Of a stretch of 64,000 nt of DNA, positions 1 through 64,000 are shown in pieces (the stretch's first letter is position 1; each line of letters opens with the position of its first letter). Under the pieces are notes generated by a model. It was not told the origin of the DNA, did no database searches, and saw nothing but the letters and a program-made list of their open reading frames with translations. The translations under genes and the position numbers were made by a program. Location of the stretch: IMG/VR virus record IMGVR_UViG_3300032092_000004, positions 89,131 through 153,130 of that record. One strand, given 5' to 3'. This DNA is from a virus.

Positions 1-226
1 TAAAATGATGAAACCAATTTTTGAAAGAGTTGCATCGTCAAATGAAACTGAAGTTCAAATGTATACTCTTAATATTGATAATAACAGAGAAGTCGCTTTA
101 AGTCTTGGTATCAGAAGTATCCCAACCGTAAAGATGTTTAATTCAGGTGAAGTAGTTGAAACAAAGGTGGGTATAATGAATGAAGGGCAGATAAAAGAAA
201 TGGTAAGTGAATTAATCAATGGATAA
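1..226 (+). CDS. Thioredoxin, 5'-truncated by window edge
   Basis: KMMKPIFE follows the expected WCxxC position, which lies upstream of the window; GIRSIPT cis-Pro motif. Confidence 0.85.
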   Translation, partial: KMMKPIFERVASSNETEVQMYTLNIDNNREVALSLGIRSIPTVKMFNSGEVVETKVGIMNEGQIKEMVSELING

Positions 227-506
227 AATTGCAGTTGTGTTTACAATGAAGAGTTGTCCTCATTGTCACACATTTAAAAAAATGTTAGAAGAAGCTGACA
301 TTGAATTTATTGATAGAGATATTGATGAATATGAAGAAGAATATGATATGTTTGTTGAAGTCACAGGAAATGACTTTGTACCGGCATTCATGTTAATTGA
401 AAATCCTGAAAGTGAATCACCAACATCAAATCTATACGCTCCTGATCGAGATTTTGAAGATATAGATGAAGGATTGCAAATAATCAAAGAATTTTACGAA
501 AGATAA
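219..506 (+). CDS. Glutaredoxin-like protein
   Basis: CPHC active site, FVPAF motif. Confidence 0.85.
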   Translation: MDKIAVVFTMKSCPHCHTFKKMLEEADIEFIDRDIDEYEEEYDMFVEVTGNDFVPAFMLIENPESESPTSNLYAPDRDFEDIDEGLQIIKEFYER

Positions 507-536
507 AAAAACCCCTCAATTGAGGGGTTTTCTTTT
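506..536. terminator. Bidirectional intrinsic terminator
   Basis: AAAACCCCTCAATTGAGGGGTTTT inverted repeat with A/T tails between convergent genes. Confidence 0.85.
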
Positions 537-1230
537 ATATTAATATTATGTCTTTTAGTCTATCTTGAATCAAGTATGGTTTGTCTAATGTCTGATCAGT
601 GACATCTTTTGTAAAGTCGTAGTTAGACATCCTTTCTTTAAACTCAGTAAGATCCATATCAAAACAATCTAAAACAAGACTTTCAATGGTTTTCTTTGGA
701 ACTTGAGAATCACAGATCACTTTAATTCTATAATCCTCATCTTCATTTAGATCACTTGAGTAATGAAAGTATACCTTATCAACACCTAACAAAGAATACA
801 TTTGATTGAATATGTAATGTGAGTAATATAATATTCCTCTACCACATCCTAAACTATGACCATAAGGAAACTCTGATGAAGTGTTTATTTCTGAAATGGG
901 GTCTAATTCGTTAACATACAAAAATTTATTAACTGTGATCCATGCTCTTGGAAAATCTGTGATTTCTTGTTCATACTTAATGATGTCAATAATGTTAAGA
1001 CTTTCTTTATTAAGTGATTTAAATAATTCTTTGTTTGATTCTATGAATTCTATTTTAAGTTCATTAAGATTTAAAACATTACTACTTATGGTTTGACCGT
1101 TTACAACCACAAAGTTTTCACAATCTGTTACTTGAATTATTGTATTTTCTGATTTGTTGAATTTTGACAGGATGTAGTCTGCGAATAGATTCACAAAATA
1201 CCGTTTTGTGTTTTTTTCTAATTTTCTCAT
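535..1230 (-). CDS. Hypothetical protein, possible degenerate SAM-synthetase (MetK)-fold homolog
   Basis: 231-aa ORF; weak N- and C-terminal resemblance to MetK; catalytic motifs absent. Confidence 0.4.
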   Translation of the reverse strand: MRKLEKNTKRYFVNLFADYILSKFNKSENTIIQVTDCENFVVVNGQTISSNVLNLNELKIEFIESNKELFKSLNKESLNIIDIIKYEQEITDFPRAWITVNKFLYVNELDPISEINTSSEFPYGHSLGCGRGILYYSHYIFNQMYSLLGVDKVYFHYSSDLNEDEDYRIKVICDSQVPKKTIESLVLDCFDMDLTEFKERMSNYDFTKDVTDQTLDKPYLIQDRLKDIILI

Positions 1231-1279
1231 ATTCTTGGTTTTTATAATGAATATGAGAATTAAATGAAACTATAAATAG

Positions 1280-2392
1280 TTAGATATATTCAGGAAACAT
1301 TTCGTTGATGTTTTTCTGTGTTAAAGAGTAATCAGGGTAGTCTGGAATTCTAGCGTCAATACATTCAATTATATCATTATTTATTAAGCCTACCAAGAAT
1401 TCACTATAAGTACCGTAATATTCTAAAAACGAATCACTATAAGTTGAACCCTTGTTATTTTCTAAAAACCCTCTAATTTCTTTTACAAAATATCTAATTT
1501 TAATGTATTGAATGTAACGAGTTTTTCCGTCTTTTCCTGATATCGGAACATCATCAATTTTACCTTCAAACAACTCATCTAAACCACCGTAAATGGCATC
1601 ATAAATTTCTTGTTCGTATGCTGAATTTTCAGAGTTATAATAAAGACTTCTTAATTCTTGACCAATCTCTTCTAAATCATTACTGAACAGCTCATTAGTT
1701 GCGTCGGTATCTTTTAACAAATCGTTTAGATCTTCAGGTCTTATTCTAAAATAACCAGGAGTTCCTTGTTCTTCAGATAAGGACTCAAAAAAGTCAGAAT
1801 CATAGTCATCTAAAGATAATTCAGTATTACCAATTTCTTTGTAAACAACATCTTTTAGTTTGGTTAAGTTTGTGTCGTCTAATTCAGTTACTGTCTCATA
1901 TGGTAAAGCACCACTATCGTAATAACCATAATCCAAACCTTCCTCACTGAATATTTGTTCTGCAATATGTCTTACTCCTTCTCTTCTCCCACTACTCCCA
2001 CAATAAAAGTTTGCCAACTCTTCTCTATTTTTTAGAAATAAATAAAAACCACCATTTCTAATTTCAACATCGGTTAATAAATTATTAATAATAAAAAGAA
2101 TTGTACCTTCATAGTCTTCATCTAATTTACGAAGTAGAAGAACATTTTTTAATTCATCAGGTGCATCATCATAACTAAGATTACCTAAAACACCATTTTC
2201 ATTCAGATATTCTATGATCTCATCATCCCACTGACGGTAACCTACTTGACCTAAATCTAATTCATCTAAAAGACCGTATTTTTTAACAAACTTAAAAAAT
2301 GTAATTAAATCATTAAAATACGGCTCAATGTCGTCATCAAAATCGCCATCATTAAATGAATTAACTAATTGTCTTGCTCTATCTAAACTCAT
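1280..2392 (-). CDS. Hypothetical acidic protein
   Basis: 370-aa ORF in minus-strand run. Confidence 0.75.
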   Translation of the reverse strand: MSLDRARQLVNSFNDGDFDDDIEPYFNDLITFFKFVKKYGLLDELDLGQVGYRQWDDEIIEYLNENGVLGNLSYDDAPDELKNVLLLRKLDEDYEGTILFIINNLLTDVEIRNGGFYLFLKNREELANFYCGSSGRREGVRHIAEQIFSEEGLDYGYYDSGALPYETVTELDDTNLTKLKDVVYKEIGNTELSLDDYDSDFFESLSEEQGTPGYFRIRPEDLNDLLKDTDATNELFSNDLEEIGQELRSLYYNSENSAYEQEIYDAIYGGLDELFEGKIDDVPISGKDGKTRYIQYIKIRYFVKEIRGFLENNKGSTYSDSFLEYYGTYSEFLVGLINNDIIECIDARIPDYPDYSLTQKNINEMFPEYI

Positions 2393-2394
2393 TT

Positions 2395-2649
2395 TTAGTT
2401 GTTTTGATTCTCAGGTTCTTGATATAATACGTTAGTTTCATTTAAATTAATAGTGATATTATCAACAGTTAATAAATCACCGTTAACTTGAAAATCAGTT
2501 CTATATTGTAATACTGATCCTGAAGGAATGTTTGATGTGTCAACATCCAACCCCATAACTTCTTCACCAATAAAGATGTTAAAGATTAAATCTTGGATTA
2601 CCTCAACTGCGGTAATTGTTCTTCCGTTTAAATATTCATTAATTGTCAT
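2395..2649 (-). CDS. Hypothetical protein
   Basis: 84-aa ORF tightly packed in minus-strand run. Confidence 0.65.
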   Translation of the reverse strand: MTINEYLNGRTITAVEVIQDLIFNIFIGEEVMGLDVDTSNIPSGSVLQYRTDFQVNGDLLTVDNITINLNETNVLYQEPENQNN

Positions 2650-2678
2650 AATTTTGTTTTTTTATTTTTATTTAGTTA

Positions 2679-5234
2679 CTAACTATTTAACCCATTTCCA
2701 CCCAAAAGTACAGCGTTCATTTGAGTTACAGAACCACCATTAAGACCTATCCAAACCGGATGTGGAACACTCACCAATGAAGCACTTCCATCACAAATAA
2801 GACAGTCAATATATTCGGTGTTTGCACTGATAGGTATAACATAACCATTACATATTTCACATTCTGAGAAGAGTTCTAATGCGGTATATTCTGATTCAAG
2901 AGGAACACTCAAAAGACCGGTAAATTTATATGCGTTTAAATTGGCGATTTCAGTAAAATTACCACCAACCAATATATTACCATTTGATTGTAATTTTATT
3001 GAATAAATTTCTGAGCCTTGGTTAAATCCACTACCAACGTTAAAATTTGTATCTATAGATCCATCTGAGTTTAATCTTACTATTTCACCTTCAGATAAAC
3101 CATTGTATGAATTAAAAGGACCACCAGCTAAGATTTTTCCATCTGATTGTAATGCTGATGCATAAACATTACCAGCAAATCCACTACCAATAGAAAAACT
3201 AGAATCTATTGATCCATCAGAGTTTAATCTAATAATTCTATTTCTGGATGACCCACTATAAGTTGTGAAAGTACCCACAACTAATATTTTTCCATCCGAC
3301 TGAACTTCAATATCCCAAACAATACTGTTAAATCCGGTACCAACAACAAAACTAGAATCTATTGACCCGCCTGTGTTTAATCTAATAATCCTATTAATAG
3401 ATACACCACTATATGATGTAAAATTACCACCAACTAATATCTTCCCGTCTGATTGTATGTTAATTTTAAATACCGAATTGGCCGTAAATCCAGTACCAAT
3501 AACAAAACTAGAATCTATTGATCCATCGGTATTTAATCTAACTATACAATTTCTACTTACACCACTATAAGAAGAAAAATAACCCCCAACTAATATTTTC
3601 CCATCTGTTTGTATTTCAATACTATTTACATTACTAGTAAATCCTGTACCAATAGAAAAACTATTATCGATAGATCCATCGGTATTTAATCTAACGATTC
3701 TATTTTTAGTCACACTACTATATGATGTAAATAGACCACCAACTAATAACTTTCCGTCTGATTGTGGTGTAATTACGGTAACTCGGTTATTAAATCCGGT
3801 ACCAATAACAAAACTAGTGTCTACTGTATAGTCGGTGTTTAATCTAATAATCCTATTTATGGATACCCCACTATATGATGTAAAATCACCACCAACTAAT
3901 ATTTTTCCATCTGTTTGTGTTTGAATAGCCCATACGGAACCATTAAATCCAGTTCCAATATCAAAAAGAGGGTTTATATTGTTGAACGATTCATTCAATG
4001 CCTCGTAACATCTAAAATCTGTCGTGTATAATATTGGGTTATTATCTAAAGAATCTAATTGACAAATACGATTGCAAAAATATCCATTAAATTTTGTGAA
4101 GGAACTACCACCAACAATTATTTTTCCGTTTGAATTTGTCACAAACGAAATAACACTACCGTCAAACCCGAAGCCAGTTACAAAACTAGAATCTATTGAT
4201 CCATCAGAGTTTAATTTAATAATTCTATTTTTAGATACCCCACTATACGTTGTGAAATCACCACCAACTAATATTTTTCCATCCGACTGAACTTCAATAT
4301 CCCTAACATTATTGTCAAATCCAGTTCCAATAACAAAACTTCCATCTTTGCCACCATTAGAGTTTAATCTAACAATATAATTATCAATTGATCCACCAAA
4401 TGTTATAAAATTACCACCAATTAATACCTTCCCGTCTGATTGTAATGCAATTGAAAAGACGGTAGCTTCATCTATACCGGTACCACTATTCCATGATACG
4501 TCTCTTGTTCCATCTGAATTTAATCTTACTATACCAGAACCAATATAAGCTCCATTATATTGAGTAAATCCACCACCAACAATTATTTTTCCGTCTGGTT
4601 GGTATTGAATTGCGAAAACAGATCCATCACCCCCTTCACCATAAGTATTATAAAATCCTGAACCGGTATTAAATGTATTATCTATCGATCCATTAGTATT
4701 TAATCTTATTAAACTCGCACCTACTGATACCCCACTATAAGAAGTAAAATAACCACCAACCAATATCTTTCCGTCCGATTGTAACTCAAGATCATAAGGG
4801 GGTAAATTCAAACCGGACCCAATACTAAAACTGTTGTCAATAGACCCGTCTGTGTTTAATCTAATGATATAATTTCTGGCAACACCACTATACGATGTAA
4901 AACCACCAACAACTAATATTTTCCCATCTGTTTGTACTTCAATATCACTTACATACGATGTAAAACCACTTCCATTAACAAAACTATCATCAACAGAACC
5001 ATCAGTATTTAATCTAACAATATAATTTTTGGCAACACCACTATAAGAAGTAAAATAACCCCCAACTAATATCTTCCCGTCTGATTGTAACTTTACACTA
5101 TTAATTTGATTGTTAACCCCAGACCCAATATCAAAACCAACATTTGGAATACCTGGTAATGGAATCGATAAATCCCCTCCATCAATATATTTGTTTTCGC
5201 CTGTTAGGCAAGATTCGCAGTAGTATGTACTCAT
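2679..5234 (-). CDS. Delta-60 repeat double beta-propeller protein (probable virion/adhesion protein)
   Basis: 14 repeats of Q.DGKILVGG.FT.Y.G...N.I.RLN.DGS.D.SF arranged 7+7. Confidence 0.85.
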   Translation of the reverse strand: MSTYYCESCLTGENKYIDGGDLSIPLPGIPNVGFDIGSGVNNQINSVKLQSDGKILVGGYFTSYSGVAKNYIVRLNTDGSVDDSFVNGSGFTSYVSDIEVQTDGKILVVGGFTSYSGVARNYIIRLNTDGSIDNSFSIGSGLNLPPYDLELQSDGKILVGGYFTSYSGVSVGASLIRLNTNGSIDNTFNTGSGFYNTYGEGGDGSVFAIQYQPDGKIIVGGGFTQYNGAYIGSGIVRLNSDGTRDVSWNSGTGIDEATVFSIALQSDGKVLIGGNFITFGGSIDNYIVRLNSNGGKDGSFVIGTGFDNNVRDIEVQSDGKILVGGDFTTYSGVSKNRIIKLNSDGSIDSSFVTGFGFDGSVISFVTNSNGKIIVGGSSFTKFNGYFCNRICQLDSLDNNPILYTTDFRCYEALNESFNNINPLFDIGTGFNGSVWAIQTQTDGKILVGGDFTSYSGVSINRIIRLNTDYTVDTSFVIGTGFNNRVTVITPQSDGKLLVGGLFTSYSSVTKNRIVRLNTDGSIDNSFSIGTGFTSNVNSIEIQTDGKILVGGYFSSYSGVSRNCIVRLNTDGSIDSSFVIGTGFTANSVFKINIQSDGKILVGGNFTSYSGVSINRIIRLNTGGSIDSSFVVGTGFNSIVWDIEVQSDGKILVVGTFTTYSGSSRNRIIRLNSDGSIDSSFSIGSGFAGNVYASALQSDGKILAGGPFNSYNGLSEGEIVRLNSDGSIDTNFNVGSGFNQGSEIYSIKLQSNGNILVGGNFTEIANLNAYKFTGLLSVPLESEYTALELFSECEICNGYVIPISANTEYIDCLICDGSASLVSVPHPVWIGLNGGSVTQMNAVLLGGNGLNS

Positions 5235-5316
5235 TTTCCTTTTAATTTATAAATATCAAGAAATAAAAAAAGGTGTCCCAAAATGAAACACCTTATTATT
5301 CGATGATACGCAAATA

Positions 5317-5466
5317 TTATCTTCTGTAATATTTGTTAATGATTTTTTTTACCGACTCTTGAACGTTAGTATTATTTTGAGTGGTATTAGCACCTTGTTG
5401 TGTTTGAGTTTGTGTTTGTGTTTGAGGTTGTTGTGCCTGTTGCTTGTTTTTACATCCGCAGCCCAT
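5317..5466 (-). CDS. Small Gln/Thr-rich protein (MGCGCKNKQQ..., 49 aa), not in ORF track
   Basis: Manual translation ATG 5466 to TAA 5317; upstream TATTTAT; hairpin downstream at ~5268-5294. Confidence 0.7.
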   Translation of the reverse strand: MGCGCKNKQQAQQPQTQTQTQTQQGANTTQNNTNVQESVKKIINKYYRR

Positions 5467-5572
5467 AACTAAATGTTTTTATTGGTTTATTTATCTATAA
5501 ATAGTATCTAAAACAAGTTTAATTCAGAATAAATAAAAATCAATTATTTTTATTTTGTTATATTTATAAAGT

Positions 5573-6778
5573 ATGAGAGACTTCATTAAAAATTTCTTAT
5601 TAGAACAAGATGAGAATCTTGTCACACTAACTCCTGATCAATATACAGAAACATTAGAGGATGTTGGAGGTATTGCAGCAAGAGTTGCAAATCTCAAACC
5701 TTATCGTGGTAAGGGTATTGTTATTAATGGTGGTTTAGATCTTAGAAAATTTAAAAACATTGGTCCTTTAACTGGCGTTGTTAGAGTTATGGGACGATTA
5801 GACATATCTAATACGAATATTTCAAATCTTGATGGAACTAAGGTAGATGGGTATGTTAGTAGTTGGGGTTCAACAATGCATACAAATAAATTAAAACAAG
5901 AAAGAAATAAAAAACTTTCAGAATTAGCCGATTATAGAGAAGATGATGAATGGAATATTGAAAATAATGATGATGAATCTGAAAGAACTGAAGCGTTATA
6001 TGAATTCTTAGTTGAAGAAGGTATTCCTACCTTATATGAAGACGACAATGGTGATGAAATAGAAGAAGATAAATATTTTATTTATCCAAATGGTACTGGA
6101 AATCACGGTATTGGAAAACAATACGAATGGTTAGGTGGTGGAACTTTACAACCTGACACATATGATGTTTATACTCAAGACGAGTTAGATGTTGCGGCTA
6201 AAAGATATGTTGAAAGATCGGTTGATGACATGGGTTATGATGCATTCTCAAGTTGGGTTTGGGATCAAGCGATTAATAAAGGAGAGTGGCAAAGTTGGTT
6301 AGATGATTTTTTTGAAGATATAGTTAGAGTTGATCCTGAACATTATGATATAGGACTTGAATTATCTAAAAATCAACAACATCAAGTTAATCAATTAACA
6401 AAAACTATAGAAAATCTAAATAATAGATTAGAAAAAGAGGAATTGTCTGACGAAGAATTCGAAAACATCGAAAGAAAAATTGAAGGTTTAGAAGAGACAA
6501 TAGAAGACATCAAAGAAGATCCACAAGGTGGTTATGATGAAAGTTCTATACAGAATGAAATCAATGATAGAGTTAATGAATATGTTGATGATATTGATGA
6601 GTTTATCAAACATTACGGTTATGAAAGTAGTTTTATAATGGATTTTGTTGATTTAAATGAAGTAACTGACATTGTAGTTAATAGTGATGGGTATGGTAAT
6701 TTATTAAACTCACATGATGGAGAAATGTTTGAAACAAAGGTAAATGACGATTGGTATTTTGTAATGAGAGCTGGTTAG
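5573..6778 (+). CDS. Hypothetical acidic protein with N-terminal tag and coiled coil
   Basis: 401-aa ORF; starts MRDFIKNFLLEQ; TATTTAT at 5561. Confidence 0.75.
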   Translation: MRDFIKNFLLEQDENLVTLTPDQYTETLEDVGGIAARVANLKPYRGKGIVINGGLDLRKFKNIGPLTGVVRVMGRLDISNTNISNLDGTKVDGYVSSWGSTMHTNKLKQERNKKLSELADYREDDEWNIENNDDESERTEALYEFLVEEGIPTLYEDDNGDEIEEDKYFIYPNGTGNHGIGKQYEWLGGGTLQPDTYDVYTQDELDVAAKRYVERSVDDMGYDAFSSWVWDQAINKGEWQSWLDDFFEDIVRVDPEHYDIGLELSKNQQHQVNQLTKTIENLNNRLEKEELSDEEFENIERKIEGLEETIEDIKEDPQGGYDESSIQNEINDRVNEYVDDIDEFIKHYGYESSFIMDFVDLNEVTDIVVNSDGYGNLLNSHDGEMFETKVNDDWYFVMRAG

Positions 6779-6818
6779 GTCTTTATTTGTTGAACAATAT
6801 ATCATATTTTTATTATGA

Positions 6819-7586
6819 ATGGCACGAAGAAAAAAAATAGAATTTTTGATGAACACCGATTGGATGTTTGAAAAACCTATTGATAGAGAATACAAAGAAT
6901 ACAAACTACTTTCTTATTTTCAAAAAATGGGAGATAAACTCGATAAGTTAGAGTTATACCCTGGTTTTATTGAATTATCATTACACTTAATGAATATCCA
7001 AGCTCTTATGAGGGATAAGAAAATTGTCTACACGGATAAAAAATTAAATACCGTAGACGATGAAATTATGGTGAAGGATCTGAAAGTAAAAGACGCTCCG
7101 ACCATGTCTATTGAAGAAAATGAAGAGTTTAGAAAAATTTTATCTTATTCAGCACCAAGAATCATGGAATACTTTAATGTAGCCAAGTCTGTTTGGACGA
7201 TAGTATTTGATTCTTTGGATATGAAAATCAAAAGAAACAAAAAAAATATCTTACACCCAAAAGGGTATTTCTTTTATACTGAAACAGAAAGTAAAAAAAC
7301 TTATGTGTGGGAGTACATTATAAAGAAAGAAACAAAAAGTAACCCACAAAGAATGGCGAATATAAATTTAATTTATTTCGATGAGATCGGAGAGTTGACC
7401 ATCCCAAATATAATATCTACATTTTCAACATACGAACCAAAAGACAAGAGAATGGGGCCAGTATTTCAAATGTCATCAAACGGAATTTTTCCTGTTAATG
7501 AAACATTATTACCCCTCTTCAAAAGAAGAATTGCGGGACTCATATCACAAACAAAAAACCAAGAAGAAAAACAAGAAACAGAATAA
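6819..7586 (+). CDS. Hypothetical protein
   Basis: 255-aa ORF. Confidence 0.75.
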   Translation: MARRKKIEFLMNTDWMFEKPIDREYKEYKLLSYFQKMGDKLDKLELYPGFIELSLHLMNIQALMRDKKIVYTDKKLNTVDDEIMVKDLKVKDAPTMSIEENEEFRKILSYSAPRIMEYFNVAKSVWTIVFDSLDMKIKRNKKNILHPKGYFFYTETESKKTYVWEYIIKKETKSNPQRMANINLIYFDEIGELTIPNIISTFSTYEPKDKRMGPVFQMSSNGIFPVNETLLPLFKRRIAGLISQTKNQEEKQETE

Positions 7587-7589
7587 GTT

Positions 7590-7772
7590 ATGGGATTTAA
7601 TAAGAGAATTTTAAAGAAAGAAAACATTTTAAAAAACCTCCCAAACCTTATGACCTATTTGGACGCCGATGCGATAATTTGTACCGACGATTTCTCACGC
7701 AAAGTTTATAGGATGTATAGTGAAGGTTTTACCGAAGAAGAAATAATAAATATAATAAATAAAATGAAATGA
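7590..7772 (+). CDS. Hypothetical protein
   Basis: 60-aa ORF, ATGA-coupled to next gene. Confidence 0.6.
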   Translation: MGFNKRILKKENILKNLPNLMTYLDADAIICTDDFSRKVYRMYSEGFTEEEIINIINKMK

Positions 7773-8152
7773 AAGACATGATGACTTCTTTTGTGGATAT
7801 GGATGGTTTAAGTGGAAAATACGGAACAATCTCTAATGATGAATTATTAAAAGAATATAGTGAGGAGGAAAATATGATGGATAATTTAAAAGTATGTTTA
7901 TGTAATGGTACAGGACCTTGTCAGTGTACCTCACCAAAAGTAGAACAAGTAAATCATCCACAGCATTACGGAGGTAAAAATAATCCTTACGAAGCAATTA
8001 AAGTTATTGACGCTTGGGATTTAGGATTTAGTTTAGGAAATACAGTAAAATATATAAGCCGTGCAGGAAAAAAAGGAAAAGATAAAGAACTTGAGGACCT
8101 CAGAAAAGCACTCTGGTACCTCCAACACCACATCGAAACACTCGAAAAGTAA
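7769..8152 (+). CDS. DUF3310-like phage protein
   Basis: VNHPQHY...GNTVKYISRAGKK...EDLRKALWYL signature. Confidence 0.85.
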   Translation: MKDMMTSFVDMDGLSGKYGTISNDELLKEYSEEENMMDNLKVCLCNGTGPCQCTSPKVEQVNHPQHYGGKNNPYEAIKVIDAWDLGFSLGNTVKYISRAGKKGKDKELEDLRKALWYLQHHIETLEK

Positions 8153-8456
8153 CACAGGTTTTGATAAAGAGATCAGTGTTTGGGATGCTCTTACAACCCC
8201 AAATGAATTATTGAGAGAAACCCTAATTAACTTTATGTGGGGGTTTTTAGGTAACTCTATTGTTGTGTTTGCATCAAAAGAACTGGACTTTTTGGTCCTT
8301 ATAAATTATATTACTTATTACATACTGATTTCTTACATTGTGAATAGAAAAAAATATGAAACTATGTTAGGTAAGTTCATTATTCTTCCTGGATCTGCAG
8401 CAGCAGGGGCATTCACAGGATATAAATTGGCTCAGATGATCTCAAATTTTATTTAA
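8061..8456 (+). CDS. Membrane protein (start uncertain)
   Basis: Three hydrophobic segments in the C-terminal 90 aa. Confidence 0.55.
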   Translation: MQEKKEKIKNLRTSEKHSGTSNTTSKHSKSNTGFDKEISVWDALTTPNELLRETLINFMWGFLGNSIVVFASKELDFLVLINYITYYILISYIVNRKKYETMLGKFIILPGSAAAGAFTGYKLAQMISNFI

Positions 8457-8458
8457 AA

Positions 8459-8608
8459 ATGGAAAAAGATTGGAACCCAAATGACTTTCAAGGAAGATCA
8501 AAAGATCAAATGGAAAGAAACTATAGAATTTTTGCAATTCTAATTACATTATCGTGGTTAGTTGGGACTGGACTTGTTTCATTCAAATTAATTAGTTACA
8601 TTTTTTAA
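8459..8608 (+). CDS. Small membrane protein (49 aa), not in ORF track
   Basis: MEKDWNPNDFQGRS... with one TM segment; fills gap between genes. Confidence 0.6.
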   Translation: MEKDWNPNDFQGRSKDQMERNYRIFAILITLSWLVGTGLVSFKLISYIF

Positions 8609-8619
8609 TCTATAATAAT

Positions 8620-9150
8620 ATGAAATATTACAAAATTACAATCGGAGGTAAAGGAGCTGAAGTTTACCCATTTCAATTAAACACAAAACAATATGAAGCA
8701 CTAAGAGATGGTGGAGTTGAACATGATGAATTGGATCACGATCAGATCTCTGAAATTTTGGGGGTTGATACTTTTTTTGATTCACCAAACGAATCTATTA
8801 TGGGACCATATCCCGACGCATTCTTTGTGAGAGTTGAGGACGAGGAAGGGAATGTTGTTTATCAAAGTGAGGAACTTGATAACGAAAAAAGTGATTACGA
8901 AGAACAATATTGTGGTGAGGTTGCTTACCTAATCATCGAAGACTATTGCAAGGGAGAACATCTTGTTTATGATATTCCATTAGAAGAGGACTTCGAGATC
9001 GATAAGTTAAGATTCAAAGTCGATGACATTGGATGTAGAGTTGAGGTAGTAAGTGGTATACTATACGAAGAAAAAGAATACACTATATATAAATCATTTG
9101 GTGATACATCCAGTAAAGGATACTACTACCATTTAACCGCAGGAATTTAA
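8620..9150 (+). CDS. Hypothetical protein
   Basis: 176-aa acidic ORF. Confidence 0.7.
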   Translation: MKYYKITIGGKGAEVYPFQLNTKQYEALRDGGVEHDELDHDQISEILGVDTFFDSPNESIMGPYPDAFFVRVEDEEGNVVYQSEELDNEKSDYEEQYCGEVAYLIIEDYCKGEHLVYDIPLEEDFEIDKLRFKVDDIGCRVEVVSGILYEEKEYTIYKSFGDTSSKGYYYHLTAGI

Positions 9151-9153
9151 ATA

Positions 9154-10005
9154 ATGATAGAAACAGGAAAAATAATTAATGGAGATTGTATTGAGGTGAT
9201 GAAGACATTACCTGAAGGATCTGTGGATTTAATCGTAACGTCTCCACCCTACGGAGTTGGGATTGCTTACGATGTTCACGAAGATGACGTTGAGTTTAAC
9301 GAGTATGTGGAGTTTGCAAAGTCTTGGTTATCTGAGGCCTATCGACTATTAAAAGATGATGGAAGAATTGCTCTTAACATTCCTTACGAAATTAATAGAC
9401 AGAAAAAAGGTGGACGTATTTTCTTTGTGTCGGAGATGTGGCAAATCATGAAAGAAATTGGTTATGGTTTCTTTGGTATTGTTGATCTTGAAGAACAATC
9501 ACCACACAGAAGTAAAACCACTGCTTGGGGATCTTGGATGAGTCCAAGTTCACCGTACATTTATAACCCAAAAGAATGTGTCATTTTGGCATACAAAAAT
9601 AAACACATTAAAAAAATCAAAGGTCAACCACAATGGACTGGAGAATTAACTGAAATTGAAAATGAAGATGGTTCAAAAAGGAACAAAATGGTCTATGACG
9701 AGAATGATAAAAAAGAATTTATGGAACTTGTGTTTGGTCAGTGGAATTACTTTGCAGATACTAAATCACTCACCAAGGCAACTTTCTCGATGGACATACC
9801 AACTAAAGCGATTAAAATATTATCCTACAAAAACGATGTAGTTTTAGATCCATTTGCGGGTTCAGGAACTAGTTTAGTGGCCGCTGAGATATTGGATAGA
9901 AGATGGTTAGGAATTGAATTATCACCAAACTATTGTGACGTTGCAAGAGGGAGAGTTCAATCTTTTGTTGATGAAAAAACAAAAGTAAAAATTGAAAGTG
10001 AGTGA
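9154..10005 (+). CDS. Orphan DNA methyltransferase, N4-C/N6-A beta class
   Basis: TSPPY catalytic motif IV precedes DPFAGSGT SAM-binding motif I. Confidence 0.92.
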   Translation: MIETGKIINGDCIEVMKTLPEGSVDLIVTSPPYGVGIAYDVHEDDVEFNEYVEFAKSWLSEAYRLLKDDGRIALNIPYEINRQKKGGRIFFVSEMWQIMKEIGYGFFGIVDLEEQSPHRSKTTAWGSWMSPSSPYIYNPKECVILAYKNKHIKKIKGQPQWTGELTEIENEDGSKRNKMVYDENDKKEFMELVFGQWNYFADTKSLTKATFSMDIPTKAIKILSYKNDVVLDPFAGSGTSLVAAEILDRRWLGIELSPNYCDVARGRVQSFVDEKTKVKIESE

Positions 10006-10017
10006 TATTTATATCAT

Positions 10018-10206
10018 ATGAAAAATTATTTAATCAACGAAAAACAACTTAAGAGAATTCTTGAACAAGTTGAGGACGAAGAAAACGATCCTAAAGATGA
10101 GGAAACTAATGATGAAAATGTAAGTAGTGGTTTTTTTGATGATATCACAAAAAAACCTATAGATAGTAGTGATCCTTTAAAGATTTTTTTTGATTCTTTA
10201 AATTAA
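10018..10206 (+). CDS. Small acidic tagged protein
   Basis: MKNYLINEKQLKRILEQ; TATTTAT at 10006. Confidence 0.65.
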   Translation: MKNYLINEKQLKRILEQVEDEENDPKDEETNDENVSSGFFDDITKKPIDSSDPLKIFFDSLN

Positions 10207-10542
10207 TTCAATTAAATCTTCTTCTTTAATATTGTATTTTTTACAAGTATTAGAAGGTAATTCTAAGATCATATCTCCTTCACCAGAATAGTGTTCGCAA
10301 TCATCAGAATGACAAGGTTTACAATTGTGATGTATTTTTGTTATTTTATTACCATTTATAAAAACAATATCTAAAGGTATAATACAGTTTTTCATCCAAA
10401 AAGAATGTGGTTCATTTTTCATTAGAAACAACATACCGTCAAATGTATCATCGAATTTTTTATTCATCATACCTTGTTGAGTGTCTTTATCAGTAAAAAC
10501 AGTTTTTAGGTTAAAAAGATTATTATTTATTTTTGCCTTCAT
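10198..10542 (-). CDS. DUF192 family protein
   Basis: GMM...GMLF...FWMKNCIIPLDIVFI...ILEL. Confidence 0.88.
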   Translation of the reverse strand: MKAKINNNLFNLKTVFTDKDTQQGMMNKKFDDTFDGMLFLMKNEPHSFWMKNCIIPLDIVFINGNKITKIHHNCKPCHSDDCEHYSGEGDMILELPSNTCKKYNIKEEDLIELI

Positions 10543-10554
10543 ATTTATAAATAT
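10541..10554. promoter_or_regulatory. Palindromic ATATTTATAAATAT; putative bidirectional TATTTAT promoter
   Basis: Perfect 14-bp palindrome filling the gap between divergent start codons. Confidence 0.5.
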
Positions 10555-10556
10555 CT

Positions 10557-10973
10557 ATGAAAAAGTTTAGAAGAAGTTCTGGTGTTATTTTAAAACATGG
10601 TGATGAAGTTTTACTTTGTAAAAGATCACCAAAAGAAACATTACCAAATATTTGGTCCATACCCGGAGGAGGTATCGAAAATGGTGAAACGCCAGGTCAA
10701 GCGGCAATAAGAGAATTCCATGAAGAGACAAATATTGAAATTGGAACAGACTTGGACCTTGTCGGTATAATTGATAACTTCAATGACGACGGTACCAAAA
10801 GAGGAATGATGTTTGTTTTTTTACAAAACATTGAAGAAAAAAAAGAACCTGACTTATCTGAAGCTTCACATGGACACGAACACACGTCTTGTAAATATTT
10901 TAAATCTGAAGATATTCCTGAACAGAAAGGGAGTGAACAACTTTACAAAATTTTAAAAAAAGTTTTTAAATAG
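10557..10973 (+). CDS. Nudix hydrolase
   Basis: Nudix box GGGIENGETPGQAAIREFHEETNI. Confidence 0.92.
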   Translation: MKKFRRSSGVILKHGDEVLLCKRSPKETLPNIWSIPGGGIENGETPGQAAIREFHEETNIEIGTDLDLVGIIDNFNDDGTKRGMMFVFLQNIEEKKEPDLSEASHGHEHTSCKYFKSEDIPEQKGSEQLYKILKKVFK

Positions 10974-11019
10974 TAGTTTGGAACAAAAATTTTTATTATA
11001 TTTGTAGAAATAATTAGAG

Positions 11020-11295
11020 ATGATAAAGACGACCTTAAACCATAACATTAAAATCATGAACGAAAAATTCGGAACTTTGCTTTCTGAATCATTCGTAGAC
11101 CCAATCCAATTTAAGATCTTCTTAAAGATGGTAGATGGAGCATTAAATTTAGGTGAGGATTTATCTTACTTTGATGGTAATACCTTCTTGGTTCACATAC
11201 CAAATAAGATCCTAAAAGAATCTGTTATTTTAACAAACACAACTGAGATTAGTTTGGTAGAACAAGTTAGAAACAAAATTGAAAGTTTAGTATGA
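11020..11295 (+). CDS. Hypothetical protein
   Basis: 91-aa ORF; TATATTTG at 10997. Confidence 0.65.
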   Translation: MIKTTLNHNIKIMNEKFGTLLSESFVDPIQFKIFLKMVDGALNLGEDLSYFDGNTFLVHIPNKILKESVILTNTTEISLVEQVRNKIESLV

Positions 11296-11729
11296 TGAAG
11301 TCATTTGTAGTTTTTTTATTAAGTAACATTTTATTAACTTCTTGTTATAAAGAAGATATTAAACCTCAACAACCATTGAGTCCTCAACCGATAATTACTG
11401 ACTCAACTTTAGTTGATACTACATTATCATTGGCGGGACAAACTTGGGTTATCAAAAAAGTTTTAAACACTGATTTTGATGACGACTTAAGATCTGACAC
11501 TTTAATTTTTATTGATGTTGATGACTACACTTTTAACGGTTATCCATCTAAATATAAATTAACAACAACATCAACCACATATAATTTAACGTTATATGAT
11601 ACGCCTTGGGGTAACATTAGTGGAAATTTAATTAACTTTAATATTGTATCAGGTACAATAGAGAGTAAGACATTCAATGATATACTTGGTATATACGGTG
11701 AGACAAAAATATGGATGTATAGATTATAG
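11292..11729 (+). CDS. Putative lipoprotein
   Basis: Hydrophobic N-terminus ending in lipobox LLTSC. Confidence 0.7.
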   Translation: MMKSFVVFLLSNILLTSCYKEDIKPQQPLSPQPIITDSTLVDTTLSLAGQTWVIKKVLNTDFDDDLRSDTLIFIDVDDYTFNGYPSKYKLTTTSTTYNLTLYDTPWGNISGNLINFNIVSGTIESKTFNDILGIYGETKIWMYRL

Positions 11730-11790
11730 TTTCCTTGTTCTATAAAAATAAGGTGGTGGAGAAACTGACATTCAATGTCGGTCCTAAAAT

Positions 11791-11818
11791 AAAAGGTGAG
11801 GCTTTCTCACCTTTTTTT
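11791..11818 (+). terminator. Intrinsic terminator
   Basis: AAAAGGTGAG-gcttt-CTCACCTTTT followed by T run. Confidence 0.8.
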
Positions 11819-11852
11819 ATTTTTCATATATTTATATAATAAAAAATTTGAT

Positions 11853-12815
11853 ATGAAAAATAAATTTATTTTAACAGAGGAAGAATCTAAAAGAATTCTT
11901 TCTTTACACAAACAAAAAATCCAAGAAGAAAGAGAAAATATAGAAGAATATTCAGATCAAGGTCAGTCAGCAACTAGAATTGGAGGATCATTAGCTGCTG
12001 GCGCTGGAGTAGGTGCTGGTGTAGGTACAATCATTGCACCAGGTGTTGGAACAGTTGTTGGTGCAATTATTGGTGCTGGTGTTGGGGCATTAACAGGTTG
12101 GGCAACAACAGGAGGTGGATATTATGAAAGAGTTGCTAAAGCATTCAAATTTTGTCGTGATAATAGAAAATATATGGGTAAACCTGTAAACTCACCTGAA
12201 AAACTCCAAGACATTGCAGACTTTATAAGATCTGCAGTTACTGGTTTAGGTACTGATGAAGTTTTAATTGCAAAAAATTTAAGAAAATTAAAAACAATTC
12301 CTGATTTTTGTGCTTTAAGTAAAATTTATAATGAAAGATTTACTGAAACTTTATTCGATGCTTTGGACGGTGATATAGATCAAGATAATGAATGGAGAGA
12401 TTATGTTTGGTTACCAATTTCTGAATTGGCAAAAAATACAAAAAAAGTTAGCGAAGATAAGTTAAAAGAAAACGCTAAAAAATGCGGTTGGGGAACTGAC
12501 ATTAATGGTTATAGAAATTCAGGATGGCAATGTCCTAAAGGAGGAAAACCAACACCAAATCCTATTCCTAACCCTAATCCAAACCCTAATCCAAACCCTA
12601 ACCCAAATCCTAATCCAAACCCAAGAAGAAAAAGATATTATTTCAATTACCAAGATGCGTTAAACGCATTGAATAAAAAAGGATGTCCTACCGGAGGTGG
12701 TGGTGAAGAAGGTAAAAAAGAAGATGGTTTTGCCGATGATTGGAGAGTACCTCAAGCAGATCAAAAAGTTGATCCTGTAGTTTCATCTGACGATTTTTCA
12801 AATTGGTCTAAATAA
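11853..12815 (+). CDS. Tagged protein with glycine-zipper hydrophobic hairpin, annexin-like repeat and (PN)n linker
   Basis: ATG 11853 after TATTTAT; GAGVGAGVG...; SAVTGLGTDEVLI; PNPNPN tract. Confidence 0.7.
   Translation: MKNKFILTEEESKRILSLHKQKIQEERENIEEYSDQGQSATRIGGSLAAGAGVGAGVGTIIAPGVGTVVGAIIGAGVGALTGWATTGGGYYERVAKAFKFCRDNRKYMGKPVNSPEKLQDIADFIRSAVTGLGTDEVLIAKNLRKLKTIPDFCALSKIYNERFTETLFDALDGDIDQDNEWRDYVWLPISELAKNTKKVSEDKLKENAKKCGWGTDINGYRNSGWQCPKGGKPTPNPIPNPNPNPNPNPNPNPNPNPRRKRYYFNYQDALNALNKKGCPTGGGGEEGKKEDGFADDWRVPQADQKVDPVVSSDDFSNWSK
12548..12623 (+). repeat. Coding (Pro-Asn)n hexanucleotide repeat
   Basis: CCWAAY units with synonymous variation. Confidence 0.85.
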
Positions 12816-12831
12816 AAAAAAACAAATAACT

Positions 12832-13056
12832 ATGAGCAAGATTAAATTAACAGAAAGTCAATACAACAAATTAAAAAATAATATTGTTGAATCCGCATTA
12901 ATTACTGAAGCATCGAATACAAGAGAAGAGGTGATGACAGTTCAAAAAGCATTAAATAAATGCTTTAAAGCTGGTTTAGCTGAAGACGGAATTTGTGGAA
13001 AGAATACAAAATCTGCAATTGAGAGATACTTAGGAATTCCGGTTATGGAAGTTTAA
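12832..13056 (+). CDS. Small tagged protein with peptidoglycan-binding domain
   Basis: VQKALN...LAEDGICGKNTKSAI resembles PG_binding_1. Confidence 0.65.
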   Translation: MSKIKLTESQYNKLKNNIVESALITEASNTREEVMTVQKALNKCFKAGLAEDGICGKNTKSAIERYLGIPVMEV

Positions 13057-13079
13057 GTTTAGTATCCTATAAAAATAAT

Positions 13080-13104
13080 AAAGGGAGTTAAACTCCCTTT
13101 TTTT
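13080..13104 (+). terminator. Intrinsic terminator
   Basis: AAAGGGAGT-taa-ACTCCCTTT followed by T run. Confidence 0.8.
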
Positions 13105-13120
13105 ATGCAATTTTTTTTCA

Positions 13121-13128
13121 TATCTTTG
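13121..13128 (+). promoter_or_regulatory. Bacteroidota-type -7 promoter element TATCTTTG (one of at least 7 in the window)
   Basis: Matches TAnnTTTG, 4 nt upstream of ATG 13133. Confidence 0.65.
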
Positions 13129-13132
13129 TATT

Positions 13133-13552
13133 ATGGAAAAAGTATTATATATCGTTAGAGGAATACCGGGTAGTGGAAAATCCACATTGGCAAAAAGATT
13201 GGTTGGTGAAGATTTTTTGGTTTGCGAAGCCGATAAATATTTTATCAATGAAGAAAATGGTAAATATGAATTCGATATTTCAAAAATAAGAGACGCTCAT
13301 AAATGGTGTCAAAATTTAGTTGAAACTTACATGAGGGATAGTCTAATTAATGACCAGTATTATCGTGAAATTGCGGTATCCAACACATTTACACAGGAAT
13401 GGGAAATGGAACCGTATTTTGAATTGGCTAAAAAATATGGGTATAAAGTATTTTGTGTTGTTGTTGAAAATAGACATGGTGGTAAAAATCAACATGATGT
13501 TCCTGAAGAAAAGATTGAGTTAATGAAAGAAAGATTTGAAATAAAATTATAA
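13133..13552 (+). CDS. P-loop polynucleotide-kinase-like protein (AAA_33 type)
   Basis: RGIPGSGKST Walker A, EADKYF, VSNTF. Confidence 0.82.
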   Translation: MEKVLYIVRGIPGSGKSTLAKRLVGEDFLVCEADKYFINEENGKYEFDISKIRDAHKWCQNLVETYMRDSLINDQYYREIAVSNTFTQEWEMEPYFELAKKYGYKVFCVVVENRHGGKNQHDVPEEKIELMKERFEIKL

Positions 13553-14205
13553 TGAAGTTTGATAAAATATTAACAACAGGTAAAGTGTGGGTTACATCGG
13601 ATCCACACTATAACCACAAAAATATTTGTAGGGGAGTCACCAATTGGCGAACAAAAGATGGACTTGTACCTGATTTGTCAACAAGGGATTTCCCAACATT
13701 AGAACTAATGAACTCAACATTAGTAGAAAATATCAATGCAAAAGTTGGTCAGGATGATACTTTAATTATTTTGGGTGATGTGGCTTTTGGCGGATTTGAA
13801 AATATTGGAATTTTCTTAAACAGATTGGTATGTAAAAACATTCACTTGGTTCTTGGGAATCACGATCACCACATTAGAAACAACAGAGATAACATCAAAG
13901 ATATGTTTATATCTGTTAGTGATTACTTACAGGTTAATATTTTTGGGGTTGACTTTGTAATGACTCACTACCCATTTGAAAGTTGGAATGGTCTTAACAA
14001 AGGTGTTATTCACCTTCACGGACACGTTCATTTACCTATGAATAAAAAGTGGGGTAAAGGTAAACGATTGGATGTTGGTGTTGATGGAAACAACTTACAA
14101 CCGTATAGTATTACTGAGATTGTTCACATGATGGACAAACGAGAAATTGCATCTCAGATGGACGATGATCACCATTTAGACGATTTAGTTGGGGTTGTAG
14201 GATAA
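13552..14205 (+). CDS. Calcineurin-like metallophosphoesterase
   Basis: SDPH, LGD, GNHD, HGHVH motifs. Confidence 0.88.
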   Translation: MKFDKILTTGKVWVTSDPHYNHKNICRGVTNWRTKDGLVPDLSTRDFPTLELMNSTLVENINAKVGQDDTLIILGDVAFGGFENIGIFLNRLVCKNIHLVLGNHDHHIRNNRDNIKDMFISVSDYLQVNIFGVDFVMTHYPFESWNGLNKGVIHLHGHVHLPMNKKWGKGKRLDVGVDGNNLQPYSITEIVHMMDKREIASQMDDDHHLDDLVGVVG

Positions 14206-14219
14206 ACTACAACTCCAAC
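14188..14219 (+). terminator. Hairpin over stop codon (possible terminator or processing site)
   Basis: GTTGGGGTTGTAG/CTACAACTCCAAC 13-bp stem; no clear U tail. Confidence 0.45.
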
Positions 14220-14231
14220 ATATTTATTGTT

Positions 14232-15479
14232 ATGAGAAATATTGTTATTACCGAAAGTCAATTAAAATTAATTACAGAAGCTTTAGGCGTTCCTGATTAT
14301 ATTTTAGATGCGGCTGAGATGTTATATGATGTTGTTGAAAAAGACATCAAATCAATAGATAGTGTTGAAGATGAATATGAATTCGATGGTGAGATTGAAT
14401 TTGAGTTAGGTGATAAGAAAAAAATCAAAATTGATTCTTATGAATTAAAAGTAGAAATAGAAAAAGTAGAAGGTCACGGAGATGGAGTGATAGACATCAT
14501 CTCAATGGGTATGTCTGGTGGGTTTGGATTTAACAGAGATGTTTATATGAAAGAAACTCAACCATCGACAACTTTGGAATTAACAATAACATTTGCGGTT
14601 GGCGAAAATTGGGAACCTGAACAACTAATTAAAAAAATGGAGGAAGAAAGAGATGAATATGTTGCATCTTTGGCTCATGAAATTAAACACAAATACGACA
14701 AACAATCAAAAAAGTTTGGTTTAATCGGTCCTGATGCTACATATCAAGCAACACAAAGAAGGGGTAATTTTGGAATACCAGTATTAGATAGAGTTTTCTT
14801 TAGGTATATGTATTATATCCACGGTATTGAAAACCTCGTTAGACCCGTTGAGGTTGCATCTTCAATGAGAAGTAAAAACGTTACAAAATCACAATTTTTG
14901 GATTTCTTACAAAACAATAGAGTATTCAGAGAGTTGGTGGAAATTAAAAAATTCACATTTGAGGATTTTATTAATGAGTTAAAAGAAAATGAAGATAGGT
15001 TAGATGCTCTTATTGAACATATAGGTGAAGATCCATCTGAAATGACTTTAGATGAGAAAATTAATAGAGTATTGGAAGTTGCTTACATTGATTTAGTTAA
15101 TAATAGAATGGAGATTTTTGTTATAATGACACAACATCATATGGATGATATGATAAAATTTGGGGGACAACTTGGGATGTTACCGCCAAATTTAGATGAT
15201 GAGGTAAAAAAATTAGAAAAAACAGATGAGATTAGACGGAAGTTTTTATCTTATGTGACGAAATATGAAAAGAACCCAACTAAATTCTTTGAAGATGAAA
15301 TCGAGAACTTTCAATACATTGCAAACAAAATGTTAAAGAAAATATCAAAACTATATTCTATGGCAAAAGACGACGAACAAGTTAGTGAATCAATTCTAAA
15401 TTGGGATCTTCACCAACAAATCATGGAAAAAAAATACGGTACAAGAAAAATAGAAACCGAATACAAGTTTAAGAGATAA
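14232..15479 (+). CDS. Tagged protein with HExxH motif (possible zincin)
   Basis: MRNIVITESQLKLITEA; LAHEIKHKY. Confidence 0.6.
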   Translation: MRNIVITESQLKLITEALGVPDYILDAAEMLYDVVEKDIKSIDSVEDEYEFDGEIEFELGDKKKIKIDSYELKVEIEKVEGHGDGVIDIISMGMSGGFGFNRDVYMKETQPSTTLELTITFAVGENWEPEQLIKKMEEERDEYVASLAHEIKHKYDKQSKKFGLIGPDATYQATQRRGNFGIPVLDRVFFRYMYYIHGIENLVRPVEVASSMRSKNVTKSQFLDFLQNNRVFRELVEIKKFTFEDFINELKENEDRLDALIEHIGEDPSEMTLDEKINRVLEVAYIDLVNNRMEIFVIMTQHHMDDMIKFGGQLGMLPPNLDDEVKKLEKTDEIRRKFLSYVTKYEKNPTKFFEDEIENFQYIANKMLKKISKLYSMAKDDEQVSESILNWDLHQQIMEKKYGTRKIETEYKFKR

Positions 15480-15524
15480 CCCCAAAATCTTTATTTATTG
15501 ATATTTTTTTCATATTTTAATAAT

Positions 15525-15890
15525 ATGAGAAAATTATTCATACCAATATTATTTTTAACTTTATCGTTAACAATTCCTGGTGAAGTATATAAAGGTACCG
15601 CATCATACTATGGTCAGAACTATACAGGAAGATTAACAGCATCGGGTGAAAAGTTCCATAAAGATAGTTTATTCGCAGCACATAAAACCTTGAAGTTCGG
15701 AACTTTAGTTAAAGTTATTAATCTGATTAATGATTCTGTTAGGTTTGTAAAAATAAACGACAGATTACCAAAATCATCCAAACACATAATAGATTTATCA
15801 TATGGTACCGCAAAAGAATTGAATTTTATTAAACGAGGTATCGTTCCTGTATCTATTGAAATTGTTGGATCACTACCAATTAAAAAATAA
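15525..15890 (+). CDS. rlpA: RlpA-family double-psi beta-barrel lytic transglycosylase
   Basis: Signal peptide; GTASYYG, TASGE, AAHKTL, VKINDR, IDLS. Confidence 0.88.
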   Translation: MRKLFIPILFLTLSLTIPGEVYKGTASYYGQNYTGRLTASGEKFHKDSLFAAHKTLKFGTLVKVINLINDSVRFVKINDRLPKSSKHIIDLSYGTAKELNFIKRGIVPVSIEIVGSLPIKK

Positions 15891-15927
15891 TTTTGTTTTA
15901 TTAGGAAAGTTTTCTTATCTTTGTTCT

Positions 15928-16155
15928 ATGTGGACAACTAAAGAAACTAAAAGAGAATATCGTGGTTTTGAGATCATCAAGTATGAAGGATCCAAGATGA
16001 AGGATTATTTTAGAAAAAAAGACCCAAGGACATTTCAAAATGGTGATAGTAAGTTCACCAAGTGGCATTCCTACGAAGTAACCATTGATGGTGTTAAATA
16101 TGATTTTGACAAGTTAAAGGATTCAAAAGAATTTATTGACTCAAAGTTAAAATGA
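15928..16155 (+). CDS. Hypothetical protein
   Basis: ATG 4 nt after TATCTTTG. Confidence 0.6.
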   Translation: MWTTKETKREYRGFEIIKYEGSKMKDYFRKKDPRTFQNGDSKFTKWHSYEVTIDGVKYDFDKLKDSKEFIDSKLK

Positions 16156-16343
16156 AAAAACCTTGTAAAGAATGTCCACATGTGATTCGTAATCGTCATA
16201 ATGATATGATTGTTGACTTTGGTCGTAGAACTGGTAAAAAACATAATTGTCATATGACCGAAGGAGTTAAAGATTTGTGGAATGTTAAAGATGGAAAATT
16301 AGAATGTTATGGATCAAAGAGAGATAATTTACGGAGTGTGTGA
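16152..16343 (+). CDS. Small Cys/His-rich protein
   Basis: PCKECP...HNCH...C. Confidence 0.6.
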   Translation: MKKPCKECPHVIRNRHNDMIVDFGRRTGKKHNCHMTEGVKDLWNVKDGKLECYGSKRDNLRSV

Positions 16344-16530
16344 TAAGACAGGATCTTGTGATTCCTACTTCGGATTCTTCAAAACCAAAGAAGATGCTGA
16401 ACACGAGGTATCTGTACAGGCAAAACGACTCAAAGAAGATTTGGGAATGATGGATATTGACATCCGATCAGACCGAGCGTTATACAATGGTAAATTAGTA
16501 ATAGTAATTCATTCATATGTATTGAGATGA
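16309..16530 (+). CDS. Hypothetical protein (paralog of 19389..19634)
   Basis: IYGVCD...CDSYFGFFK shared motif. Confidence 0.65.
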   Translation: MDQREIIYGVCDKTGSCDSYFGFFKTKEDAEHEVSVQAKRLKEDLGMMDIDIRSDRALYNGKLVIVIHSYVLR

Positions 16531-16889
16531 AAAAAATAGAGACAAAATTTGGAACCTATATGGAAAGAGAAGATGACCCTACAAAATTGACTGGTGATAA
16601 AATCAAGGTCTTTGTAGAAAGATTAAAAAAACTTGGAATTGAAATTAAACTTAAGGGTAATTTCCCTTGGGTTTATATTGATGAAATCTGTGGTATTAAA
16701 GTGAATGAGAGGTTATATGGTAATCACGGTTTTACTTTGATATTCTTACCGGGTAGGATCGATAGTCCACCATCTGATTTTACGGATATTACTGAGACTT
16801 TCAAACTAATACGAAAGTATAGTAGAAAAGCTTTGTTGATTCAGATGATGAAAGACGATGAAAAAGATGGTATGTATGATGTTGAATGA
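16527..16889 (+). CDS. Hypothetical protein
   Basis: 120-aa ORF, ATGA-coupled. Confidence 0.65.
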   Translation: MKKIETKFGTYMEREDDPTKLTGDKIKVFVERLKKLGIEIKLKGNFPWVYIDEICGIKVNERLYGNHGFTLIFLPGRIDSPPSDFTDITETFKLIRKYSRKALLIQMMKDDEKDGMYDVE

Positions 16890-17265
16890 GTTAAGGGTAG
16901 GTAGTATTGTGACCCACCCACTTTTTGAAACTCCAACTAATGTTAAGGCGATTGCATTTAACGGACTTTATATTGGAACCAAAGATGGTTTACCACTACA
17001 TATTGACGACTTTAACCCCGTTAAAATAACTGATGAGGTTTTGGAGTTACTTCATTTTGTTAAGATGAAAGACACGGCACTTGGTATTGGTGAGTTTGAT
17101 TGGTGGGAAACAGATGATATATCACTTACACACATACATAAAGGTTTATACGGCATCGAAGGATTAAGTGGTATTAAACCGATGAAATATGTTCACGAAT
17201 TACAAAATGCGTATTTTGTGATAACAGGAAAAGAATTGAATACAGAAAAATTATTATATTTGTAA
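16876..17265 (+). CDS. Hypothetical phage protein
   Basis: NELRVG...KYVHELQN.YF.ITGKEL pattern. Confidence 0.65.
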   Translation: MMLNELRVGSIVTHPLFETPTNVKAIAFNGLYIGTKDGLPLHIDDFNPVKITDEVLELLHFVKMKDTALGIGEFDWWETDDISLTHIHKGLYGIEGLSGIKPMKYVHELQNAYFVITGKELNTEKLLYL

Positions 17266-17267
17266 AA

Positions 17268-17678
17268 ATGGAAAAAGCAAGAATTTATTTAGATGATGTA
17301 AGAACACCTGTTGATCCAAGTTGGACAGTAGTTCGTTCTTATGACGAGTTTGTAAGTAAGGTAAAAGAGATTGGTTTAGAAAATATTGAACTAATTTCTT
17401 TGGACCACGATTTGGGTGATAGTGCAATGAAAGAATGGTTACATGGTGTTGTTAGAAACTATGAAATCAACTATGATAACATCACCGAAAAGACTGGTAT
17501 GGATTGTGCCAAGTGGTTGGTTAATCAGTGGATGGATGGTAAACCACTTGTTGATGTTGTAGTACATTCACACAATGCTATTGGTGCGGGTAATATGATG
17601 GGATATATTAACAATTATCGACACATCAACAAATTACCACAAAATTGTAACAGAGTATTTTGGGAACACACAATATAA
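17268..17678 (+). CDS. Cyclic-phosphate-processing receiver-like domain protein
   Basis: YLDDVRTP, SLDHDLG, TGMDCAKWL, VHSHN motifs. Confidence 0.75.
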   Translation: MEKARIYLDDVRTPVDPSWTVVRSYDEFVSKVKEIGLENIELISLDHDLGDSAMKEWLHGVVRNYEINYDNITEKTGMDCAKWLVNQWMDGKPLVDVVVHSHNAIGAGNMMGYINNYRHINKLPQNCNRVFWEHTI

Positions 17679-17688
17679 AAAAATAGTT

Positions 17689-17952
17689 ATGGAATTAGAA
17701 AAATTTGAACAAGCAAAAAAAGTTAAAGAAAACCTTGATAGATTGGAAAGACAGAAGCGTAAATTGGAATCCGCTTTAGAATCTTGTTCTTTAAATGTGA
17801 CGATTGAATTTAAACCGTCAAAGGTATTTCTCTCAAGAAAAGATGAGGTTAGTGTTTATAGTAAAGACGCCATTAAAGAAATGATATCTAAAGAACTTGA
17901 CAGGTTGAATAGTGAAATAGAGTTAGTAAAAGAAGAATTTGAAAACGTATAA
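17689..17952 (+). CDS. Hypothetical coiled-coil protein
   Basis: 87-aa ORF. Confidence 0.6.
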   Translation: MELEKFEQAKKVKENLDRLERQKRKLESALESCSLNVTIEFKPSKVFLSRKDEVSVYSKDAIKEMISKELDRLNSEIELVKEEFENV

Positions 17953-17955
17953 GAA

Positions 17956-19089
17956 ATGGAAAATTTAAATAGTGTATGTTATGTTGGTGTGATCGGTGAG
18001 ATTCGACCAATAGAAGGGGCAGATAACATAGAACTTGCAATGGTTGGTGGATGGCATGCCATTACCAAAAAAGGCGAATACAGTGTAGGTGATAAGGTTG
18101 TTGTTGCAACTACCGATGCGGTAATCCCTGTTGAGTTATCTGACTTGATGGGTGTGACTGGATACTTGAGAAAAGGTCAAAGAGTTAGAACTGTGAAATT
18201 ACGTGGAGTTTACTCTGAGTGCTTGTTAATACCATTCAAATACTTAGCGCCAAAATCTTTGGAGAACAATGTAAGTGAAGGTCACGATATGATGGGTATC
18301 TTGGGTGTTACCAAATACGAACCACCAGTTAAGATGGTTGAGATGAGTGTTGGAGGTAGAAAATTCAAATACCACCAAAACCCTAACTTCCATGTTTACC
18401 ACAAGTTCCCTAACTTGAAGAATGTGCCTGAGTTATTTACCGAGGAGGATAGAGTATCTATCACTCGTAAACTTCACGGAACCAATGCTCGTTACGGTAT
18501 AGTTAGAAAGAAAAAACTTTCTATCTTGGATCGTATCAAAAAATTCTTTGGAAACAAATGGGTTGAGTTTGATTATGTTTATGGATCTCATAATGTTGAA
18601 AAAGGATCTACTTCTCAAGGGTTCTACTCTACTGATGTTTGGAGAACCGCCGATGGGGACTACAACATCCAAGAAAAGTTGTGGAACTACGTAAAAAAAC
18701 ATTACACGCCTAAAATGTTAGGAAGTGGTATTGTTATCTATGGTGAGATCTACGGACACGGAATCCAAAAGAACTACGATTATGGTTTAACTGATATTCG
18801 TTTTGCGGGATTTGACGTTGAGGTTAATGGTGAATACTTACCGTTCTTTACTGAGAGAGGTATATTCGAAGAGTTAGATTTACCGAAGGTTGATGTGCTA
18901 TATACAGGTCCTTGGGAGAAAGAAACTCAAGATAGTTTTGTATTCAATAACTTTATAGAAGGAACTAAAGTTCCGCACGAAGGTATTGTTGTAAAATGCT
19001 TGAGTGGTGATCGTCACAAAGTAGCGAAGGTAATCAATCCTGATTACCTCATCTACGGAGAGAAGAATAATGTTGGTGACTCCCATTGA
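17956..19089 (+). CDS. RNA ligase, DRB0094/Rnl2-like with N-terminal OB domain
   Basis: PIEGADNIE N-domain; motif I KLHGTN, YGEIYG, FDV, EGIVV, KVIN. Confidence 0.88.
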   Translation: MENLNSVCYVGVIGEIRPIEGADNIELAMVGGWHAITKKGEYSVGDKVVVATTDAVIPVELSDLMGVTGYLRKGQRVRTVKLRGVYSECLLIPFKYLAPKSLENNVSEGHDMMGILGVTKYEPPVKMVEMSVGGRKFKYHQNPNFHVYHKFPNLKNVPELFTEEDRVSITRKLHGTNARYGIVRKKKLSILDRIKKFFGNKWVEFDYVYGSHNVEKGSTSQGFYSTDVWRTADGDYNIQEKLWNYVKKHYTPKMLGSGIVIYGEIYGHGIQKNYDYGLTDIRFAGFDVEVNGEYLPFFTERGIFEELDLPKVDVLYTGPWEKETQDSFVFNNFIEGTKVPHEGIVVKCLSGDRHKVAKVINPDYLIYGEKNNVGDSH

Positions 19090-19106
19090 TGGAGTCACCT
19101 TTTTTT
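19075..19106 (+). terminator. Intrinsic terminator
   Basis: GGTGACTCC/GGAGTCACC stem followed by T7. Confidence 0.82.
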
Positions 19107-19128
19107 ATTATTATTTAAAAAAAAAATT

Positions 19129-19389
19129 ATGGCAATATTTTGGACACAAGCAGAAGTAGATTTATCGGTTGATGAGATCTACGAAAATTTATCAGATCGT
19201 GAAGTTCTGAAGTTGGTTGATTTATTTGTTGAAGAAGGTTTGGTTATCTCAACTAACACAAGTAAAAATGAAAGTATGAGTTTTTTAGATGAAGAGTGGA
19301 AGAAGACACTATTGAATCTGATGAACAACAGACACAGGCTTTCAAATGAAGATGAAGAAACAATTAAGACACTCGCTAACAAACTATAA
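19129..19389 (+). CDS. Hypothetical protein
   Basis: 86-aa ORF. Confidence 0.6.
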   Translation: MAIFWTQAEVDLSVDEIYENLSDREVLKLVDLFVEEGLVISTNTSKNESMSFLDEEWKKTLLNLMNNRHRLSNEDEETIKTLANKL

Positions 19390-19634
19390 TGACAAAAGAA
19401 AACGACCTGATCTACGGGGTCTACGACAGAACAAGAGGAGTGGGTGGTTGTGACGACTACTTTGGGTACTTCAAAAAAGAATCAGACGCGAGAACAGAAA
19501 TGAAAGCTCAATTTGAACACTTAAAAACAAAAAACCCAAAAGAAACTCTGAAACTCCATAAAGATAGAGTTGTGAAAGTAAAAGATAAAACAGAAGAAAT
19601 ATTAATAATTATACACCCAATTTTAGTAAGATGA
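19389..19634 (+). CDS. Hypothetical protein (paralog of 16309..16530)
   Basis: IYGVYD...CDDYFGYFK. Confidence 0.65.
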   Translation: MTKENDLIYGVYDRTRGVGGCDDYFGYFKKESDARTEMKAQFEHLKTKNPKETLKLHKDRVVKVKDKTEEILIIIHPILVR

Positions 19635-20620
19635 GAGAGGACCAAATTCAAGACTACATCCAAGAGTTAAAGATGATTGAAGAAATGGAAAATATTAGAA
19701 TACCAAACGATTATATTGAAACAACTAGTTATGATGATGACAAGATTGTAACTAATTCACCAACATGTTGGGGAACATTACAAGATGAAGAGTTTGTACC
19801 AGCATTTAAATCAGTTCCTAAAGTACCATCCGGTATTTATGAAATTGTTTGGAACAGACAATTAAATCAACACACATTAAAAAAACAACCATTCAAGACA
19901 GATGAGTTGTATCAGTTACCTTCTTATGAAATTATAGATATCCTTAAAGACATTCAAAATTTTTGGGATCGTAAAGACAAGTATAAAGAATATAGTTTTG
20001 TTCACAAAAGAGGTATTTTAATGTATGGTGAACCAGGTTGTGGTAAGTCAGGTATTATTCAGTTAATCTCAAAACAATTAATTGAAAATGATGGTATTAT
20101 CATTAACATTAAAGATCAAGAAGATATTGATTACTTCATGGATTTTATTGCGACATTCAGAAAGATTGAACCAGATCGACCATTGATTGTTTTATTAGAA
20201 GACATAGACTCAATTGCCGGTGAGAATAGCCACTCAACAAGTAGATTGTTAAACATCTTAGATGGTGTAAAACAGATTGAAGATGTGGTGTATATTGCAA
20301 CAACCAACTATCCTGAAAAACTACAAGATCGTATTACTAACAGACCATCTCGTTTCGATAGAAGATACAAAGTTGAATTACCAAACGATGAGATTCGTGA
20401 AGCATATATTCGTCACAAATTAACAGACGAAGATATAAAAAATGTTGATGTCCAAGAATGGGTAAAAAGAACAGACGGAATGTCACTTTCACACTTGAAA
20501 GAAGTTGTAATTTCAACTATAGTTATGGGAAGAGAATTTGAGGAAGTGATGGATAACCTCGAAGGATTAAAGAAAGCACCATCAATTAAAGGATCAGGAA
20601 AAGTAGGATTTGGACGATGA
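19631..20620 (+). CDS. AAA+ ATPase
   Basis: GEPGCGKS Walker A, LLEDID Walker B, TTNYPE, RPSRFDR arginine finger. Confidence 0.9.
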   Translation: MREDQIQDYIQELKMIEEMENIRIPNDYIETTSYDDDKIVTNSPTCWGTLQDEEFVPAFKSVPKVPSGIYEIVWNRQLNQHTLKKQPFKTDELYQLPSYEIIDILKDIQNFWDRKDKYKEYSFVHKRGILMYGEPGCGKSGIIQLISKQLIENDGIIINIKDQEDIDYFMDFIATFRKIEPDRPLIVLLEDIDSIAGENSHSTSRLLNILDGVKQIEDVVYIATTNYPEKLQDRITNRPSRFDRRYKVELPNDEIREAYIRHKLTDEDIKNVDVQEWVKRTDGMSLSHLKEVVISTIVMGREFEEVMDNLEGLKKAPSIKGSGKVGFGR

Positions 20621-20769
20621 AAAAAGGAATTTATTATGTGCCATTATTTTTAATTTTGTTATTCGTAATGGGAGGAACATTTTATGTTGAGGATCGATTA
20701 GGATTTGCAATGTCTACATTATCATTGTTATTATTAGGTGAAGTTTATTATTTAAGATTTTTAAAATGA
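20617..20769 (+). CDS. Small 2-TM membrane protein (50 aa), not in ORF track
   Basis: Manual translation; ATGA coupling on both sides. Confidence 0.55.
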   Translation: MKKGIYYVPLFLILLFVMGGTFYVEDRLGFAMSTLSLLLLGEVYYLRFLK

Positions 20770-20933
20770 AGAATTTTAGTTTAATTATTGGATTGATATT
20801 ATTATCAAGTTGTAAAACATCAAAAAGTAACTGTGATGCATACTCATCATACGAGATAAAAGTAGAACACTGCCATATTGAGGAAGAAAATTATTGTTAT
20901 TATACAGTTGATACAATTCGCTTGACCAAGTAA
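20766..20933 (+). CDS. Small lipoprotein (55 aa), not in ORF track
   Basis: MKNFSLIIGLILLSSC lipobox. Confidence 0.6.
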   Translation: MKNFSLIIGLILLSSCKTSKSNCDAYSSYEIKVEHCHIEEENYCYYTVDTIRLTK

Positions 20934-20969
20934 AAAAGATTACTTATACTTTCAAAACAAAAATAAAAC

Positions 20970-21404
20970 ATGACAATTAAACAGGCACTTAAACAGAAAA
21001 ACAAACTGGTTAAAAACATTGCTGAGAACACGAAGTTGATGCAACAACACAACTCAGTTGAGGTTGGTAACCAAAGACCATACAGCACGGTGGTGTTGTA
21101 TAAAGAAATCCAAAAAGACACCAAAGAATTGGCGTCTTTGAAGGCAAAAATCCACATCGCAAACGCAGAGGTGATGGAAGACATCTTTTGGATGTCAGAA
21201 ATGAAATCCACAATTGCGGCCCTAAAGAAAATGGACTGTACTGAAGGAAAATCAAATCGTGACCGTTACCGAATGGAAAGTGAAGTGGTTTTAACTTCTG
21301 AAATCTCTTTAGTGAATAGAAATCAAGAGATCAAATTGTTGGAATCAAAAATTGAAGAAATTCAAGATAAGTTGGACACCTTCAACGTAACCACTGAAAT
21401 TTAA
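20970..21404 (+). CDS. DIP1984-like coiled-coil protein
   Basis: M.IKQALK N-terminus, LKAKIHIAN, C-terminal IQDKLDTFNVTTEI. Confidence 0.65.
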   Translation: MTIKQALKQKNKLVKNIAENTKLMQQHNSVEVGNQRPYSTVVLYKEIQKDTKELASLKAKIHIANAEVMEDIFWMSEMKSTIAALKKMDCTEGKSNRDRYRMESEVVLTSEISLVNRNQEIKLLESKIEEIQDKLDTFNVTTEI

Positions 21405-21583
21405 TATGGTTTGTAGATAGGGTTAAAAAGTTATGGTTGTTCTACACTTAGTATCCGACTGGATGGATAATTGATGAAGATAACGAACTGACATTAAACG
21501 AAATTTCAAATATTCAAAAGTCATTTGATTAAAACTTAAAACTCTCTTTTGAACCTATTTTCGACTCTTGAAACAAATCATAT
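21404..21583 (+). ncRNA. Candidate structured ncRNA (~180 nt)
   Basis: Nested long-range stems 21404-14/21573-83 and 21415-30/21546-60, internal hairpin 21452-69, short A-rich repeats; followed by a terminator. Confidence 0.55.
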
Positions 21584-21700
21584 GAACCCCTATCCTTGTG
21601 GTGGGGGTTTTTAAAAGACCCCATCCTTAGTGGTGGGCTTTTAGGACCGTTATCCGTTAGGGTAACGATTTAAAGGGGGAATTCGCTACTCCCCCTTTTC
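21584..21700 (+). terminator. Train of four GC-rich hairpins including terminator(s)
   Basis: Hairpins at ~21585-21611, 21613-21642, 21647-21667 and 21672-21699. Confidence 0.65.
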
Positions 21701-21800
21701 TATTTGGCATATACCATTATCATTTGTATATGTGGGGAATTTTATTTATATTTGTGGTAATTATGTTGGCTATTTTTAAAAAAAATCAAAAACTCAAACG

Positions 21801-22388
21801 ATGAAAGTTTTATTTTTAGATAATGATGGTGTAATCTGTCTCTCAAATAATTGGGGTGGAAGAACAAAAAAATGGGCTAAATACCGAAGTGAATATCCTG
21901 ACAGTAGTAAAGAAAAAAAAGAGGCTCCTGTTGATTATCGCTTTGATGATTTTGATAAAAAGGCTGTTAAGGTATTAAATGAGATCGTCGAAGAAACAGG
22001 ATGTGAGATTGTTGTTAGCTCTGATTGGAAATTACACGCGACACTTGAAGAACTTGGTGATTACTACGAAAGTCAAGGAATTATCAAACGACCAATCGCG
22101 TTAACACCAAACATTCAGAATTGTACCGCTCATAGCGATTTATTTATATGGTCACCACAATGGGAGTTAGAACAAACACGAACTCTTGAGATTAGACAAT
22201 ACTTACACGATCATCCTGAAGTTACTCATTGGGTTTCAGTTGATGATTTGAACATGGGTAAGAATGGTGAACCTTGGAAAGACGCTTGGGCAATTGATAA
22301 TTTTGTTTTAACACCTAAATCAAATGAGGGTATCAAACAAAGTGGAGTAAAAGAAAAAATTATTAAATTTTTAAATGATGGTGAATAA
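21801..22388 (+). CDS. HAD-family phosphatase of the Swiss-Army-Knife RNA repair type
   Basis: FLDNDGV, VVSSDW, VSVDDL. Confidence 0.8.
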   Translation: MKVLFLDNDGVICLSNNWGGRTKKWAKYRSEYPDSSKEKKEAPVDYRFDDFDKKAVKVLNEIVEETGCEIVVSSDWKLHATLEELGDYYESQGIIKRPIALTPNIQNCTAHSDLFIWSPQWELEQTRTLEIRQYLHDHPEVTHWVSVDDLNMGKNGEPWKDAWAIDNFVLTPKSNEGIKQSGVKEKIIKFLNDGE

Positions 22389-22608
22389 AAAAATAAATGA
22401 GAAAGAATTATGGTGTGAGTACAGCAATATGCCATCACCTATTGCTTATGCTCAATGTGCTGACTACGATAGTATGGGTAATCACGGAAGATTTCCAAAA
22501 ATAAAAGATGAAAAAATAACTATCTTGAAAAGACTAATACAGAAATTAGCTCTTTGGGTATCATATAAATTACCTAAGAGAAAAAGAAAAAGTATATGGG
22601 ATCTATGA
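22375..22608 (+). CDS. Hypothetical protein
   Basis: 77-aa ORF. Confidence 0.5.
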   Translation: MMVNKKINEKELWCEYSNMPSPIAYAQCADYDSMGNHGRFPKIKDEKITILKRLIQKLALWVSYKLPKRKRKSIWDL

Positions 22609-22916
22609 AGAACATAAAACAAATATTTAAGACTAATACCCATCTGATGGATCATCCTGAAGTTCAGGAATTGATCGATTATTGTGTTGAGTTAGAAGGT
22701 CAAGTTGTTGAAAAAAAAATTGATGATACTTATAGTAAAGAAGAGATTTATCTTCAGATGCTTAAGGACATCTATGATAGTTGTGATAAAACTTTGACTG
22801 ATGATCAGCTGTCAGAAAGGTTTAAGGAGACACCAAGAGTGGACTTCAAGCAAGCTGTGATAAATCTAAAAAAATATATGGGAGCCGTATCACAAATGTA
22901 CGGGTTTATGTTATGA
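22596..22916 (+). CDS. Hypothetical protein
   Basis: 106-aa ORF. Confidence 0.65.
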   Translation: MGSMKNIKQIFKTNTHLMDHPEVQELIDYCVELEGQVVEKKIDDTYSKEEIYLQMLKDIYDSCDKTLTDDQLSERFKETPRVDFKQAVINLKKYMGAVSQMYGFML

Positions 22917-23230
22917 GTGAAAATACAAAACAAACAGTTAAATTAATTATGGTTGAGGAAAGACCATATGTTGTGTCCTTAGACAAAGTAGAAATTGGTG
23001 ATAAAGTTATTGTTACGGTGAACGGTCAATACCCATCGATTGTTGAATGTGAAAACCAAACAGTTCTCACATTGTTAACTGATTCTAAACTATCATTAAC
23101 CAAGGCTTTCAAAATCTTTATGGAACCTGAGAACATTAAATTCCAACCAGACCAAATTGAAAAGATTTTGGAAAATGATGGATTGATGGAGGTTGAGTTT
23201 GATAATGGCGTGTATAAGTATAGTTTATGA
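22913..23230 (+). CDS. Hypothetical protein
   Basis: 105-aa ORF. Confidence 0.65.
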   Translation: MSENTKQTVKLIMVEERPYVVSLDKVEIGDKVIVTVNGQYPSIVECENQTVLTLLTDSKLSLTKAFKIFMEPENIKFQPDQIEKILENDGLMEVEFDNGVYKYSL

Positions 23231-23317
23231 TATTTACAACACAAACCAAATAAGCGTTACTTCAAATCATACTTTATGTTTTAATTTGAAGGACAAATAA
23301 AATTTAAATTTTTAAAG

Positions 23318-23539
23318 ATGAAAACACTTGATTTACATGGAGTTAAACATGCAGATGTTCCAAAATTGATGGATCAATTTTTATGGGAACAGATGAATAA
23401 AAAAACTATAGAAGTTGAGATCATTACAGGATTGAGTACGACCATGAGAGAAATTGTAATAAAAAATTTAAAAGATTATGATTTTATTTACAACGATGGG
23501 TGGAACAATCCTGGTAAGGTATTGGTTAAATTAACATAA
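23318..23539 (+). CDS. Stand-alone Smr/MutS2 C-terminal-like domain
   Basis: TLDLHG, IITG, NPG motifs. Confidence 0.75.
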   Translation: MKTLDLHGVKHADVPKLMDQFLWEQMNKKTIEVEIITGLSTTMREIVIKNLKDYDFIYNDGWNNPGKVLVKLT

Positions 23540-23596
23540 TAAAAAAAGTTGAATCCCCCGGTTGAATAAGTCGGGGGTTTTTTGTATCTTTACTTT

Positions 23597-25354
23597 ATGT
23601 TAGAAGTAGAAGGTAAAACATTTCATAAGTTTGTAGAGATAAAGAACTATAGAACTAGTTTATATCTTAACTATTGTGATATAAATCAAAAAGATAGAAA
23701 TGTCTTAGGTTTGTATGTTGAAACAAAACATAAAGACAAGTTCTTTTCTGATGTTCAGTTCTATACTGAAGATGCTTTTGTTAAACATTTTGGAAATCCA
23801 TTTGCGTCAGTCCATTTTGATAGAGTAAGATTATTCATAGAAGAGGGTGATGATAAAATATCAATCAAACACCAATTTCACATAAAAAATAGACAAGTAG
23901 GTGGTAGGTACTTCACAGAAAGAAAGGTAACAAACTACCTCACATTCAATTTCAAAAAGAAAATGTTTTATTCAGGAACATTCTCAACCAAAAAGAAACA
24001 AGTTATTGGAAGAAGTATGAAAGTGAATCCAACATACTTCGTTATAGAAACTTTTTTAAGGAGTCTTAGAATTGAAAATAGTGTTGCTGTGGAACAGTAC
24101 CTTTATTTTTTCTTAGAAAAGATTTGGGATAGAATGGGGATTGAAAACCCACAAAACTTTCAGTGGGATTGTATGAGGTCTTTTTATAGTTTAACTTACT
24201 ATTTGGTTAATGGTATTAAAATCCCAAACAATTGGAGAAAATTCACAGGCACATTCTTTTCTAAAAAAGAATTGAAGAAGTTTGATATGAACTTGGTTGA
24301 TACCGCGATGGATAAACTAAAACTCAAAGGATCCAAAGTTAAACAGATTTTCAATGAAATGGAATGGATTGATTTTGATAGGTTGTATATGGTTTATAAC
24401 ATTTTAGGTATTGACAGGTTTAATAAAATTGAAAACAAAGTATTTGACCCATACTATGGCGATGAGACAATGCCAATTGAGATGAATCAAATGGGTGCGT
24501 CTTATGAATGTTTTTATTCAGATAAAGAACAATTTAGTCGATATTTCTTGGGTAGAATATTAGTTCCTTTAACTCCAAAAGAAAAAGATAGAATTTTAGA
24601 TTTGATGCCATATTTTGACCATTATAAATGGAGAACCTTAATTGATCATTTAGAGATGAAAAAAGATTTAATGAATCTTGGAGAGGATGTTAAATTTAAA
24701 TTCACAAACATGAGTAGTTTTAATTTAGAACACGAGGAGTTTAGTCGTCTTTTACAATCATACAGAAAAGGTGAGGTTGAAAGATTTTATGGTAATGCCG
24801 ATAGTTTAGAAACTCCAATTGAACACGAAGGTGAAACATATTATCCGGTACTTCTTACTAAAACATCGGACTACGAAAAAGAATCACAACACCAACGAAA
24901 TTGTGTTAGAACTTATAGTGAAAGGCCTGATTGTATTATATTCTCAATTCGTAAAGGATCCTCAGATGGTGATGATAGAGTTACGGTTGAATACCAATAC
25001 AGAAAAAATGAGATATTGAATGTTCAAGAGAGAGCGAAGTTTAATGCTTTACCTTCAGATGAGTTTTCACAAGTTGCCAAAATACAACTTGCGAACATCA
25101 ACCTTATGTATAAACTTGGAACTTTGAAGTTGCCAAGGTTGGTTAAAAAATATCGTAGCGGTAAAGTTATTGAACAACAAGCAACCTTTGATGAAATGAG
25201 TGTGAGTGAGAAAAGATATGAATCAAGAATTATAAATATGACACCACAATGGGACACCTACACACCTGAATTACAAAATTGGCAAAATGAACTTTTGGAC
25301 TATAATGAAATACCTGTTAGAGATTTTGCTGATTGGATTGATGAATTACCATAA
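23597..25354 (+). CDS. PcfJ-like domain protein
   Basis: C-terminal EKESQHQRNCVRTY...IFSIR...RVTVE. Confidence 0.7.
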   Translation: MLEVEGKTFHKFVEIKNYRTSLYLNYCDINQKDRNVLGLYVETKHKDKFFSDVQFYTEDAFVKHFGNPFASVHFDRVRLFIEEGDDKISIKHQFHIKNRQVGGRYFTERKVTNYLTFNFKKKMFYSGTFSTKKKQVIGRSMKVNPTYFVIETFLRSLRIENSVAVEQYLYFFLEKIWDRMGIENPQNFQWDCMRSFYSLTYYLVNGIKIPNNWRKFTGTFFSKKELKKFDMNLVDTAMDKLKLKGSKVKQIFNEMEWIDFDRLYMVYNILGIDRFNKIENKVFDPYYGDETMPIEMNQMGASYECFYSDKEQFSRYFLGRILVPLTPKEKDRILDLMPYFDHYKWRTLIDHLEMKKDLMNLGEDVKFKFTNMSSFNLEHEEFSRLLQSYRKGEVERFYGNADSLETPIEHEGETYYPVLLTKTSDYEKESQHQRNCVRTYSERPDCIIFSIRKGSSDGDDRVTVEYQYRKNEILNVQERAKFNALPSDEFSQVAKIQLANINLMYKLGTLKLPRLVKKYRSGKVIEQQATFDEMSVSEKRYESRIINMTPQWDTYTPELQNWQNELLDYNEIPVRDFADWIDELP

Positions 25355-25372
25355 AATTATTATATTTGTAAA

Positions 25373-25651
25373 ATGGAAGACAAACAGTACGAGTTACTAA
25401 ACGAAATGATCGTTAAAATTAACGAGGCAAGAACCTATAACATAATTTCAGGTATACTTATACTTCTTTGGGTTATTGAATGTTTCTTTGAAATTTTTTG
25501 GATTCAAAAATTTGATGGGTTTTATTGGGTAATTTGGATTTTTTGTATGGTTGGTTGGTACCACATGAATCAAAAGTTCAGAGGTGCTATGAATGAATAT
25601 GAAGAATTAAAAAAAGAATACGATATAAGATTTGATGATGAAAACAATTAA
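25373..25651 (+). CDS. 2-TM membrane protein
   Basis: Two hydrophobic segments; TATATTTG 4 nt upstream. Confidence 0.65.
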   Translation: MEDKQYELLNEMIVKINEARTYNIISGILILLWVIECFFEIFWIQKFDGFYWVIWIFCMVGWYHMNQKFRGAMNEYEELKKEYDIRFDDENN

Positions 25652-25883
25652 TATTTTACTACTAACTATTTTATTATTTTCCTGTACAGGAAAAAAATAC
25701 AAGTACGAAATTAAAGGAAAAGTTTATGTACCAACCTCAGGAGTAAACCCTCTACACGACGCAATTTGGTACACAGACACAATAAATTTTGATGGAGATA
25801 CGATATATTACTTCAACAGTGATGGATCTGAAGTCAGAATCAATCCACCATTTATTTTAATTGATCATACATTAGACAAATGA
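25638..25883 (+). CDS. Putative lipoprotein
   Basis: LLFSC lipobox. Confidence 0.6.
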   Translation: MKTINILLLTILLFSCTGKKYKYEIKGKVYVPTSGVNPLHDAIWYTDTINFDGDTIYYFNSDGSEVRINPPFILIDHTLDK

Positions 25884-26461
25884 AAATATACAAACAACTA
25901 CCTATCCCTGAAGATAGTGCTTGGAGTAGAAATACTTTATACGGTAAACTACATTGGAGAATAAGATATTTCCTTACCGGTATTAAAAACATCATCAGAT
26001 GGATACCAACTATATATCATGACAGAGATTGGGATGGAGATTATATTTTAAAGATCTTACAAAAGAAAATAGAGTACCAAAGAAAAGAACTTGTCAATGC
26101 CAATAGACATACAGAGGTTGAAAGAGATAATCGTTATATGACCTTGGCTCTTAACTTACTTGAAAGAGTCAGACAAGACCACTATTCATTAGAGTGTATG
26201 GATTATTGGGATAATACTATGAGTTTTGAGGATGTACCAGATAACCCAAACTTAAAATCTATTGAGATTGAAACAACTGCGGAAAGATTTGAAGAGTACT
26301 TAAATAAATATCCTTCTTCAGTTCGTGCTATCATTAAAGAACATGGTGAACAAGATGACAAAAAACGTTTATGTTTATTAGTATCTTACTATAATCATAA
26401 TAAAGCAAATAAACTTCTTTTCCGAGTTTTAGAGGAAAGACTAGCCCAATGGTGGGATTAA
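25880..26461 (+). CDS. Hypothetical phage protein
   Basis: DRDWD motif and terminal WWD. Confidence 0.7.
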   Translation: MKIYKQLPIPEDSAWSRNTLYGKLHWRIRYFLTGIKNIIRWIPTIYHDRDWDGDYILKILQKKIEYQRKELVNANRHTEVERDNRYMTLALNLLERVRQDHYSLECMDYWDNTMSFEDVPDNPNLKSIEIETTAERFEEYLNKYPSSVRAIIKEHGEQDDKKRLCLLVSYYNHNKANKLLFRVLEERLAQWWD

Positions 26462-26471
26462 AAACAAAATT

Positions 26472-26651
26472 ATGCAAGACAAAAGAATTATACACGGACA
26501 ATTGATGAATGAACATCGAAAATTAGCAAACGAGATTGCCGATATCAAGGCAAATAGTTACGAACTAAATGAGGAAGAAAAAAGAAAGGTTGCCGATCTA
26601 CAAAGACGACAAATGGTCATAATGAAACAACTTGAAAATTTGTTTAGATAG
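26472..26651 (+). CDS. Small coiled-coil protein (59 aa), not in ORF track
   Basis: Manual translation MQDKRIIHGQL...; fills gap between genes. Confidence 0.6.
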   Translation: MQDKRIIHGQLMNEHRKLANEIADIKANSYELNEEEKRKVADLQRRQMVIMKQLENLFR

Positions 26652-26652
26652 T

Positions 26653-27579
26653 ATGAGAGTAGTTGTAACTGGAGGAGCGGGATTTATTGGTTCCGCATTT
26701 ATAAATTATTTATTGGATAACTTTGAATGTGATGTTCTTTGTGTTGATAAACTAACATATGCCGGACGTAGAGAGAACATTAAACATAATGTTTCATTTT
26801 TACAAAAAGATATTTGTGACGTAACTGCCGATGAATTAGGTGAATTTGATTATATGGTTCATTTTGCTGCAGAATCACATGTTGACAATTCAATCACTAA
26901 CGGGTTACCATTTGTGAGAACAAACGTAGAAGGAACATTCAACCTATTAGAGATATCAAGAAAAAATAAAAACCTTAAGAAATTTATTCACATCTCAACA
27001 GATGAAGTTTATGGTGACATGGATGATCATATCGCAATCAATCACATAGCACAAGAAGGAGATAACTTATCACCAAGTTCATATTATTCGGCAACAAAGG
27101 CCGCTTCGGATATGTTGGTATTATCTGCTAACAGAACTTACGGATTACCTTATTTGATCACAAGAACTTGTAATAACTTTGGTGAACATCAGTTTGAAGA
27201 AAAGTTTTTACCAACAATTGCAAGATCAATCCAAGAAGGAAAACCAATACCTGTTTATGGTGATGGAAAACAAGTCAGAGAGTGGATGTATGTTCATGAT
27301 AACGTTAAAGTTATTTGTGATTTCATGTTTGATGATACTATCATTAACCAAATAATGAATATTGGAACAGGATTTAGAGTTACAAATTTGGATATCATTA
27401 ATAAGATTGCATCGATTCTAAATAAAGAAGTTCAAATAAAACATGTTGAAGATAGATTAGGTCATGATAGAAAGTACGGACTATTTTCAAAAAAGATGAT
27501 GTGGTTTTATCAAAAAAAAGAAGAGACAATTGACTTTAAAAACCTTTATAATTATTTAGAAGAACAATATGGAAAATAG
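26653..27579 (+). CDS. rfbB: dTDP-glucose 4,6-dehydratase
   Basis: VTGGAGFIGS, DKLTYAG, AAESHVD, STDEVYG, YSATK, GHDRKY. Confidence 0.93.
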   Translation: MRVVVTGGAGFIGSAFINYLLDNFECDVLCVDKLTYAGRRENIKHNVSFLQKDICDVTADELGEFDYMVHFAAESHVDNSITNGLPFVRTNVEGTFNLLEISRKNKNLKKFIHISTDEVYGDMDDHIAINHIAQEGDNLSPSSYYSATKAASDMLVLSANRTYGLPYLITRTCNNFGEHQFEEKFLPTIARSIQEGKPIPVYGDGKQVREWMYVHDNVKVICDFMFDDTIINQIMNIGTGFRVTNLDIINKIASILNKEVQIKHVEDRLGHDRKYGLFSKKMMWFYQKKEETIDFKNLYNYLEEQYGK

Positions 27580-27814
27580 AAGCAGACACTACGGAGATGT
27601 AGGAAAATGGATTGAAAAAGTAATTGACTCTTGTAAGACAACTGATCAAGTTATGACAACAAGAAAATTAATTAAAAACTTTGACAAACAAATACAAAAT
27701 AAACATATTGACGCTTACTGGCACACATACTATTACGAGTTAATACAACCACTTGAATACTACCTACAAAGTAAAAGCGACGAAATCTTTAATGAAAAAC
27801 TCAAACAATGTTAG
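27569..27814 (+). CDS. Hypothetical protein
   Basis: 81-aa ORF. Confidence 0.6.
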   Translation: MENRSRHYGDVGKWIEKVIDSCKTTDQVMTTRKLIKNFDKQIQNKHIDAYWHTYYYELIQPLEYYLQSKSDEIFNEKLKQC

Positions 27815-28059
27815 GGTATTTAATAACTAAAAATGATGAGTGGATGGTGAAATATGATGATGGTGGAAATTTAAAGTTCTACCCATTATGCCCTGATACT
27901 CAAAAATGGTCAGAAAAACCTGAAACTAAAAAATTTTTAAAAGAAGAAATTGAGGTGGTATTTGATTTCATTGTTATGGGTGAATATTGTGAAACCAAAG
28001 AACAAATGACCAAAAATTACTTTGCAAAAATTAAACGAATAGAACACCACAGTTTATAA
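27808..28059 (+). CDS. Hypothetical protein
   Basis: 83-aa ORF. Confidence 0.6.
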   Translation: MLGYLITKNDEWMVKYDDGGNLKFYPLCPDTQKWSEKPETKKFLKEEIEVVFDFIVMGEYCETKEQMTKNYFAKIKRIEHHSL

Positions 28060-28502
28060 TGAAAGATTTAACAAACTTCAGAATCATCAGATTCGAATAC
28101 CCATTCCCAACGGAAGAACTTACGGTAAGAATTTGGGATAAGATGGATGAAACTGAAACAAAATGGGCAATCCAATTGACCTTGAAAGGAATTAATGATA
28201 CGGGAGATTCGCCTATGGGTTCTTGGGATATATTCTTCTTGGATGATAAGTTACAAGAAAAAATTGAAGAGATATTAAAAAAGTATGACGTACCTTTCAA
28301 GATAGAAGATCGTAGCGATCGTTTATTAAATGATCTTGAATACTTCTCAGAAGAATTTTTGGAAAAATTAGATTCGTACTTAGGTGAGAATTTGACTATT
28401 GATGATATTTTGGATAGAATTTTAGAAGTAGGTTATGAAAATATAACTGTGTTTGAAAAATACTATTTAGGAAACAACATCGAGATTAGAGAAAAAAAAT
28501 GA
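28059..28502 (+). CDS. Hypothetical protein
   Basis: 147-aa ORF. Confidence 0.65.
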   Translation: MKDLTNFRIIRFEYPFPTEELTVRIWDKMDETETKWAIQLTLKGINDTGDSPMGSWDIFFLDDKLQEKIEEILKKYDVPFKIEDRSDRLLNDLEYFSEEFLEKLDSYLGENLTIDDILDRILEVGYENITVFEKYYLGNNIEIREKK

Positions 28503-29602
28503 AAAATCCAACAGGAAATAAATTAGAGAAACTTATCTTTGGGATGTTTGACCAAATGGTTGAAGGTGCCGACAAGTATGTGACAAAACAAGAATCGACT
28601 TGGTTGATCTTCACCGAAGACAAAAGATGGGTGATTGAGTTCACAAGAGATAAAACCTTATGGTTCAATTATAACATATTCCAAAGTGAGTTGGAACTAA
28701 TCGGTAAGGACTGTACCGAAGAAAGAGATTTGATTAAGAGATGGTTTGAATCAAGATTTTTGAATAAACCAAAGGTGAAAGAGGCCCATCATGTTGATGT
28801 TATGAAGTTTTTTGATAAAAAAATGGAAAATACAATTGAAAATGGGGTGAAGAACACCTTGGGTAAAAACTATGACCCTACGCGAGGTGTTGAAGACATC
28901 ATTCAAAATGGAGTGAAACGCACCGAAGTCGATGAACACAAAATCATATCCGATATTAAAGATGTGATTCAAAATGGTGTGAAGGAAACAAAACGCAATT
29001 ATGACGGTTCAAGAAAACAGAGAACAAAATACGTCATTGAAAATGGGGTGAAGGAAGCAACACCTAGCGGTTATTTGGGTTCAATAGAGATGAAAGGTAA
29101 AATAGTTCATCAAATTGAATCTCCAAAACAAAATAATGAGGTTGAAGACACCATTCAAAATGGTGTGAAGGAAACCAAAGAGAATAGACTTATTCGTACC
29201 ATAAGTGTTATAAGTACGATTAATAATGGTGTAAAAGAAACTAAAGAAAGTATGTTGGAAAGTTTGGAACAAATAGACCATCAGGTAACTAATTGTGAGA
29301 TTACCGAAAGTATTAACGACGTAATTGAAAATGGAGTTAAAGAAATTAAAGAAATTTCAAATATTAGTTTAACGTCTGAAATTTTTAAGGTTAAAGCAAA
29401 ACAAGCAATAAGTGATGGTGTTAAAGAAATACAACCACTACCAGCACAAGATGGTAATAGAGATTGGGGGTTATATTACCAAAGACAAGGAAACCTAACA
29501 AAACCACATACTGAATACGTGAAAGAAATAATTGAAGATTCTTACAATCATATGGGTAGAGTTGAGGGTGTAATTAGAAATACAGATAAAGATGGGATTT
29601 GA
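28499..29602 (+). CDS. Repeat protein with eight I(E/Q)NGVKET-like motifs
   Basis: Repeats visible in translation, separated by unrelated spacers. Confidence 0.75.
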   Translation: MKNPTGNKLEKLIFGMFDQMVEGADKYVTKQESTWLIFTEDKRWVIEFTRDKTLWFNYNIFQSELELIGKDCTEERDLIKRWFESRFLNKPKVKEAHHVDVMKFFDKKMENTIENGVKNTLGKNYDPTRGVEDIIQNGVKRTEVDEHKIISDIKDVIQNGVKETKRNYDGSRKQRTKYVIENGVKEATPSGYLGSIEMKGKIVHQIESPKQNNEVEDTIQNGVKETKENRLIRTISVISTINNGVKETKESMLESLEQIDHQVTNCEITESINDVIENGVKEIKEISNISLTSEIFKVKAKQAISDGVKEIQPLPAQDGNRDWGLYYQRQGNLTKPHTEYVKEIIEDSYNHMGRVEGVIRNTDKDGI

Positions 29603-29909
29603 TAAGAAGATATTAGATTTGAGTAGAACAATCTACCAAACATCTGTAATGGTATATGGGTCAAAACAGAATCCAACGGAACAGATTGGTAAGATAAAAG
29701 ATATGATCCGTGAGTTCATTAGAACAGAAGTTGTTCCTTATGAGTTGACAAATCAAGAAAAATTGTCTTTTATTTTAAAAAACGAGGGAATTATTAACGA
29801 GGCGGTTGTCAAAGGACACAAGGCAAGTAATGGAGACGAGTTCCAACCTGTCAGAGACAAAATAAGAAAATACAGAATTGAATTAGGAATTATTAAAGAT
29901 GGAAAATAA
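29592..29909 (+). CDS. Hypothetical protein
   Basis: 105-aa ORF. Confidence 0.6.
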   Translation: MGFDKKILDLSRTIYQTSVMVYGSKQNPTEQIGKIKDMIREFIRTEVVPYELTNQEKLSFILKNEGIINEAVVKGHKASNGDEFQPVRDKIRKYRIELGIIKDGK

Positions 29910-30084
29910 CATAGAACAAAGTCCTGTAGACTGGTTAGTTGATCAGTACAAAAAAGTTGGTGGGATTTCTATTAGTATGGCAGAAAAGGCCAAACAAATG
30001 GAGAATGAAAAATTGGAATCCCTCAAAGATTTTGAAACTTGGAAAGAATGGAAAAATAGACCAGAAGATGAACAAACTAGATAA
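29899..30084 (+). CDS. Hypothetical protein
   Basis: 61-aa ORF. Confidence 0.5.
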   Translation: MENNIEQSPVDWLVDQYKKVGGISISMAEKAKQMENEKLESLKDFETWKEWKNRPEDEQTR

Positions 30085-31048
30085 ACAATACCAAGATTTA
30101 CTCCAATCAATCTTAGATTACGGAGTTGAAAAGAAAGACAGAACAGGTACAGGAACCAAAAGTATTTTTGGTTATACCATTCGTCATAATATGCAAGATG
30201 GATTTCCAGTTCTTACAACCAAGAAAATGGCTTGGAAAACTATGGTAACCGAGTTATTATGGTTCCTTCGTGGCGATACAAACATCAAGTTCCTTGTTGA
30301 TAATAATTGTCATATTTGGGATGGTGATGCTTATAAACGATATAAAAATACTAATCCTGATAAATTAGCTAATGATGAAATGTTTGAAAAAGAGTATAGA
30401 ATAGATAATAAAACATTTAGATATTTTACTCAAGAAGAATTCATCAACAAAATCAAAACAAATGATGAGTTTGCTAAAAAGTGGGGTGAACTCGGTCCTG
30501 TGTATGGTAAGCAATGGAGAAAATGGGGTATTGAATGGGAAGACACTGAAAGTATCATATACATAGACCAAATTCAAAACCTAATCAACGACCTTAAAAC
30601 AAATCCTGACTCAAGACGATTGATGGTTAATGCTTGGAATGTAGGTGAATTAGACCAAATGACACTTCCACCTTGTCATTATGGATTTCAATGTTATGTC
30701 AGAGAGGGTAAATATCTTTCTTTAATGTGGAACCAACGTTCAGTAGATACATTTTTAGGCTTACCATTCAACATTGCATCTTATGGATTGTTACTTACAA
30801 TTTTGGCAAAAGAGGTAAATATGATTCCTGACCAATTGATTGGAAACTTGGGTGATACTCACTTATACTTAAATCATATTGAACAAGCGAAAGAACAGAT
30901 TGGTAGAGAACCATTTGAGTTACCGACACTAAATCAATTCCCAACTTATGAAGGGTCAAGACCAAGTATTGAATCTTATGTTGTAAGTGACTTCAGATTA
31001 AAAGATTATCAATCACAACCATCAATTAAAGCACCATTATCAAATTGA
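30068..31048 (+). CDS. thyA: Thymidylate synthase
   Basis: DRTGTGT, ELLWFLRG, LPPCH, QRSVD, PFNIASY, GDTHLY. Confidence 0.96.
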   Translation: MNKLDKQYQDLLQSILDYGVEKKDRTGTGTKSIFGYTIRHNMQDGFPVLTTKKMAWKTMVTELLWFLRGDTNIKFLVDNNCHIWDGDAYKRYKNTNPDKLANDEMFEKEYRIDNKTFRYFTQEEFINKIKTNDEFAKKWGELGPVYGKQWRKWGIEWEDTESIIYIDQIQNLINDLKTNPDSRRLMVNAWNVGELDQMTLPPCHYGFQCYVREGKYLSLMWNQRSVDTFLGLPFNIASYGLLLTILAKEVNMIPDQLIGNLGDTHLYLNHIEQAKEQIGREPFELPTLNQFPTYEGSRPSIESYVVSDFRLKDYQSQPSIKAPLSN

Positions 31049-31050
31049 TT

Positions 31051-31293
31051 ATGAGAACAATTAAAATTAGATTTGTAAAAAATAAAAAGGGTTATTACAA
31101 CATCCAAAGAAAGGGATGGTTTGGTAAATGGAAATATATTGGGTATTCCGTTGATATGGGATATGGTGGTTATCACTCATATTATAGTGGAGAAACAAAA
31201 GAGGTGTTACTTGAGGAAGTTTTAGATACACATTACGAAGTATGTAGAAAACATGTTGAGATTATAGAATACCCAACAATAAAAATTTATTAA
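31051..31293 (+). CDS. Hypothetical protein
   Basis: ~80-aa ORF. Confidence 0.55.
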   Translation: MRTIKIRFVKNKKGYYNIQRKGWFGKWKYIGYSVDMGYGGYHSYYSGETKEVLLEEVLDTHYEVCRKHVEIIEYPTIKIY

Positions 31294-31298
31294 AGATT

Positions 31299-32024
31299 AT
31301 GAATTACGGAAAAGAGTTTAGAAGTTTCGCAAAAAGCGAAGGAATTAGTTCACTGGCGTTGGACCAGTTTGAAGCATCACTAACCCCATACATTTTGGAG
31401 GAAAGAGAATTAAGAGCAACACAAATCGATATCTTCTCGAGATTGATGCGTGACCGTATCTTGTGGTTGTCAGGGCCTGTCGATCAAAGAATGTCTGACA
31501 TTGTACAAGCACAATTATTGTTTTTGGATTCAGTTGAGAAGAAAGACATCACACTTTATATCAATAGTCCTGGTGGTTCTGTGATGTGTGGTCTTGGAAT
31601 TGTAGATTTGATGAACTACGTAAGTTCAGATATTGTAACCACAAACTTGGGTATGTGTGCATCTATGGGTTCAGTTCTTGTGTCATCAGGAACAAAAGGA
31701 AAAAGATCATCTTTGATACACGCAAAAGTAATGACTCACCAAGTAAGTCACGGAACACGAGGAAACATCCAAGATACTCGTATTGATCAAATGGAAGGTG
31801 AAAAATACAATTACATCTTATTTAAAATCTTAGCCGAAAATTGTGGTAGAACATTTCAGGAGGTATTAGATTTTTCGTCAAGAGATAGATGGTACAATTC
31901 AGAAGAAGCAAAAGAGTTCGGACTTATTGATGATATAATCGGAGCGGATAAAAACAAATCAATTACAAACTACTTGGATGGTTTTGATGATTATTACAAG
32001 AAAGAAGTATTGGGTGTGAAGTAA
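31299..32024 (+). CDS. clpP: ATP-dependent Clp protease proteolytic subunit
   Basis: DIFSRL, YINSPGGSV, CASMGS (Ser), MTHQ (His), RDRW (Asp). Confidence 0.94.
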   Translation: MNYGKEFRSFAKSEGISSLALDQFEASLTPYILEERELRATQIDIFSRLMRDRILWLSGPVDQRMSDIVQAQLLFLDSVEKKDITLYINSPGGSVMCGLGIVDLMNYVSSDIVTTNLGMCASMGSVLVSSGTKGKRSSLIHAKVMTHQVSHGTRGNIQDTRIDQMEGEKYNYILFKILAENCGRTFQEVLDFSSRDRWYNSEEAKEFGLIDDIIGADKNKSITNYLDGFDDYYKKEVLGVK

Positions 32025-32061
32025 ATATTTACACCCAAATATTTTTAATTAAAATTAAATT

Positions 32062-32352
32062 ATGGAAAAAGAAATATTAAAAGAAACGGTAAGCAAAGAA
32101 AGACCAGCACCGCAAAAGAAAAGAAATTACAAACCAAGAAAGAAAAAAGAAACTAAACAAGAAGAATTTACAGGTTTAGAAATGGAAATGGTCCAAAGAT
32201 CAAATGAAATACATAGTATCATAAAACCAAACCAAGCAGGTTCTTACAAGGTTGGAAAGAACTTTCACATTTTCTTTGAGAAAAAACCAAATTCAATACA
32301 CAGATTCTTCACCAAATTATTTTTGGGTTGGATATGGCAAGACCAAAAATAA
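32062..32352 (+). CDS. Hypothetical basic protein
   Basis: 96-aa ORF. Confidence 0.6.
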   Translation: MEKEILKETVSKERPAPQKKRNYKPRKKKETKQEEFTGLEMEMVQRSNEIHSIIKPNQAGSYKVGKNFHIFFEKKPNSIHRFFTKLFLGWIWQDQK

Positions 32353-32582
32353 AAAGAATTCATGTGAATCAACATCACATCAGATCTAATAAAACAAAAG
32401 GAACTGATCTACCTGTCATTACAATAAAGGAAGGTAAAACAAATACCTATTGTAATGAAGTTGAAATCTTAGGTCCAAGTAAAATTATATATGGTGGATC
32501 AGGTTGTGATGAAAAACCACTTTTGAGTTGTGGAGCAAGAGTGGTGATTGAAACTACAAGTGATATAAATATTATATCATAA
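32334..32582 (+). CDS. Hypothetical phage protein
   Basis: IHVNQH...PLLSCGARVVIET. Confidence 0.7.
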   Translation: MARPKIKRIHVNQHHIRSNKTKGTDLPVITIKEGKTNTYCNEVEILGPSKIIYGGSGCDEKPLLSCGARVVIETTSDINIIS

Positions 32583-32608
32583 AAAAACCCCGAGTGATCG
32601 GGGTTTTG
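32581..32608. terminator. Bidirectional intrinsic terminator
   Basis: AAAACCCCGA-gtga-TCGGGGTTTT between convergent genes. Confidence 0.82.
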
Positions 32609-32612
32609 TGTT

Positions 32613-33449
32613 TTACTTAAGTAAGTTGTAATACTCTTTAAAGTGTTTGATTCTATCAGGTAAACCAATAGTCCCACCATTCACTCTCTTTGTTACCGCA
32701 GTAACCGTAGCATCGTCAGCACCTTTATCACATATTGCCCACAATTTGTTTGAGTCAAAGAAGAATGCTGCCGAAGCCAAAGGATATTTTGTTGCAACTA
32801 AATCAGGATTAGAAACACAATCTTCACCAATAAATTTTGTGAAGTTAGTATAGTTCGCTTTACCTGTTAATTGAATGTAACCTCTTCCTCTAAACTTAAA
32901 ACCTTCTTTAGATGCTTCATCACCGTTACCCATTCTTGATGCGTAAACACGAGCGGCAATCTTTTCAGGTTGACGAGCGTAAGACTCATTTAGATTACCA
33001 GGGAAATACTTACCGAAGATCTTTTTCAAACCATCCGCAGAGTAATTTAAGTTCTCACTAACCGCTTTGAAATTACCTGATTCATGACCACATTGTGCCA
33101 AAAAATGAGCTAGTCTCAAATTATTTGTGATATTGAATTTTTTCGCGGTGTCAGGAATCTGAGCAAGAACCGCATCAGGAACATGACCTTTTAATTTTTC
33201 AATATTTAATGGACCTCCCGATGGGATAACCACATCCTCTTTGATTACTTCTGTGGTAGGTTTTGACTCACCAAATAGTTTTGCCCATGTTGCATCACCA
33301 ACGATACCATCATCTTTTAAACCATTTGATTTTTGCCAAGCTTTAACCGCAGCTTCTGTTTTAGGTCCAAATTTTCCTATGGCTTCTACGCCTAATTTTT
33401 CTTGGAGTTTTTTTACATCAGCCCCTTCTGATCCAACTTTTAGTATCAT
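32613..33449 (-). CDS. Endolysin: PG-binding domain plus GH19 lysozyme/chitinase
   Basis: LKVGS.G.DVKKLQ...DGIVG; AHFLAQCGHES, FRGRGYIQLTG, VNGG. Confidence 0.9.
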   Translation of the reverse strand: MILKVGSEGADVKKLQEKLGVEAIGKFGPKTEAAVKAWQKSNGLKDDGIVGDATWAKLFGESKPTTEVIKEDVVIPSGGPLNIEKLKGHVPDAVLAQIPDTAKKFNITNNLRLAHFLAQCGHESGNFKAVSENLNYSADGLKKIFGKYFPGNLNESYARQPEKIAARVYASRMGNGDEASKEGFKFRGRGYIQLTGKANYTNFTKFIGEDCVSNPDLVATKYPLASAAFFFDSNKLWAICDKGADDATVTAVTKRVNGGTIGLPDRIKHFKEYYNLLK

Positions 33450-33557
33450 AATTTTTGATTTTCCTATAAATAGTAAATTCTCAAACAAAGTAAAGATTTT
33501 AATATAAAAAAAACATCAGTTAGTGATTTTTAAGATACTTATTAGAAAAAGAGAATT

Positions 33558-34157
33558 ATGGGATACACAAGAGAACAGGTCGAGGCTGCCGTCAAAGCCA
33601 AAGGTTATGTTTACTTCGAAGACACAAACAACAAAGGGTTCGATGTAAACATTATAGGTATAAGAAATGCTGCTACTGGTCAAAAGGTAACAAATGCATT
33701 TGATGACTTATTAACAATAAGTTATAAAGATGAAACAGGTGCGTGGAAATATCACGAATGGCCGGCAACCACGGATCCTGGAAAAAAAGGTGTAATGGAA
33801 TATCACAACGCCGCAGGAGTTGCTAGACTTGTTGAAGGACAATACAGAGGTTCACACGGAATCGGTCTTCATCAAGGAAAGTACGAAGCATTAAAACAAG
33901 CAAAAAATGTTAAAGTTTATCGTGACCCAAATCGTGATTTAACTTATGACGAAACAAAAATTGCTGAAGGCGTATTTGGTATTAACATTCACAAGGCTGG
34001 TGCTGACTCAACTTATGTAGAGAATTGGAGTGAAGGATGTCAAGTCTTTAAAAAAGCTGCAGACTTTGAATCTTTTATGAAAATCTGTAGAAAGGCTAGA
34101 GACACTCACGGAAACTCTTTTACTTACACATTGATTGAAAGTTCGGACATAAAATAA
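33558..34157 (+). CDS. Putative L,D-transpeptidase-like (YkuD-type) protein
   Basis: GINIH...WSEGCQV His/Cys motif. Confidence 0.5.
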   Translation: MGYTREQVEAAVKAKGYVYFEDTNNKGFDVNIIGIRNAATGQKVTNAFDDLLTISYKDETGAWKYHEWPATTDPGKKGVMEYHNAAGVARLVEGQYRGSHGIGLHQGKYEALKQAKNVKVYRDPNRDLTYDETKIAEGVFGINIHKAGADSTYVENWSEGCQVFKKAADFESFMKICRKARDTHGNSFTYTLIESSDIK

Positions 34158-34186
34158 ATAAAAACTAAAACTTAAAAACCACGTAA

Positions 34187-36094
34187 ATGAAACAATTAAG
34201 AAGTCTGTTATTTGGACTTTTATTTTTATTACCATTCATTGGTAAAGCTCAAGTACCTGCGGCCCCTTCAAACGGATTGTGGGGAATTATTGCATCCCAA
34301 TATCAAGTTGGGACAACCGCACAAGGCACAACAGATGCGAAGATTACATTACAAAACACAACCCTTACAAAATTTGCGGGGGTACAGTTTAGAGTATTCT
34401 ACGATAATGTAGCGTTTACAAATGCAACCGTATCTCTTATCGGATCATCAACAAACTTAGACCTTCAGTTTATCACCAACACAACAAATGGTTACATTAC
34501 CATTACTTTGGTTTATACAGGTCCAAGTGCGACTTATACGATTCCAAATGGTGAGAGATTTTTAATTACCTTTACTCACGCACCAGCAGCAACATTTAAT
34601 AACTTGGCGTCTATTTCCAACTTAACTTGGACAGGACCTCAGTCTTTTACACCATATGCTGCTAAACAAGATGGTATGGATACCACATTAAGTGTTCATA
34701 ACTATGGTGGTGTGTTCACACCTGTTAACTTCGACTATCATGGAACATTCACTAATGTTACAGGTACTTCGGCTAAATATTTAAATTTAGCATTAGAAAG
34801 AAGACCATTCGGTGGAAACACTTGGACACAACATTCTACTTATGTTACAGATATCAACGGAGACTTCAATATTTCAGTTCCATTGGACACAACATATTGG
34901 GATGTAAGATTAGCGATTCAAGGAGACACTATGGGTGTGGGTAATATTATTTCATCAACAGATGCTCAGTTGATTAATCAGTGGGTTCTTGGAAACGGTA
35001 CCATGACTGGTTTTGATTATTATACAGCAGATGTTAACGGATCTAATAACACAACAATATCTGATGTGTGGGGTGTATTTGGTAGAATCTCAGGTAGATT
35101 TACTCAATGGCCTAACAACACAAAAGATGTTAAGTTCTTTACAGCATCTGAATACACAACTATTAACGGATCTGTAACTAACTACACATCAACAATTGCA
35201 GGTGTAACAAACTTTACATTTGATATCTTACCGGGTCAACCTGACTCTGTAGTTTATTATGTAATGGTTCCTGGTGATGCCAACGGAACAGGTTATCATA
35301 TGGCTCGTGTAACTCCTATCGAAGTATTGGTCGGACCAATACCAGGTTTAGAGTCACAAATTTATAATGTAATCGACACCAAAGTTGAGTATGATTTCCC
35401 AACTTCAACAATTGAAGTTAATGTACCTAACATTTCTGTAGATGCAGGAAACTTGGTTGAATTACCAGTTAAAGTTTTTACAAACGGAGAAGTGTTATCA
35501 TCACTTCAGTTTGGATTGAAATACGACACTGACCTATTAGAATTTAAAGGTGTGTATTCTTCATCAAATGCTATGGAATGGATTACATATGTAAATCCAA
35601 ACGATGGTCAAGTTGATTGGGGTGGATTTGATCCTACAAATAATGAACAACCATTAGTGAATGGGGATGAGGTTGTGACTCTACAATTTATTGCTAAACA
35701 ACCACAGAACCTATGGGAAGAAAGTCCTCTTTACACTTCTTTGAAGTTTGCGGGAACGACACAATCTAAAGATCTAACAATTACACCAACAAATGGAATC
35801 CTTCAAGTATTAAAAAGTAATATGGGTGAAGTAGTTGGGAATACAATTTCAGTAGTCCCTAATCCTGTTATTGATGAAGTAACAATTTCATTTGAAGTTA
35901 AAGAAACAACAAATGCAAATCTATCAATTTCAGATGTTGTTGGAAGAAAGTTAATTACGATCTTGGATGGTCAATTACCTAATGGAGAGTATAGCTATGT
36001 TGAGAACTTAGGTAGTTTAGATAGAGGTCTTTACTTAGTTACATTAAGTATGGAAAACGGAGAAACAAAAGTTTCAAAAATTGTAAAACAATAA
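34187..36094 (+). CDS. Secreted cohesin/dockerin protein with T9SS type A C-terminal sorting domain
   Basis: Signal peptide GKA|Q; two cohesin-like domains; ADVNGSNNTTISD dockerin; VPNPV...GLYLV...SKIVKQ CTD. Confidence 0.8.
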   Translation: MKQLRSLLFGLLFLLPFIGKAQVPAAPSNGLWGIIASQYQVGTTAQGTTDAKITLQNTTLTKFAGVQFRVFYDNVAFTNATVSLIGSSTNLDLQFITNTTNGYITITLVYTGPSATYTIPNGERFLITFTHAPAATFNNLASISNLTWTGPQSFTPYAAKQDGMDTTLSVHNYGGVFTPVNFDYHGTFTNVTGTSAKYLNLALERRPFGGNTWTQHSTYVTDINGDFNISVPLDTTYWDVRLAIQGDTMGVGNIISSTDAQLINQWVLGNGTMTGFDYYTADVNGSNNTTISDVWGVFGRISGRFTQWPNNTKDVKFFTASEYTTINGSVTNYTSTIAGVTNFTFDILPGQPDSVVYYVMVPGDANGTGYHMARVTPIEVLVGPIPGLESQIYNVIDTKVEYDFPTSTIEVNVPNISVDAGNLVELPVKVFTNGEVLSSLQFGLKYDTDLLEFKGVYSSSNAMEWITYVNPNDGQVDWGGFDPTNNEQPLVNGDEVVTLQFIAKQPQNLWEESPLYTSLKFAGTTQSKDLTITPTNGILQVLKSNMGEVVGNTISVVPNPVIDEVTISFEVKETTNANLSISDVVGRKLITILDGQLPNGEYSYVENLGSLDRGLYLVTLSMENGETKVSKIVKQ

Positions 36095-36116
36095 ACACAA
36101 AATAAACAAAAACAAA

Positions 36117-36455
36117 ATGTCAGAAGAAACACAAGAGACAAATGACGGAACATGGTCAGGATTAAAAAAGACCATCGTTGGTACATTATCAACAGTAATT
36201 GCTGGTGGTGGAACTTGGTTAGGTGTGATGTTATATGGTGGTGGTGAAGAAGAACCAAAAGAGGAAACAAAAACAGAACAAAATGGAGGTCAAGCACCAA
36301 TCACAATTAATGTACAACAAAACCAAGAGAATAAACAAAAAACTGAGAACAATAATGGTGGTGGTGTAGTTCGTGAAAGAATTATCGAAAGACCGGCACA
36401 ACAACCAGCAACACAACCTGAAAAACCAAAAAAGGTTGAAGAGGAATCTTGGTAA
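36117..36455 (+). CDS. Single-TM membrane protein with Q/N-rich tail
   Basis: One hydrophobic segment; low-complexity C-terminus. Confidence 0.65.
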   Translation: MSEETQETNDGTWSGLKKTIVGTLSTVIAGGGTWLGVMLYGGGEEEPKEETKTEQNGGQAPITINVQQNQENKQKTENNNGGGVVRERIIERPAQQPATQPEKPKKVEEESW

Positions 36456-36488
36456 TAAAAAATAAATTATAAAAAAATTAAAAATAAA

Positions 36489-36770
36489 ATGGCACAAAAG
36501 AAAACAAAAAAATCATTCTTGGTTAGAATGTTTATGGATAAAAATGACATCAACGAGAAATCAATTGTAGGTTTTGGATCGTTTTTGATGATGGTGATTT
36601 GTCTTGGTGTTGATATCTACACAGGATTACACGGACAAGAAATGCCAATTAACAAATTCATCTACGATGGTTTTTTATGGATCACTTTAGGTTCATTTGG
36701 TATTGCTTCAGTTGACAAATACTTGTCAGGTAAAAATCAAACTAACGAGGAAGAAGAAGTAGAAGGATAA
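36489..36770 (+). CDS. 2-TM membrane protein (holin-like)
   Basis: Two TM segments, charged termini. Confidence 0.55.
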   Translation: MAQKKTKKSFLVRMFMDKNDINEKSIVGFGSFLMMVICLGVDIYTGLHGQEMPINKFIYDGFLWITLGSFGIASVDKYLSGKNQTNEEEEVEG

Positions 36771-37510
36771 TGAAAAGAATACTTTACATATTATCACTTT
36801 TATTGATTGGATGTAAAACAGTACAAGCCCAACCCCCTCAAAAAGGAGGGGGTATTGGCTCTGTTAAGACAGAACAATATGTTGCTGATTTTGAAAAGAA
36901 ACAATCAATAGACTCGGTTGCTGATTACGACGGATCAATTCAGGTTCCCATCCAATTATTAAAGATTGGTATCAACGAAGAACTTTATGAATTATATCCT
37001 GAGTTAAAAGATAAAAGAGTAGGTCTTGGCGTAACGAATATCGTAATCGAATATTTGGAATACACTAACAGATTTATTTTTACCGAAGAAAAGGAAGAGA
37101 TCAAACAAAGAATGATTGCTCAAGACAAAGCATCAGACAAGGGAGTATCTTCAAACAAAATCGAAGTGAAAGGTAATGTTGTATTAGCTAAATACTTTGT
37201 TTATATTGAGGTGTATGATTTCTCGGTATCTGAGGACGAAGTTGTAAAAGTTAATGGACAACAAACTGTAAATCAAACTACAAGATTAGGTCTTCAGATC
37301 AAATTTGTAGATGCTGAAACAAGTCAAGTGATTGTAGGATCAGGACTTGGAGAAGCCGTAACAATTAAAACAACATCAATCTTGGGTGATATCTCAGATG
37401 ATGTTAAATTCAATCAATCAACCGTAGGTATATCTACAAAAAAAGCTTTAGAGACAGCGTCATCAAGAGTTGTAACTAGACTTATATCAAAAGGTGTATT
37501 TCCAAAGTGA
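36770..37510 (+). CDS. CsgG/HfaB-like lipoprotein
   Basis: LLIGC lipobox; GLGVTNI..EYL..TNRF, VYDFS, QIKFVDAETSQV..GSGLG. Confidence 0.7.
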   Translation: MKRILYILSLLLIGCKTVQAQPPQKGGGIGSVKTEQYVADFEKKQSIDSVADYDGSIQVPIQLLKIGINEELYELYPELKDKRVGLGVTNIVIEYLEYTNRFIFTEEKEEIKQRMIAQDKASDKGVSSNKIEVKGNVVLAKYFVYIEVYDFSVSEDEVVKVNGQQTVNQTTRLGLQIKFVDAETSQVIVGSGLGEAVTIKTTSILGDISDDVKFNQSTVGISTKKALETASSRVVTRLISKGVFPK

Positions 37511-39159
37511 GAATAAACATTTTAATATCTTTGTTATTTGTCTTATTTAGTTTTTTCAATCTAAACGCACAGACTTATAACTATTCTTACACCGATCCTT
37601 GTACAGGAAATGTAAAAAATATCATAGTCCCCATCAATGGTTCAGTCACGGTGGGGTACTATGGTTTTGTCGAGAACTTTACTCAACAACAATTTACCGA
37701 TGGAACTTTTGAAACTTGGACTAACCAAGTTTTTTCGCAATATCAAGGATCTCCTTGTTCAGAAATAGTAGGACTTGGTGGTCAGATAAACATGGCTCAA
37801 GATGTTGCTTTAAATACAATAGGTATTATCAATTCACTATCGTCTTTAATGGACATATCAAATGGGGCAACAGATTTTCTTAGCGGTAGTTTAACCGCAG
37901 CATCTAACTCTTCTAATACCAATAATTCAGGTAATAAGAAGAATGGGAATAGTTCCCAAAATAATGGAAGTGGAAATAATAATAACGTTACAACAACAAA
38001 TACTAATAACTCCACAACCAATAACAATCAAAACCAAAATAATGGAACAAGTAACACTACTGAAGGAAGTCAAACCACTTCTGGAACAAATGAAACAAGT
38101 TCAAACAACGGAGGAAATGGAACCGCTAATACAAATGTTGGAACTCAAGGTACAACATCAACAGGAGGCTCTACAACTCAAAGTGGATCAAATGAAAATG
38201 GAAATTCACAGGCTGTGTCGCCTATAAACAATCAAAACACTAATACGAATGAAAACAATAGCAATACTACTGTCGGTAGCAATACTGGGGAGTCTAGTGG
38301 GAATGGGACTAGTGGGAATGGTGAAGGAAATAATCAAACGAACCAAGAAGTAACGACTAATGGTTCTAACGGTAATGGTAATTCTGGTGTTGGGAATAAT
38401 AATGAAAACCCACCTAGTGGTGAGGAAACTACAACCCAAACAGAAGAACAAGGTGGTGGACAAACCAACGTTACACAAGGAGCAACAAAAACAGTAAATC
38501 AGAATAGGGAAGGTGGAAAACCCACAGTCATCGCGTCAAGTGACTTTGTGGGTTTTAACTTTCAAAACTCTGAAGTTAAAACAGGATTGAAATTAACAGG
38601 AGGATATCATAACCTGCGTTGGGATGGTGAAACTGCTCGTGGTGGTTTAGTTGATTACGTGTCAGCACAAAAGGGGCCAAACATGACAGGATATCACGCA
38701 TGGATCAACAAAAAAAGTGTTGGACTTTTATCGGGAACTTTATCTTTAGGATTTGAAGGTAGGGGATCTGTCTATGGAACTTTAGCGGGTGGACAAATGT
38801 TCATGTTCCCAAAGATCCCAAGTCTTAAAGCGGTTTATATGGGAACAGTATCATACGGACAAGTTTATAAAACATCATTTTTAGGAACGGCTTTAATTGC
38901 TGGTGGAATGTATGACTTGAAGTTTGGTAAAAGAATAGATGTAAAGTTAATGACTTTATTTGTCTATTCACCATATGTAAGTTACTATAACGATTTAGTA
39001 TTAAAATCTCCTTATGTGATTCTACCAAGTTTGGGTACAAACATCGCAATTACAAAAAGATTTAAATTTAATATAAATGCAGGAGGTGCGTGGGCAATCA
39101 AGGTAAACACTTTAAATTATACAATAACATGTGGAACAAGATTATTAGTTGGACAATAG
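37507..39159 (+). CDS. Secreted protein with N/T/G-rich linker and C-terminal beta-barrel-like region
   Basis: Signal peptide LNA|Q; ~200-aa low-complexity middle; amphipathic strands at the C-terminus. Confidence 0.65.
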   Translation: MRINILISLLFVLFSFFNLNAQTYNYSYTDPCTGNVKNIIVPINGSVTVGYYGFVENFTQQQFTDGTFETWTNQVFSQYQGSPCSEIVGLGGQINMAQDVALNTIGIINSLSSLMDISNGATDFLSGSLTAASNSSNTNNSGNKKNGNSSQNNGSGNNNNVTTTNTNNSTTNNNQNQNNGTSNTTEGSQTTSGTNETSSNNGGNGTANTNVGTQGTTSTGGSTTQSGSNENGNSQAVSPINNQNTNTNENNSNTTVGSNTGESSGNGTSGNGEGNNQTNQEVTTNGSNGNGNSGVGNNNENPPSGEETTTQTEEQGGGQTNVTQGATKTVNQNREGGKPTVIASSDFVGFNFQNSEVKTGLKLTGGYHNLRWDGETARGGLVDYVSAQKGPNMTGYHAWINKKSVGLLSGTLSLGFEGRGSVYGTLAGGQMFMFPKIPSLKAVYMGTVSYGQVYKTSFLGTALIAGGMYDLKFGKRIDVKLMTLFVYSPYVSYYNDLVLKSPYVILPSLGTNIAITKRFKFNINAGGAWAIKVNTLNYTITCGTRLLVGQ

Positions 39160-40127
39160 TATTATTTTGTGTATTCTCACTAAACGCACAAACTTTTACA
39201 TATTCAGGTTACATAAGAAATGCTGATGGTACTGGAGCCGTTAACGTACCAGTAAAATTATACAAAAGAACGACACCTGTAATGAATGGGTTCACATCTC
39301 AAAATAATTACAACGGTCATTCTTATTATAGATCTACAGGATCTATGTTTTGGAATGACGCTAAACAAGCTTGTTTGAATATGGGAGGACACTTAGTTAC
39401 GGTAACAACCGCGGCAGAAAACTCTTTTATATTTGGTTTATGGCCTTCAGGTTGGATTGGATTAACTGATGAAGTAATAGAAGGTCAATGGAGATGGGTT
39501 ACAAATGAAACTTATTCATACACATCTTGGAATGGAGGCGAACCAAACAATGCGGGAAATGAAGATTACGTACAATTCGTGGGAGGGGGTAGATGGAATG
39601 ACTTACCAAACGGAGTTTCACTACCATATGTTTTAGAGTTTGAATACATAGTCACATACACACCATGGGTATTACATCAAACAGTCTACACAAATGCTTC
39701 AGGATATTATAGTTTTTCACAACCAACAAACCCATCAGTTGAATGGTATATTCAATACGACGCACCAACACCTGTTACTACATTACAGCTAACGGATATG
39801 ATCGAGGTTTCAAAGTTAGTTTTAGGGACTACATTAATTAAAAGTATTCACTACCATAGATATGATGTTAACTATGATGGTAGAATAAATGTCGCCGATG
39901 AGAATTACATTAATTTAAGAAGATTTGGGTTTTTAAATGGTTGGGTAAATACAACTCCCGCTCGATATTATACAACTGCACAATACACAACATTAACAAC
40001 AAACACAACAGATATGAGAATAGCAATTCCTGGTGTGTCATCTATAACAATAAACTCACCTGTAAGTGGGGGATCACAAAACTATTACTTGATTGCTTCC
40101 GGGTATAAATCAACAGTTAATTATTAA
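39129..40127 (+). CDS. Secreted C-type lectin domain protein with dockerin-like repeat
   Basis: LNA|Q; WIGLTD, GEPNN, EDY, WNDL; YDVNYDGRINVAD. Confidence 0.82.
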   Translation: MWNKIISWTIVLFCVFSLNAQTFTYSGYIRNADGTGAVNVPVKLYKRTTPVMNGFTSQNNYNGHSYYRSTGSMFWNDAKQACLNMGGHLVTVTTAAENSFIFGLWPSGWIGLTDEVIEGQWRWVTNETYSYTSWNGGEPNNAGNEDYVQFVGGGRWNDLPNGVSLPYVLEFEYIVTYTPWVLHQTVYTNASGYYSFSQPTNPSVEWYIQYDAPTPVTTLQLTDMIEVSKLVLGTTLIKSIHYHRYDVNYDGRINVADENYINLRRFGFLNGWVNTTPARYYTTAQYTTLTTNTTDMRIAIPGVSSITINSPVSGGSQNYYLIASGYKSTVNY

Positions 40128-40579
40128 TGAAAAATATAATCTTACTACTTGGTATGTTACTACTTGGTAACCTCGCAATGGCTCAACAATGTGTTTATGT
40201 TGATTCAGTTTACAACACAGCTAAATTAAAAGAGATGGGAAACAGAGACATTCGTTTTGGTATTAGACAAATTGTTGAAGACGAACTATCTGAAAAGTTC
40301 TGTTTATCTGAAGATGGAAAAGATATTGATGTTGAAGTATATTACTTTGGATTACCAAAGACAACGATCAGAATTGTTGGTGTTGAAAAAACAGAATCAG
40401 TTACACAGGTTGGTGTAAGACTATATTATGATGGTAAATGTTATGAAGGTATTGGAGAATCTGAAACTGAGATCAGAGCAATAATGATTGAAGTAAAAGA
40501 GGGGATGTTACCTTTTGAAAAAATGACTGTATCATCAGCACTTAAGAAGGCTATACACGAAGCTGTTATCAAAATATGA
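40127..40579 (+). CDS. Secreted protein, possible small CsgG-like fold
   Basis: AMA|Q signal; C-terminus (GIGESE...FEKMTVSSALKKA) parallels 36770 (GLGEAV...FNQSTVGISTKKA). Confidence 0.55.
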   Translation: MKNIILLLGMLLLGNLAMAQQCVYVDSVYNTAKLKEMGNRDIRFGIRQIVEDELSEKFCLSEDGKDIDVEVYYFGLPKTTIRIVGVEKTESVTQVGVRLYYDGKCYEGIGESETEIRAIMIEVKEGMLPFEKMTVSSALKKAIHEAVIKI

Positions 40580-41028
40580 AAATATGGCAACTTTTGATAT
40601 TATTAATGTTTTGGTCATCATCTTTCTCGCAAATCCGTATTGCGGATGTTGGAGATGGTTGGAAAAATAAAGTAGAACAGGCTTTAGATACCATAAAGAA
40701 ATACGATATTCATAAGTATTATCTGATTATGGAGAACTGTTCTAATGTTGCATATTGGAACGGAGGGTTTTCAACAACAGAGGGAGATAGTACAATTACC
40801 ATTTCAACAAGAGAAATGAAAGATGGAAATATCTATAACATTTCTGTAATACTTGTTCACGAATCTTTACATTTATTCTTCAAAAGATCCAACTTCAACT
40901 TTAAACCAAATCTTGAAGAAGTGGTATGTTATCAACATGAGTTGGAGTTTTTAGAAAAAATACCTTGTGTTGATGATTGGTTAATAGAAAACGCCAAAAA
41001 CAAAATCAAATTTTATTCAAAACCATAG
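40576..41028 (+). CDS. Secreted HExxH metallopeptidase-like protein
   Basis: SFS|Q signal; LVHESLH...EE. Confidence 0.6.
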   Translation: MKIWQLLILLMFWSSSFSQIRIADVGDGWKNKVEQALDTIKKYDIHKYYLIMENCSNVAYWNGGFSTTEGDSTITISTREMKDGNIYNISVILVHESLHLFFKRSNFNFKPNLEEVVCYQHELEFLEKIPCVDDWLIENAKNKIKFYSKP

Positions 41029-41063
41029 TTGATTTCACAACACAAATCATTTATTTTTTAGGT

Positions 41064-41357
41064 ATGAAAAAACTTAAAATAGATCCAAACAAAATTATTA
41101 AAGTAAAACCAAGAATGATCAAAGAAGGTTCTGATGTTGCTCCATTATTTACAATTATACTTGGATTTTTACTTGGTATCGTTTTTATGTCTTTAGTGTC
41201 CTGTGAAGAACAAAAATCACAAAAAGAAATCCCAACAGAAATTACAAATGTAACTGAATACACTTACCAAGAGTGTGAATACATCAAGGTAGGAATTGGC
41301 ACTCGTGCTTGGGGAACACATAAAGGAAATTGTAAAAACCCAATCCACAAAAAATGA
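41064..41357 (+). CDS. Membrane protein or lipoprotein
   Basis: TM segment ending LVSC; HKGNCKNPIH tail. Confidence 0.55.
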   Translation: MKKLKIDPNKIIKVKPRMIKEGSDVAPLFTIILGFLLGIVFMSLVSCEEQKSQKEIPTEITNVTEYTYQECEYIKVGIGTRAWGTHKGNCKNPIHKK

Positions 41358-41677
41358 CAGATCAAGAAATACTTAAGTTCGGAGAGATTCAATATCTTAA
41401 AGGAAGATTGGATGAATTATATAAAGCGATCCCAACCATAACCAATATGGAAAGAAGACGAAAAATAGATCAACGAATTGAAAAATATATTACTAAATTG
41501 AAGAAAGTTGATGAGGTTGCATATAAATTATACGAGGTTCAATTAAACGCAACACACAGAGTTAAAGTTAAAGGAAAATTAGAAACTGAAAATTTACTAA
41601 AAGAAATTTTGGCAACTGAAAGTATTACAGATGAAATTCTGATTAAAAAAATCAAAGACAAAATTGAGACTTTATAA
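41354..41677 (+). CDS. Hypothetical protein
   Basis: 107-aa ORF. Confidence 0.6.
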   Translation: MTDQEILKFGEIQYLKGRLDELYKAIPTITNMERRRKIDQRIEKYITKLKKVDEVAYKLYEVQLNATHRVKVKGKLETENLLKEILATESITDEILIKKIKDKIETL

Positions 41678-42051
41678 TGTCAAACAAACCTGATAATGTT
41701 TCCGACAACCCTGGTTTACTTCCTTATGGTAGTAATGTTGGGGCACCTGCAATTCAAGTAACAAATATTGAAAATTGGAAAGAACCAAGAGTTTTGAATG
41801 TTAACAAACAATTTGAAGATAAGTTCGAACAATTAAAAAAAGAATATCAAAAACTTATTGACGAATATAAATGGAATGACTTGGTCTATAAATCAAAATT
41901 TAGTTTTGAACCAGTGATCGGAAAAATTTATCACCTATATTATGCGAATGATGGAAAAATATTTCTATCTTTGATATCACCAAGTGAATGGAACCGAGAA
42001 CATATCGGTTCGTTCAAATATAACCACGATAATAAATGGATTAAGATATGA
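41677..42051 (+). CDS. DUF2452-like protein
   Basis: LPYGSNVGAP...FEPVIGKIYHLY...LSLISPSEW. Confidence 0.7.
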   Translation: MSNKPDNVSDNPGLLPYGSNVGAPAIQVTNIENWKEPRVLNVNKQFEDKFEQLKKEYQKLIDEYKWNDLVYKSKFSFEPVIGKIYHLYYANDGKIFLSLISPSEWNREHIGSFKYNHDNKWIKI

Positions 42052-42740
42052 TACTTACAATACTTTCTGATACACACAACAAACACAATCATGTCAAAGG
42101 TGACTTGAAAGGTGGTGATTTGTTATTACATGCTGGTGACATTTCCTCTATGGGTTATGAACACGAGATCGTACAATTTACTTCTTGGTTTAGTAGACTT
42201 GATGCGTACAAACACAAAGTATTCATTGCTGGTAACCACGATTGGGGTTTTCAAAATAATGTTGAGAAAGTTAAAGAGATAGTTGATTTTTATCCTACTA
42301 TGACTTATCTACAAGACCAACTACATACCATTCAAGATGATAATGGGACTGAAGTTAAAATTTGGGGTAGTCCTTGGCAACCTGAGTTCTACAATTGGGC
42401 ATTTAACTTACCACGAAATGGTGAAGAGTTAAAAGCTGTATGGGATATGATACCTGAAGATATTGATATCTTAATTACTCACGGTCCAGCTTGGGGTATT
42501 TTGGATGATGTTGAAGGTAACCGCAATGTTCATTTGGGTTGTGAATTACTTGCGGAGCGAATCAAACAAATCAAACCAAAGATCCATATCTGTGGACACA
42601 TCCACACTGGCTACGGACACTACTACGACGGACATACACACTACTTCAATGCTGCTATGTTGAATGAGCGATACCTATATTCACATTTACCTTGGCACAT
42701 TGATTGGAACCCAATAACAAATGAAATTAAATTTTTGTAA
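42048..42740 (+). CDS. Metallophosphoesterase (MPPED-like)
   Basis: SDTH, HAGD, AGNHD, ITHGP, CGHIH. Confidence 0.88.
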   Translation: MILTILSDTHNKHNHVKGDLKGGDLLLHAGDISSMGYEHEIVQFTSWFSRLDAYKHKVFIAGNHDWGFQNNVEKVKEIVDFYPTMTYLQDQLHTIQDDNGTEVKIWGSPWQPEFYNWAFNLPRNGEELKAVWDMIPEDIDILITHGPAWGILDDVEGNRNVHLGCELLAERIKQIKPKIHICGHIHTGYGHYYDGHTHYFNAAMLNERYLYSHLPWHIDWNPITNEIKFL

Positions 42741-43237
42741 TGGAGAAAGCACATTTTATTGAGAACAGAGTTTTCAGAGACATACGAGGAACATTTAGCC
42801 CATTAGATCTTACTAAGTTAGATAAGAATTGGTTACAGAGTAATATTAGCGTAAACCCCCGTAAATACACACTTCGGGGGTTACATTTCCAAAAGAATGA
42901 ATATGCTCAAGCCAAACTAATTAAGGTCATTTCAGGAAAAATATTGGACTTCGTTATTGATATGAGAACTGTGTCTGAAGATTACAATAAAGTATTTTTC
43001 TTTGAAATGGATGAAGGTGATGAGGTGTATGTCCCAAGATACTTTGCTCACGGATTTATAACAACCGAGGAAGACTCGGTAGTTCAATATTTGGTTGATA
43101 ATGATTATAGTCCTGATAACGAAGGAGTTAAAGTTTGGACTGATTATCCTGAGATTGAAAGAAAAATAAAAGAGTTAGATCCATTCTTTGGAAAAGAACT
43201 TGTAATCATACATGATAAAGATTTAATTGAAAAATAA
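42740..43237 (+). CDS. rfbC: dTDP-4-dehydrorhamnose 3,5-epimerase
   Basis: D.RG.F, LRGLHFQ, QAKL, FAHGF. Confidence 0.9.
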   Translation: MEKAHFIENRVFRDIRGTFSPLDLTKLDKNWLQSNISVNPRKYTLRGLHFQKNEYAQAKLIKVISGKILDFVIDMRTVSEDYNKVFFFEMDEGDEVYVPRYFAHGFITTEEDSVVQYLVDNDYSPDNEGVKVWTDYPEIERKIKELDPFFGKELVIIHDKDLIEK

Positions 43238-43270
43238 AAACTTGATGATATTTATAATAAAAAATATATT

Positions 43271-43765
43271 ATGGATAAGTTTGATTTAAGTGAAAAATTG
43301 AAAGAAGAACTAAAGAAAAGAAATCTTTGGGAACAAGAGGACGATGAAGATGATCAAGAAGAAAATGATGATCAAGATAATGACTCTTCGTCAAGTAATA
43401 ATGAGGACTTCTGTGAAATGGTTTGTCAATTATTACACTCACAAACTCAAGTTCATATATTCCATTTAGGTACTAAATCATATTCTGAACACAAAGCTTT
43501 ACAAGGTTATTATGAAGGAATTGATGCACTTGTTGATGGTATCATCGAATCTTATCAAGGTAAATACGGTCTTTTAACAAACTACAAATCATACAAGAAT
43601 CAGTCTTATAAAAACAAAAACCAAGTATTGAAATACTTTACAGGTTTGTTGAATATGATTGAAGAAAAAAGAGATTGTTGTGATGATTCTTACATCCAAA
43701 ATCAAATTGATACAGTACAGGAGTTGGCTTACTCAACTATGTATAAGTTGAAATTCTTACAGTAA
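43271..43765 (+). CDS. Ferritin/Dps-like four-helix protein with acidic N-terminal extension
   Basis: HIFHL...EHKALQGYYE...D..IESYQG...YKLKFL. Confidence 0.7.
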   Translation: MDKFDLSEKLKEELKKRNLWEQEDDEDDQEENDDQDNDSSSSNNEDFCEMVCQLLHSQTQVHIFHLGTKSYSEHKALQGYYEGIDALVDGIIESYQGKYGLLTNYKSYKNQSYKNKNQVLKYFTGLLNMIEEKRDCCDDSYIQNQIDTVQELAYSTMYKLKFLQ

Positions 43766-44590
43766 TAATTTACCACCAAAGAATACAAAGTTATTATCAT
43801 TTAGTTCATCTATTTGATTATCTACATTCCAATCATATTTGATGTCTTCCATGCTGTAAGTTTCTCTAAAGTTCCTCTCTCTTAAGGAAGGTTGTTTGAG
43901 TACGACTGAATTATAATAACGCCCCTCAAAAGGAATGTCATCATCCATATCACCAAGTTTATTTATGGTATATACTTTATCGTAGAATTCATCATAACCC
44001 ATTACATCTGTTTCTACATTTCCACGACCATCGCAATTATTACAATCAAATTCTCCGTCGCCATCACAACTGTAACACATCTCATCACCTCTACCATCAC
44101 ATTCATTACAAATTTCATTACCACTTCCATCACATTCACCACAAGCATCGCCTTCATCATCCTCACCTGTACCATCACAAGCAGAACAATCTTCTTTACC
44201 ATCACCATCACATGACCTACAGATTACATTACCTTCACCATCACAATTATCACAAGCTTCTTTACCACTCCCATCACATGACGAACAATCCTCCTCTAAA
44301 TAACCGCTTTGTTCATATACAAAGAACTGATAACCTTTAAGATTTTCTAAAACATACTTTACTGATTTTGCAGCATCACCTGTTATGTGATAGTAATAGA
44401 TTGAAAAAAATAAGTACATTTCTTCAGATCCATTTAATTTGGAAAGATACAGACTTAAAAAATCATCTCCGTTGATTTCGTATTTAATATCTGAAACAGT
44501 ATTAAAAATTTTAGGATTAGAAGAATCTTCTAAAGACTTATGTATTTGTTTTGTAAATTTTACGAGTAAAGGAATTTTATTTGGATCCAT
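43757..44590 (-). CDS. Protein with eight DnaJ-type CxxCxGxG zinc-finger motifs
   Basis: CSSCDGSG ... CNNCDGRG; no J domain. Confidence 0.8.
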   Translation of the reverse strand: MDPNKIPLLVKFTKQIHKSLEDSSNPKIFNTVSDIKYEINGDDFLSLYLSKLNGSEEMYLFFSIYYYHITGDAAKSVKYVLENLKGYQFFVYEQSGYLEEDCSSCDGSGKEACDNCDGEGNVICRSCDGDGKEDCSACDGTGEDDEGDACGECDGSGNEICNECDGRGDEMCYSCDGDGEFDCNNCDGRGNVETDVMGYDEFYDKVYTINKLGDMDDDIPFEGRYYNSVVLKQPSLRERNFRETYSMEDIKYDWNVDNQIDELNDNNFVFFGGKLLL

Positions 44591-44665
44591 TATGAATTTC
44601 TTTTTTCAAATAAATAGTTTATTTTTAGTAATGATACAGAAAAAAAATTTCAATTAAACAATAGT

Positions 44666-45019
44666 ATGGCACATCCAATATTACATGCAAAGAGTTCAGC
44701 CAAAAAGTTTGGTGGAAAATGGGAAGATTACATTCACATTCATAACTGGTTAGATGAGACCAAAGGATGGTATGGGCATTCTTTACATAGAGCATTTAGA
44801 CATCATTCAGAAGGTATATTTGAACTTCAAGAGAAGTTTGGTCCTGAGTTTAAAAACAGTGATGGAAAAACAGTATACACTAGATATATTGGTGAACAAC
44901 ATGTTAAGGAAGATTGTGATGGTCATATTCCTTCTGCGTCTGAATGGATGAAGATATTGATGTCTGGTGAAAGACCAACATGGGCAACTCGAACAAAAAA
45001 GTTAGAGTTTGAAGATTAA
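44666..45019 (+). CDS. DUF6915-like protein
   Basis: MAHP..HA.SS...FGG, HRAFRHHSEG, EQHVKED. Confidence 0.7.
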   Translation: MAHPILHAKSSAKKFGGKWEDYIHIHNWLDETKGWYGHSLHRAFRHHSEGIFELQEKFGPEFKNSDGKTVYTRYIGEQHVKEDCDGHIPSASEWMKILMSGERPTWATRTKKLEFED

Positions 45020-45042
45020 AAGTATTTATTAGAAAATATCAT

Positions 45043-45774
45043 ATGGAACTTACAGAAAAACAAATACAAGATTTAAAAAAGTATTCAAAGTTATTGAATT
45101 CATTAAACATGGAGGATGGTGTGACTTGGTATTACCAATGCTATGACGGTGAATTTGAAAGTTTGTATGGTCCTGTACATGGCGGTAGAAATGTTAGTGA
45201 TGAATTATCATTTTTACCTGGATCAATTGAAGAGATTTTTGAAACTATCAGAGATAATTTTGACACAGGTAATTTTTATAATGATTACTATGATAATGAA
45301 AACGGTTCTTTAACTTTCACTATAAATGTTGAAAGAAATGAAATGGATGTGATGTATGATTACTACACAGTTAATACCGAAGAAAGTCATATTGAAAAAG
45401 ATTTTTCTTTTTTTTCTGACATGACACCAGGGTGGAGAGGAGATGATAGAGAAGCAAAAAAACTATCAGATCCTGCAATTGTTGAACAATTAAAATCTGT
45501 TTATGGTGAATCTTGTAGTTGTACTTATGATGGTAGCGGTGATAGTGGATGGATTAATGATGAGGTTAGATGCTCAAAAGGTAGATTAAAATTGAACGAA
45601 CAACTAGAGCGTATTTGTTATGACTTACTTGACTTATATTACGGAGGATGGGAAATAAATGAAGGATCCAACGGATCTATTGATTTAAATTTTGAAGATC
45701 AAACAGTAGAATTGAGTCACAATCAGAATGTAGAAGAAAACGTTGATGAACATTATATGACTTTAGAATTTTAA
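45043..45774 (+). CDS. DUF6878-like acidic protein
   Basis: YDGSGDSG...GWEINEGS.G. Confidence 0.55.
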   Translation: MELTEKQIQDLKKYSKLLNSLNMEDGVTWYYQCYDGEFESLYGPVHGGRNVSDELSFLPGSIEEIFETIRDNFDTGNFYNDYYDNENGSLTFTINVERNEMDVMYDYYTVNTEESHIEKDFSFFSDMTPGWRGDDREAKKLSDPAIVEQLKSVYGESCSCTYDGSGDSGWINDEVRCSKGRLKLNEQLERICYDLLDLYYGGWEINEGSNGSIDLNFEDQTVELSHNQNVEENVDEHYMTLEF

Positions 45775-45776
45775 TA

Positions 45777-46625
45777 ATGGATAAATTAATTAGAGAAGAT
45801 ATTGAAAGAATAAAAAGTCTGATGCTTGAGTCGGAAGGTAAGAATGAGTACAATTTTTGTGATAGGTTTTCAGGTAACAAACAAAAAATGTATGTGTGTA
45901 GTAAAATTGGTTCATTAAAAGGACTTCTTTCAAAAAGTAACGGTCTTGATTTAAGAAATGTTATTGATAAAAAAATTAAAGATTTAGAAACAGAAATTCC
46001 TCAAGTTTTACAAGATAAATTTATTGATTGTGCGATTTTTTTGGAATCACTTGGAAAAATAACTGAGGAAGAAAAAAATAATTTTATAGAAAATAAAGTA
46101 AAAAATAACAAATTGGTTTACTTAAATGGTGAATGGCAACCAATAAATAAGTTGAACACAAATTATTTTGATTTGGCAGAATTATTAACTGAACTGATCT
46201 ATAAAAATAAAAACAATATTACATTCCAAGCAATTATCAAAGATCCTAAAACCACTTTAATGAGGATGAAATCAGAGTTAGAGAAAATGATTGAAGATTA
46301 TTTTGACGATCCTATGATGTTATTTGATTACACCAAAAACATCCAACGAACAACTCAACAGGGTGAAAGTGCCGAAAGAAGAGTTAAAGAATATTTACAA
46401 GACAAAGGATTCAAAGTTGAATATGAAGGTGGAAATGGTGATTTAATTGACATGGTATTTGGAACCGATCTTATTATGTCTCATCCTGATTTTGGAGTTA
46501 AAACAATCCAAGTTAAGGCGAATGAAAAGGCTTATGATCAAGATTACAAATATGTTGATTGGGTGATAATTGCAAACCCTTTCACTATTTATGATAATAA
46601 AACAAAAGAGAAAGTTCAATTATGA
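45777..46625 (+). CDS. Tagged protein with C-terminal PD-(D/E)xK nuclease-like domain
   Basis: GESAE...D..FGTDL...IQVK. Confidence 0.55.
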   Translation: MDKLIREDIERIKSLMLESEGKNEYNFCDRFSGNKQKMYVCSKIGSLKGLLSKSNGLDLRNVIDKKIKDLETEIPQVLQDKFIDCAIFLESLGKITEEEKNNFIENKVKNNKLVYLNGEWQPINKLNTNYFDLAELLTELIYKNKNNITFQAIIKDPKTTLMRMKSELEKMIEDYFDDPMMLFDYTKNIQRTTQQGESAERRVKEYLQDKGFKVEYEGGNGDLIDMVFGTDLIMSHPDFGVKTIQVKANEKAYDQDYKYVDWVIIANPFTIYDNKTKEKVQL

Positions 46626-47218
46626 TGACAACAGGTCAAATATGGATTACGAGAAGATTGGATGATATAATCGGAACTGTTGAAGAAGCTGCTGGTGATA
46701 TTGACACTGCTGATTACCCAAATTTCCAATCTTGGATGATGGATGTATTTGATAGTGCGTTGAATAGATTACATGACGAAAGTTATCAATCAGAAAGTAA
46801 TTTTTTAGACAAATATAGTGGTATTTTATCTGCTATGGAAGACATGTTTAAAGATCAATTGGAGGATTTTTATTTATCAGAAAAAGATAATGATGTAATA
46901 AATGAAAGTTCAGAAATACCTATTAGATTACTCAGACGAGGAGTAGAATTAGAAAAGATTGGTGATATAGTAGAATACCAAACAGAGATCAACGATCCTT
47001 GTGATTTTGAGGATGAGGAAGACTATTCTGACTTTTGTATTTTACAGGGAATTCATTTTTATTACTGTGATGAAGGATATTGTGATGAAGATGAAGATAC
47101 TGAAGATTATGAAGGACCATCACCAGCAATGGTAGAAGTAAGAGATGAGGTTGAACAATATATATATGATAAATACTATGACTATTTAGTTGGTCTTTAT
47201 AATGACTCAAATTGTTAA
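46622..47218 (+). CDS. Hypothetical acidic protein
   Basis: 198-aa ORF. Confidence 0.65.
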   Translation: MMTTGQIWITRRLDDIIGTVEEAAGDIDTADYPNFQSWMMDVFDSALNRLHDESYQSESNFLDKYSGILSAMEDMFKDQLEDFYLSEKDNDVINESSEIPIRLLRRGVELEKIGDIVEYQTEINDPCDFEDEEDYSDFCILQGIHFYYCDEGYCDEDEDTEDYEGPSPAMVEVRDEVEQYIYDKYYDYLVGLYNDSNC

Positions 47219-47220
47219 TA

Positions 47221-47529
47221 ATGAAAATACTAATATCAGAAAAACAAGCCGATAGAATATTCAACGACAAAATTGAATGTGAAAAGTGTGAACACTCGTG
47301 GAAAAAAGAAAAAAATGGTCCACAACCTTTTCTTTGCCACGATTGTGGGTGGGACCAAAAGAAACAAAAGTACGATAAAGAAAACCTATTCAAGTTTTGG
47401 AAAAATAAATTATCCAAAGAACCAATTGACGAAAAATGGTCTGAAAAGTATAAAAGGTCAATAAATTGTAATAATCCAAAAGGGTTTAGCCAGAAGGCTC
47501 ATTGTCAGGGTAGGAAAAAAAGAGATTGA
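47221..47529 (+). CDS. Tagged small protein with zinc ribbon and C-terminal CNNPKGFSQKAHC motif
   Basis: CEKC...CHDC; EKWSEKYKRSINCNNPKGFSQKAHC. Confidence 0.65.
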   Translation: MKILISEKQADRIFNDKIECEKCEHSWKKEKNGPQPFLCHDCGWDQKKQKYDKENLFKFWKNKLSKEPIDEKWSEKYKRSINCNNPKGFSQKAHCQGRKKRD

Positions 47530-47532
47530 TTT

Positions 47533-48411
47533 ATGAATATTGCCGTCTGTGTACATTTATATCATACCGATATGTGGGATGAGATTGAAAATTATTTAAA
47601 TAATTTAGTTTTACCATATAAATTATATGTTAATTTACCTTACGAAACCGATGGAAACAGACTTTTAGATTTTCAATGGGATACTTATGTGAATTACTAT
47701 CAAGACCTGAAAAAGGCAGGTAAAAACAATCACGAAATGGCTTATAGTCATTTTATTAAATATGGATTTAAAGAGCAAAGATTTTATAGAAAAGATCATT
47801 TAGACGTTTACGAAAAAATAAAAAATTTTAAAGAAGATAGTGAAATTTTTTTATCACCAAACCGAGGAGTTGATTGCGGTGGATTTTTATATACCTATAA
47901 AAAAATTGAGGGTGATACTGATTTAATACTCAAAATACATACAAAAAAAGGTTTAGGGTCTGAAACAGTCCCATCATTAGAATTAGAAAAAAAAGGTAGT
48001 AATTTTGCAATCAATCACGGTAGGGATTGGTTTCATGGGTTAATGGGCGGGGTTTTATCTAATAGCACTCAGGTGAATAATATTATTAACAACTTCAAAC
48101 AAGATAAGACTACTGGAATGGTAGGTTTCAGAAGACACAACAATTTTGGATTAAACTATGATGAAACATTAAAAATATTATCCAAACTTAATCTAAAAAA
48201 AATACACGAAAATTCTGATTTTGTTGGCGGAACTATTTTTTGGGTAAGAAATGAAATTTTAAAAAAATATTTATCTAATGATGTTATTGATGAGATACTG
48301 GAGTCGATGCCATACGGGTATGTTAGAGAACCATCTGTGAATCACGCTATGGAAAGAGTTTTTGGTATATTAGTTTATTTTGAAAATAAAAATATTAAAA
48401 TTATTAAATGA
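47533..48411 (+). CDS. Rhamnan synthesis F (RgpF)-like glycosyltransferase
   Basis: VHLYHTD, NRGVD, LKIHTKK, FVGGTIFW, HAMER. Confidence 0.78.
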   Translation: MNIAVCVHLYHTDMWDEIENYLNNLVLPYKLYVNLPYETDGNRLLDFQWDTYVNYYQDLKKAGKNNHEMAYSHFIKYGFKEQRFYRKDHLDVYEKIKNFKEDSEIFLSPNRGVDCGGFLYTYKKIEGDTDLILKIHTKKGLGSETVPSLELEKKGSNFAINHGRDWFHGLMGGVLSNSTQVNNIINNFKQDKTTGMVGFRRHNNFGLNYDETLKILSKLNLKKIHENSDFVGGTIFWVRNEILKKYLSNDVIDEILESMPYGYVREPSVNHAMERVFGILVYFENKNIKIIK

Positions 48412-49019
48412 AACACGTTATAGTAACAAGGTGTAAATTTGGTAAAGACGAAGATTTTCAAAAATATTTTGAGGTAATGAAAAAAACTTATATACCCTCA
48501 ATTAATTCGCAAACAAATAAAAATTTTTCAATTGCATTAATTGTTAACCCAAGACATTACGATTTAATTAGAAATGAAATTAATACGGATATTGAAATAA
48601 TCCCATTATCTGACATTAAAGGGGATTATAAAGAATACGTTTTGAATAACACAATAACTATCCAAACGAGACACGATTGTGATGATGTTATGGTACCAAA
48701 CTATATCGAACACATTCATAACCTTTATAATCAAAATAAAAACAACTTTGATGATTTTATTTTGAATTTTCACCCAACTAAATTAGTTGTCGACACAGGT
48801 AAAGAATATACTCATGGTAGAGATTATAGTAAGGTATGTTCAATGTTTAGTACTTTAATACAAAAGAATGTTAAACATGGAATTATGGATTGTGTTCACG
48901 ATCATTTAAGAGGATTCACAAAAAATATTATATATATCCCAAGAGGATATGTCAAATTAGGAATTCACGGTAACAATACCTTATCTAAATTAACCCCTAA
49001 TGATATACCACTAAATTAA
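48408..49019 (+). CDS. Putative (rhamnosyl) glycosyltransferase
   Basis: PSINSQTNKNF, TRHDCDD. Confidence 0.65.
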   Translation: MKHVIVTRCKFGKDEDFQKYFEVMKKTYIPSINSQTNKNFSIALIVNPRHYDLIRNEINTDIEIIPLSDIKGDYKEYVLNNTITIQTRHDCDDVMVPNYIEHIHNLYNQNKNNFDDFILNFHPTKLVVDTGKEYTHGRDYSKVCSMFSTLIQKNVKHGIMDCVHDHLRGFTKNIIYIPRGYVKLGIHGNNTLSKLTPNDIPLN

Positions 49020-49020
49020 T

Positions 49021-49641
49021 ATGAAATTCACCTACGCATATATAACATACAAGAAGGATGTTTTTGATCAATATTTAGGACCTTGTTTAAATAAAATTAA
49101 AGACAGGGTTGATATAATAACAAAATCAAATATTAAACCATCAAAATTTCATAATGAAGTTATTAAAGAATCCAAAAACAGATACATAATATTCTCCCAC
49201 GAAGATGTTACATTCTCAGATGAGATGATAGATCAAATTCAAAAAACAGTAGATCAACTTCCTAATTTTGGTGTGTTGTGTGTTGTGGGAAAAAACGGTG
49301 ATAATAAAAATATTGGAGCATTGGCCTCTAATATATATGATTTAAAATTTTGTGATCCTTGCTTTTTTGTTATTGATAAAGAAAACGAATTAAGATTTGA
49401 TGAAGTCACATTTGATGAATTTCATTTTGGCGTTGAAGATTATTGCATTGGAAGTCAGGAACTACATAATAGAGGAACTTATAGTCTATTGGTTAATTGG
49501 GGAAAAGAAGATGGTCCTTTTTATTTTAAACACCACAGTTATACCTGTAAAACAGTTAGATATCAGTGGGGTAATTATGCTGAGTACAAAAAAAGATTAA
49601 AACAAAAATGGGGCCACTTGACAAATATTAAAAATTTTTAA
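49021..49641 (+). CDS. GT2-like glycosyltransferase
   Basis: IFSHEDV, FDE..FHF..EDYC. Confidence 0.65.
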   Translation: MKFTYAYITYKKDVFDQYLGPCLNKIKDRVDIITKSNIKPSKFHNEVIKESKNRYIIFSHEDVTFSDEMIDQIQKTVDQLPNFGVLCVVGKNGDNKNIGALASNIYDLKFCDPCFFVIDKENELRFDEVTFDEFHFGVEDYCIGSQELHNRGTYSLLVNWGKEDGPFYFKHHSYTCKTVRYQWGNYAEYKKRLKQKWGHLTNIKNF

Positions 49642-49643
49642 TA

Positions 49644-50699
49644 ATGATAAGTATCATAATCACGGCGCATAACAACGATTTTTTTTTATATGAAACATTA
49701 GATTCTATAAATAAAAGTAACGTAGAATTCGATTATGAAATTTTATTGGGAGTTGATAACTGTCAAATTACAATGGACTCAATTAAAAATAACCTCAATA
49801 AAATATCTAAAAATGTAAAGATTTTTTTATTTCCTAAAGTTGGAACGTATGTCATTAGAAATAGTTTGGCAAAAATTTCCAAATTTAACGATCTTTTATT
49901 TGTTGATTCTGACGATATATTAACAGATGACACTTTGGCGTTTGTTTGTGAAAATTTAAAAAAGTATGATGTTGCCAAATATAAATTCGCAATGTTTGGT
50001 GGTAATTTTAATATCGACAATATTAAAACATATAAAAAATACGATACAAGTCCTGCTGGATCATTTGGTATTAAAAAAAATGTTTTTTTAGAAATGGGTG
50101 GATTCGAGCCTTGGTCTTGCGCTGCGGACGGAGAGTTTCAATGGAGAGTTGAAATGACCAAAAAAAAGGTAATAACTAAAAATAACGTTGGTTTATACTA
50201 TAGAAGACACGACTCAAATCTTACTATTGATAGTAAAACAGGTATGAAATCACCTATAAGATTATATTATCATTCACTTAAAAAAGAAAAAATTAAAAAT
50301 AACAAATATGATAATATAGAAAAAATAAATGTTTCTGAATATTTGGAAATAAATCAAAATAATATAAAAAATTACAAAATTATTTTTGAAAATTTAAAGT
50401 TACCTAATTTATATAACTTCCAAGAAATGATTGAAAACGGAAAACTAAAAAGAAGTGAAGCTTTAAATTTGGTTTTAAATCCTCATGTGGTGGAGGAACC
50501 ACCAAAGAATGAATACAAAGATCTATCAGTTAAAAGTACTATTGAACAAAAAAAATCCCAAATAGATTATGATAGAGTTAATTATGTCTTTCAAAATAGT
50601 AACAACAAACTTACCTCAATGAGAGTTAACAAACCAACAATACCACAACAGACTAGAAACAACACAAGTTTTTTAAATAAATTAAATAAAAAAAGATAA
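49644..50699 (+). CDS. GT2 glycosyltransferase
   Basis: SIIITAHN, FVDSDD, GGFE, YYRRH. Confidence 0.82.
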   Translation: MISIIITAHNNDFFLYETLDSINKSNVEFDYEILLGVDNCQITMDSIKNNLNKISKNVKIFLFPKVGTYVIRNSLAKISKFNDLLFVDSDDILTDDTLAFVCENLKKYDVAKYKFAMFGGNFNIDNIKTYKKYDTSPAGSFGIKKNVFLEMGGFEPWSCAADGEFQWRVEMTKKKVITKNNVGLYYRRHDSNLTIDSKTGMKSPIRLYYHSLKKEKIKNNKYDNIEKINVSEYLEINQNNIKNYKIIFENLKLPNLYNFQEMIENGKLKRSEALNLVLNPHVVEEPPKNEYKDLSVKSTIEQKKSQIDYDRVNYVFQNSNNKLTSMRVNKPTIPQQTRNNTSFLNKLNKKR

Positions 50700-51655
50700 T
50701 GTCATTATCTGTTATAGTCCCAACATTCAATAATGTTAAATTCTTAGATGAGTTATTTGATTCATTTGAGAAAAATAAAGTAAATTTTCCTCATGAATAT
50801 TTAATTGGTGTTGATAATTGTGAAAAAACAAAACAATATATTGAGGAAAAAGAGTTTCCTAAAAATGTATTTTTTTTCTATTTTGTTGAAAATGTTGGAC
50901 CTTATAAGATTAAAAATACGTTAGCCGAAGTTGCTAAATATGAAAATTTATTCTTCTTTGATTCTGATGACTATATGACCGAAAGTTGTTTATCTGAGAT
51001 TAACAAGTTAATAGTTAAATACGAATGTATTAAACCAAAATTTATAAATTTTAATGATACCAAAGATGGTAGAGTTTATATTAATGATAGTGGTTTACAT
51101 GGTGAGGGTGTCTTTGCAATCCGTAAAAGCGTTTTTTTGGCCATGAATGGTTTTGAAGGTTGGAGATGTGCAGCAGACTCTGATTTTATGGGTAGATTGT
51201 ACAAACTGAGAAGAAAAATTAACCTAACAAACCTCATTTTATTTCATAGAAGATTACATGAAAATAGTCTTACTATGTCCAAAGAAACTGGATATGATTC
51301 CGAAATAAGAGGAAAATACTTCTCAATATCTAAGAACAAAACTGATCATGGACCTTTACCAAAATTAGAAAAGGCTGATTATCAAATGTTAGATAATGAA
51401 ACTAAAATATGGTCAGAACCTATATCAACATTAGAACAGAGAAAAATTGATTTACAAAAAGAACTTAAAGAAAAAAAACACAAACTTCTTGAATCAATTT
51501 TTAGTGATGCACCAAAAGAAGTCCTACAAACAGAAATTAAAGTTGTTAATTATGTTCAAGTAAATCAAACAACAAATCGCCAAACTCACTCAAACTTAAA
51601 CAAAGCATTAAAAAAGGCAAAACTAGAAAATATTAAAAGAAATTCGAGGCGTTAG
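50699..51655 (+). CDS. GT2 glycosyltransferase (paralog of upstream gene)
   Basis: SVIVPTFN, FFDSDD, NGFE, CAAD. Confidence 0.82.
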   Translation: MSLSVIVPTFNNVKFLDELFDSFEKNKVNFPHEYLIGVDNCEKTKQYIEEKEFPKNVFFFYFVENVGPYKIKNTLAEVAKYENLFFFDSDDYMTESCLSEINKLIVKYECIKPKFINFNDTKDGRVYINDSGLHGEGVFAIRKSVFLAMNGFEGWRCAADSDFMGRLYKLRRKINLTNLILFHRRLHENSLTMSKETGYDSEIRGKYFSISKNKTDHGPLPKLEKADYQMLDNETKIWSEPISTLEQRKIDLQKELKEKKHKLLESIFSDAPKEVLQTEIKVVNYVQVNQTTNRQTHSNLNKALKKAKLENIKRNSRR

Positions 51656-51679
51656 AATTTTTTTCATTATATTTGTCTT

Positions 51680-52042
51680 ATGGAACACAAATTCAAATCA
51701 GGAAACGTAATTAAGGACGATCACATCAAAAGAGTTAAAAAACTTTTAAAGAATAATGGAGTGTCTTTTGAAATTAATATTTGGAGAGATAACGCCGAAT
51801 TCCAGATCACTAACATTAGAAAATACAAAAACGGATGGTCTTTTGGTGATAAAAATAAATATTGCTATGAGGTGGATATCAAAATGATTGGTAACGCACC
51901 TTTTCCTCGTTACTATATAAACTCCAATAAAAGACGATTAAACTCTCGAGTTAGAGCTTGGTCTAACGAAAAAGTGTTATTAGAAGAATTACAATTCTTT
52001 GGGATGGATAACATTTGTATCTCAAAGATTCAATATGTTTAG
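51680..52042 (+). CDS. Hypothetical protein
   Basis: ATG 4 nt after TATATTTG. Confidence 0.65.
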   Translation: MEHKFKSGNVIKDDHIKRVKKLLKNNGVSFEINIWRDNAEFQITNIRKYKNGWSFGDKNKYCYEVDIKMIGNAPFPRYYINSNKRRLNSRVRAWSNEKVLLEELQFFGMDNICISKIQYV

Positions 52043-52063
52043 AGTTCTTTTATATTTATTAAT

Positions 52064-52975
52064 ATGAAAGTATCGATTACAGAAGATCAACTCAAAGTTG
52101 TACAATCAAAAGTGATTTATGAACAAATCCTTGACGACCTTGTTTTCAAACTATCTTTAATCACAGAAGATGGTAAGACTAAACCTGATATGGAATGGGA
52201 TTTTGAACCTATCAAAAAAGAAATTGATTTATCCAAGTTATGGGTTAAAACTAAAGAAGATGCTATAAAATATATTGAAAAAGTTAAAGATAAAATTGAA
52301 AATCTTCCTTCTGACTTAAAAAAAAGAATTGTAAAATATATTGCCTATTCCTTATTAGGTTTATTAAGTTTAAAACAAATTGAAAAATATTTAGAACCTC
52401 CATTACAAAGTGCGGTAGAAACTGAAAAAGAATTCATCAAAAAGGTAATACCACCAAGAATAAGAAAATCATCAGAAGGTTTAATTAATCATTTAAAGTA
52501 CGAAGAAGGGTCTATTAGACATAAAGGACAACCAAATTTAGTTGCTTATGATCTTGGTGATGGCGCTTATACCATTGGTTATGGACATGCTATATTTCCT
52601 GATGAACAAGAGGGATTTGATTTTTTACCAAGATACTCAAAGATAGTTCCAGGTAGAACAACAATTACAAAAGAAGATGCCGAAACATTATTGAAAGATG
52701 ATATGAGAGAAGCTGAAAGCATCGTTAATCGAATTTTGGATCAATGGGAAGAAAAAGGAATTAAACCACCAATTACACAAGGAATGTATGATGCAATGGT
52801 CTCTATGTCATTCAATATGGGAAGAGGTATAAGAACTTCAGATTTTATCCAAGCGGTTAAACGAGGTGATTTTGATTTGGCAAGAAAATTAATTTCAACA
52901 ACAAGTGAAAACTTGTTTGATGACTTTCCTGGTCTTGAATCAAGAAGGAAAAAAGAATCGGAAATGTTTATATGA
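52064..52975 (+). CDS. Tagged protein with C-terminal GH24 (T4-type) lysozyme
   Basis: YEEG...AYDLGDG..TIGYGH, DAMVSMSFNMG, GLESRRKKE. Confidence 0.82.
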   Translation: MKVSITEDQLKVVQSKVIYEQILDDLVFKLSLITEDGKTKPDMEWDFEPIKKEIDLSKLWVKTKEDAIKYIEKVKDKIENLPSDLKKRIVKYIAYSLLGLLSLKQIEKYLEPPLQSAVETEKEFIKKVIPPRIRKSSEGLINHLKYEEGSIRHKGQPNLVAYDLGDGAYTIGYGHAIFPDEQEGFDFLPRYSKIVPGRTTITKEDAETLLKDDMREAESIVNRILDQWEEKGIKPPITQGMYDAMVSMSFNMGRGIRTSDFIQAVKRGDFDLARKLISTTSENLFDDFPGLESRRKKESEMFI

Positions 52976-53637
52976 TGGACAGAGAAAAAATATTAAAACT
53001 ATTCAAAAGGTTTGCTGGTGATGCAATTGATCTTTACGGATTGAAATGTATTCCTGTTGGACTTGGGGAAGAAATAATATCAAAAAGACATAATAAACCT
53101 TATTATCCGATTGAATTTAAAATTAAAAATCCAAATGATGTTTCTTATTTCTATTCAATAGTAGATGAGGAACTTTTAGATATAGTAATGGAGTTTGAAG
53201 AATATGTTGGCCTTAAATTAACTACTAAAGTATTATGGGGTGAACAACCAACATTTTATCTTAACGACAAAACAAAAAACAAAATTCAAAAAGTTTTCGA
53301 CTCTGTAAGAGAAATTAAATTCACCACAGGAACCCCATTTGTTGGGTATAGAAGATATGTAATCAATATAGAATCTGTTGGTTTAAAAAGCAAACATTTT
53401 GATGATGATGTGTATTATATTCAAAACACCGTTGTCCCATTATCAGCAACAAAAAATGGTGAAAATATTGATGTTAATGATGCGATAAATGAATATATCG
53501 ATGAGTTCTTACCACATGTTGAAACATATTATGAAAGTGAAGAATATTATCGAGGTGTTGATCAAGTAATCAGTCAACACCCATTACTTAACGCTGATTA
53601 TGTTGCAACTTATTACGACACCAAGTTTATCCGATAA
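52972..53637 (+). CDS. Hypothetical protein
   Basis: 221-aa ORF. Confidence 0.65.
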   Translation: MMDREKILKLFKRFAGDAIDLYGLKCIPVGLGEEIISKRHNKPYYPIEFKIKNPNDVSYFYSIVDEELLDIVMEFEEYVGLKLTTKVLWGEQPTFYLNDKTKNKIQKVFDSVREIKFTTGTPFVGYRRYVINIESVGLKSKHFDDDVYYIQNTVVPLSATKNGENIDVNDAINEYIDEFLPHVETYYESEEYYRGVDQVISQHPLLNADYVATYYDTKFIR

Positions 53638-54901
53638 GGGACTTACTTCTTTTCTTACGGTGAAAAGTAATAACAAATCGGTGAACTTCATTTTGAATCT
53701 CGGCTAACAAAAACCCAAACTCACTTCTTGGAATATCAAAACTTAAGCCATCAATCTTGTGGATTGTAGATGATCTGTGTTTTTCGTCTTTTGAAATGGA
53801 GATCAAGTCAACTCGATTCAATAAACCAAGATCCTCAAATACTTTTTTGGCGACACCCAACTGACCTTTACCACCATCAATAATAACAAGTGAGGGTAAC
53901 TCTTGTTTCTCATTTAAAAGTCTCTTGAATCGACGATTTAATACCTCATCGAAAGAAGCATAGTCATCAGGACCCTCAACAGTTTTGATGTTGAACTTAC
54001 GATAGTTAGACTTATCAGTTTTACCATTCTTGTAACGAACAAGAGCGGACACCTGACAATCACCAGCGGTATGAGAGTTATCAAATGCCTCAATAAGAGT
54101 TGGAACATTCAATAAACCAAATTGTTCTTTGAAAGATCTTGCAATATCGCTATACTTTCGAATACGAAATGACTCAAGTCTTTTCTCCAATAAATCAACA
54201 ACATCCATTTTGTTTTTGAAGTTTTGAGCAAGCTCAAACTCCATTTGATCAGAGTGATACTTCATGTACTTCTTCAAACGATTTCGAACTTTGTCGAACT
54301 GAAATGAAAATACATCTTTCATCTCACTTACAATCTTCAAGTAAGAAAACTTTTGAATAGAAGAAACACAAGGAGCATTACAACGACCAAGATGAAACTC
54401 CAAACAATTCTTGAACTTTTCGTTTTGGATATTCTCTTCAGTCAAGTTGTAAGAACAAGATCTAAGATTGAAAATGTCATGGACCATCTCATAGATCTCA
54501 TAACAAGAGTTGGAACTTGTAGACTCCAAAAGAACTTCACCAGTAAAGTTAGAAGGATTACAAACCAAAAGTCTTGGGAACTCATCTTCACTCAAAGTAA
54601 TAAACCAACGACGAGAACGATCATCTTTTGCTTTGATGTTGTATTTTGGTTTGTGTGATTTGATAAGTTCATCCTCCAGTAACAAAGCCTGACTTTCATC
54701 ATTTGTAGTCATGAACTCAACATCAGTGATCTCATTCACCAAAGACAAAGTCTTCTGATCTTTGTGATTTTTCTGAAAGTAAGACTTCACTCGTTTTGGT
54801 AGATACTTTGACTTACCAACATAGATGATCTGACCCTTCTTGTTTTTGAAAAGGTAACAGCCGCTAGATTGGGGGATATTTGAAAGTTTCTCTGTAATCA
54901 C
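53627..54901 (-). CDS. uvrC: UvrC-like excinuclease (GIY-YIG + UVR + RNase H-like; no HhH)
   Basis: GCYLF..IIYVGKS, PKYN, IEAFDNSH, YRKFNI, DDYAS, IIDGGKGQ, EVHRF. Confidence 0.9.
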   Translation of the reverse strand: MITEKLSNIPQSSGCYLFKNKKGQIIYVGKSKYLPKRVKSYFQKNHKDQKTLSLVNEITDVEFMTTNDESQALLLEDELIKSHKPKYNIKAKDDRSRRWFITLSEDEFPRLLVCNPSNFTGEVLLESTSSNSCYEIYEMVHDIFNLRSCSYNLTEENIQNEKFKNCLEFHLGRCNAPCVSSIQKFSYLKIVSEMKDVFSFQFDKVRNRLKKYMKYHSDQMEFELAQNFKNKMDVVDLLEKRLESFRIRKYSDIARSFKEQFGLLNVPTLIEAFDNSHTAGDCQVSALVRYKNGKTDKSNYRKFNIKTVEGPDDYASFDEVLNRRFKRLLNEKQELPSLVIIDGGKGQLGVAKKVFEDLGLLNRVDLISISKDEKHRSSTIHKIDGLSFDIPRSEFGFLLAEIQNEVHRFVITFHRKKRSKSLIG

Positions 54902-54997
54902 AATACAAATATAGTGATTTTTTTCGTTAAGGCAAAGTTAAGTTTTACTTTGAAACTGTTTATAGGTAAATTTAAAACTATATATTGGTAAAAAAAT

Positions 54998-55720
54998 ATG
55001 AAATTAAATGAACTAGTAACAATAGTAATTCCTTGTAAAAATGAGAAGAGAATTATTGAAAAGACGTTGGATCTTTTAAATTATCAATCAGACATTTTGA
55101 ATGTAAAAGTTGTTGTTTGTGATTCATCTAATGATGGTATTACAAAACCATATCTTTTGGATAGATTGGAATATGATTCAGGAAGAGACAGATTTGATCT
55201 ACACATAATGGAGGGAGGACTTCCCGCAAGAGCAAGAAACAACGGATTCAAACTTGTGACAACACCCTATGTTTTATTTATGGATGCAGATGTGTTTCTA
55301 TTGGATCCTAAAATAATTAAAAGAGCGTTTCTTCGAATACATAAAAACCATTTAGATTTAGTGACCGCTAAGTTCAGAAGTGATAACGGTAAATACAACT
55401 ATATTTACCGTTTGTTTGATTTTTTACAGTTAATATCAAAGTGGTCAACACCATTTTGTTTGGGTGGATTTATGATGGTTAGAACAGAAACATTTAAAAC
55501 ACTAAAAGGTTTTGATGAGGAGATTAAAGTTGCAGAGGACTATCACTTTTCAAAACAGGTCAAACCAAAGAAATTTGGTAGAATAAATAACGTAGTTTTT
55601 ACACCACCAAGAAGATTTGAAAACAAAGGATTAATTTACATGACTAAATTGTTCTTGGGGTCATTCTTTAACCACAAAAACAAAGACTACTTTACTAAAG
55701 ATCAAAACTATTGGAAATGA
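54998..55720 (+). CDS. GT2 glycosyltransferase
   Basis: IVIPCKNE, ARNNG, FMDAD, GFDE...AED. Confidence 0.85.
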   Translation: MKLNELVTIVIPCKNEKRIIEKTLDLLNYQSDILNVKVVVCDSSNDGITKPYLLDRLEYDSGRDRFDLHIMEGGLPARARNNGFKLVTTPYVLFMDADVFLLDPKIIKRAFLRIHKNHLDLVTAKFRSDNGKYNYIYRLFDFLQLISKWSTPFCLGGFMMVRTETFKTLKGFDEEIKVAEDYHFSKQVKPKKFGRINNVVFTPPRRFENKGLIYMTKLFLGSFFNHKNKDYFTKDQNYWK

Positions 55721-56430
55721 AAAAGTGGAAGACAGTAATAATGAGTGATCTTCATTTAGGGGCAAGACAATCACAAACAGATAAGATATTAAAGTTCTTA
55801 GAAGAAAATGAAATGGAAACTTTAATATTAAATGGGGACATAATCGATGGGTGGGCAATCAAAAGTAACGGTAAATGGACCAATGAATGTACCAAAATAA
55901 TAAGAAAGATAATCAAACTATCTGAAGGTAAAACAAAAGTGGTATATATTAGAGGAAATCACGATGACTTCTTAAAAGACTTTATTCCATTTCAATTAAA
56001 CAATATTGAGATTGTTAGAATGTATAATCACATTGGAGTTGATGGAAGAAATTATTATTGTTTTCATGGTGATGTTTTAGATTTTGTTATTATGAAAGCA
56101 AGATGGTTGGCAGTTGTTGGTGGGTGGTCTTATGATTTTGTTATTAAACTAAACACAATCTATAATAAAATTAGAAAGACTTTCAAATTGAAGTACCACT
56201 CATTGGCAAATGATATTAAACAATCTGTTAAGGGTGCGATTAACTTTGTTTCTGATTTTGAAACAGGAGCTAAAGGACTTACACAAGAGAAAGGGTATGA
56301 TGTTGCGGTATGTGGTCATATCCACCAACCAAAACTTGAAGTTGATTATATGAACTCAGGTGACTTTTGTGAGAACTCTACATGCCTTGTCGAAGATAAA
56401 AAAGGTAATTGGAAAATATTAGAGATATAA
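55717..56430 (+). CDS. LpxH-like (UDP-2,3-diacylglucosamine hydrolase family) metallophosphoesterase
   Basis: SDLHLG, NGDIID, GNHD, HGD, CGHIH, NSGD. Confidence 0.82.
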   Translation: MKKWKTVIMSDLHLGARQSQTDKILKFLEENEMETLILNGDIIDGWAIKSNGKWTNECTKIIRKIIKLSEGKTKVVYIRGNHDDFLKDFIPFQLNNIEIVRMYNHIGVDGRNYYCFHGDVLDFVIMKARWLAVVGGWSYDFVIKLNTIYNKIRKTFKLKYHSLANDIKQSVKGAINFVSDFETGAKGLTQEKGYDVAVCGHIHQPKLEVDYMNSGDFCENSTCLVEDKKGNWKILEI

Positions 56431-56524
56431 TTTTTTCTTAACACACATCAATTCATTTTCAATTTACATGTCGAAATAAAAGAATTATCTTTTGAAAAGA
56501 AAATAAACCAATAACAATATAAAA

Positions 56525-57076
56525 ATGAAACAACTTGTAATTGATCCAGCTCATTCTGACTTGGGATTTAAAATCAGACACTTGATGGTGTCAAACGTAA
56601 AAGGAACATTAACAAATTATTCAGGTGGTATGTCTTATACTACTGAAGATATGAGTGACGCTCAGATTCGTTTTGAGGCTGAAGTTAACTCAATTTCAAC
56701 AGGAAATGGAGACAGAGATGCACACCTTAATGGAGAAGACTTCTTCAACACGGATAGATTCCCTAGAATGTATTTCGAATCAACTCACTTGAATCTTACT
56801 GACGGTAAAATGAAAGGTGAAATGACTATCAAAGACACAACTAAAACTATTGATTTAACTGTTGAGTATAATGGTAAATCAGTTGATCCATGGGGTAACA
56901 CAAAACACGGATTTGAGATCTCAGGAACTATTAACCGTTCAGACTTTGATCTTACTTGGAATGCGGCACTTGAAACAGGTGGTGTATTGTTGAGTGATGA
57001 GGTTAAACTGAATTTGGATGTTCAGATGATGGAATTGGTTGGTGAATTAGAACCACAAACTGAAACAGCAGAATAA
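56525..57076 (+). CDS. YceI family lipid/isoprenoid-binding protein
   Basis: IDPAHS..GFKIRHLM, RDAHL, DPWGN, INRSDF. Confidence 0.9.
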   Translation: MKQLVIDPAHSDLGFKIRHLMVSNVKGTLTNYSGGMSYTTEDMSDAQIRFEAEVNSISTGNGDRDAHLNGEDFFNTDRFPRMYFESTHLNLTDGKMKGEMTIKDTTKTIDLTVEYNGKSVDPWGNTKHGFEISGTINRSDFDLTWNAALETGGVLLSDEVKLNLDVQMMELVGELEPQTETAE

Positions 57077-57105
57077 AATAATTCTTATACAACCTTAAAT
57101 AATAT

Positions 57106-57133
57106 AATCCCCACTCAAAAGGTGGGGATTTTT
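57106..57133 (+). terminator. Intrinsic terminator
   Basis: AATCCCCAC-tcaaaag-GTGGGGATT followed by T run. Confidence 0.8.
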
Positions 57134-57157
57134 CTATTACTAAAGTATTTATATGTA

Positions 57158-58111
57158 ATGAAAAATCTTGTTAGATCAATCCTTAATGAAGTTTACCAAC
57201 AACAAAACAAACCTGACTTAATTAAAGAATGTACAATTGCTGCGGTAAGATTGGATGACACCGTAGTTTTAGCAAAAAACAGAGATAGAGGTTACAAGGC
57301 TAGAGTTGAAATTATTCATGAGATTGTGAAAGATGTTGAAATGGTTTATTGGAGAGATATTGATACTGATTGGAGTGAGGGAATGAATGAATTTGGTATT
57401 GGTATTGTAAATTCTAGTTTGATGGTTGCCCAAGATGAGAAAGAAGGTAAAGGGGTTGAAAAAGAAAGAAAGATTGATGATAAAACTAAGGATAAGACCG
57501 AAAAGAAAAGATTTGCCGCTGATGGAGGTAAAATAAGAAAGGCTTTAACTTATAAAACTTTACCTAAAGTAATTAAATCTATAATTTCTTACAGAGGTGA
57601 AGATAAAAAAGATGTGGGACTCAAAGGAGAAACAATAGTCTCAAATAACGAAAATATTTATATAGTTGAGATGACCGCTAAACATTCTCCAATAATTAAA
57701 AAATTAAAAACTGACTCTAAAATTGTTGTAAGAACAAACCATGGAATTTATCAAAAGAGTGCTGGGTATACTCATGGTAGAAAAAGAAAATCTTCTGTAA
57801 CTAGAATGGAATTGGCAAAAAAACACTTAGAGGGTGTTAAAAAAGACATAGATGTGATTGATGCGATGAAAAAGAAATACAAGAAAGATCCATTTTTAAA
57901 TCCATATAGAACAAAGAACATGTATCATATGCAAACAACAGGTCAAATAATGATGAATCTTGACAAAAAACTTGTTGTTGTTAGAATGGATAATGATATG
58001 GGAGAGTTTGTTGGTATCCAAACAAAACTACCAAAAGATTACGAACCAAAAATTAAAATAAGAATAGAGGGTGAAAAAACCCATGATAAAGGCAAAAAAT
58101 TACCAACGTAG
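57158..58111 (+). CDS. Tagged Ntn-hydrolase-like protein (Cys nucleophile at residue 25)
   Basis: CTIAA...LAKNRD, EGMNEFGI, RTNH. Confidence 0.7.
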   Translation: MKNLVRSILNEVYQQQNKPDLIKECTIAAVRLDDTVVLAKNRDRGYKARVEIIHEIVKDVEMVYWRDIDTDWSEGMNEFGIGIVNSSLMVAQDEKEGKGVEKERKIDDKTKDKTEKKRFAADGGKIRKALTYKTLPKVIKSIISYRGEDKKDVGLKGETIVSNNENIYIVEMTAKHSPIIKKLKTDSKIVVRTNHGIYQKSAGYTHGRKRKSSVTRMELAKKHLEGVKKDIDVIDAMKKKYKKDPFLNPYRTKNMYHMQTTGQIMMNLDKKLVVVRMDNDMGEFVGIQTKLPKDYEPKIKIRIEGEKTHDKGKKLPT

Positions 58112-59796
58112 TGAAAAATTTAATTAAAAGAATATTAAAAGAAGAAACAAAATCACTTTTGACAGAAGGTGGTATTCGTGATATCAAGAATCTTGCTAAA
58201 AGATATAAAATGGCTAAGATCTACTTTCACCTTGATTTAGATGGTGTTACAACTGCTTTGGCAATGAAACATTATTTAGAAAGAAATGGTATTAAAGTGG
58301 TTGAGGCCGAACCAATTCAATACGGAGCAAAAGAATTCGCAGTTAAAAAACCTGAAGGCGAAGGTGAAATTATGCCAGTTCTTGTGGATTTTGCTCATGG
58401 TAAACCAATGTTTGTTATTCATACAGATCACCACGATACACAAGCCGGAGTTGAAGGAGATACGTCAACAAGCTTCAAGTCTGCAAGATCAAACGTCGAA
58501 ACAATCTCACAAACTGTATCTCCATCTGAGATCTTTACTCCTGAAGATGTTGAAACAATTTCAATCGTTGACTCCGCTGATTTTGCAAAACACGACATCA
58601 AACCAAGAGACGTTATTAATTACCTATTCCAAATAGATAGAACCAAAGGTTTTAAAGAAAACAAAAGAAAAATGGGTCTTGTTGCTAATAAACTATTATT
58701 GGCATTTAAGAATAAACCTGGTTTCTTAAGTGATATTGTATTAAATGCTCAACCATCTTTACTTAGTATCTTGATGAACATCAAAGATCAGATGCAAAAG
58801 AAAGGATATGCGACTTTAGATAAGTTAGAACAAAATAAAGAAGCCTACATTGAGTCAAGAAAGAAAGAAGGTGCGGTCCAATACTCTGATGGAGTTATTA
58901 GTCAATATGGTTTTGGTTCTACGATGAAACCAGGATCTTATGATCGTTATACACCATTCGAAAATTATCCTGAAGCTGATTTCTTAGTAACAGGAATGCA
59001 TTTAGGGATGGTTCAAGCATCTTGTAACCCATACAAGAAAGATAGAGCACTTAAAGGTGTTAACTTAGGTGAAGTTAAAGATGAGGTTTTAAATAAAATG
59101 TCATCAGAATTAGAAAATATAAAAGTAACTTTTGGTGATCTTAAAAGAGTTGGTGAACAAGAGGCTGAGTTTGGTTCTGTTGGATTCACATTGAAAGACT
59201 TCATGGCAATTTATGGTAATGCTCCTTCATATAAACTTGATGGTAGTAAAAACACTTTAGAAATTATTGGAAACATTTCTCAAACCTTATATAGAAAACT
59301 AAGTGATAGACAAAGAGATGTGTTAGATAAAATAACAGTCAATGGTTTAGATGTGATTAAAGCAAACTCAGGTGGTCACAAATGTATTACTAATATTTCA
59401 GGAATAAATTTCTTATTGAGAGATAGAAAAGCTCGAACCAACACTGAGGTTGAAACCATTTCTGCTGAACTACAACCAATTGCCAGTTATGAAGGAAGTA
59501 ATGACTTTGTTAAAGATATCAAAAGTAAGTTATTAAGATTTGGTAGTATTTCTGACAAACAAAAAGATGCCGCAATGAGACAAATTAATAAAGAAGGTAC
59601 TTGGTCTAAAGGTGAAGTTGAGAGACCTAAAAAAACATTTGTTGATTTGGTCAAACAAATACAAGAAGAATTTGTTTCAATTTTAAAAGATAAAATAAAA
59701 TTGTCAGGCGATGAAAGATCCGAACCTGAATTAGAAATAGAACTTGAAGAGCAATTGAGAAGAATTACCAAAAAACAATTATCTTCAAGAATCTAA
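58111..59796 (+). CDS. Tagged DHH-family phosphoesterase
   Basis: HLDLDG, LVDFA, TDHH, late GGH. Confidence 0.72.
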   Translation: MKNLIKRILKEETKSLLTEGGIRDIKNLAKRYKMAKIYFHLDLDGVTTALAMKHYLERNGIKVVEAEPIQYGAKEFAVKKPEGEGEIMPVLVDFAHGKPMFVIHTDHHDTQAGVEGDTSTSFKSARSNVETISQTVSPSEIFTPEDVETISIVDSADFAKHDIKPRDVINYLFQIDRTKGFKENKRKMGLVANKLLLAFKNKPGFLSDIVLNAQPSLLSILMNIKDQMQKKGYATLDKLEQNKEAYIESRKKEGAVQYSDGVISQYGFGSTMKPGSYDRYTPFENYPEADFLVTGMHLGMVQASCNPYKKDRALKGVNLGEVKDEVLNKMSSELENIKVTFGDLKRVGEQEAEFGSVGFTLKDFMAIYGNAPSYKLDGSKNTLEIIGNISQTLYRKLSDRQRDVLDKITVNGLDVIKANSGGHKCITNISGINFLLRDRKARTNTEVETISAELQPIASYEGSNDFVKDIKSKLLRFGSISDKQKDAAMRQINKEGTWSKGEVERPKKTFVDLVKQIQEEFVSILKDKIKLSGDERSEPELEIELEEQLRRITKKQLSSRI

Positions 59797-59798
59797 TT

Positions 59799-60080
59799 CT
59801 AACCCATACTCTTTAGGACCATCTCCAAAGTGTAGATGGAATCTTTATCTTGTTTAGTCTTAACCTGTTTAGACTTCAGATATTCCAAACTTTGTAATAC
59901 CTCTTCCTTTTTAGATTTAGGATTTTGAGTAGAGTTATTACTCTGAGTTTTTTTAACCACTGAAAATGATTTTTTTTGAGGAACTGATTCATTACCTAAA
60001 AATTCTCTAACTATTTCTAAAGACTTGTCAGGGTTCCAAGTGAACATATTTACCAAAATGTAAGCGAATATCTTTTTCAT
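59799..60080 (-). CDS. Hypothetical protein
   Basis: 93-aa ORF; TATCTTTG 4 nt upstream on the minus strand. Confidence 0.6.
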   Translation of the reverse strand: MKKIFAYILVNMFTWNPDKSLEIVREFLGNESVPQKKSFSVVKKTQSNNSTQNPKSKKEEVLQSLEYLKSKQVKTKQDKDSIYTLEMVLKSMG

Positions 60081-60119
60081 ACTACAAAGATAATGAAAAT
60101 AAATGATATTTATAAAAAT

Positions 60120-61526
60120 ATGAAAAATCTGATTAGAAACATTTTGAAAGAAAAGGTGTCAACAAAATCAAAACAATTGATTTACGAGACCGAGAGAGAG
60201 TTAGATGAGAGGGGTAGACCAAGATTGTATTCTGATGAGGAAATTTTAAGTCGTGCTTGTCAATATACAAATCAAAGAGATTTTGAAAAAGGAAATGATA
60301 AAAATTATTTTTATTTAGCTAAGAATAGAAAATTATTACCCACAATTAGATTACAATGTAATTACGTACCACTTGGAAATGCTTACAGTAGGATGTTATA
60401 TATGTATATATGGGAAAAAAATGTAAGTGCTGTTTATTTTGGACTCACTTGTGATGAAGAGAGAAGATATGAAGAACATACACGTTTAGAACAACAAATT
60501 TTAAATAATGCAGACGTTAAACCAAGTTGTAAAGTCGGATCCAATTCTGCGGTTAAAGAGTTTATTAAAAAAAATGGGATTCATGATAGATATGTAATGA
60601 TTTCTGATGGTTATATTGATGCAGTTCAAGCGGCACTTGCCGAAAGGTGTTTAATTGACCACTTCAAAAATGATGATGAGTGGAAAGGTAAGATAGAAGT
60701 TGTTAACAAAAGTAAGGGTGGTGAATTGGGAGGAAGATGTCCCGCGAATGCAAGACGAATGGCCCAAGATGTAAAATTAATTATGGATAATCAAATAAAT
60801 ACACCTGAGGAATTTCAATTAAATTATCCTGTTGAATATGAATATTGGTCAAGAGACAAAAACAGACAAAGAATAATAAATCAAGGGTTGAAAAAAAGAT
60901 TTTTTTCAGATGCCCCATATTCGAAAGAAGAAATACTGAATATAGTTTCAAATTACGACAATTTGGATGAATTTAAAAATGAAAACCGAAGAGCCTTTCT
61001 TTCTGCGAAGAGAAATAAAATGATAGAAATTCTGTACCCTGAGGATAATGTTTACTTCAACCCAAACACAAATAAAACTTATGAATCATTGATTAGTTTA
61101 AATAAAGATTTAAATAAAAATTTCAAAGATTTATATAATGATTTTTTAAGAGGTCAAGGCGAATTGGATTATGGAATTATAACAAAGAAAAAAAACGAAA
61201 TTAACGAAAATATTTTAAGAAGAATTATAAAAGAAGAAACCGAAGAGATTAACCAAAAGGTCATGAACTTCCTTCTGAGAAGACATGAGATCAATGAGAT
61301 TAATATTGATGATCAAATTAAATTTAAAGAAGTATACTTCAAGGTAGGAGATGACTATTATGGGATATCAATGTGGGATAGTAAAAAAAGACAAGTAAGA
61401 CTTATTTTGAATATGTTAGAAGAAAACAATGTTATTGAACCAATTGATAACTTCTCAAACGAAAACGATCCATACAGACAAAAAGTTGTTAGAACAATTA
61501 AAAAGTTTTTATCTGAAATAATGTAA
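60120..61526 (+). CDS. Tagged GIY-YIG-like nuclease fused to a second tagged domain
   Basis: MLYMY...VYFGLT....RRYEEH...E...N..KGG; internal INENILRRIIKEE. Confidence 0.6.
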   Translation: MKNLIRNILKEKVSTKSKQLIYETERELDERGRPRLYSDEEILSRACQYTNQRDFEKGNDKNYFYLAKNRKLLPTIRLQCNYVPLGNAYSRMLYMYIWEKNVSAVYFGLTCDEERRYEEHTRLEQQILNNADVKPSCKVGSNSAVKEFIKKNGIHDRYVMISDGYIDAVQAALAERCLIDHFKNDDEWKGKIEVVNKSKGGELGGRCPANARRMAQDVKLIMDNQINTPEEFQLNYPVEYEYWSRDKNRQRIINQGLKKRFFSDAPYSKEEILNIVSNYDNLDEFKNENRRAFLSAKRNKMIEILYPEDNVYFNPNTNKTYESLISLNKDLNKNFKDLYNDFLRGQGELDYGIITKKKNEINENILRRIIKEETEEINQKVMNFLLRRHEINEINIDDQIKFKEVYFKVGDDYYGISMWDSKKRQVRLILNMLEENNVIEPIDNFSNENDPYRQKVVRTIKKFLSEIM

Positions 61527-61963
61527 TGAAAGAGTTGATTAGACACATATTGAAAGAAGAAACTGAGGTTTCAGATCCAAATACAAAAGGAATAGATCTT
61601 GCAATTAAGTTTCTTAAAAAATCATATCCTTACATTATTGGGTGGGAAATTAATGATGAGCGTACATATACAATATACCTTAATATTATCTGTGATATTG
61701 AAAAACTAAAAGAGTTTTATAATAGTGATTTAAAGAATTATTATTTAAGACACAAAGATGATATATATAAAGATATTTTAGCATATCCACATTCAGTTTT
61801 AAAAATAAGTGAAACTATGGATCCAGATGAAAAGTACAAAGAGTATAGTGAAATGAAACAGGAATTAAACGATATATATCAAATGCTTCCTGAACATTTA
61901 ATTATAAATGATAGACATAACGAACCCAAAGAATTAGATCCTGACAAATTTATATATAGATGA
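61526..61963 (+). CDS. Tagged hypothetical protein
   Basis: MKELIRHILKEE. Confidence 0.7.
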   Translation: MKELIRHILKEETEVSDPNTKGIDLAIKFLKKSYPYIIGWEINDERTYTIYLNIICDIEKLKEFYNSDLKNYYLRHKDDIYKDILAYPHSVLKISETMDPDEKYKEYSEMKQELNDIYQMLPEHLIINDRHNEPKELDPDKFIYR

Positions 61964-62394
61964 AAAAGTTGATTAAACATATATTAAAAGAAGACGAGGG
62001 AAACAATCTTGAACAAAGATTTAGAAACTCAATGCAAAAACTCCAATATATTTTTGAAAGTCAAGTTTCATCTCATATTGACTCTGTCGAAATAAGTGAA
62101 ATTGAATTTGACCCTAAATATACTGAAATCCAAGCAAAACTTACGGTTAAATCATATTATGAAGACCATGATTTTGGTTCACTTGCTAAACACATTGATA
62201 GATTAGAAGATGAAGTTTATAAAATTCAAGGAAAATACACATTCACAGAAAACGGTGGTTTGATTAAAAGAGGTCCCGACCATGATTGGATTATGAGTTG
62301 TATACCAATTGGTATGAAATGGCAAGCTGGTGGTGAAGAATCATTTCTGTTAATTTTAGAATTTTGGATAAGACAAGAGGAATACGATGCGTGA
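61960..62394 (+). CDS. Tagged hypothetical protein
   Basis: MKKLIKHILKED. Confidence 0.7.
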   Translation: MKKLIKHILKEDEGNNLEQRFRNSMQKLQYIFESQVSSHIDSVEISEIEFDPKYTEIQAKLTVKSYYEDHDFGSLAKHIDRLEDEVYKIQGKYTFTENGGLIKRGPDHDWIMSCIPIGMKWQAGGEESFLLILEFWIRQEEYDA

Positions 62395-63026
62395 TGAGAA
62401 ATTTAATTAAATTGATATTAGAAGATGAGGTTAGTAGAAAATATGCTAAACCTACACCAAAATTAGAACAAGTTGTTTATAGATGGTTAAACAACTATTT
62501 TGATGGTGTGCAAATGTATTATAAAAAATCTTATGAATCAACACATAGTTTTGATTTTTGTAAAAACGGAAGAGAAATATTGGATGTTGTTTTATATTTT
62601 GGTAATGATGATGACGACAATAAAAAAACTGAAGAAATGAGTTTTAATAGGGGTTTAATGAGAGTCCCAAAAAATGTATTTGATGATTTAACCACAGATC
62701 TTCCTATGAGAGTAAGTTATTTAAGATACCTTCTTGAAGAATGGTTCGATGACACTTACTTAGGTGAAATTCAAAAAAAGATGGGTAGAAATGATATTTA
62801 CATTTCCGAACTTTATATAACTAATTACGACGGTGATATTTGTTTTCCACCGATAACAAAACCTGATGATGTAACTGAGGAGGAAATGATAGAAGATATT
62901 CTTAAAGCGGGAAAATATAAAATGAAGGATATATTGTGGTGGGAAGAGAGATCGCCAGGATGGATTGAACAAACTTATTTAGAACAACTTAATGGTGCTG
63001 AATACAGAAGATTAAAAGGACAATGA
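62394..63026 (+). CDS. Tagged hypothetical protein (paralog of next gene)
   Basis: MRNLIKLILEDE; EEWFDDTYLGEIQ.KMGRNDIYISE shared. Confidence 0.75.
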   Translation: MRNLIKLILEDEVSRKYAKPTPKLEQVVYRWLNNYFDGVQMYYKKSYESTHSFDFCKNGREILDVVLYFGNDDDDNKKTEEMSFNRGLMRVPKNVFDDLTTDLPMRVSYLRYLLEEWFDDTYLGEIQKKMGRNDIYISELYITNYDGDICFPPITKPDDVTEEEMIEDILKAGKYKMKDILWWEERSPGWIEQTYLEQLNGAEYRRLKGQ

Positions 63027-63664
63027 GAGAACTGATTAGACATATCTTAAAAGAAGAGGTTAATAAAAAATACAAAAAACCTACACCAAAGGTAGAACAA
63101 CTTGTTTATAGTTGGTTAAACAAGTATTTTGATGGGGCTACAATGTATCATGACAAATCGTGGGAAACAAGACATGATTTTGAATGGTGTAATTATGGAA
63201 AAGAAATAATGAGTTTTATATTATTTTTTGAAGATAATAATGATGTTTATGACGATAAAAGAAAAACTGAAGAAAGAGATTTTGGTTCAGGTTCAATTTA
63301 TATCCCAAATGATATATTTAAAGAGTTGATGTCCGATATTCCTGTAAGAGTAAGTTACTTAAAATACCTTTTTGAAGAATGGTTTGACGACACTTATTTA
63401 GGCGAAATTCAAAGTAAAATGGGTAGAAATGACATCTATATTTCTGAATTTAATATAAATGATAAAGATGCTCAAACTTGTGTTCCACCAATAACAAAAT
63501 CTGAAGATGTAAGTCAAGATGATATCATAGAACTTGTTCTTAAAACCACACTGTTTAAAAGAGATGATTTATTAAGACGAGAAGAAGAGGAACCAGGGTT
63601 TATAGAGAAAATTTATTTAAATAAACTTCGTGCTGCAGAAATAGACAGATTAAGAGAAGAGTAA
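63023..63664 (+). CDS. Tagged hypothetical protein (tandem paralog)
   Basis: MRELIRHILKEE; collinear with 62394..63026. Confidence 0.75.
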   Translation: MRELIRHILKEEVNKKYKKPTPKVEQLVYSWLNKYFDGATMYHDKSWETRHDFEWCNYGKEIMSFILFFEDNNDVYDDKRKTEERDFGSGSIYIPNDIFKELMSDIPVRVSYLKYLFEEWFDDTYLGEIQSKMGRNDIYISEFNINDKDAQTCVPPITKSEDVSQDDIIELVLKTTLFKRDDLLRREEEEPGFIEKIYLNKLRAAEIDRLREE

Positions 63665-64000
63665 TGAGAGAACTAATCAGACATATCTTGAAAGAAAATA
63701 GACTCCAACAAGAGTTGAAACAAGTTATCAAAGATGGTAATATTTTTGACGCTGCGGACTTGGTTGGTGGAATCCAACCACTCAAAAGAATATTCAAAGA
63801 CGATCCTGAAATGAGTTCTTTATTTGATAAACTAACAGGGAGGATTATTTTTGATTATTATGTGAATAAAGAACATATAGAATTTCCTTTAGATTATGAA
63901 ATAATTGGTAGAAAGAGTAATAATCATAAGACTAATCATTGGCCTGAAATAAACGTTCTTTATGATGAAAATAAATTAACACCCGAAGAAAATGATACTT
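63664..64000 (+). CDS. Tagged hypothetical protein, 3'-truncated by window edge
   Basis: MRELIRHILKENRLQQ...; open to the end of the window. Confidence 0.7.
   Translation, partial: MRELIRHILKENRLQQELKQVIKDGNIFDAADLVGGIQPLKRIFKDDPEMSSLFDKLTGRIIFDYYVNKEHIEFPLDYEIIGRKSNNHKTNHWPEINVLYDENKLTPEENDT

Follow-up and report, generated by a model that had tools for sequence, protein, structure and literature searches.

Interchangeable N-terminal leaders on unrelated proteins of an uncultured T4-related giant phage, most likely marking capsid cargo

Leader-tagged genes of the window

The analysed window is a stretch of 64,000 nucleotides (positions 89,131 to 153,130) of IMG/VR record IMGVR_UViG_3300032092_000004, a viral contig of 153 kb that is 49% complete, i.e. 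about half a genome. Genes are named by their first nucleotide in the window. The leader-bearing genes are collected in Table 1. For all 16 listed N-termini, translation from the start coordinates gave the peptides quoted in the first-pass annotation. Its estimate of about 18 tagged proteins was exceeded, 20 leader-bearing ORFs being detected by pattern in the contig and 3 more having been missed by the patterns.

Table 1. Leader-tagged genes of the window, with further tagged genes of the contig in the last row.
Coordinates	Strand	Product	Leader and (I/L)-x-Glu sites	Other features
5573..6778	+	401-aa acidic ORFan	Type 1, residues 1-11; L-L-E at 9-11	Late-type motif ends 4 nt before ATG
10018..10206	+	62-aa ORF	Hybrid: begins as type 2, continues with K-R-I-L-E up to residue 16	Late-type motif ends 4 nt before ATG
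11853..12815	+	320-aa ORF	F-I-L-T-E-E-E-S-K-R-I-L class; L-T-E at 7-9	True start an internal Met, downstream of motif
12832..13056	+	74-aa ORF	Type 2; last residues of (I/L)-x-E sites: 8, 20, 26	Weak PG_binding_1 match (Pfam)
14232..15479	+	415-aa ORF	Type 2; I-T-E at 6-8 and 14-16	H-E-I-K-H at residue 149
45777..46625	+	282-aa ORF	Class C, I-E-R-I-K-S-L-M-L-E	In same-strand run behind motif-bearing gene 45043
47221..47529	+	102-aa Cys-rich ORF	Type 2; I-S-E at 5-7	
52064..52975	+	303-aa ORF	Type 2; last residues of I-x-E sites: 7, 20, 35	Phage_lysozyme domain at residues 159-298 (Pfam 1.3e-17)
57158..58111	+	317-aa predicted Cys-Ntn hydrolase precursor	Type 1, residues 1-11; I-K-E at 22-24	Disordered linker; Cys25
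58111..59796	+	561-aa DHH-type phosphoesterase-like protein	Type 1, residues 1-11; second site L-T-E at 17-19	GTG start; second site just before conserved G-G-I-R start of presumed mature part
60120..61526	+	468-aa ORFan	Type 1	Late-type motif ends 5 nt before ATG
61526..61963	+	145-aa ORFan	Type 1	
61960..62394	+	144-aa ORFan	Type 1	
62394..63026	+	210-aa ORF	Type 1; I-L-E at 8-10	Paralogue of 63023
63023..63664	+	213-aa ORF	Type 1	Orthologues in 23 viral contigs
63664..64000	+	ORF running off contig end	Type 1	Orthologues of 92-1057 aa, only first ~50 residues common
Contig positions 7096, 81172, 82557, 83307, 83684, 84088, 84639				Further tagged genes upstream of the window

The type-1 pattern, M-[KR]-x-[LF]-[IV]-[KR]-x-[IF]-L-x-[EDQ], matched nine times in the 153-kb contig and was strictly N-terminal, lying directly on the start codon in 9/9 cases; a looser form, applied to a six-frame reading, added one match only, by chance. 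The type-2 pattern gave 10 matches in six frames, eight of them at ORF residues 3-6. Both patterns together tag 20 of 185 ORFs, far above the frequency in shuffled N-termini, where 2000 shuffles of residues 2-25 yielded a mean of 0.145 and a maximum of 2 tagged ORFs. At internal Met sites, taken as a control, 2 of 709 matched.

The earlier description of the passengers as unrelated holds within the contig, since after removal of the first 25 residues only the pair 62394/63023 is alike (BLASTP E<0.01). The passengers are mostly acidic, mostly small ORFans without an autoprocessing fold, and some contain Gly-rich hydrophobic segments. Among the domains originally assigned to them, the lysozyme of 52064, the Cys-Ntn hydrolase of 57158, the DHH motifs of 58111 (D-L-D-G, D-H-H at residue 106 and G-G-H at residue 421) and the H-E-x-x-H of 14232 were recovered, peptidoglycan binding was represented by a weak match, and the nuclease and annexin-like assignments were not confirmed. 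The family set of motifs being DxD, D, DHH and GGGH, the 58111 product agrees with it in part, and its match to Pfam DHH reached an E of 0.0079 only, below the cut-off of that family, and an Atlas lead for 14232 pointed to SprT-like Zn peptidases only. The 11853 product gave weak PHROG matches to tape-measure and endolysin segments, and that of 5573 nothing significant in Pfam or PHROG.

The motif T-A-T-T-T-A-T-[AT] precedes tagged genes or the same-strand runs to which they belong, and is also found before sheath, tube, baseplate and fibre genes; it may represent a late promoter. Many tagged genes are translationally coupled and have no motif of their own. They stand in variable arrays, the content of which differs between relatives.

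Architecture of the leaders

Two related leader types had been proposed. Both exist, but types 2 and 1 proved to be the halves of one leader of 22 residues, of which relatives carry the complete form, and other classes occur besides. At least five interchangeable classes can be distinguished, namely the full form, with an extra conserved half R-L-T-E-S-D-L, the two halves (types 2 and 1), I-x-R-I-K-x-M-M-G and N-R-F-K-x-L-L-E-S; the class F-I-L-T-E-E-E-S-K-R-I-L was seen at 11853. Gene 45777, at first placed in type 2, had to be moved to a third class, I-x-R-I-K-x-L-M.

Beyond Glu11 of type 1 and Glu15 of type 2 the information content immediately drops to background. The leaders are highly charged, with only four hydrophobic positions, and exchanges of Lys and Arg or of Ile, Leu and Val leave the pattern intact. 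Because five synonymous codons are in use for Leu4 and the upstream DNA differs among the tagged genes, it is the peptide that is conserved. Orthologues carry leaders of different classes, and this swapping lends indirect support to the portability of the tag. In 17 of the best 150 global matches the leader is present at least twice in one chain; no Met precedes the internal copies, so the motif is not an N-terminal address alone.

Putative cleavage junctions and the predicted Cys-Ntn hydrolase

The AF2 model of the 57158 product (pLDDT 80.5, pTM 0.82) shows the leader as a helix (residues 2-16), followed by disorder at 15-23 and a strand that begins at residue 26. Its best Foldseek matches (E 5e-9 to 1e-6) were isopenicillin-N acyltransferase (2x1c, 2x1d), bile salt hydrolases (BSH), penicillin V acylase and NAAA, and according to this model the protein is a Cys-Ntn hydrolase with a predicted four-layer Ntn fold. 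Against Pfam AAT (PF03417) the protein itself gave nothing at E<=0.01; a match to this family was obtained for 27 of 38 homologues, with a best E of 2.5e-7. With AAT/C45, BSH, penicillin V acylase and NAAA it has in common the fold, a Cys where the first core strand begins and, further on, an N-R-D motif. The known members, however, free the Cys themselves, whereas in the 57158 family the Cys always comes after a head-protease motif and a swappable phage leader.

In an Ntn hydrolase the nucleophile must be residue 1. The invariant nucleophile of 57158, Cys25, lies at the start of strand 26-31 and would be exposed by cleavage as the first mature residue. The residue preceding the catalytic Cys (P1) is Glu in 113 of 113 homologues, while P3 is occupied by Ile (77), Leu (29), Val (6) or Met (1) and P2 by 13 different residues; Ile/Leu at P3 combined with a free P2 is the rule of the T4 protease. 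The propeptides, 11-35 aa long, are drawn from at least four leader classes. This junction, with its invariant Glu and swappable propeptide, is the strongest evidence for reading the leaders as propeptides.

The DHH-like family of 58111 has Glu in 12/12 and Leu or Ile in 12/12 members before a conserved S-G-I-R. An MCP-adjacent protein with 3774 homologues always displays h-x-E↓A-T-S-T behind leaders of 7-14 aa, resembling the L-R-E↓S-T-T-T of T4 gp24 (arrows, known or presumed cut sites). In three independent passenger families the conserved part starts right after an invariant Glu, with chiefly Ile or Leu at P3.

Head genes of the relatives and spread of the leader

The contig, being 49% complete, contains no head genes, neither a Peptidase_S77 protease nor a capsid gene. 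Two near-complete relatives of 273 and 292 kb, which share 126 and 122 of 184 proteins with the contig, encode Portal_T4, Gp23 and a Peptidase_S77 prohead protease (88 and 81 bits), the gp21-like enzyme that the first-pass annotation had suggested looking for. The lineage is thus T4-type, and since the contig itself is without head genes, its protease is presumed from these relatives. Peptidase_S77 was also found in 6 of 7 further leader-bearing IMG/VR records (>=90% complete). Tagged ORFs number 43 of 339 and 43 of 357 in the relatives, as against 2-3 after shuffling, and in both genomes the two genes flanking the capsid gene bear a leader. Alignment of the capsid proteins places L-I-N-E↓A of both relatives and I-V-S-E↓A of Flavobacterium phage immuto at the T4 gp23 cut site, F-L-T-E↓A; the capsid propeptide of the relatives would be cut at L-I-N-E↓A. 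About one eighth of the predicted genes of this uncultured T4-related giant phage begin with one of a few interchangeable short leaders.

A profile search with the full leader found 9,368 protein clusters worldwide in public data, and no match to the full leader, here taken as 23 residues, was obtained in 50,697 cultured phage records; the leader-bearing lineage is uncultured. No paper describing this leader system was found in the literature.

Discussion

In T4, a capsid-targeting sequence (CTS) of 10 residues is carried by otherwise unrelated internal proteins, with targeting assigned to residues 4 and 7 and processing to residues 8 and 10 (PMC9026906, PMC3012670). It is found on IPI, IPII and IPIII, with related propeptides on Alt and gp24, and is removed by gp21 (Mullaney and Black 1996, reviewed in PMC9026906, PMC3012670). 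The first 10 codons of ipII and ipIII are identical in the T4 record. The present leaders are alike in being short N-terminal peptides (7-20 residues) common to unrelated proteins, with an M-K start, hydrophobic positions about one helical turn apart and an (L/I)-x-Glu end; the lineage has homologues of the S77 protease, gp23 and gp20, and the tagged genes lie in variable loci. Unlike T4, with its handful of tagged genes, there are about 43 per genome here, the cargo is mostly acidic, the full leader is 22 residues long and may be repeated internally, and at least five classes are swapped between orthologues. No sequence homology to the T4 CTS, M-K-T-Y-Q-E-F-I-A-E, is detectable, ten residues being too short for a test, and what the two have in common is the pattern.

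The protease that cuts the head and ejection propeptides of phiKZ, 201phi2-1 and SPN3US at (A/S/G)-x-Glu is related to that of T4 (PMC5694885, PMC10052503). These are likewise jumbo phages with dozens of head proteins and a protease cutting after Glu, and their paralogues can have identical N-terminal stretches with cut sites; however, their propeptides are mostly longer than 100 residues, no portable tag extends across unrelated families, and P3 is Ala, Ser or Gly instead of Ile or Leu. In bacterial microcompartment encapsulation peptides and encapsulin cargo-loading peptides, a short amphipathic helix with a linker sends diverse enzymes into a protein shell. There, in contrast, the shell proteins are unrelated, no maturation protease removes the peptides, and in encapsulins the tag is usually located at the C-terminus.

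The unrelated proteins that bear these leaders most likely enter the capsid and are shortened inside it, a process known from T4 that would here involve far more proteins, and it seems probable that the leaders are T4-CTS-like propeptides which are removed by the head protease and mark capsid cargo. The leader, a presumed short amphipathic N-terminal helix with a flexible linker, would bind to the prohead scaffolding core and bring the unrelated protein into it; the T4-type (Peptidase_S77) prohead protease would then remove the leader inside the prohead by a cut after (I/L)-x-Glu, and the mature cargo would remain inside the capsid, probably to exit together with the DNA. In the case of 57158, the cut would expose the catalytic N-terminal Cys, so that activation would be delayed until the enzyme is in the capsid. 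The original idea of a portable tag cut by a gp21-like protease after (I/L)-x-Glu fits every test run, from the S77 protease, portal and gp23 of the relatives and the capsid site to the three junction families, the leader swapping and the late-type motif; its two-type scheme was incomplete, the contig has neither protease nor capsid gene, several of the proposed passenger domains were not recovered, and most passengers are acidic. Several observations count against this best reading: about 43 cargo genes per genome are many, the acidic cargo differs from the basic internal proteins of T4, leaders are repeated inside single chains, the invariant Glu could serve autoprocessing as Ntn hydrolases self-process, and the ClpP of the phage might also recognise N-terminal signals.

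Ntn hydrolases of the AAT, BSH and NAAA kind are self-processing. The leaders might accordingly be inhibitory or folding pro-segments only, cut autocatalytically or by another cytoplasmic Glu-specific protease and unconnected with capsid targeting, a view favoured by the match of the 57158 fold to this kind and by recognisable enzymes being only some of the passengers. This is unlikely, as most passengers are small ORFans without an autoprocessing fold, the (I/L)-x-Glu rule recurs in the DHH-like and MCP-adjacent families and in the capsid protein, no other Glu-specific protease was seen, and Ile/Leu at P3 with a free P2 fits the T4 protease. Equally improbable is a docking helix for some other destination, be it a ClpP/Clp ATPase degron or adaptor signal, a membrane-binding helix or another assembly tag. 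The phage does encode a genuine ClpP (Pfam 1.7e-53), one relative a ClpA/B-type ATPase, and the Gly-rich hydrophobic segments of some passengers and the internal leader copies would suit such a role. Clp, however, degrades processively and would leave no precise N-terminal Cys; docking does not explain the sharp loss of conservation at Glu with Ile/Leu at P3, and it agrees poorly with a highly charged leader that offers four hydrophobic positions only and stands on genes adjoining the capsid gene.

That the shared start is a feature of DNA or RNA, either a mobile promoter-plus-start cassette serving as a recombination handle or a translation-initiation signal with the peptide as a by-product, would agree with the variable arrays of unlike content and with the AT-rich motif abutting many starts. 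It is nevertheless very unlikely in view of the five synonymous Leu4 codons, the amino acid exchanges that keep the pattern, the unconserved upstream DNA, the many coupled tagged genes without a motif of their own and the internal in-frame leader copies. Least probable of all is a recognition sequence for a modifying enzyme in the manner of RiPP leaders: one leader common to many unrelated proteins is indeed RiPP logic, but no Radical_SAM domain (PF04055) occurs in the contig or the two near-complete relatives, against 14/14 positive control genomes, and no candidate partner enzyme was seen adjoining the tagged genes.

Building on the propeptide reading, a broader proposal, to which we give an even chance, is that an entire clade of jumbo phages related to T4 fills its capsids with at least one tenth of the proteome by means of a leader code that is modular and has several classes. 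Besides its role in the head, the prohead protease would convert pro-enzymes, so that cargo is armed only within the shell, where the Ntn hydrolase would acquire its catalytic N-terminal Cys; it would also cut multi-leader polyproteins into several cargos. The capsid would then serve to deliver proteins in large number, under an address label that can be read. If the propeptide reading is true, the head-borne proteins of an uncultured giant phage, which are probably delivered to its host, could be recognised from sequence alone; they would number about 43 in each genome and comprise thousands of families globally, nearly all without an assigned function. The tagged set would then be a catalogue in which to seek proteins that act early in taking over the host or that counter its defences, the leader classes could be used directly as tags when foreign proteins are to be loaded into phage heads, and the Ntn hydrolase would provide a clear example of an enzyme activated by a capsid maturation protease in the role of convertase.

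Leader peptides and gene content of the contig

Translation recovered all 16 of the N-termini quoted in the first-pass annotation, each in the position assigned to it. The type-1 pattern (M-[KR]-x-[LF]-[IV]-[KR]-x-[IF]-L-x-[EDQ]) occurs nine times in the contig and always on a start codon, and eight of the ten six-frame matches to the type-2 pattern (as in M-K-I-L-I-S-E-K-Q) lie at residues 3–6 of an ORF. Either pattern is carried by 20 of the 185 ORFs; shuffling of residues 2–25, the comparison proposed in the annotation, gave an expectation of 0.145 tagged ORFs and a maximum of 2 (2000 shuffles). Internal methionines matched the patterns at 2 of 709 sites. Three further genes listed in the annotation carry variant leaders outside the patterns, and gene 45777, assigned there to type 2, has instead a leader of an I-x-R-I-K class (class C).

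The passengers were described as unrelated, and within the contig this holds: after removal of the first 25 residues, 62394 and 63023 form the sole similar pair among the tagged proteins. Conservation is at the level of the peptide, since Leu4 is encoded by five synonymous codons among the tagged genes, exchanges of Lys/Arg and Ile/Leu/Val leave the pattern intact, and the DNA upstream of the tagged genes differs. The codon diversity of the leader does not fit a cassette acting at the DNA or RNA level, an idea that was therefore rejected for the contig. Information content falls to background directly past Glu11 (type 1) and Glu15 (type 2), and the passengers are mostly acidic. Pfam and PHROGs gave almost no matches to the tagged proteins, and no Pfam model covering the leader was found. 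For gene 14232, an Atlas look-up returned sub-threshold leads only, to SprT-like Zn peptidases. The family of gene 63664 (P0035–P0120) shares the leader and about 50 N-terminal residues at lengths of 92–1057 aa: the head of these proteins is constant, their body hypervariable. Midway through the type-1 array there is a conserved 93-aa gene on the opposite strand, which relatives have in the same place (loci L014 and L023).

The window forms the right-hand 64 kb of an IMG/VR virus contig (153,130 bp, GC content about 31%, 49% complete according to CheckV), whose left part has genes for a tail sheath, a tube, a baseplate hub and fibre-like proteins of very large size. Searched by megablast, the tag cluster had no match among cultured phages, and there was no resemblance to a cultured phage at the DNA level. 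The phage ClpP is genuine (Pfam 1.7e-53) and, as the annotation had noted, lacks the leader; the thyA gene named there was not located. An ORF with an S-P-P-Y motif looks like a DNA methyltransferase.

Locations of the features discussed
Feature	Location	Strand
Octamer near ATG	window 5561–5572
Octamer near ATG	window 10006–10017
Octamer near ATG	window 14221–14231
Octamer near ATG	window 52053–52063
Octamer near ATG	window 57146–57157
Octamer near ATG	window 60107–60119
Octamer near ATG	many structural genes upstream of the window
ORF with S-P-P-Y motif	window 9154–10005	+
ClpP	window 31299–32024	+
Conserved 93-aa gene	window 59799–60080	-
Gene 63664	window 63664–64000
Orthologues of 63664	L023:10639–13668
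Sigma-70-family factor	contig 69500–70300 (L004:15270–16070)
MCP-adjacent protein	G2 L042:10229–10948	-
ClpA/B-type ATPase	G2 L043:5090–7135
Class-C-like N-termini	immuto NC_055915, ORFs at 111675 and 25061

Relatives and global breadth of the leader

Orthologues of gene 63023 are present on 23 IMG/VR contigs, among them two near-complete genomes, G1 (272,576 bp, 93% complete) and G2 (291,867 bp, 99% complete), which have in common with the contig 126 (69% mean identity) and 122 (57%) of 184 ORFs, respectively. Each genome contains 43 leader ORFs among about 350, compared with 2–3 after shuffling. At least eight unrelated ORFs in each start with a full-length, 22-residue leader (M-K-R-I-V-R-L-T-E, S-D-L-A-R-I-V, R-R-V-I-N-E), in which M1, L7, E9 and E22 are invariant and beyond whose E22 similarity is absent. 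Its first half corresponds to type 2 and its second half to type 1; the two types of the annotation are halves of one leader. Other ORFs carry leaders of additional classes (M-N-L-Q-E-x-I-R-R-I-L-K-E, I-x-R-I-K-x-M-M-G-L, N-R-F-K-x-L-L-E-S and E-E-E-K-x-R-I-L-x-L-H). The 276 leader ORFs of the three genomes and 23 loci fall into 79 passenger families, five of which use more than one leader class.

When a profile of the full leader was searched against 1.84 billion proteins, 9,368 clusters (50% identity) were obtained at E ≤ 0.001. Of the best 150 matches, 129 have a leader that begins no later than residue 12, and 17 chains of these 150 contain two or more copies, the internal ones without a preceding Met. 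P0362, P0364, P0366, P0369 and P0392 each hold two or three in-frame copies of the full leader; possibly such chains are polyproteins that are processed into more than one cargo. The 23-residue leader had no tblastn match among cultured phages. A profile of the 45-residue N-terminus returned only orthologues of the input from a set of 5.8 billion proteins and is therefore uninformative on relatives sharing the tag alone. No published description of the leader system was found in the literature.

Predicted cleavage junctions

The clearest junction is that of gene 57158, with 787 homologues, of which 27 of 38 sampled match Pfam AAT (peptidase C45 family). Neither 57158 (single sequence and profile) nor 58111 gave a meaningful match to PDB sequences, and a fold search was therefore needed. 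In the AF2 model of 57158 (pLDDT 80.5, pTM 0.82) the leader forms a helix at residues 2–16, residues 15–23 are disordered and the first core strand begins at residue 26; its closest structural neighbours all belong to the Cys-Ntn hydrolases (isopenicillin-N acyltransferase, bile salt hydrolases, penicillin V acylase and NAAA). In these enzymes the nucleophile must be residue 1 of the mature chain. Glu directly precedes the invariant Cys in all 113 homologues with a propeptide, P3 being Ile in 77, Leu in 29, Val in 6 and Met in 1, and P2 any of 13 different residues. The propeptides, of 11–35 residues, belong to type 1, type 2, M-N-L-Q-E, R-I-x-x-M-G or another class. Since the classes are mixed in this way before a fixed Glu-Cys junction, the homologues indicate that one leader class can replace another, and the agent of their removal, whatever it is, is predicted to cut after (I/L)-x-Glu.

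In the DHH-like protein 58111, (L/I)-x-Glu ends all 12 distinct propeptides and is followed by a conserved S-G-I-R; its orthologue in G2, 61% identical over 522 residues, has a type-2 start in place of type 1. A third case is a very conserved, basic protein of 239 aa with four Cys encoded next to the capsid gene of G2, whose 3774 homologues all contain h-x-E|A-T-S-T behind leaders of 7–14 residues, resembling L-R-E|S-T-T-T of T4 gp24. Its AF2 model was unusable (pLDDT 41). A second leader gene borders the capsid gene on its other side.

Head genes of T4 type

The gp21-like protease called for by the annotation was absent from the contig, on which no capsid or protease gene was found at 49% completeness; both G1 and G2, however, encode Peptidase_S77 (scores of 81 and 88 bits, both exceeding the cut-off), along with Gp23 (1e-64) and Portal_T4 (6e-74), in the gene order of T4. 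Genomic context of the leader was sampled from IMG/VR loci, and among further leader-bearing records at least 90% complete S77 was present in six of seven. In alignments with T4 gp23, the counterpart of its known cut site F-L-T-E|A-E-I-G-G reads F-L-I-N-E|A in G1 and H-L-I-N-E|A in G2. It reads I-V-S-E|A in Flavobacterium phage immuto, whose capsid protein (40% identity) is the closest one from a cultured phage. Since these sites coincide, a protease preference for (I/L/V)-x-Glu appears to have been kept in the lineage. The T4 record has the first ten codons common to ipII and ipIII. Glu-directed cleavage by T4-related proteases and capsid-targeting sequences (CTS) of 10–20 residues are established (PMC5694885, PMC9026906, PMC3012670).

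Upstream motif and proposed timing of expression

The sheath, tube, baseplate and fibre genes have the octamer T-A-T-T-T-A-T-[AT] 3–40 nt ahead of them. Of the 23 tagged genes 9 are preceded by it, compared with 23 of the 162 others (Fisher p = 0.007); the remaining tagged genes lie downstream in same-strand runs headed by the octamer. The octamer, or a variant differing at one base, stands ahead of the MCP-adjacent leader gene of G2 and of the genes for its protease and scaffold. By analogy with T-A-T-A-A-A-T-A of T4, the octamer is a putative late promoter. It often ends just 3–8 nt ahead of the ATG, which suggests that late mRNAs are leaderless or nearly so, unless the octamer is not a -10 element. 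Also on the contig is the gene for a factor of the sigma-70 family that comprises regions 1.2, 2 and 4 (Pfam 2e-16, 7e-15).

Interpretation of the leaders

A radical-SAM enzyme as partner of the leaders was found in neither the contig nor G1 nor G2, and that idea was rejected. Less probably, the leader is a Clp degron: the ClpP is genuine and G2 encodes a two-ring ClpA/B-type Clp ATPase, but a degron leaves unexplained a precise cut ahead of the catalytic Cys. The 57158 Ntn precursor may process itself; this does not account for the same junction rule in other families. The best-supported reading, and in our judgement a fairly probable one, is that of the annotation, namely that the leaders are T4-CTS-like propeptides cut by the head protease and marking capsid cargo: the (I/L)-x-Glu junctions and the T4-type head genes of the relatives favour it, while the contig itself is without head genes and the passengers are mostly acidic.

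A candidate experimental model is phage immuto, a cultured phage of T4 type that encodes an S77 protease. It lacks the type-2 coding pattern, but R-M-Q-x-L-A-G-I-I-T-E, similar to the class-C leaders, occurs in the N-terminal parts of two of its ORFs. The leader system is a candidate for a new and greatly expanded form of T4 capsid targeting.

Follow-up and report, generated by a model that had tools for sequence, protein, structure and literature searches.

Introduction

Type III toxin-antitoxin systems, which include ToxIN, CptIN and TenpIN, combine an RNase toxin with a repeat-bearing RNA antitoxin built from 35–55-nt pseudoknot repeats. Oligomers of the TRAP or Hfq type read spaced triplets. 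Paired ends are typical of processed, stable RNAs. In rtcB operons, the gene for Ro60/Rsr lies beside a Y RNA (YrlA) with paired ends (10.1101/312249), and a Band-7 protein is predicted to pair with a non-coding RNA, the b7a-tRNA, beside RtcB (as cited in 10.1101/312249). In phages, sets of RNA end-healing and sealing genes have been described as RNA-repair kits (PMC7824862), and in cyanobacteria, long tRNA arrays lie among RNA-processing genes and are induced by translational stress (PMC8421152, PMC10272220).

The DIP1984/DUF6847 family (NF038048, PF20935) includes a Corynebacterium diphtheriae protein whose structure, PDB 3KDQ, was released in 2009, and its members are often labelled "septicolysin". 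Septicolysin proper is a cholesterol-dependent cytolysin, a beta-rich, four-domain pore former of about 500 aa. The literature covered on DIP1984, DUF6847, 3KDQ and septicolysin, one key review with a possible mention lying outside it, yielded no functional study of the family, no partner RNA and no paper on a gene-plus-RNA pair. Here, a phage gene of this family is described together with the element behind it, which is conserved, structured, non-coding, tied to one protein family and equipped with an array of periodic units. The pair is a real protein–RNA family, which apparently has no published description.

The locus and its genome setting

The window, a stretch of 64,000 nt from a lake phage, is part of a 153-kb virus record that has a completeness of 49% (CheckV), a G+C content of 32% and no tRNA genes; the contigs of close relatives reach about 300 kb. 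Within 8 kb upstream of the DIP1984-like gene, profile matches identify a metallophosphoesterase, a cyclic-phosphate receiver domain (cREC), an RNA ligase (1.9 kb from the gene) and an AAA ATPase, while a HAD_SAK_2 phosphatase gene comes after the gene and its RNA (Table 1). The preliminary description placed the pair between the AAA ATPase and the HAD phosphatase; both do flank it, but two ORFs of 50–55 aa separate the AAA gene from the DIP1984-like gene. It was correct that the largest non-coding stretch of the window begins here, as no non-coding gap of the window, or of the whole 153-kb contig, is larger than that at 21405–21800 (396 nt).

Table 1. Features of the locus, in window coordinates
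Feature	Position	Strand	Remarks
RNA end-healing/sealing genes: metallophosphoesterase, cREC receiver, DRB0094-type ligase, HAD_SAK_2	13552–22388		Profile matches
Two short ORFs, a hydrophobic one of 50 aa and a lipoprotein-like one of 55 aa	20617–20933		Between the AAA gene and the protein–RNA unit
Promoter-like site (TTGACC, 17 nt, TATACT)	20922–20950	+	Like site upstream of most near-clade homologues
DIP1984/DUF6847-fold protein, 144 aa	20970–21404	+	Three long helices with a beta hairpin; predicted to form an antiparallel dimer
Structured non-coding RNA, about 180 nt	21404–21583	+	Begins within the stop codon
P1, 5' strand	21404–21414	+	Partner 21573–21583
4x4 internal loop (RGAU/UGAA)	21415–21418	+	With 21569–21572; conserved
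P2, 5' strand	21419–21429	+	Partner 21558–21568
Small hairpin, 4-nt loop	21453–21464	+	Covarying
Three GAU units	21466–21481	+	7- and 6-nt spacing; first two can pair with 21520–21530
UYA array	21499–21544	+	Units at 21506, 21514, 21521, 21529, 21536; spacing 8-7-8-7; conserved box at end
P1, 3' strand	21573–21583	+
Terminator-like hairpin and U tract	21585–21612	+	Sequence varies among homologues, yet one is usually present

Promoters of the TTGAC/TATACT type, as found before the DUF6847 gene, are rare in the window genome. Homologues of the far clade instead carry a TTTG/TAnnTTTG site at equal spacing upstream of the gene, and when the window sequence is read, a site of this type is also seen before the HAD gene (21723–21754). 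TTTG/TAnnTTTG is the promoter type of Bacteroidota, and the site before the HAD gene points to a bacterium of this phylum as the host of the window phage. No promoter of the RNA's own was seen in the locus. A terminator had been claimed to follow the RNA; other analyses do see a hairpin with a U tract there, but a dedicated terminator scan has no entry at this position. From these signals, promoter, gene, 180-nt RNA and terminator appear to form one unit, and this unit is self-contained, since a promoter-like site lies upstream of most homologues while the neighbouring genes vary.

The remaining gap is filled by a second, separate element of three hairpins (21615–21700), unrelated to the 180-nt RNA. 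Its 27-nt core is found without mismatch in 18 viral contigs, where the fetched DNA contains a HAD_SAK_2 gene in 16 and a DUF6847 gene in only 5. The element has no Rfam match and is possibly another small RNA.

The DIP1984/DUF6847 protein

The ORF encodes a protein of 144 aa. Its predicted structure (pLDDT 90) matches 3KDQ over the full length, with Z 13.2, rmsd 2.9 and 140 of 144 residues aligned; the next structural match has Z 9.2, and a second structure search likewise ranked 3KDQ first (TM 0.70–0.79). Identity to 3KDQ is about 15%, and the profile scores fall below the curated cut-offs (NF038048, 30 bits versus 70, E 4e-7; PF20935, 19 versus 27), with PF20935 matched by 11 of 29 homologues. 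In addition, same-family clusters were found for the window protein in a protein atlas. Related clusters at 50% identity number about 1,700. The proposed likeness to DIP1984 is thus borne out by the fold and by weak profile matches, and the window protein is a divergent clade of DIP1984/DUF6847 by fold, outside the curated models NF038048 and PF20935. A direct comparison of phage and bacterial protein profiles gave a weak match (probability 17%, E 0.0015). In Deinococcus radiodurans, a laboratory organism, one match exceeds the PF20935 cut-off.

A PDB sequence search with the window protein was empty, PHROGs returned nothing useful and PADLOC no convincing match. Among the structure matches listed, of which 3KDQ is the best, there is no nuclease fold and no toxin. 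Identity with septicolysin, or any cholesterol-dependent cytolysin, is ruled out because proteins of the family are helical and 144–152 aa long. One shortened homologue of 114 aa (L270, 2908–3252) still has a strong RNA match directly behind it.

A four-copy prediction supports self-association of the protein, possibly by drawing on the model's memory of 3KDQ: the score was 0.58 versus 0.10 for the best control, contacts agreed by 86% between runs and pLDDT was at least 84. Of 30 solved homo-pairs, 20 reached the mark for this score, as did 1 of 23 single chains. The confident predicted interface spans residues 21–112 and leaves the N-terminal helix outside. This helix, with a net charge of +4 and invariant K4, Q5, K8, K10 and N11, is a natural candidate for RNA contact. 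Against RNA binding, the protein as a whole is near neutral (pI 7.8).

Architecture of the RNA

The consensus fold of the phage RNA comprises P1, the 4x4 loop, P2, the small hairpin and a core helix. P1 corresponds to the outer helix of the preliminary description; its pair probability is 0.91–1.0, and across 30 homologues pairing stands at 96.7% and compensatory changes occur. The hairpin said to lie within it is also supported, here by covariation. The second helix proposed earlier (21415–30/21546–60) has a pair probability of at most 0.15 and 68% pairing in homologues, and was rejected in favour of the competing P2, where these values reach up to 0.84 and 86%. The earlier pairing is probably a wrong, minor register. 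The 4x4 internal loop between P1 and P2 has a sequence that would be compatible with tandem G-A pairs.

The 7–8-nt periodicity, noticed from the start, is far over chance. TCA spacings of 7, 8, 15 and 22 nt were seen 32, 18, 30 and 16 times, versus about 2–3 times in shuffled sequences; the periodicity is about ten times the shuffled level. The interior of the RNA has about six UYA units, spaced 7-8-7-8-7 nt; the one at 21499 is degenerate in the window. A full ladder, in which every GAU pairs with a UCA unit, was considered and rejected: the first two rungs are 82–88% paired, and the inner rungs 64–66%, without compensation. In the near clade, the likely start site in the leader of the gene has one TTCA; the leader contains no unit array.

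At the gathering score, Rfam finds nothing in the window, and at E up to 10, chance matches only. ARAGORN makes no tRNA call on the phage RNA, and a T-arm is present in 0 of 68 phage RNAs.

Conservation and linkage in phages

Whether the element is an RNA at all has to be decided between species. On its own, the window sequence folds no better than its shuffles (z −1.5), which would suit an element of the DNA, an extension of the coding sequence by read-through or a chance A+T-rich feature, and the case for an RNA therefore rests on comparison. In the homologous viral loci inspected, an element of 170–200 nt runs from the stop codon and mostly ends at the terminator. Over 16 homologues with 59–80% protein identity, identity to the window is 0.70 for the RNA and 0.71 for the coding sequence, versus 0.43 at fourfold sites and 0.50–0.53 in the flanks. 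In a sequence-only alignment, 83.8% of cells are paired and 14 pairs have changed on both sides; none of 500 shuffles reaches this degree of pairing, and slid controls give 34–53%.

A model-fitted alignment of 57 RNAs, which leans to the structure, is 87% paired, and pairs 21408–21579 and 21454–21463 beat all tree-based nulls in it. The corresponding tree-based test, of low power, on 37 RNAs aligned by sequence only brings only 21454–21463 near significance (E about 0.07). Changes consistent with G-U pairing indicate the plus strand, and the reverse strand folds with z −0.6. A read-through extension was rejected because a second stop lies three codons on and indels are of any length. With conservation far over that of silent sites, an origin as something other than RNA is hardly credible, and we regard the conserved RNA as real with near certainty.

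The RNA is closely tied to its gene. A model of the phage RNA (R1) gave one match behind the gene in all 57 phage loci, 33 or so of which are near the training set, with no off-target match in 411 kb and a single copy in the window phage genome. Eight far phage-type loci (L062, L064, L066, L068, L069, L071, L153 and L157) miss R1 at E 1 with filters, and their folds show end-closing stems. A pattern search with the RNA core returned 14 viral contigs, every one already known to carry the gene, and no phage RNA was found without its gene. In three loci (L136, L140 and L148), gene and RNA are separated by a 62-codon ORF (about 2939–3125) that encodes two CxxC motifs. The RNA remains intact there, which argues that it does not act on the gene's stop codon. 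A HAD_SAK_2 gene is near 41 of 78 phage loci and an RNA ligase near 19 of 78, neighbourhoods that may reflect shared synteny.

The RNA behind bacterial DIP1984 genes

Absence of a conserved structure downstream of homologues was checked for, and the structure was found to be kept in bacteria as well as in phages. Bacterial DIP1984 genes are patchy, present in 1 of 301 and about 4 of 401 genomes in two phyla, and are followed by an RNA of roughly 200 nt in which 28 of 34 predicted pairs have changed on both sides. These RNAs carry period-7 [G/U]YA units, and 58 of 67 have a T-loop motif. A model of the bacterial RNA (R2) matches every locus searched with enough sequence, weakly in Acinetobacter, and Rfam, YrlA included, has no match to these RNAs. 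The phage RNA model gave no match to bacterial RNAs, nor the bacterial model to phage RNAs; what is shared is therefore position, end-to-end closure and the period-7 track, and homology of the two RNAs rests on position and plan.

In an alignment of bacterial RNAs (A4), an invariant GGUA near the 5' end complements a near-invariant UACC, and internal C-runs are matched by complementary G-runs close to the 3' end. This suggests pseudoknots, as judged from the aligned sequences.

Such modules bear on what the RNA is for. As a switch in cis, it would be a 3' UTR that is never freed: the protein would bind repeats in the tail of its own mRNA and set mRNA stability, its real job lying elsewhere. 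The RNA indeed always lies on the same strand, after the gene and before the terminator, and is never found alone. However, the T-arm and likely pseudoknots of the bacterial RNAs go beyond the needs of a simple operator, ORFs or spacers as long as about 340 nt between gene and RNA are tolerated, and the ends of the RNA are paired as in processed RNAs, so we hold a cis switch to be unlikely. The T-arm should also draw tRNA-binding proteins, as expected if the RNA were a sponge or substrate for another factor, such as a host RNA-binding protein or nuclease, and merely co-expressed with the protein. A near-obligate tie to one protein family and period-7 units kept across otherwise unlike RNAs speak against this, and we give it very little weight.

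DIP1984 genes are common on Acinetobacter plasmids, some of them annotated as septicolysin, and 369 plasmid records, 340 from Acinetobacter, carry the gene as a stand-alone unit. Among the loci L165 (2001–2462), L170 (2501–2962) and L169 (2501–2959), Acinetobacter plasmid genes of this family, sometimes labelled septicolysin, encode small helical proteins and are followed by the RNA. A single plasmid locus of the septicolysin-labelled type was opened, and the RNA stands behind the gene.

Movement of the pair as a stand-alone unit would fit an RNA antitoxin, for which the RNAs of type III systems are a precedent. Here, free protein would be toxic or abort infection, and the RNA would keep the protein in an inactive oligomeric form, from which RNA decay or nuclease attack would free it. 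The gene order is nevertheless opposite to that of type III systems, the protein has neither a nuclease fold among the structure matches listed nor a convincing PADLOC match, and protection better fits a location in repair operons and tRNA arrays. An antitoxin function is accordingly judged improbable.

One Acinetobacter record contains, in order, rtcB, an unassigned 166-aa ORF, DIP1984, a 260-nt gap with the RNA, and rtcA. In a set of 89 bacterial loci that is biased to one protein subgroup, raw counts place RtcB, RtcA, TROVE or an RNA ligase near 14 and tRNA genes near 21; most bacterial loci have no repair gene within the fetched flank. In six loci (L226, L227, L233, L240, L244 and L248), the DIP1984–RNA unit closes an array of 10–20 tRNA genes with HNH, RtcB, RNA ligase or AAA genes.

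Proposed mechanism

Our preferred reading is a ribonucleoprotein particle. Judged by the promoter and terminator sites, a single transcript would give both the DUF6847 protein and a stable structured RNA after the stop codon. The protein is predicted to self-associate, and successive subunits may read the 7–8-nt-spaced units, probably via the N-terminal helix, which is basic and stays free in the predicted dimer. Closed by a long stem that joins its two ends, the RNA can probably be excised as a free molecule. Gene context suggests RNA damage or translation stress as the setting in which the particle could act, be it a decoy for RNA-cutting toxins, a sensor of them or a ligase platform, in a way comparable to that proposed for Ro60 with Y RNA in rtcB operons. 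In the window phage, it would belong to a counter-defence kit that also comprises the ligase and phosphatases nearby.

These steps differ in strength. Binding of the RNA by the protein is probable, whereas a role in RNA damage has about an even chance, with gene context as the evidence for repair or decoy. The whole chain, from a self-associating protein on the units through RNA release to a particle in RNA damage or translation stress, could equally go either way. In the preliminary description, a two-component particle had been put forward; linkage, periodic units, predicted self-association and RNA-repair neighbours fit it, but its toxin-antitoxin part has no direct support.

The pair provides a structurally solved, functionless family (3KDQ) with a probable RNA ligand and with a role that can be tested, and adds an RNA class absent from Rfam. 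The window locus brings in a new clade from phages, whose minimal RNA lacks a T-arm and helps to define the shared core, and suggests that phages carry an RNA–protein module within their RNA-repair kits. It also puts in question the pore-forming virulence label "septicolysin" in clinical Acinetobacter papers (e.g. PMC3358182), because the plasmid genes so labelled belong to the small helical DIP1984 family.

Comparison with known systems

The window protein resembles DIP1984/DUF6847 in its full-length fold, weak profile matches and same-family clusters, and the phage clade differs in its low identity to 3KDQ and its scores under the curated cut-offs. Like type III systems, the pair consists of one protein and a cis-encoded, repeat-containing RNA and occurs on plasmids and phages. 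Unlike these, the DUF6847 RNA is downstream and single-copy, its 7–8-nt units lie inside one closed fold and the protein shows no RNase fold among the structure matches listed. The short units at fixed spacing recall TRAP or Hfq, as expected for successive subunits, but the fold is unrelated, the spacing is 7–8 nt and the target is a dedicated adjacent RNA.

With Ro60–YrlA, the pair shares a protein gene beside an RNA with paired ends, a tRNA-like module in the bacterial RNAs and, at some loci, RtcB, RtcA or ligase neighbours. By profile and structure searches, however, the DUF6847 protein is a small helical hairpin without TROVE/vWA, and a TROVE gene is sometimes a separate neighbour of bacterial DIP1984 loci. 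Neither phage nor bacterial RNAs match an Rfam Y RNA or YrlA, and the phage RNA has periodic units and no T-arm, the T-loop occurring in bacterial versions only. Band-7 with b7a-tRNA is likewise a predicted protein and non-coding RNA pair of RNA-repair loci, but the protein is unrelated and the DUF6847 RNA is no tRNA look-alike, having no ARAGORN call.

By analogy, the pair would work most like Ro60–YrlA or Band-7/b7a-tRNA, yet it belongs neither to these nor to type III. Tentatively, and at somewhat less than even odds, DUF6847 proteins and their partner RNAs may be a new ribonucleoprotein class across phages and bacteria: a helical oligomer on a 7-nt-periodic RNA track with exchangeable modules (a tRNA elbow in bacterial RNAs, none in the window phage) that would sense or absorb attack by RNA-cutting toxins and serve RNA repair, a third partner system beside Ro60–Y RNA and Band-7.

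Follow-up and report, generated by a model that had tools for sequence, protein, structure and literature searches.

A conserved phage gene block that probably encodes an envelope module with exchangeable sugar-binding proteins

Results

Gene content of the locus

The window analysed here is a 64-kb stretch of a 153-kb IMG/VR virus record, that of a large lake phage whose hosts are Flavobacterium-type bacteria. Eight ORFs (g1 to g8), all encoded on the plus strand and separated by gaps of 22–33 nt or overlapping by 1–4 nt, were verified in it, which bears out the co-oriented and tightly packed arrangement described in a previous reading made from the sequence only. The phage setting was also upheld, since the record is a viral one, is kin to the Flavobacterium phage immuto and has a syntenic contig that carries T4 Gp23 together with the same block. 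The features referred to below are as follows.

32613..33449, minus strand: endolysin (PG_binding_1 plus GH19-like lysozyme), no signal peptide, divergent from the block
33465..33472, plus strand: T4-type late-promoter-like motif TATAAATA, a consensus match, 86 nt upstream of the co-oriented g0–g8
33558..34157, plus strand: g0, cytoplasmic phrog_3000 protein with an H...SxGC motif, often accompanying the block
34187..41028, plus strand: eight-gene block g1–g8
34187..36094, plus strand: g1, 635 aa; signal peptide (GKA/Q), N-terminal cohesin-like domain, beta-sandwich with dockerin-like insert, cohesin, T9SS type A C-terminal domain (CTD)
34328..34576, plus strand: g1 aa 48–130, sub-threshold cohesin-like domain (PF00963, E 5.9e-4, 16.9 bits, below cut-off)
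34913..35113, plus strand: g1 aa 243–309, dockerin-like two-helix module with Ca loop DVNGSNNTTISD (solved dockerin 4uyp_B by family profile, E 0.0015)
35411..35707, plus strand: g1 aa 409–507, cohesin domain (Pfam Cohesin, E 1.4e-9, above cut-off)
35858..36085, plus strand: g1 aa 558–633, T9SS type A C-terminal sorting domain (PF18962, Por_Secre_tail, and TIGR04183, both E 3.8e-9, above cut-offs)
36117..36455, plus strand: g2, 112 aa; Gly-rich, weakly hydrophobic segment (aa 19–42) and charged disordered tail
36489..36770, plus strand: g3, 93-aa membrane protein with a hydrophobic hairpin, a variable block member
36770..37510, plus strand: g4, secreted CsgG-fold protein; lipobox LIGC, then a conserved AQ site
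37507..39159, plus strand: g5; signal peptide, Cys-bearing conserved head (aa 22–130), stalk, C-terminal 12-strand outer-membrane barrel (aa 333–550)
39129..40127, plus strand: g6; signal peptide (LNA/Q), C-type lectin (EPN, WND) within a beta-sandwich that also bears a dockerin-like module
39864..39899, plus strand: dockerin-type Ca loop of g6, DVNYDGRINVAD
40127..40579, plus strand: g7, small secreted g4 paralogue (minimal CsgG/LpoB-type core); AQ site followed by an invariant Cys
40576..41028, plus strand: g8, small secreted protein, putative mini-zincin; HE[ST]xH (aa 95–99) and downstream EE...Y..E

Taken as a whole, the list of parts proposed by the sequence-only reading (exported proteins, domains and folds) was supported, and its details are considered below gene by gene. 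The five signal peptides ending before Gln were found as described, with this residue fully or almost fully conserved among family members, and the alignment of the g4 family added a sixth. Hence, six of the eight products carry conserved cleavable signal peptides with Gln at +1, confirming that the export signals are of the Bacteroidota type. These signals bear on whether the products might be virion proteins, with lectin and Ig-like modules decorating capsids or fibres and the signal peptides being irrelevant. Some phage particles are known to bear lectin or Ig-like domains, and the late-promoter motif would suit such a role. However, apart from the six signal peptides, the products include one outer-membrane barrel and one T9SS CTD, none of them matched a PHROG structural family, and the annotated genes flanking the block in the 64-kb window and in immuto include nucleotide-metabolism genes but no structural genes. 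A place on the virion is thus very improbable.

The g1 scaffold and the exchangeable lectin slot

The domains proposed for the 635-aa scaffold were confirmed in its C-terminal half. The profile of the cohesin domain aligned over its full length to the solved cohesin 2vn5_A, and that of the CTD matched the solved CTD 8glj_D. The CTD was kept in all g1 homologues aligned, which argues for crossing of the outer membrane, and g1 gave the only Por_Secre_tail match in the 153-kb record. The dockerin-like module was recovered through 4uyp_B, with Pfam Dockerin_1 remaining sub-threshold (E 0.013). The N-terminal cohesin-like domain fared worse: its ESM (language-model) features were closest to Cohesin-bearing clusters, the Pfam match fell below the cut-off, and hhalign against the C-terminal cohesin of the same protein was negative. 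Each dockerin-like module, in g1 and in g6, has one canonical Ca loop and a degenerate first loop. When all six frames of the 64-kb window were searched, a strict dockerin-loop pattern was found nowhere but in g1 and g6, and it did not turn up once in 3035 shuffled ORFs.

The g6 protein, which likely starts at the ATG at 39129 and not at the GTG at 39090, was confirmed as a canonical C-type lectin with a dockerin-like repeat: Lectin_C matched with an E of 3.9e-15, the EPN and WND motifs are in place, and a dockerin-type loop is present, although the Pfam dockerin match was below threshold. The HMM check proposed earlier was therefore positive for Cohesin, TIGR04183 and Lectin_C, but Dockerin stayed below threshold and g4 was not found by Pfam CsgG. 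The C-terminal half of g6 is homologous to the middle of g1, and g6 has no CTD. In relatives, the lectin slot is occupied by different heads (ConA-like, Ig-like/Ig_7 or GEVED) on a constant dockerin-like base, so that the slot is modular and its heads swappable. GEVED and Ig_7 heads are typical of extracellular Bacteroidota proteins.

The barrel protein g5 and the CsgG-fold proteins

The secreted linker/barrel protein announced for g5 was confirmed. Its N-terminal domain is conserved and has two invariant Cys, its S/T/N/G linker is hypervariable in length and sequence and lacks repeat structure, and its C-terminal domain, modelled as an all-beta meander, matches 12-strand outer-membrane barrels, each strand showing one charge-free face. 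No helical plug segment was evident. As modelled, g5 appears autotransporter-like in build, a feature overlooked in the sequence-only reading. Its gene overlaps that of g4 by 4 nt.

CsgG was the best structural match of the AlphaFold model of g4 (pLDDT 78; Foldseek E 6e-8), with Z scores of 11–12.8 over 160–184 residues, followed by PelC, LptE and FlgT (Z 8.4–9.5 over 118–150 residues) and by a weak kinship to TraT (Z 7.3). Pfam CsgG did not detect g4 itself, but matched 13 of the 36 sequences aligned with it, namely the more distant relatives, and some close homologues are named CsgG by JGI. Of the CsgG-like lipoprotein initially described, the fold (in the model) and the signal were retained, but the lipid anchor proved not to be conserved: the lipobox is present in 9 of 13 aligned family sequences and its Cys is missing in the other 4, whereas the SPase I site before Gln (AQ) is universal. 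Homology of g7 to g4 was confirmed by profile-profile comparison (96.4%, E 1.2e-9), in agreement with its description as a second small CsgG-like protein.

A curli-like (type VIII) system, in which g4 would form an oligomeric outer-membrane pore and thereby export the lectin, the low-complexity stretch of g5 or some other substrate, draws on that top structural match, on the Pfam and JGI assignments of g4 relatives, and on the csgG/csgF genes of other T4-like aquatic phages (PMC7029224). Nevertheless, the long g4 strands, unlike the barrel strands of g5, bear charges on each face, the hairpin tip of g4 is acidic and polar, and no membrane-type (amphipathic) hairpins were seen in the model. Since the lipid-anchor Cys is not conserved either, the phage's "own channel" of the sequence-only reading is doubtful. 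In addition, profile searches yielded no CsgF or CsgE and nothing like CsgA/B, either as protein or as repeat, and the g5 linker is not repeat-structured. From established knowledge of CsgG, a folded, disulfide-containing lectin would not fit through a constriction of this type. We consider such export improbable.

The remaining products

Of the two membrane proteins proposed, g3 has a clear hairpin, but the segment of g2 is Gly-rich and its hydrophobicity weak; the N-terminal 54 aa of g2 are 63% identical to immuto gp16. The HExxH motif noticed in g8 is invariant as HE[ST]xH in 18 homologues, as is the downstream EE...Y..E, and in some loci g8 sits directly ahead of g1, encoded on the other strand. 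By eye, g0 might be L,D-transpeptidase-like; 36 of 80 loci contain it, some with g0 placed downstream of the block.

Conservation of the block and the split scaffold of immuto

Gene order is conserved across the 80 related viral contigs fetched, with g4 and g5 in all of them, g1 in 79, g2 in 77, g8 in 65 and g3 in 27. Cultured Flavobacterium phage immuto also has the block, as does a T4-like contig from a MAG. Neither BLAST among other cultured phages nor a search of 400 bacterial genomes, sampled from the phylum to which MAG G002 belongs, yielded a g4 family member. Within what was searched, the g4 family is narrow and phage-restricted. No published description of the eight genes was found, the nearest being the unexplained csgG/csgF cluster of pelagimyophages. 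The block is a conserved, undescribed phage module.

The scaffold of immuto is naturally encoded as two secreted proteins, gp14 (signal peptide and dockerin half, no CTD) and gp15 (its own signal peptide, cohesin and CTD), so that only the cohesin half retains the T9SS tag. This is a Rosetta-stone argument that both halves work together, and such a pattern would be expected of parts acting jointly in trans.

Linkage to the endolysin

In 59 of 83 loci an endolysin homologue was located no more than 8 kb from g4, on either side of it and in either orientation, and in some loci it is co-oriented directly downstream of the block. The late-promoter motif recurred in the 160 nt preceding the block in 25 of 75 related loci, compared with an expectation of 0.016 per window. 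Neither association was part of the sequence-only reading. The linkage to the endolysin also fits a role in lysis, as does the late-promoter motif; here block and endolysin would together breach the envelope or time its breach: g2 and g3 would be holin-like, the barrel, CsgG-fold proteins and peptidase would weaken the outer membrane or its tethers, and the lectins, acting from within the periplasm, would bind peptidoglycan or lipopolysaccharide. The endolysin lacks a signal peptide and hence needs a holin, no recognised spanin or holin was seen near the block, and a part in lysis has been proposed for phage CsgG homologues (PMC9004378). On the other hand, the T9SS CTD, the cohesin and the exchangeable lectin, ConA, GEVED or Ig heads are foreign to known lysis systems, g2 has no more than a weakly hydrophobic segment, and many loci lack g3. 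Furthermore, no annotated lysis gene adjoins the block in immuto, where the nearest annotated peptidoglycan hydrolase lies about 9 kb away. A lysis-linked module is therefore unlikely.

Discussion

Proposed mechanism

The block is probably an envelope module by which exchangeable sugar-binding proteins are installed in the outer envelope of infected cells. The best explanation overall, to which we give a probability of about 0.5, is a T9SS-routed glycan-binding coat with exchangeable heads, made together with the lysis enzyme. The block would be expressed in the infected Bacteroidota cell, probably late and alongside the endolysin, and all of its products would leave the cytoplasm via Sec. The host type IX secretion system would take up g1 as a cargo whose cohesin and CTD serve as carrier and surface anchor, and the dockerin-like sandwich proteins (the N-terminal half of g1 and the g6-slot proteins) would attach to the cohesin or cohesins, either in the periplasm, followed by co-export, or at the cell surface. 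We know of no case of such piggy-back export through the T9SS. The g6 slot would provide the ligand-binding head, here a Ca-dependent C-type lectin of the EPN (mannose/GlcNAc) type, presumably exposed at the surface. In the outer membrane, g5 would bear a small disulfide-bonded head on a long flexible stalk joined to its 12-strand barrel, the stalk pointing outward or into the periplasm, and g4 and g7 may be periplasmic partners of this barrel or of the complex, in the manner of LptE–LptD and PelC–PelB, and not pores. The net effect would be a glycan-binding coat on the infected cell and its debris, most likely used in covering or engaging surface glycans around lysis. Such a coat could mean receptor masking, by which progeny would be protected and rivals excluded, or attachment to further hosts; the aggregation, grazer avoidance and shielding suggested by the sequence-only reading are guesses.

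A superinfection block confined to the periplasm, comparable to T4 Imm/Sp, T5 Llp or plasmid TraT, would stop DNA entry or adsorption of other phages with no external display of lectins. Every product is envelope-targeted, TraT is among the weaker fold relatives of g4 and the variable heads suggest an arms race, but the conserved CTD argues for crossing of the outer membrane, no match to known defence or exclusion families was obtained for the block, and the probable late timing suits exclusion poorly. We rate it slightly below the lysis-linked module.

Comparison with known systems

The T4-like pelagimyophages (HTVC008M group) and the methylophage Melnitz carry a csgG/csgF "curli" cluster in hosts without the system, with proposed roles in aggregation ("sibling capture"), uptake and lysis control (PMC7029224; PMC9004378). 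As in the present block, a gene for a CsgG-fold protein shares a small operon with genes for secreted, uncharacterised proteins, and the carriers are T4-like aquatic myophages. However, its genes are recognisable proteobacterial-type CsgG and CsgF, whereas g4 escapes Pfam CsgG and the block has no CsgF, and the accounts of that cluster make no mention of a cohesin, T9SS tag, lectin or stalked barrel (PMC7029224; PMC9004378).

With cohesin–dockerin assemblies (cellulosomal scaffoldins and non-cellulosomal modules across bacteria and archaea) the block shares an above-threshold Pfam cohesin, two-helix DxNxDGxxxxxD calcium-loop modules on several operon proteins, and varied "cargo" heads on a common docking module. 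It differs in being phage-encoded and in that its putative cargo consists of lectins and not enzymes; its dockerin-like module is inserted in a transthyretin/CarboxypepD_reg-like sandwich and has a degenerate first loop, and anchoring would use a T9SS CTD and not SLH or sortase.

The g1 protein has the Sec signal peptide and C-terminal Por_Secre_tail of T9SS type A cargo (gingipains; Flavobacterium johnsoniae enzymes and adhesins), but it is encoded by a virulent-type phage, is the sole CTD protein in the record and may carry CTD-less partners, a role that to our knowledge is undescribed for T9SS.

The g4 protein has the fold common to the CsgG/PelC/LptE/FlgT/LpoB group, with g7 as a minimal paralogue, and, like LptE with LptD and PelC with PelB, it is encoded beside an outer-membrane barrel (g5), but it lacks a conserved lipid anchor and amphipathic membrane hairpins. 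Finally, structures of type Va autotransporters and small 12-strand barrels (NalP, EstA, KdgM, NanC, FapF) match the g5 barrel (~218 aa) with TM scores of 0.55–0.65. The shared build is an N-terminal head, a long linker and a C-terminal barrel; g5 differs in having no sequence family match or evident helical plug, its topology being predicted, and in that its "passenger" is only ~110 aa and is borne on a low-complexity, hypervariable stalk that can reach several hundred residues.

Phage setting

The window makes up the final 64 kb of an IMG/VR virus record of 153 kb, for which CheckV estimated a completeness of about half. It is AT-rich, with nearly all genes on one strand and many small ORFs, and RNA ligase, thymidylate synthase, ClpP and an endolysin are among its phage-typical genes. 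DNA and protein searches identified the 160-kb Flavobacterium myophages vB_FspM_immuto (genus Immutovirus, hereafter immuto) as the sole cultured relatives, and a syntenic 254-kb contig in a Bacteroidetes MAG carries a T4-type Gp23 capsid gene. These phage-typical genes, the immuto relatives and the Gp23 gene on the syntenic contig make the assignment to a large, T4-like phage infecting Flavobacterium-type hosts a sound one. The sequencing runs listed for the window are mostly freshwater metagenomes, and one metatranscriptome includes part of the stretch. Two genes away from the block were recorded:

2679-5234, minus strand: 851-aa protein with 12 DUF5122 beta-propeller repeats (E 1e-179), opposite to most genes
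53627-54901, minus strand: phage UvrC-like protein, consisting of a GIY-YIG nuclease and a UvrC RNase H-like domain

Organization and conservation of the gene block

34187-41028, plus strand: block of eight genes, g1 to g8

The block comprises g1 (cohesin- and dockerin-like modules with a T9SS CTD), the small genes g2 and g3, g4 and g7 (CsgG-fold proteins), g5 (a stalked barrel), g6 (a C-type lectin) and g8 (a small HExxH protein). The sequence-only reading had described eight co-oriented, mostly coupled genes, and this holds: neighbouring genes are separated by 22-33 nt or overlap by 1-4 nt. The five signal peptides that it had placed before a Gln were borne out as well, the Gln being kept across each family in the alignments. 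HMM searches recovered Cohesin and TIGR04183 in g1 and Lectin_C in g6, as had been expected, whereas Dockerin remained below cut-off and CsgG was not matched by g4. Neither PHROGs nor PADLOC returned a family for any of g1-g8, and in NCBIfam the CTD was the only part recognised.

Conservation was counted in 80 viral contigs fetched with g4. All 80 contained g4 and g5, 79 contained g1 and 77 contained g2; g3 was found in just 27, and g7 and g8 in 65, the last figure being affected by the many contigs that end early. Gene order was constant, except that the gene in the g6 slot (the place after g5, occupied by the lectin) and g8 change place. In immuto the block corresponds to gp13-gp19. In a species-representative genome collection the g4 family occurred in two MAG contigs only (one a T4-like phage contig, the other bearing phage-type genes, namely a Peptidase_S74 tail-fibre chaperone domain and an endolysin), and it was not detected in any of 400 further genomes sampled in the phylum of MAG G002. 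The block is among the most conserved non-structural modules of its clade and, within the scope of the searches, phage-restricted.

A diverged copy of the block was observed in a Sediminibacterium MAG contig (positions 11055-14007), with a cohesin protein, g2-, g4- and g5-like genes and an endolysin upstream; the same contig encodes a Peptidase_S74 tail-fibre chaperone domain and, after the block copy, an Lcl_C (C-type-lectin-like) protein and two glycosyltransferases. This copy suggests that the module extends to phages of Chitinophagaceae-type hosts. Some relatives have three additional ORFs (290, 197 and 336 aa) between the lectin and g7, as in locus L022 at 8250-11062. Three neighbours of the block in the window were also noted:

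33558-34157: g0, encoding a phrog_3000 protein (199 aa, cytoplasmic) whose H...SxGC motif resembles the L,D-transpeptidase/YkuD active site
40977-41357: ORF overlapping the end of g8, with an internal Met and, after it, a strongly hydrophobic segment terminated by a lipobox-like LVSC
42740-43237: RmlC-like dTDP-4-dehydrorhamnose 3,5-epimerase (E 2e-34), 1.7 kb 3' of the block

No Pfam match was obtained for g0, which accompanies the block in 36 of the 80 loci, at times downstream. The ORF overlapping g8 may encode a further lipoprotein; its homologues were found in seven loci only. A DUF2452 protein and a metallophosphoesterase are encoded between the block and the RmlC-like gene, and the epimerase, which may be connected with surface sugars or with DNA modification, lies downstream of the block in 15 loci.

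Domain structure of the putative g1 scaffold

The product of g1 had been read as two cohesin-like domains flanking a dockerin-like one, followed by a T9SS CTD. The C-terminal cohesin and the CTD scored above cut-off, whereas the dockerin-like and the N-terminal cohesin-like domains fell below it. The protein has 635 aa and a signal peptide with cleavage between GKA and Q. Residues 409-507 matched Pfam Cohesin (PF00963; 38.8 bits, cut-off 24.1, E 1.4e-9), and the family profile of this cohesin spans the full length of solved cohesins such as 2vn5_A. The CTD, at residues 558-633 (557-635 in the cut-off comparison), reached 36.4 bits with TIGR04183 (cut-off 23) and 37.2 bits with PF18962 (cut-off 27; E 3.8e-9), and a profile of 17 g1 homologues also matched a solved T9SS CTD. 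With a Sec signal peptide and a CTD at the extreme C terminus, g1 is a predicted T9SS type A cargo. For the block as a whole, an exclusion device confined to the periplasm is an alternative that we regard as rather unlikely.

Regarding the N-terminal domain (residues 48-130), PF00963 gave 16.9 bits (E 5.9e-4), below cut-off, and the features of the ESM language model lean towards a cohesin; alignment of this domain with the C-terminal cohesin of g1 by hhalign was negative, and its profile found no useful match in the PDB.

Type I dockerins consist of a duplicated 22-residue segment, each copy with a 12-residue EF-hand-like calcium loop followed by a helix. In the dockerin-like modules of the block only the second calcium loop is of canonical type, the first being degenerate. 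The scores with Pfam Dockerin type I (PF00404), 16.1 and 15.7 bits, stayed below its cut-off of 22.9, one relative reaching 22.8, and the profile of the 17 g1 homologues matched the solved dockerin 4uyp_B at residues 243-309 (E 0.0015). When all six frames of the window were searched with a strict dockerin-loop pattern, only g1 and g6 were found, and the pattern occurred in none of 3035 shuffled ORFs.

In immuto, the g1 equivalent is divided into two genes. The first, gp14, combines the N-terminal domain with the dockerin-like base behind a signal peptide and lacks a CTD, and the second, gp15, has a separate signal peptide (ending in LYS before Q), followed by the cohesin and the CTD. Fusion in most genomes and a split in one is a classical mark of parts that act jointly, and since the gp14 and gp15 parts are fused in most of these phages and split in immuto, they probably do so. 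The split also indicates that a CTD-less protein with the dockerin-like base is the normal state for gp14 and the lectins alike.

The lectin and its slot

The proposal that g6 is a C-type lectin with a dockerin-like repeat was corroborated. It matched Lectin_C (PF00059; 57 bits, cut-off 22.6, E 3.9e-15), the calcium loop is present, with the canonical dockerin-type sequence DVNYDGRINVAD, and the EPN and WND motifs are invariant across 13 orthologues. By these features g6 is a textbook C-type lectin, and sugar binding is predicted. The longest lectin ORF starts at GTG 39090, with a 70-nt overlap with the end of g5, and ATG 39129 is an alternative start, from which g6 has a normal signal peptide cleaved between MWNKIISWTIVLFCVFSLNA and Q. 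Several orthologues retain a longer N-terminal extension, MG.K....KLY.NMW.

In relatives, the slot after g5 is occupied by Lectin_C alone, by Lectin_C with a ConA-like Laminin_G_3 domain (weak Dockerin_1 matches were obtained in two of these), by Lectin_C with an Ig_7 domain or by a GEVED domain. Searches by tblastn with g6 indicated that the slot variants retain its C-terminal region, and this C-terminal base is homologous to the middle part of g1. The slot is modular, as judged from its predicted domains.

CsgG-fold proteins, the g5 barrel and the small proteins

No match was found for g4 itself in Pfam (including CsgG, PF03783), NCBIfam or PHROG, nor in a PDB sequence search; the profiles of g7 and of one distant g4 relative likewise had no useful match in the PDB. 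An exhaustive profile search with g4 gave 266 cluster representatives only. Among 36 sequences aligned with g4, 13 more distant relatives matched Pfam CsgG and 6 matched LpoB, so that at profile level the link of g4 to Pfam CsgG is transitive only, via relatives; some distant relatives are fused to Ser/Thr kinase or caspase domains. The AlphaFold model of g4 (pLDDT 78) had CsgG as its best match (Foldseek E 6e-8), with VIA Z scores of 11-12.8 over 160-184 residues (Z 12.8, rmsd 3.8 over 162 residues for 4uv2), followed by CT253, Cj1090c, PelC, FlgT and LptE at Z 8-10. On this model, the predicted CsgG-type alpha/beta core fold of g4 stands. The claim of a second, small CsgG-like protein was also sustained, as hhalign relates g7 to g4 (96.4%, E 1.2e-9), of which it is a shorter paralogue.

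One question is whether g4 forms a channel. In CsgG, the N-terminal Cys is lipidated and each subunit contributes two amphipathic hairpins to a 36-strand membrane barrel. The lipobox of g4 (LIGC) is present, but its Cys is missing in 4 of 13 aligned family sequences, all 13 of which have an SPase I site between A and Q downstream of the lipobox. A rough sequence test on the monomer model showed 1-3 charged residues per face on the three long strands of g4 and an acidic tip, unlike the strands of the g5 barrel, each of which has a charge-free face. No csgF/csgE or csgA/B family was detected among g1-g8 or their neighbours, which rules out a complete curli system. Because of the charged strand faces, the loss of the lipobox Cys and the lack of CsgF/E/A/B, a channel function does not follow for g4; the earlier claim holds for the fold (AlphaFold, Foldseek, VIA), and we consider a true curli-like pore quite improbable. 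Several proteins of this fold partner outer-membrane barrels, as LptE does in LptD and PelC under PelB. On this analogy, and in view of the 4-nt overlap between g4 and g5, we read g4 and g7 as likely partners of the g5 barrel, not pores.

For g5, described as a secreted linker/barrel protein, the C-terminal barrel found support in the AF2 model and Foldseek. An alignment of 25 homologues showed a conserved head (residues 22-130) with two invariant Cys, a linker of S/T/N/G residues whose length ranges from near zero to several hundred and, at the C terminus, a conserved domain of ~218 aa. The latter was modelled (pLDDT 78) as a meander of 12-13 strands, matching NalP, EstA, KdgM, NanC and FapF with Foldseek probability 1.0 and also resembling the autotransporter translocators BrkA and EspP, as well as intimin; its sequence profile had no useful match in the PDB. 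Type Va autotransporters have a linker helix within the barrel and a passenger on the cell surface. The order of head, stalk and C-terminal barrel in g5 is that of such an autotransporter, the barrel being the part that was modelled; the alignment shows no obvious helical segment ahead of it. That the block encodes virion proteins is scarcely credible, and the reading was rejected on account of its signal peptides, the g5 barrel and the g1 CTD.

Of the two predicted membrane proteins, g3 has a clear hydrophobic hairpin, whereas g2 has merely a Gly-rich, weakly hydrophobic segment. A zincin metallopeptidase is recognised by HExxH together with a third ligand for zinc, and by similarity to a known family or fold. 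The HExxH noticed in g8 proved to be a family trait, HE[ST]xH and downstream Glu residues being invariant in all 18 homologues aligned; the only family match was a weak one to Tox-MPTase2 (E 0.038), and a profile search of the PDB gave none.

Endolysin linkage and late-promoter context

In 59 of 83 loci, an endolysin with PG_binding_1 and GH19 domains lies no more than 8 kb from g4; in the window it adjoins the block. Its position varies, upstream or downstream and on either strand, and in some loci it is co-oriented directly after the last gene. This linkage would be accounted for if the block were a lysis-linked envelope module. A lysis cassette places a small multi-TM holin and an inner/outer-membrane spanin pair beside the endolysin; g2 and g3 had no match to holin families in Pfam or PHROGs, and no small lipoprotein was seen within or beside any i-spanin-like gene. 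Such a module leaves the CTD, the cohesin and the lectin heads unexplained, and we judge it rather unlikely as well, ranking it slightly ahead of the periplasmic device.

In 25 of 75 loci the T4 late-promoter consensus TATAAATA was present in the 160 nt upstream of the block (0.016 expected per upstream interval). A scan for sigma-70 promoters gave chance level, and no strong terminators were found within the block. The corresponding features of this stretch are:

33465-33472: late-promoter motif TATAAATA, consensus match
32584-32607: perfect 10-bp GC-rich hairpin with A and T runs on both flanks

The hairpin, located where ORF 32328-32582 and the endolysin gene converge, looks like a bidirectional terminator.

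Proposed assembly and comparison with known systems

The best reading of the whole is that the block encodes a late, exported, glycan-binding assembly, to which we assign a probability of about 0.5; its binding, export and role are inferred from domain content. In this assembly, g1 (or gp15 in immuto) would leave through the host T9SS, and proteins with a dockerin-like base would dock onto the cohesin or cohesins of g1/gp15. The g5 barrel, together with g4 and g7, would provide an outer-membrane foot, while the exchangeable heads may bind glycans of the infected cell, of debris or of neighbours. A more specific version, possible but tentative, is that the phage cohesin and CTD unit carries CTD-less, dockerin-tagged proteins with exchangeable lectin heads piggy-back through the host T9SS, past the outer membrane, so that the infected cell and afterwards its debris are re-coated with glycan binders tuned to host surface sugars. 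If true, this would be the first viral cohesin-dockerin machine and the first hitch-hiking export via T9SS.

Large Bacteroidota phages are common in lakes and seas and, to our knowledge, almost nothing is known about their effects on the host surface during infection. The block joins four well-understood principles, T9SS sorting, putative cohesin-dockerin docking, a C-type lectin and a CsgG/LptE-fold partner for an outer-membrane barrel, in a combination not reported for any virus. Display of the lectins would give phages a new means of controlling adsorption, aggregation or progeny loss and would offer a natural plug-and-play surface-display system for Bacteroidota. The cultured pair of immuto and Flavobacterium sp. 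LMO8 makes the block directly testable.

Our literature search found no description of the block, of a phage cohesin-dockerin module or of a phage T9SS cargo module. Among published cases the closest is the csgG/csgF cluster found in pelagimyophages and in methylophage Melnitz, for which the authors proposed aggregation, uptake or lysis control (PMC7029224, PMC9004378). Lectin display by the present block would also offer a handle on those likewise unexplained csgG clusters of pelagimyophages, with which the block has just the distant CsgG fold in common.

Follow-up and report, generated by a model that had tools for sequence, protein, structure and literature searches.

We found that a giant T4-like lake phage carries a gene whose predicted product, a Cys-type N-terminal nucleophile (Ntn) hydrolase, begins with a 24-residue propeptide ending directly before the predicted catalytic residue, Cys25, and we consider it probable that the protein is packaged as a zymogen whose Cys25 is unmasked inside the prohead when the head protease of the phage cuts in trans. 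Ntn hydrolases are inactive until their nucleophile is N-terminal and its free alpha-amino group is available for catalysis, and the predicted cleavage site is therefore pinned to one bond. In the pathway that we propose, the precursor would be synthesised late in infection with a propeptide made of a helical leader resembling the capsid targeting sequence (CTS) of T4 (residues 1-11) and a variable spacer, the leader would carry the precursor into the prohead core, and a prohead protease of the gp21 type (MEROPS S77) would recognise (L/I/V)-x-E and cut behind its Glu twice, once at L-N-E11 and once at I-K-E24. The second cut would leave Cys25 as the new N-terminus and, because of the need for a free alpha-amino group on the nucleophile, would both free the cargo from the core and activate it at once; we infer that the active amidase would then travel in the capsid and probably enter the next host with the DNA.

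The window, that is, the whole stretch of DNA analysed here, covers the last 64 kb, at the 3' end, of a virus record of 153 kb in IMG/VR that was judged 49% complete, and it has 32% G+C and zero tRNA genes. The features of the locus are collected in Table 1. The open reading frame runs from an ATG to a TAG stop codon (58109-58111), and the minus strand of the locus holds short chance ORFs only. A terminator-like hairpin lies at the end of an upstream YceI-like gene and parts that gene from the Ntn gene. A longer form starting at a GTG (57122) was rejected, since this codon sits within the stem of the hairpin and close homologues begin at the ATG, and we therefore place the start of the gene at 57158. 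The sequence-only reading had put the Cys codon straight after I-K-E, and the coordinates of the ORF and of the codon confirmed this.

Table 1. Features of the Ntn hydrolase locus, in window coordinates
Feature	Position	Strand	Remarks
Terminator-like hairpin with T-run	57106..57130	+	10-pair stem with 5 G-C pairs, T tail
TATTTATA motif	57146..57153	+	4 nt upstream of the ATG; putative late promoter element, motif in AT-rich DNA
Ntn hydrolase precursor gene	57158..58111	+	317 aa, stop codon included; 787 homologues
Leader, residues 1-11 (type-1 tag)	57158..57190	+	L-N-E end is the first T4-type protease consensus site; predicted helical
Spacer, residues 12-24	57191..57229	+	I22-K23-E24 end (57221-57229) is the second consensus site
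Cys25 codon TGT	57230..57232	+	predicted N-terminal nucleophile of the mature enzyme, directly after I-K-E
Mature Ntn hydrolase domain, residues 25-317	57230..58108	+	from family alignment and structural alignment
K40-N41-R42-D43	57275..57286	+	(K/R)NxD motif
G75-M-N-E-F-G80	57380..57397	+	G(M/I)NE.G motif
T193-N194-H195	57734..57742	+	TNH motif
DHH-like gene	58111..59796	+	561 aa; GTG start overlaps the Ntn TAG stop, translationally coupled

The AF2 model of the 317-aa protein (pLDDT 87.4, pTM 0.85) has the four-layer alpha-beta-beta-alpha fold of Ntn hydrolases, as found with both Foldseek and VIA-align. Foldseek gave 88 matches in the PDB at E <= 0.001, Ntn hydrolases throughout among the matches listed, and VIA-align gave Z scores of 16-20 over 200-240 residues (9-16% identity) to NAAA, acid ceramidase, IAT, BSH and PVA. 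The VIA-align alignments to the mature chains begin exactly at model residue 25, and this residue pairs with the nucleophiles Cys126 of human NAAA, Cys143 of acid ceramidase, Cys103 of IAT, Cys2 of BSH and Cys1 of PVA. A helix spans residues 2-17 of the model, residues 18-22 are disordered (pLDDT <50), and a strand begins at Cys25, which thus heads the first central strand, as the nucleophile does in solved Ntn members. On the strength of these fold matches and of the equivalence of Cys25 to known nucleophiles, the model identifies the protein as a Cys-type Ntn hydrolase with Cys25 as its predicted nucleophile.

The Ntn identity had been proposed in the sequence-only reading, and it is further borne out by matches to Pfam AAT (PF03417) in 47 of 79 family members at E <= 0.1 (best 8e-10), one giant member scoring 25.0 bits against a cut-off of 23.2; TANGO2 was matched by 3 of the 79. 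For the window protein there was no Pfam match at E <= 0.01 and nothing usable in PHROGs, and a profile of the 79 members gave zero matches to PDB sequences at E <= 1. We read the family as a sister family of Pfam AAT within the clan rather than as a clear AAT member. The three motifs that had been pointed out as typical of Cys-type members are all present, and each spans invariant or near-invariant columns of the 79-sequence alignment; K40, R42, D43, G75, N77, G157, N194, G203 and R216 are invariant, and Cys25 is nearly so (in at least 90% of the aligned members). Judging from the model, the candidate reaction would be amide-bond cleavage, the closest folds being those of lipid-amide and small-molecule amidases, and with such structural neighbours this family of hundreds of members is therefore a candidate host-takeover or entry enzyme. 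A language-model search gave a weak lead to CBAH/AAT-like "conjugal transfer proteins" of Bacillota.

A word-indexed search found the 787 homologues and an exhaustive representative search 454, and the residues before the catalytic Cys were typed in 250 family members, which comprised 164 of class E, 68 of class A, 17 of class M and one with Gln at P1. In class E, P1 was Glu in all 164 members and never Asp, P3 was Ile in 92, Leu in 53, Val in 15, Met in 3 and Thr in 1 (I/L/V/M in 163 of 164), and P2 was free, with 15 residue types. Class A has (K/R)x(A/S/G) before the Cys, with Ala, Ser or Gly at P1 and Lys or Arg at P3 in 68 of 68 members and a free P2, and proteins of class M start with Met-Cys and have no leader. 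The class-E rule persists down to about 35% domain identity and is independent of propeptide length, which ranges from 4 residues (for example Met-Ile-Asn-Glu before Cys) to more than 300. It is also obeyed by the Chryseobacterium phages MA9V-1 and MA9V-2 (41-43% identity), which are the only cultured relatives, the Ntn gene of MA9V-1 being MA9V1_182; the published virion protein data for MA9V-1 consist of SDS-PAGE only. Within the window phage, [IL]xE precedes 6 of 520 Cys residues, compared with 6.5 expected, which is chance level for one sequence; the significance of the junction therefore comes from its conservation in the 164 class-E homologues and from Cys25 being the structural equivalent of the Ntn nucleophile. 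An invariant (I/L)xE before the Cys, as previously suggested, thus stands in the form (I/L/V)xE across the T4-like clade (class E) and fails for the family as a whole, where Glu, Ala/Ser/Gly or Met precedes the Cys, and this family-wide variation falls into strict lineage-specific classes.

Previous studies showed that T4 gp21 cuts after Glu in L/I-X-E, and that in the 10-residue CTS of IPIII residues 8 and 10 (P3 and P1) govern processing, with Asp at P1 blocking it (PMC9026906). In terms of residue preferences, the class-E rule is exactly this T4 gp21 rule, including the lack of Asp at P1. A tree of 175 domains showed clustered junction classes that need 5 changes, the minimum being 3, and class M had emerged on two or more occasions from within the class-E clade, among phages with S77. 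The existence of Met-Cys forms in S77 phages means that the propeptide, and with it the gating, is dispensable for the enzyme, so the earlier claim that the enzyme is switched on only inside virions does not hold as an absolute need. The catalytic residues are identical in classes E, A and M.

The type-1 leader of the Ntn protein heads at least eight consecutive ORFs at 57158-64000, plus an ORF at 5573, and the window phage thus has a leader common to unrelated proteins, as expected of CTS-bearing cargo; the leader and the propeptide also end as such leaders do, in L/I-x-E (L-N-E11 and I-K-E24). The leader pattern was matched nine times in the six-frame translation of the window, seven of them at ORF starts, and these all lie in 57158-64000. 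In a 290-kb relative (G001), whose Ntn protein is 85% identical to the window protein, a block of about 50 kb contains dozens of ORFs that begin with one of four stereotyped leaders, and [LIV]xE occurs in residues 2-15 of 40 of the 73 genes in this block, compared with 60 of 249 genes elsewhere. Among the Ntn orthologues the leader is of type 1, 2 or 3, or almost none, that is, swapped and modular, and the spacer differs in both length and sequence. Moreover, a further upstream consensus site was present in 98 of 111 distinct Ntn propeptides, compared with 64 +/- 5 in 2000 shuffles (maximum 79), and the first extra site mostly ends at residue 11 (residue 10 in T4).

The translationally coupled neighbour served as a control. 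This DHH-like protein, which is not an Ntn hydrolase and has more than 3700 homologues, carries the same leader as the Ntn protein and an L-T-E junction. Its homologues supplied 68 distinct N-termini, with leaders of 7-37 residues that are of type 1, of type 2 or nearly absent and that always end in L/I-x-E just before a conserved S/G-G-I-R (P1 Glu in 68 of 68, P3 Leu or Ile in 68 of 68). With homologues of 58% or higher identity and conservation at P4 as well, this series carries less weight than the Ntn series. Even so, L/I-x-E at this border of leader and domain shows that the junction rule extends beyond Ntn self-cleavage chemistry.

Neither an S77 protease gene nor a gp23-type capsid gene was found in the window contig, which we read as incompleteness of the contig and not as absence from the phage. 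An S77 (gp21-type) protease and a gp23-type capsid protein were found with Pfam in all seven class-E genomes that are at least 90% complete, most of the large class-E fragments likewise carry both, and MA9V-1 and MA9V-2 carry the S77 protease. The protease of G001 is 33% identical to T4 gp21 (E 1e-17), with the ELNHP and SSRG segments of T4 aligned, and the gene order of G001 is T4-like (portal, core, protease, scaffold, capsid). When eleven capsid proteins of these phages were aligned with T4 gp23 from AF158101, (L/I/V)xE was kept in 11 of 11 at the column of the T4 gp23 site L-T-E65, which is cut before Ala. The gp21-like protease of G001, the T4-like gene order and the retained capsid-protein site together argue that the specificity of the protease is very probably conserved in the T4-like clade. 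A statistical link between junction class and protease was dropped as independent evidence, as the tree gives only these 5 class changes; with the classes clustered in this way, class E and S77 need have become associated only once or twice in evolution.

The class-A rule occurs in nine records of high-GC giant phages that are not T4-like, and no S77, S78, gp23, HK97 capsid or S21 was found in these records. The sole S21 match (E 0.035) was spurious, being antisense to the very Ntn gene that it overlaps, and ClpP was present in two records only. In one class-A phage (G015) a similar leader heads at least four other ORFs, (K/R)x(A/G/S) being too common in its composition to weigh, and in another (G018) a shared leader was not found. 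The class-A rule may be the site of another, non-S77 protease, or the P3/P1 rules may be intrinsic to the family, since class A is equally strict in phages in which S77 is not detectable. We regard it as possible, with the chances somewhat below even, that the junction tracks the head protease of each lineage, (L/I/V)-x-E going with S77 in T4-like phages and (K/R)-x-(A/S/G) being used in high-GC giant phages, so that maturation-gated cargo would be general. If this is true, an Ntn hydrolase would for the first time depend for its activation on a foreign protease rather than on itself, and the specificity of the head protease in uncultured phages could be read from the junction sequence alone.

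Self-processing, the main rival, would account for the junction in another way: the E24-C25 bond would be cut by an intramolecular N-to-S acyl shift, the head protease would remove at most the leader (at E11) or nothing, and the conserved P1 Glu and hydrophobic P3 would assist this cleavage or anchor the propeptide in the cleft of the active site. To our knowledge, every known Cys-Ntn precursor with a propeptide (IAT, PVA, NAAA, acid ceramidase) self-cleaves, and precursor structures of these enzymes are among the best structural matches of the AF2 model, whose residues 22-24 sit as P3-P1 of the precursors (6dxw, 5u81, 2iwm), a likeness expected from the fold. In such precursors an external protease has poor access to the bond; besides, the junction class follows phylogeny, and class A keeps a strict P3/P1 rule without a detectable S77. 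However, the same catalytic residues serve all classes, and yet P1 is Glu in one and Ala, Ser or Gly in another and P3 is hydrophobic in one and basic in another, switches which one shared chemistry does not predict. Self-processing also does not lead one to expect the exact gp21 rule with its exclusion of Asp, the same rule at the leader/domain border of the non-Ntn DHH-like protein and at the capsid-protein site, or the surplus consensus sites in the propeptides, and we therefore consider it rather unlikely. Far less probable, in our judgement, is that the protein is not capsid cargo at all, the leader serving partner assembly, localisation or translation efficiency and the protein acting in the infected cell, either uncut and non-catalytic or cut by the host. 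The leaderless Met-Cys forms indicate that the enzyme does not need a leader to function, presumably as a cytoplasmic protein, and the A/K-rich leaders resemble frequent N-termini of AT-rich genomes; on the other hand, seven of the nine leader-motif matches fall at ORF starts, and the leaders are predicted to be helical and end in a protease consensus like the CTS of T4. An uncut, inactive end product is unlikely because the catalytic residues are all conserved, and we know of no host protease of such specificity.

Cleavage in trans by the head protease, which we prefer, has its closest precedent in T4, in which IPI, IPII, IPIII and Alt carry a capsid targeting sequence that is removed by the prohead protease gp21 (Mullaney and Black 1996, as reviewed in PMC9026906). 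As in T4, a short leader of about 10-11 residues that starts with Met-Lys and ends in L/I-x-E is common to unrelated proteins (10 residues in the CTS of IPII and IPIII, 11 here), leader and spacer together recall the 19-aa propeptide of IPI, which ends in I-T-E, and an enzyme as capsid cargo is known in the form of Alt; relatives of the window phage also share with T4 the gp21-type protease and the gp23-type capsid protein with the same site. Unlike in T4, the leader has a different sequence and exists in several interchangeable types, and the cargo is a predicted Ntn hydrolase in which the cut would create the catalytic N-terminus and so couple tag removal to activation. In phiKZ, 201phi2-1 and SPN3US, many head-internal proteins are cut after Glu at the motif S/A/G-x-E and have redundant propeptide sites, and the prohead protease of these giant phages (gp175 / gp245) is a distant relative of gp21 (PMC9026906). 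The surplus sites in the propeptides described here match those redundant sites, but P3 is I/L/V as in T4 and not S/A/G, and the phages are T4-like with gp23 and not phiKZ-like.

Among the self-processing Cys-Ntn enzymes, namely IAT (PF03417, MEROPS C45; 2X1C/2X1D), NAAA (6DXX), acid ceramidase (5U7Z) and PVA/BSH (C59), the likeness lies in the fold, in the position of the nucleophile, in a propeptide or linker that must go before activity and in the weak to moderate AAT matches across the phage family. These enzymes have Gly-Cys, Phe-Cys or Ile-Cys junctions, whereas the phage junction is hydrophobic-x-Glu before Cys, there is no sequence match to PDB chains, and the phage family is virus-restricted. 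Class-A members and some class-E members are domains of 500-2800-aa proteins, in which the partner domains are RNA ligase, topoisomerase IB, polyA-polymerase head, HAD, LigT and SOD, and in this they resemble the polyvalent proteins described previously (Iyer, Burroughs, Anand, de Souza, Aravind 2017, PMC5512222). Proteins of such architecture are believed to accompany the DNA on delivery; the window protein, unlike polyvalent proteins, stands alone. The terms "N-terminal nucleophile", TANGO2 and NRDE are not present in the text of PMC5512222.

The Ntn family is virtually confined to viruses, and a search of 185,579 species genomes for cellular homologues, in which a Glu-Cys junction might occur without a phage protease, gave only two MAG contigs. 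Literature searches found no paper on Ntn hydrolases of jumbo phages and none on a phage Ntn hydrolase with a hydrophobic-x-Glu junction before Cys, and a coupling of tag removal to activation was not found in searches on prohead protease and zymogen, on phage Ntn virion propeptides and on T4 cargo. If cleavage by the head protease is true, capsid maturation would arm the enzyme as the particle seals, so that it would do no harm to the cell that makes it and yet be ready for use in the following host, and activation by a heterologous protease would be a new route for Ntn hydrolases. T4-like phages, for which few enzymes are known as cargo, would gain another, and the junction would be a cheap bioinformatic marker with which the leaders of hundreds of uncultured jumbo phages become readable as cleaved capsid-targeting tags.

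In addition, the motif upstream of the Ntn gene was searched with TATTTAT as its core, which ends 5 nt upstream of the Ntn ATG. Of 176 genes, 36 have TATTTAT in the 45 nt before them, among them large tail genes as well as further ORFs with a leader, and in G001 it is found ahead of the Ntn gene and of the genes for prohead core, protease, scaffold and capsid. This distribution is no more than suggestive of a late promoter element common to structural genes and the Ntn gene.

The 11-residue leader of the Ntn hydrolase precursor, which ends in L-N-E, is shared by several further genes of the window (table below). The GTG start of the gene for the DHH-like protein overlaps the TAG stop of the Ntn gene, indicating translational coupling of the two, and its product is possibly a second enzyme cargo beside the Ntn hydrolase. 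More than 3700 homologues of the DHH-like protein were found, some of them as fusions with GNAT, SET or peptidoglycan-binding domains, and one was named an NrnB-type oligoribonuclease/cNMP phosphodiesterase by one source. The leader also opens six more consecutive ORFs in 60093-64000 (+). The first, an ORF of 477 aa at 60093, may have its true start at the Met at 60120, and contains a second, internal leader copy at about 61212, an arrangement resembling a fusion of two tagged genes. In G001, a 290,710-bp IMG/VR relative, a region spanning some 50 kb (roughly 197-248 kb; loci L292-L295) is rich in leader-bearing ORFs: dozens of small to mid-size ORFs each open with one of four stereotyped leaders, and a second recurrent motif, (F/I)LLRR(V/F/L)D, lies close to several N-termini.

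Features of the window by position
Feature	Position	Strand	Remark
DHH-like protein, 561 aa	58111-59796	+	same leader as Ntn precursor
Six leader-bearing ORFs (starts)	60120, 61526, 61960, 62394, 63023, 63664	+	same 11-residue leader
Family-2 glycosyltransferase, calcineurin-like metallophosphoesterase, YceI-like lipid-binding protein	54998-57076	+	directly 5' of Ntn gene
(A/G)TATTTAT(A/T)	57146-57153 and genome-wide	+ at Ntn gene	motif occurrence
Cohesin-domain protein, T9SS C-terminal sorting domain, 635 aa	34187-36094	+	phage-encoded
DUF5122 beta-propeller protein, 850 aa	2679-5234	-	phage-encoded

In both the window phage and G001, (A/G)TATTTAT(A/T) sits 4-20 nt 5' of many structural genes and leader-bearing ORFs, and is a candidate late promoter unlike that of T4, TATAAATA.

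Among class-A homologues, from high-GC giant phages (e.g. P0249, P0204, P0154; loci L111-L119), the Ntn domain is embedded in polyvalent proteins, 500-2800 aa long, that also carry RNA ligase, polyA-polymerase head, HAD, LigT, topoisomerase IB and Fe/Mn superoxide dismutase domains, and (K/R)-x-(A/S/G) always directly precedes the Ntn domain. Pfam models identified no head protease in these phages.

The neighbourhood of the Ntn gene may hint at envelope-lipid biology: G001 likewise has a YceI-like gene near its Ntn gene, and the cultured Chryseobacterium phage MA9V-1 carries LpxD-, KpsF- and GlmU-like genes close to its copy. These neighbours may equally reflect mere synteny. The T9SS signal on the phage-encoded 635-aa protein points to a Bacteroidota host for the window phage.
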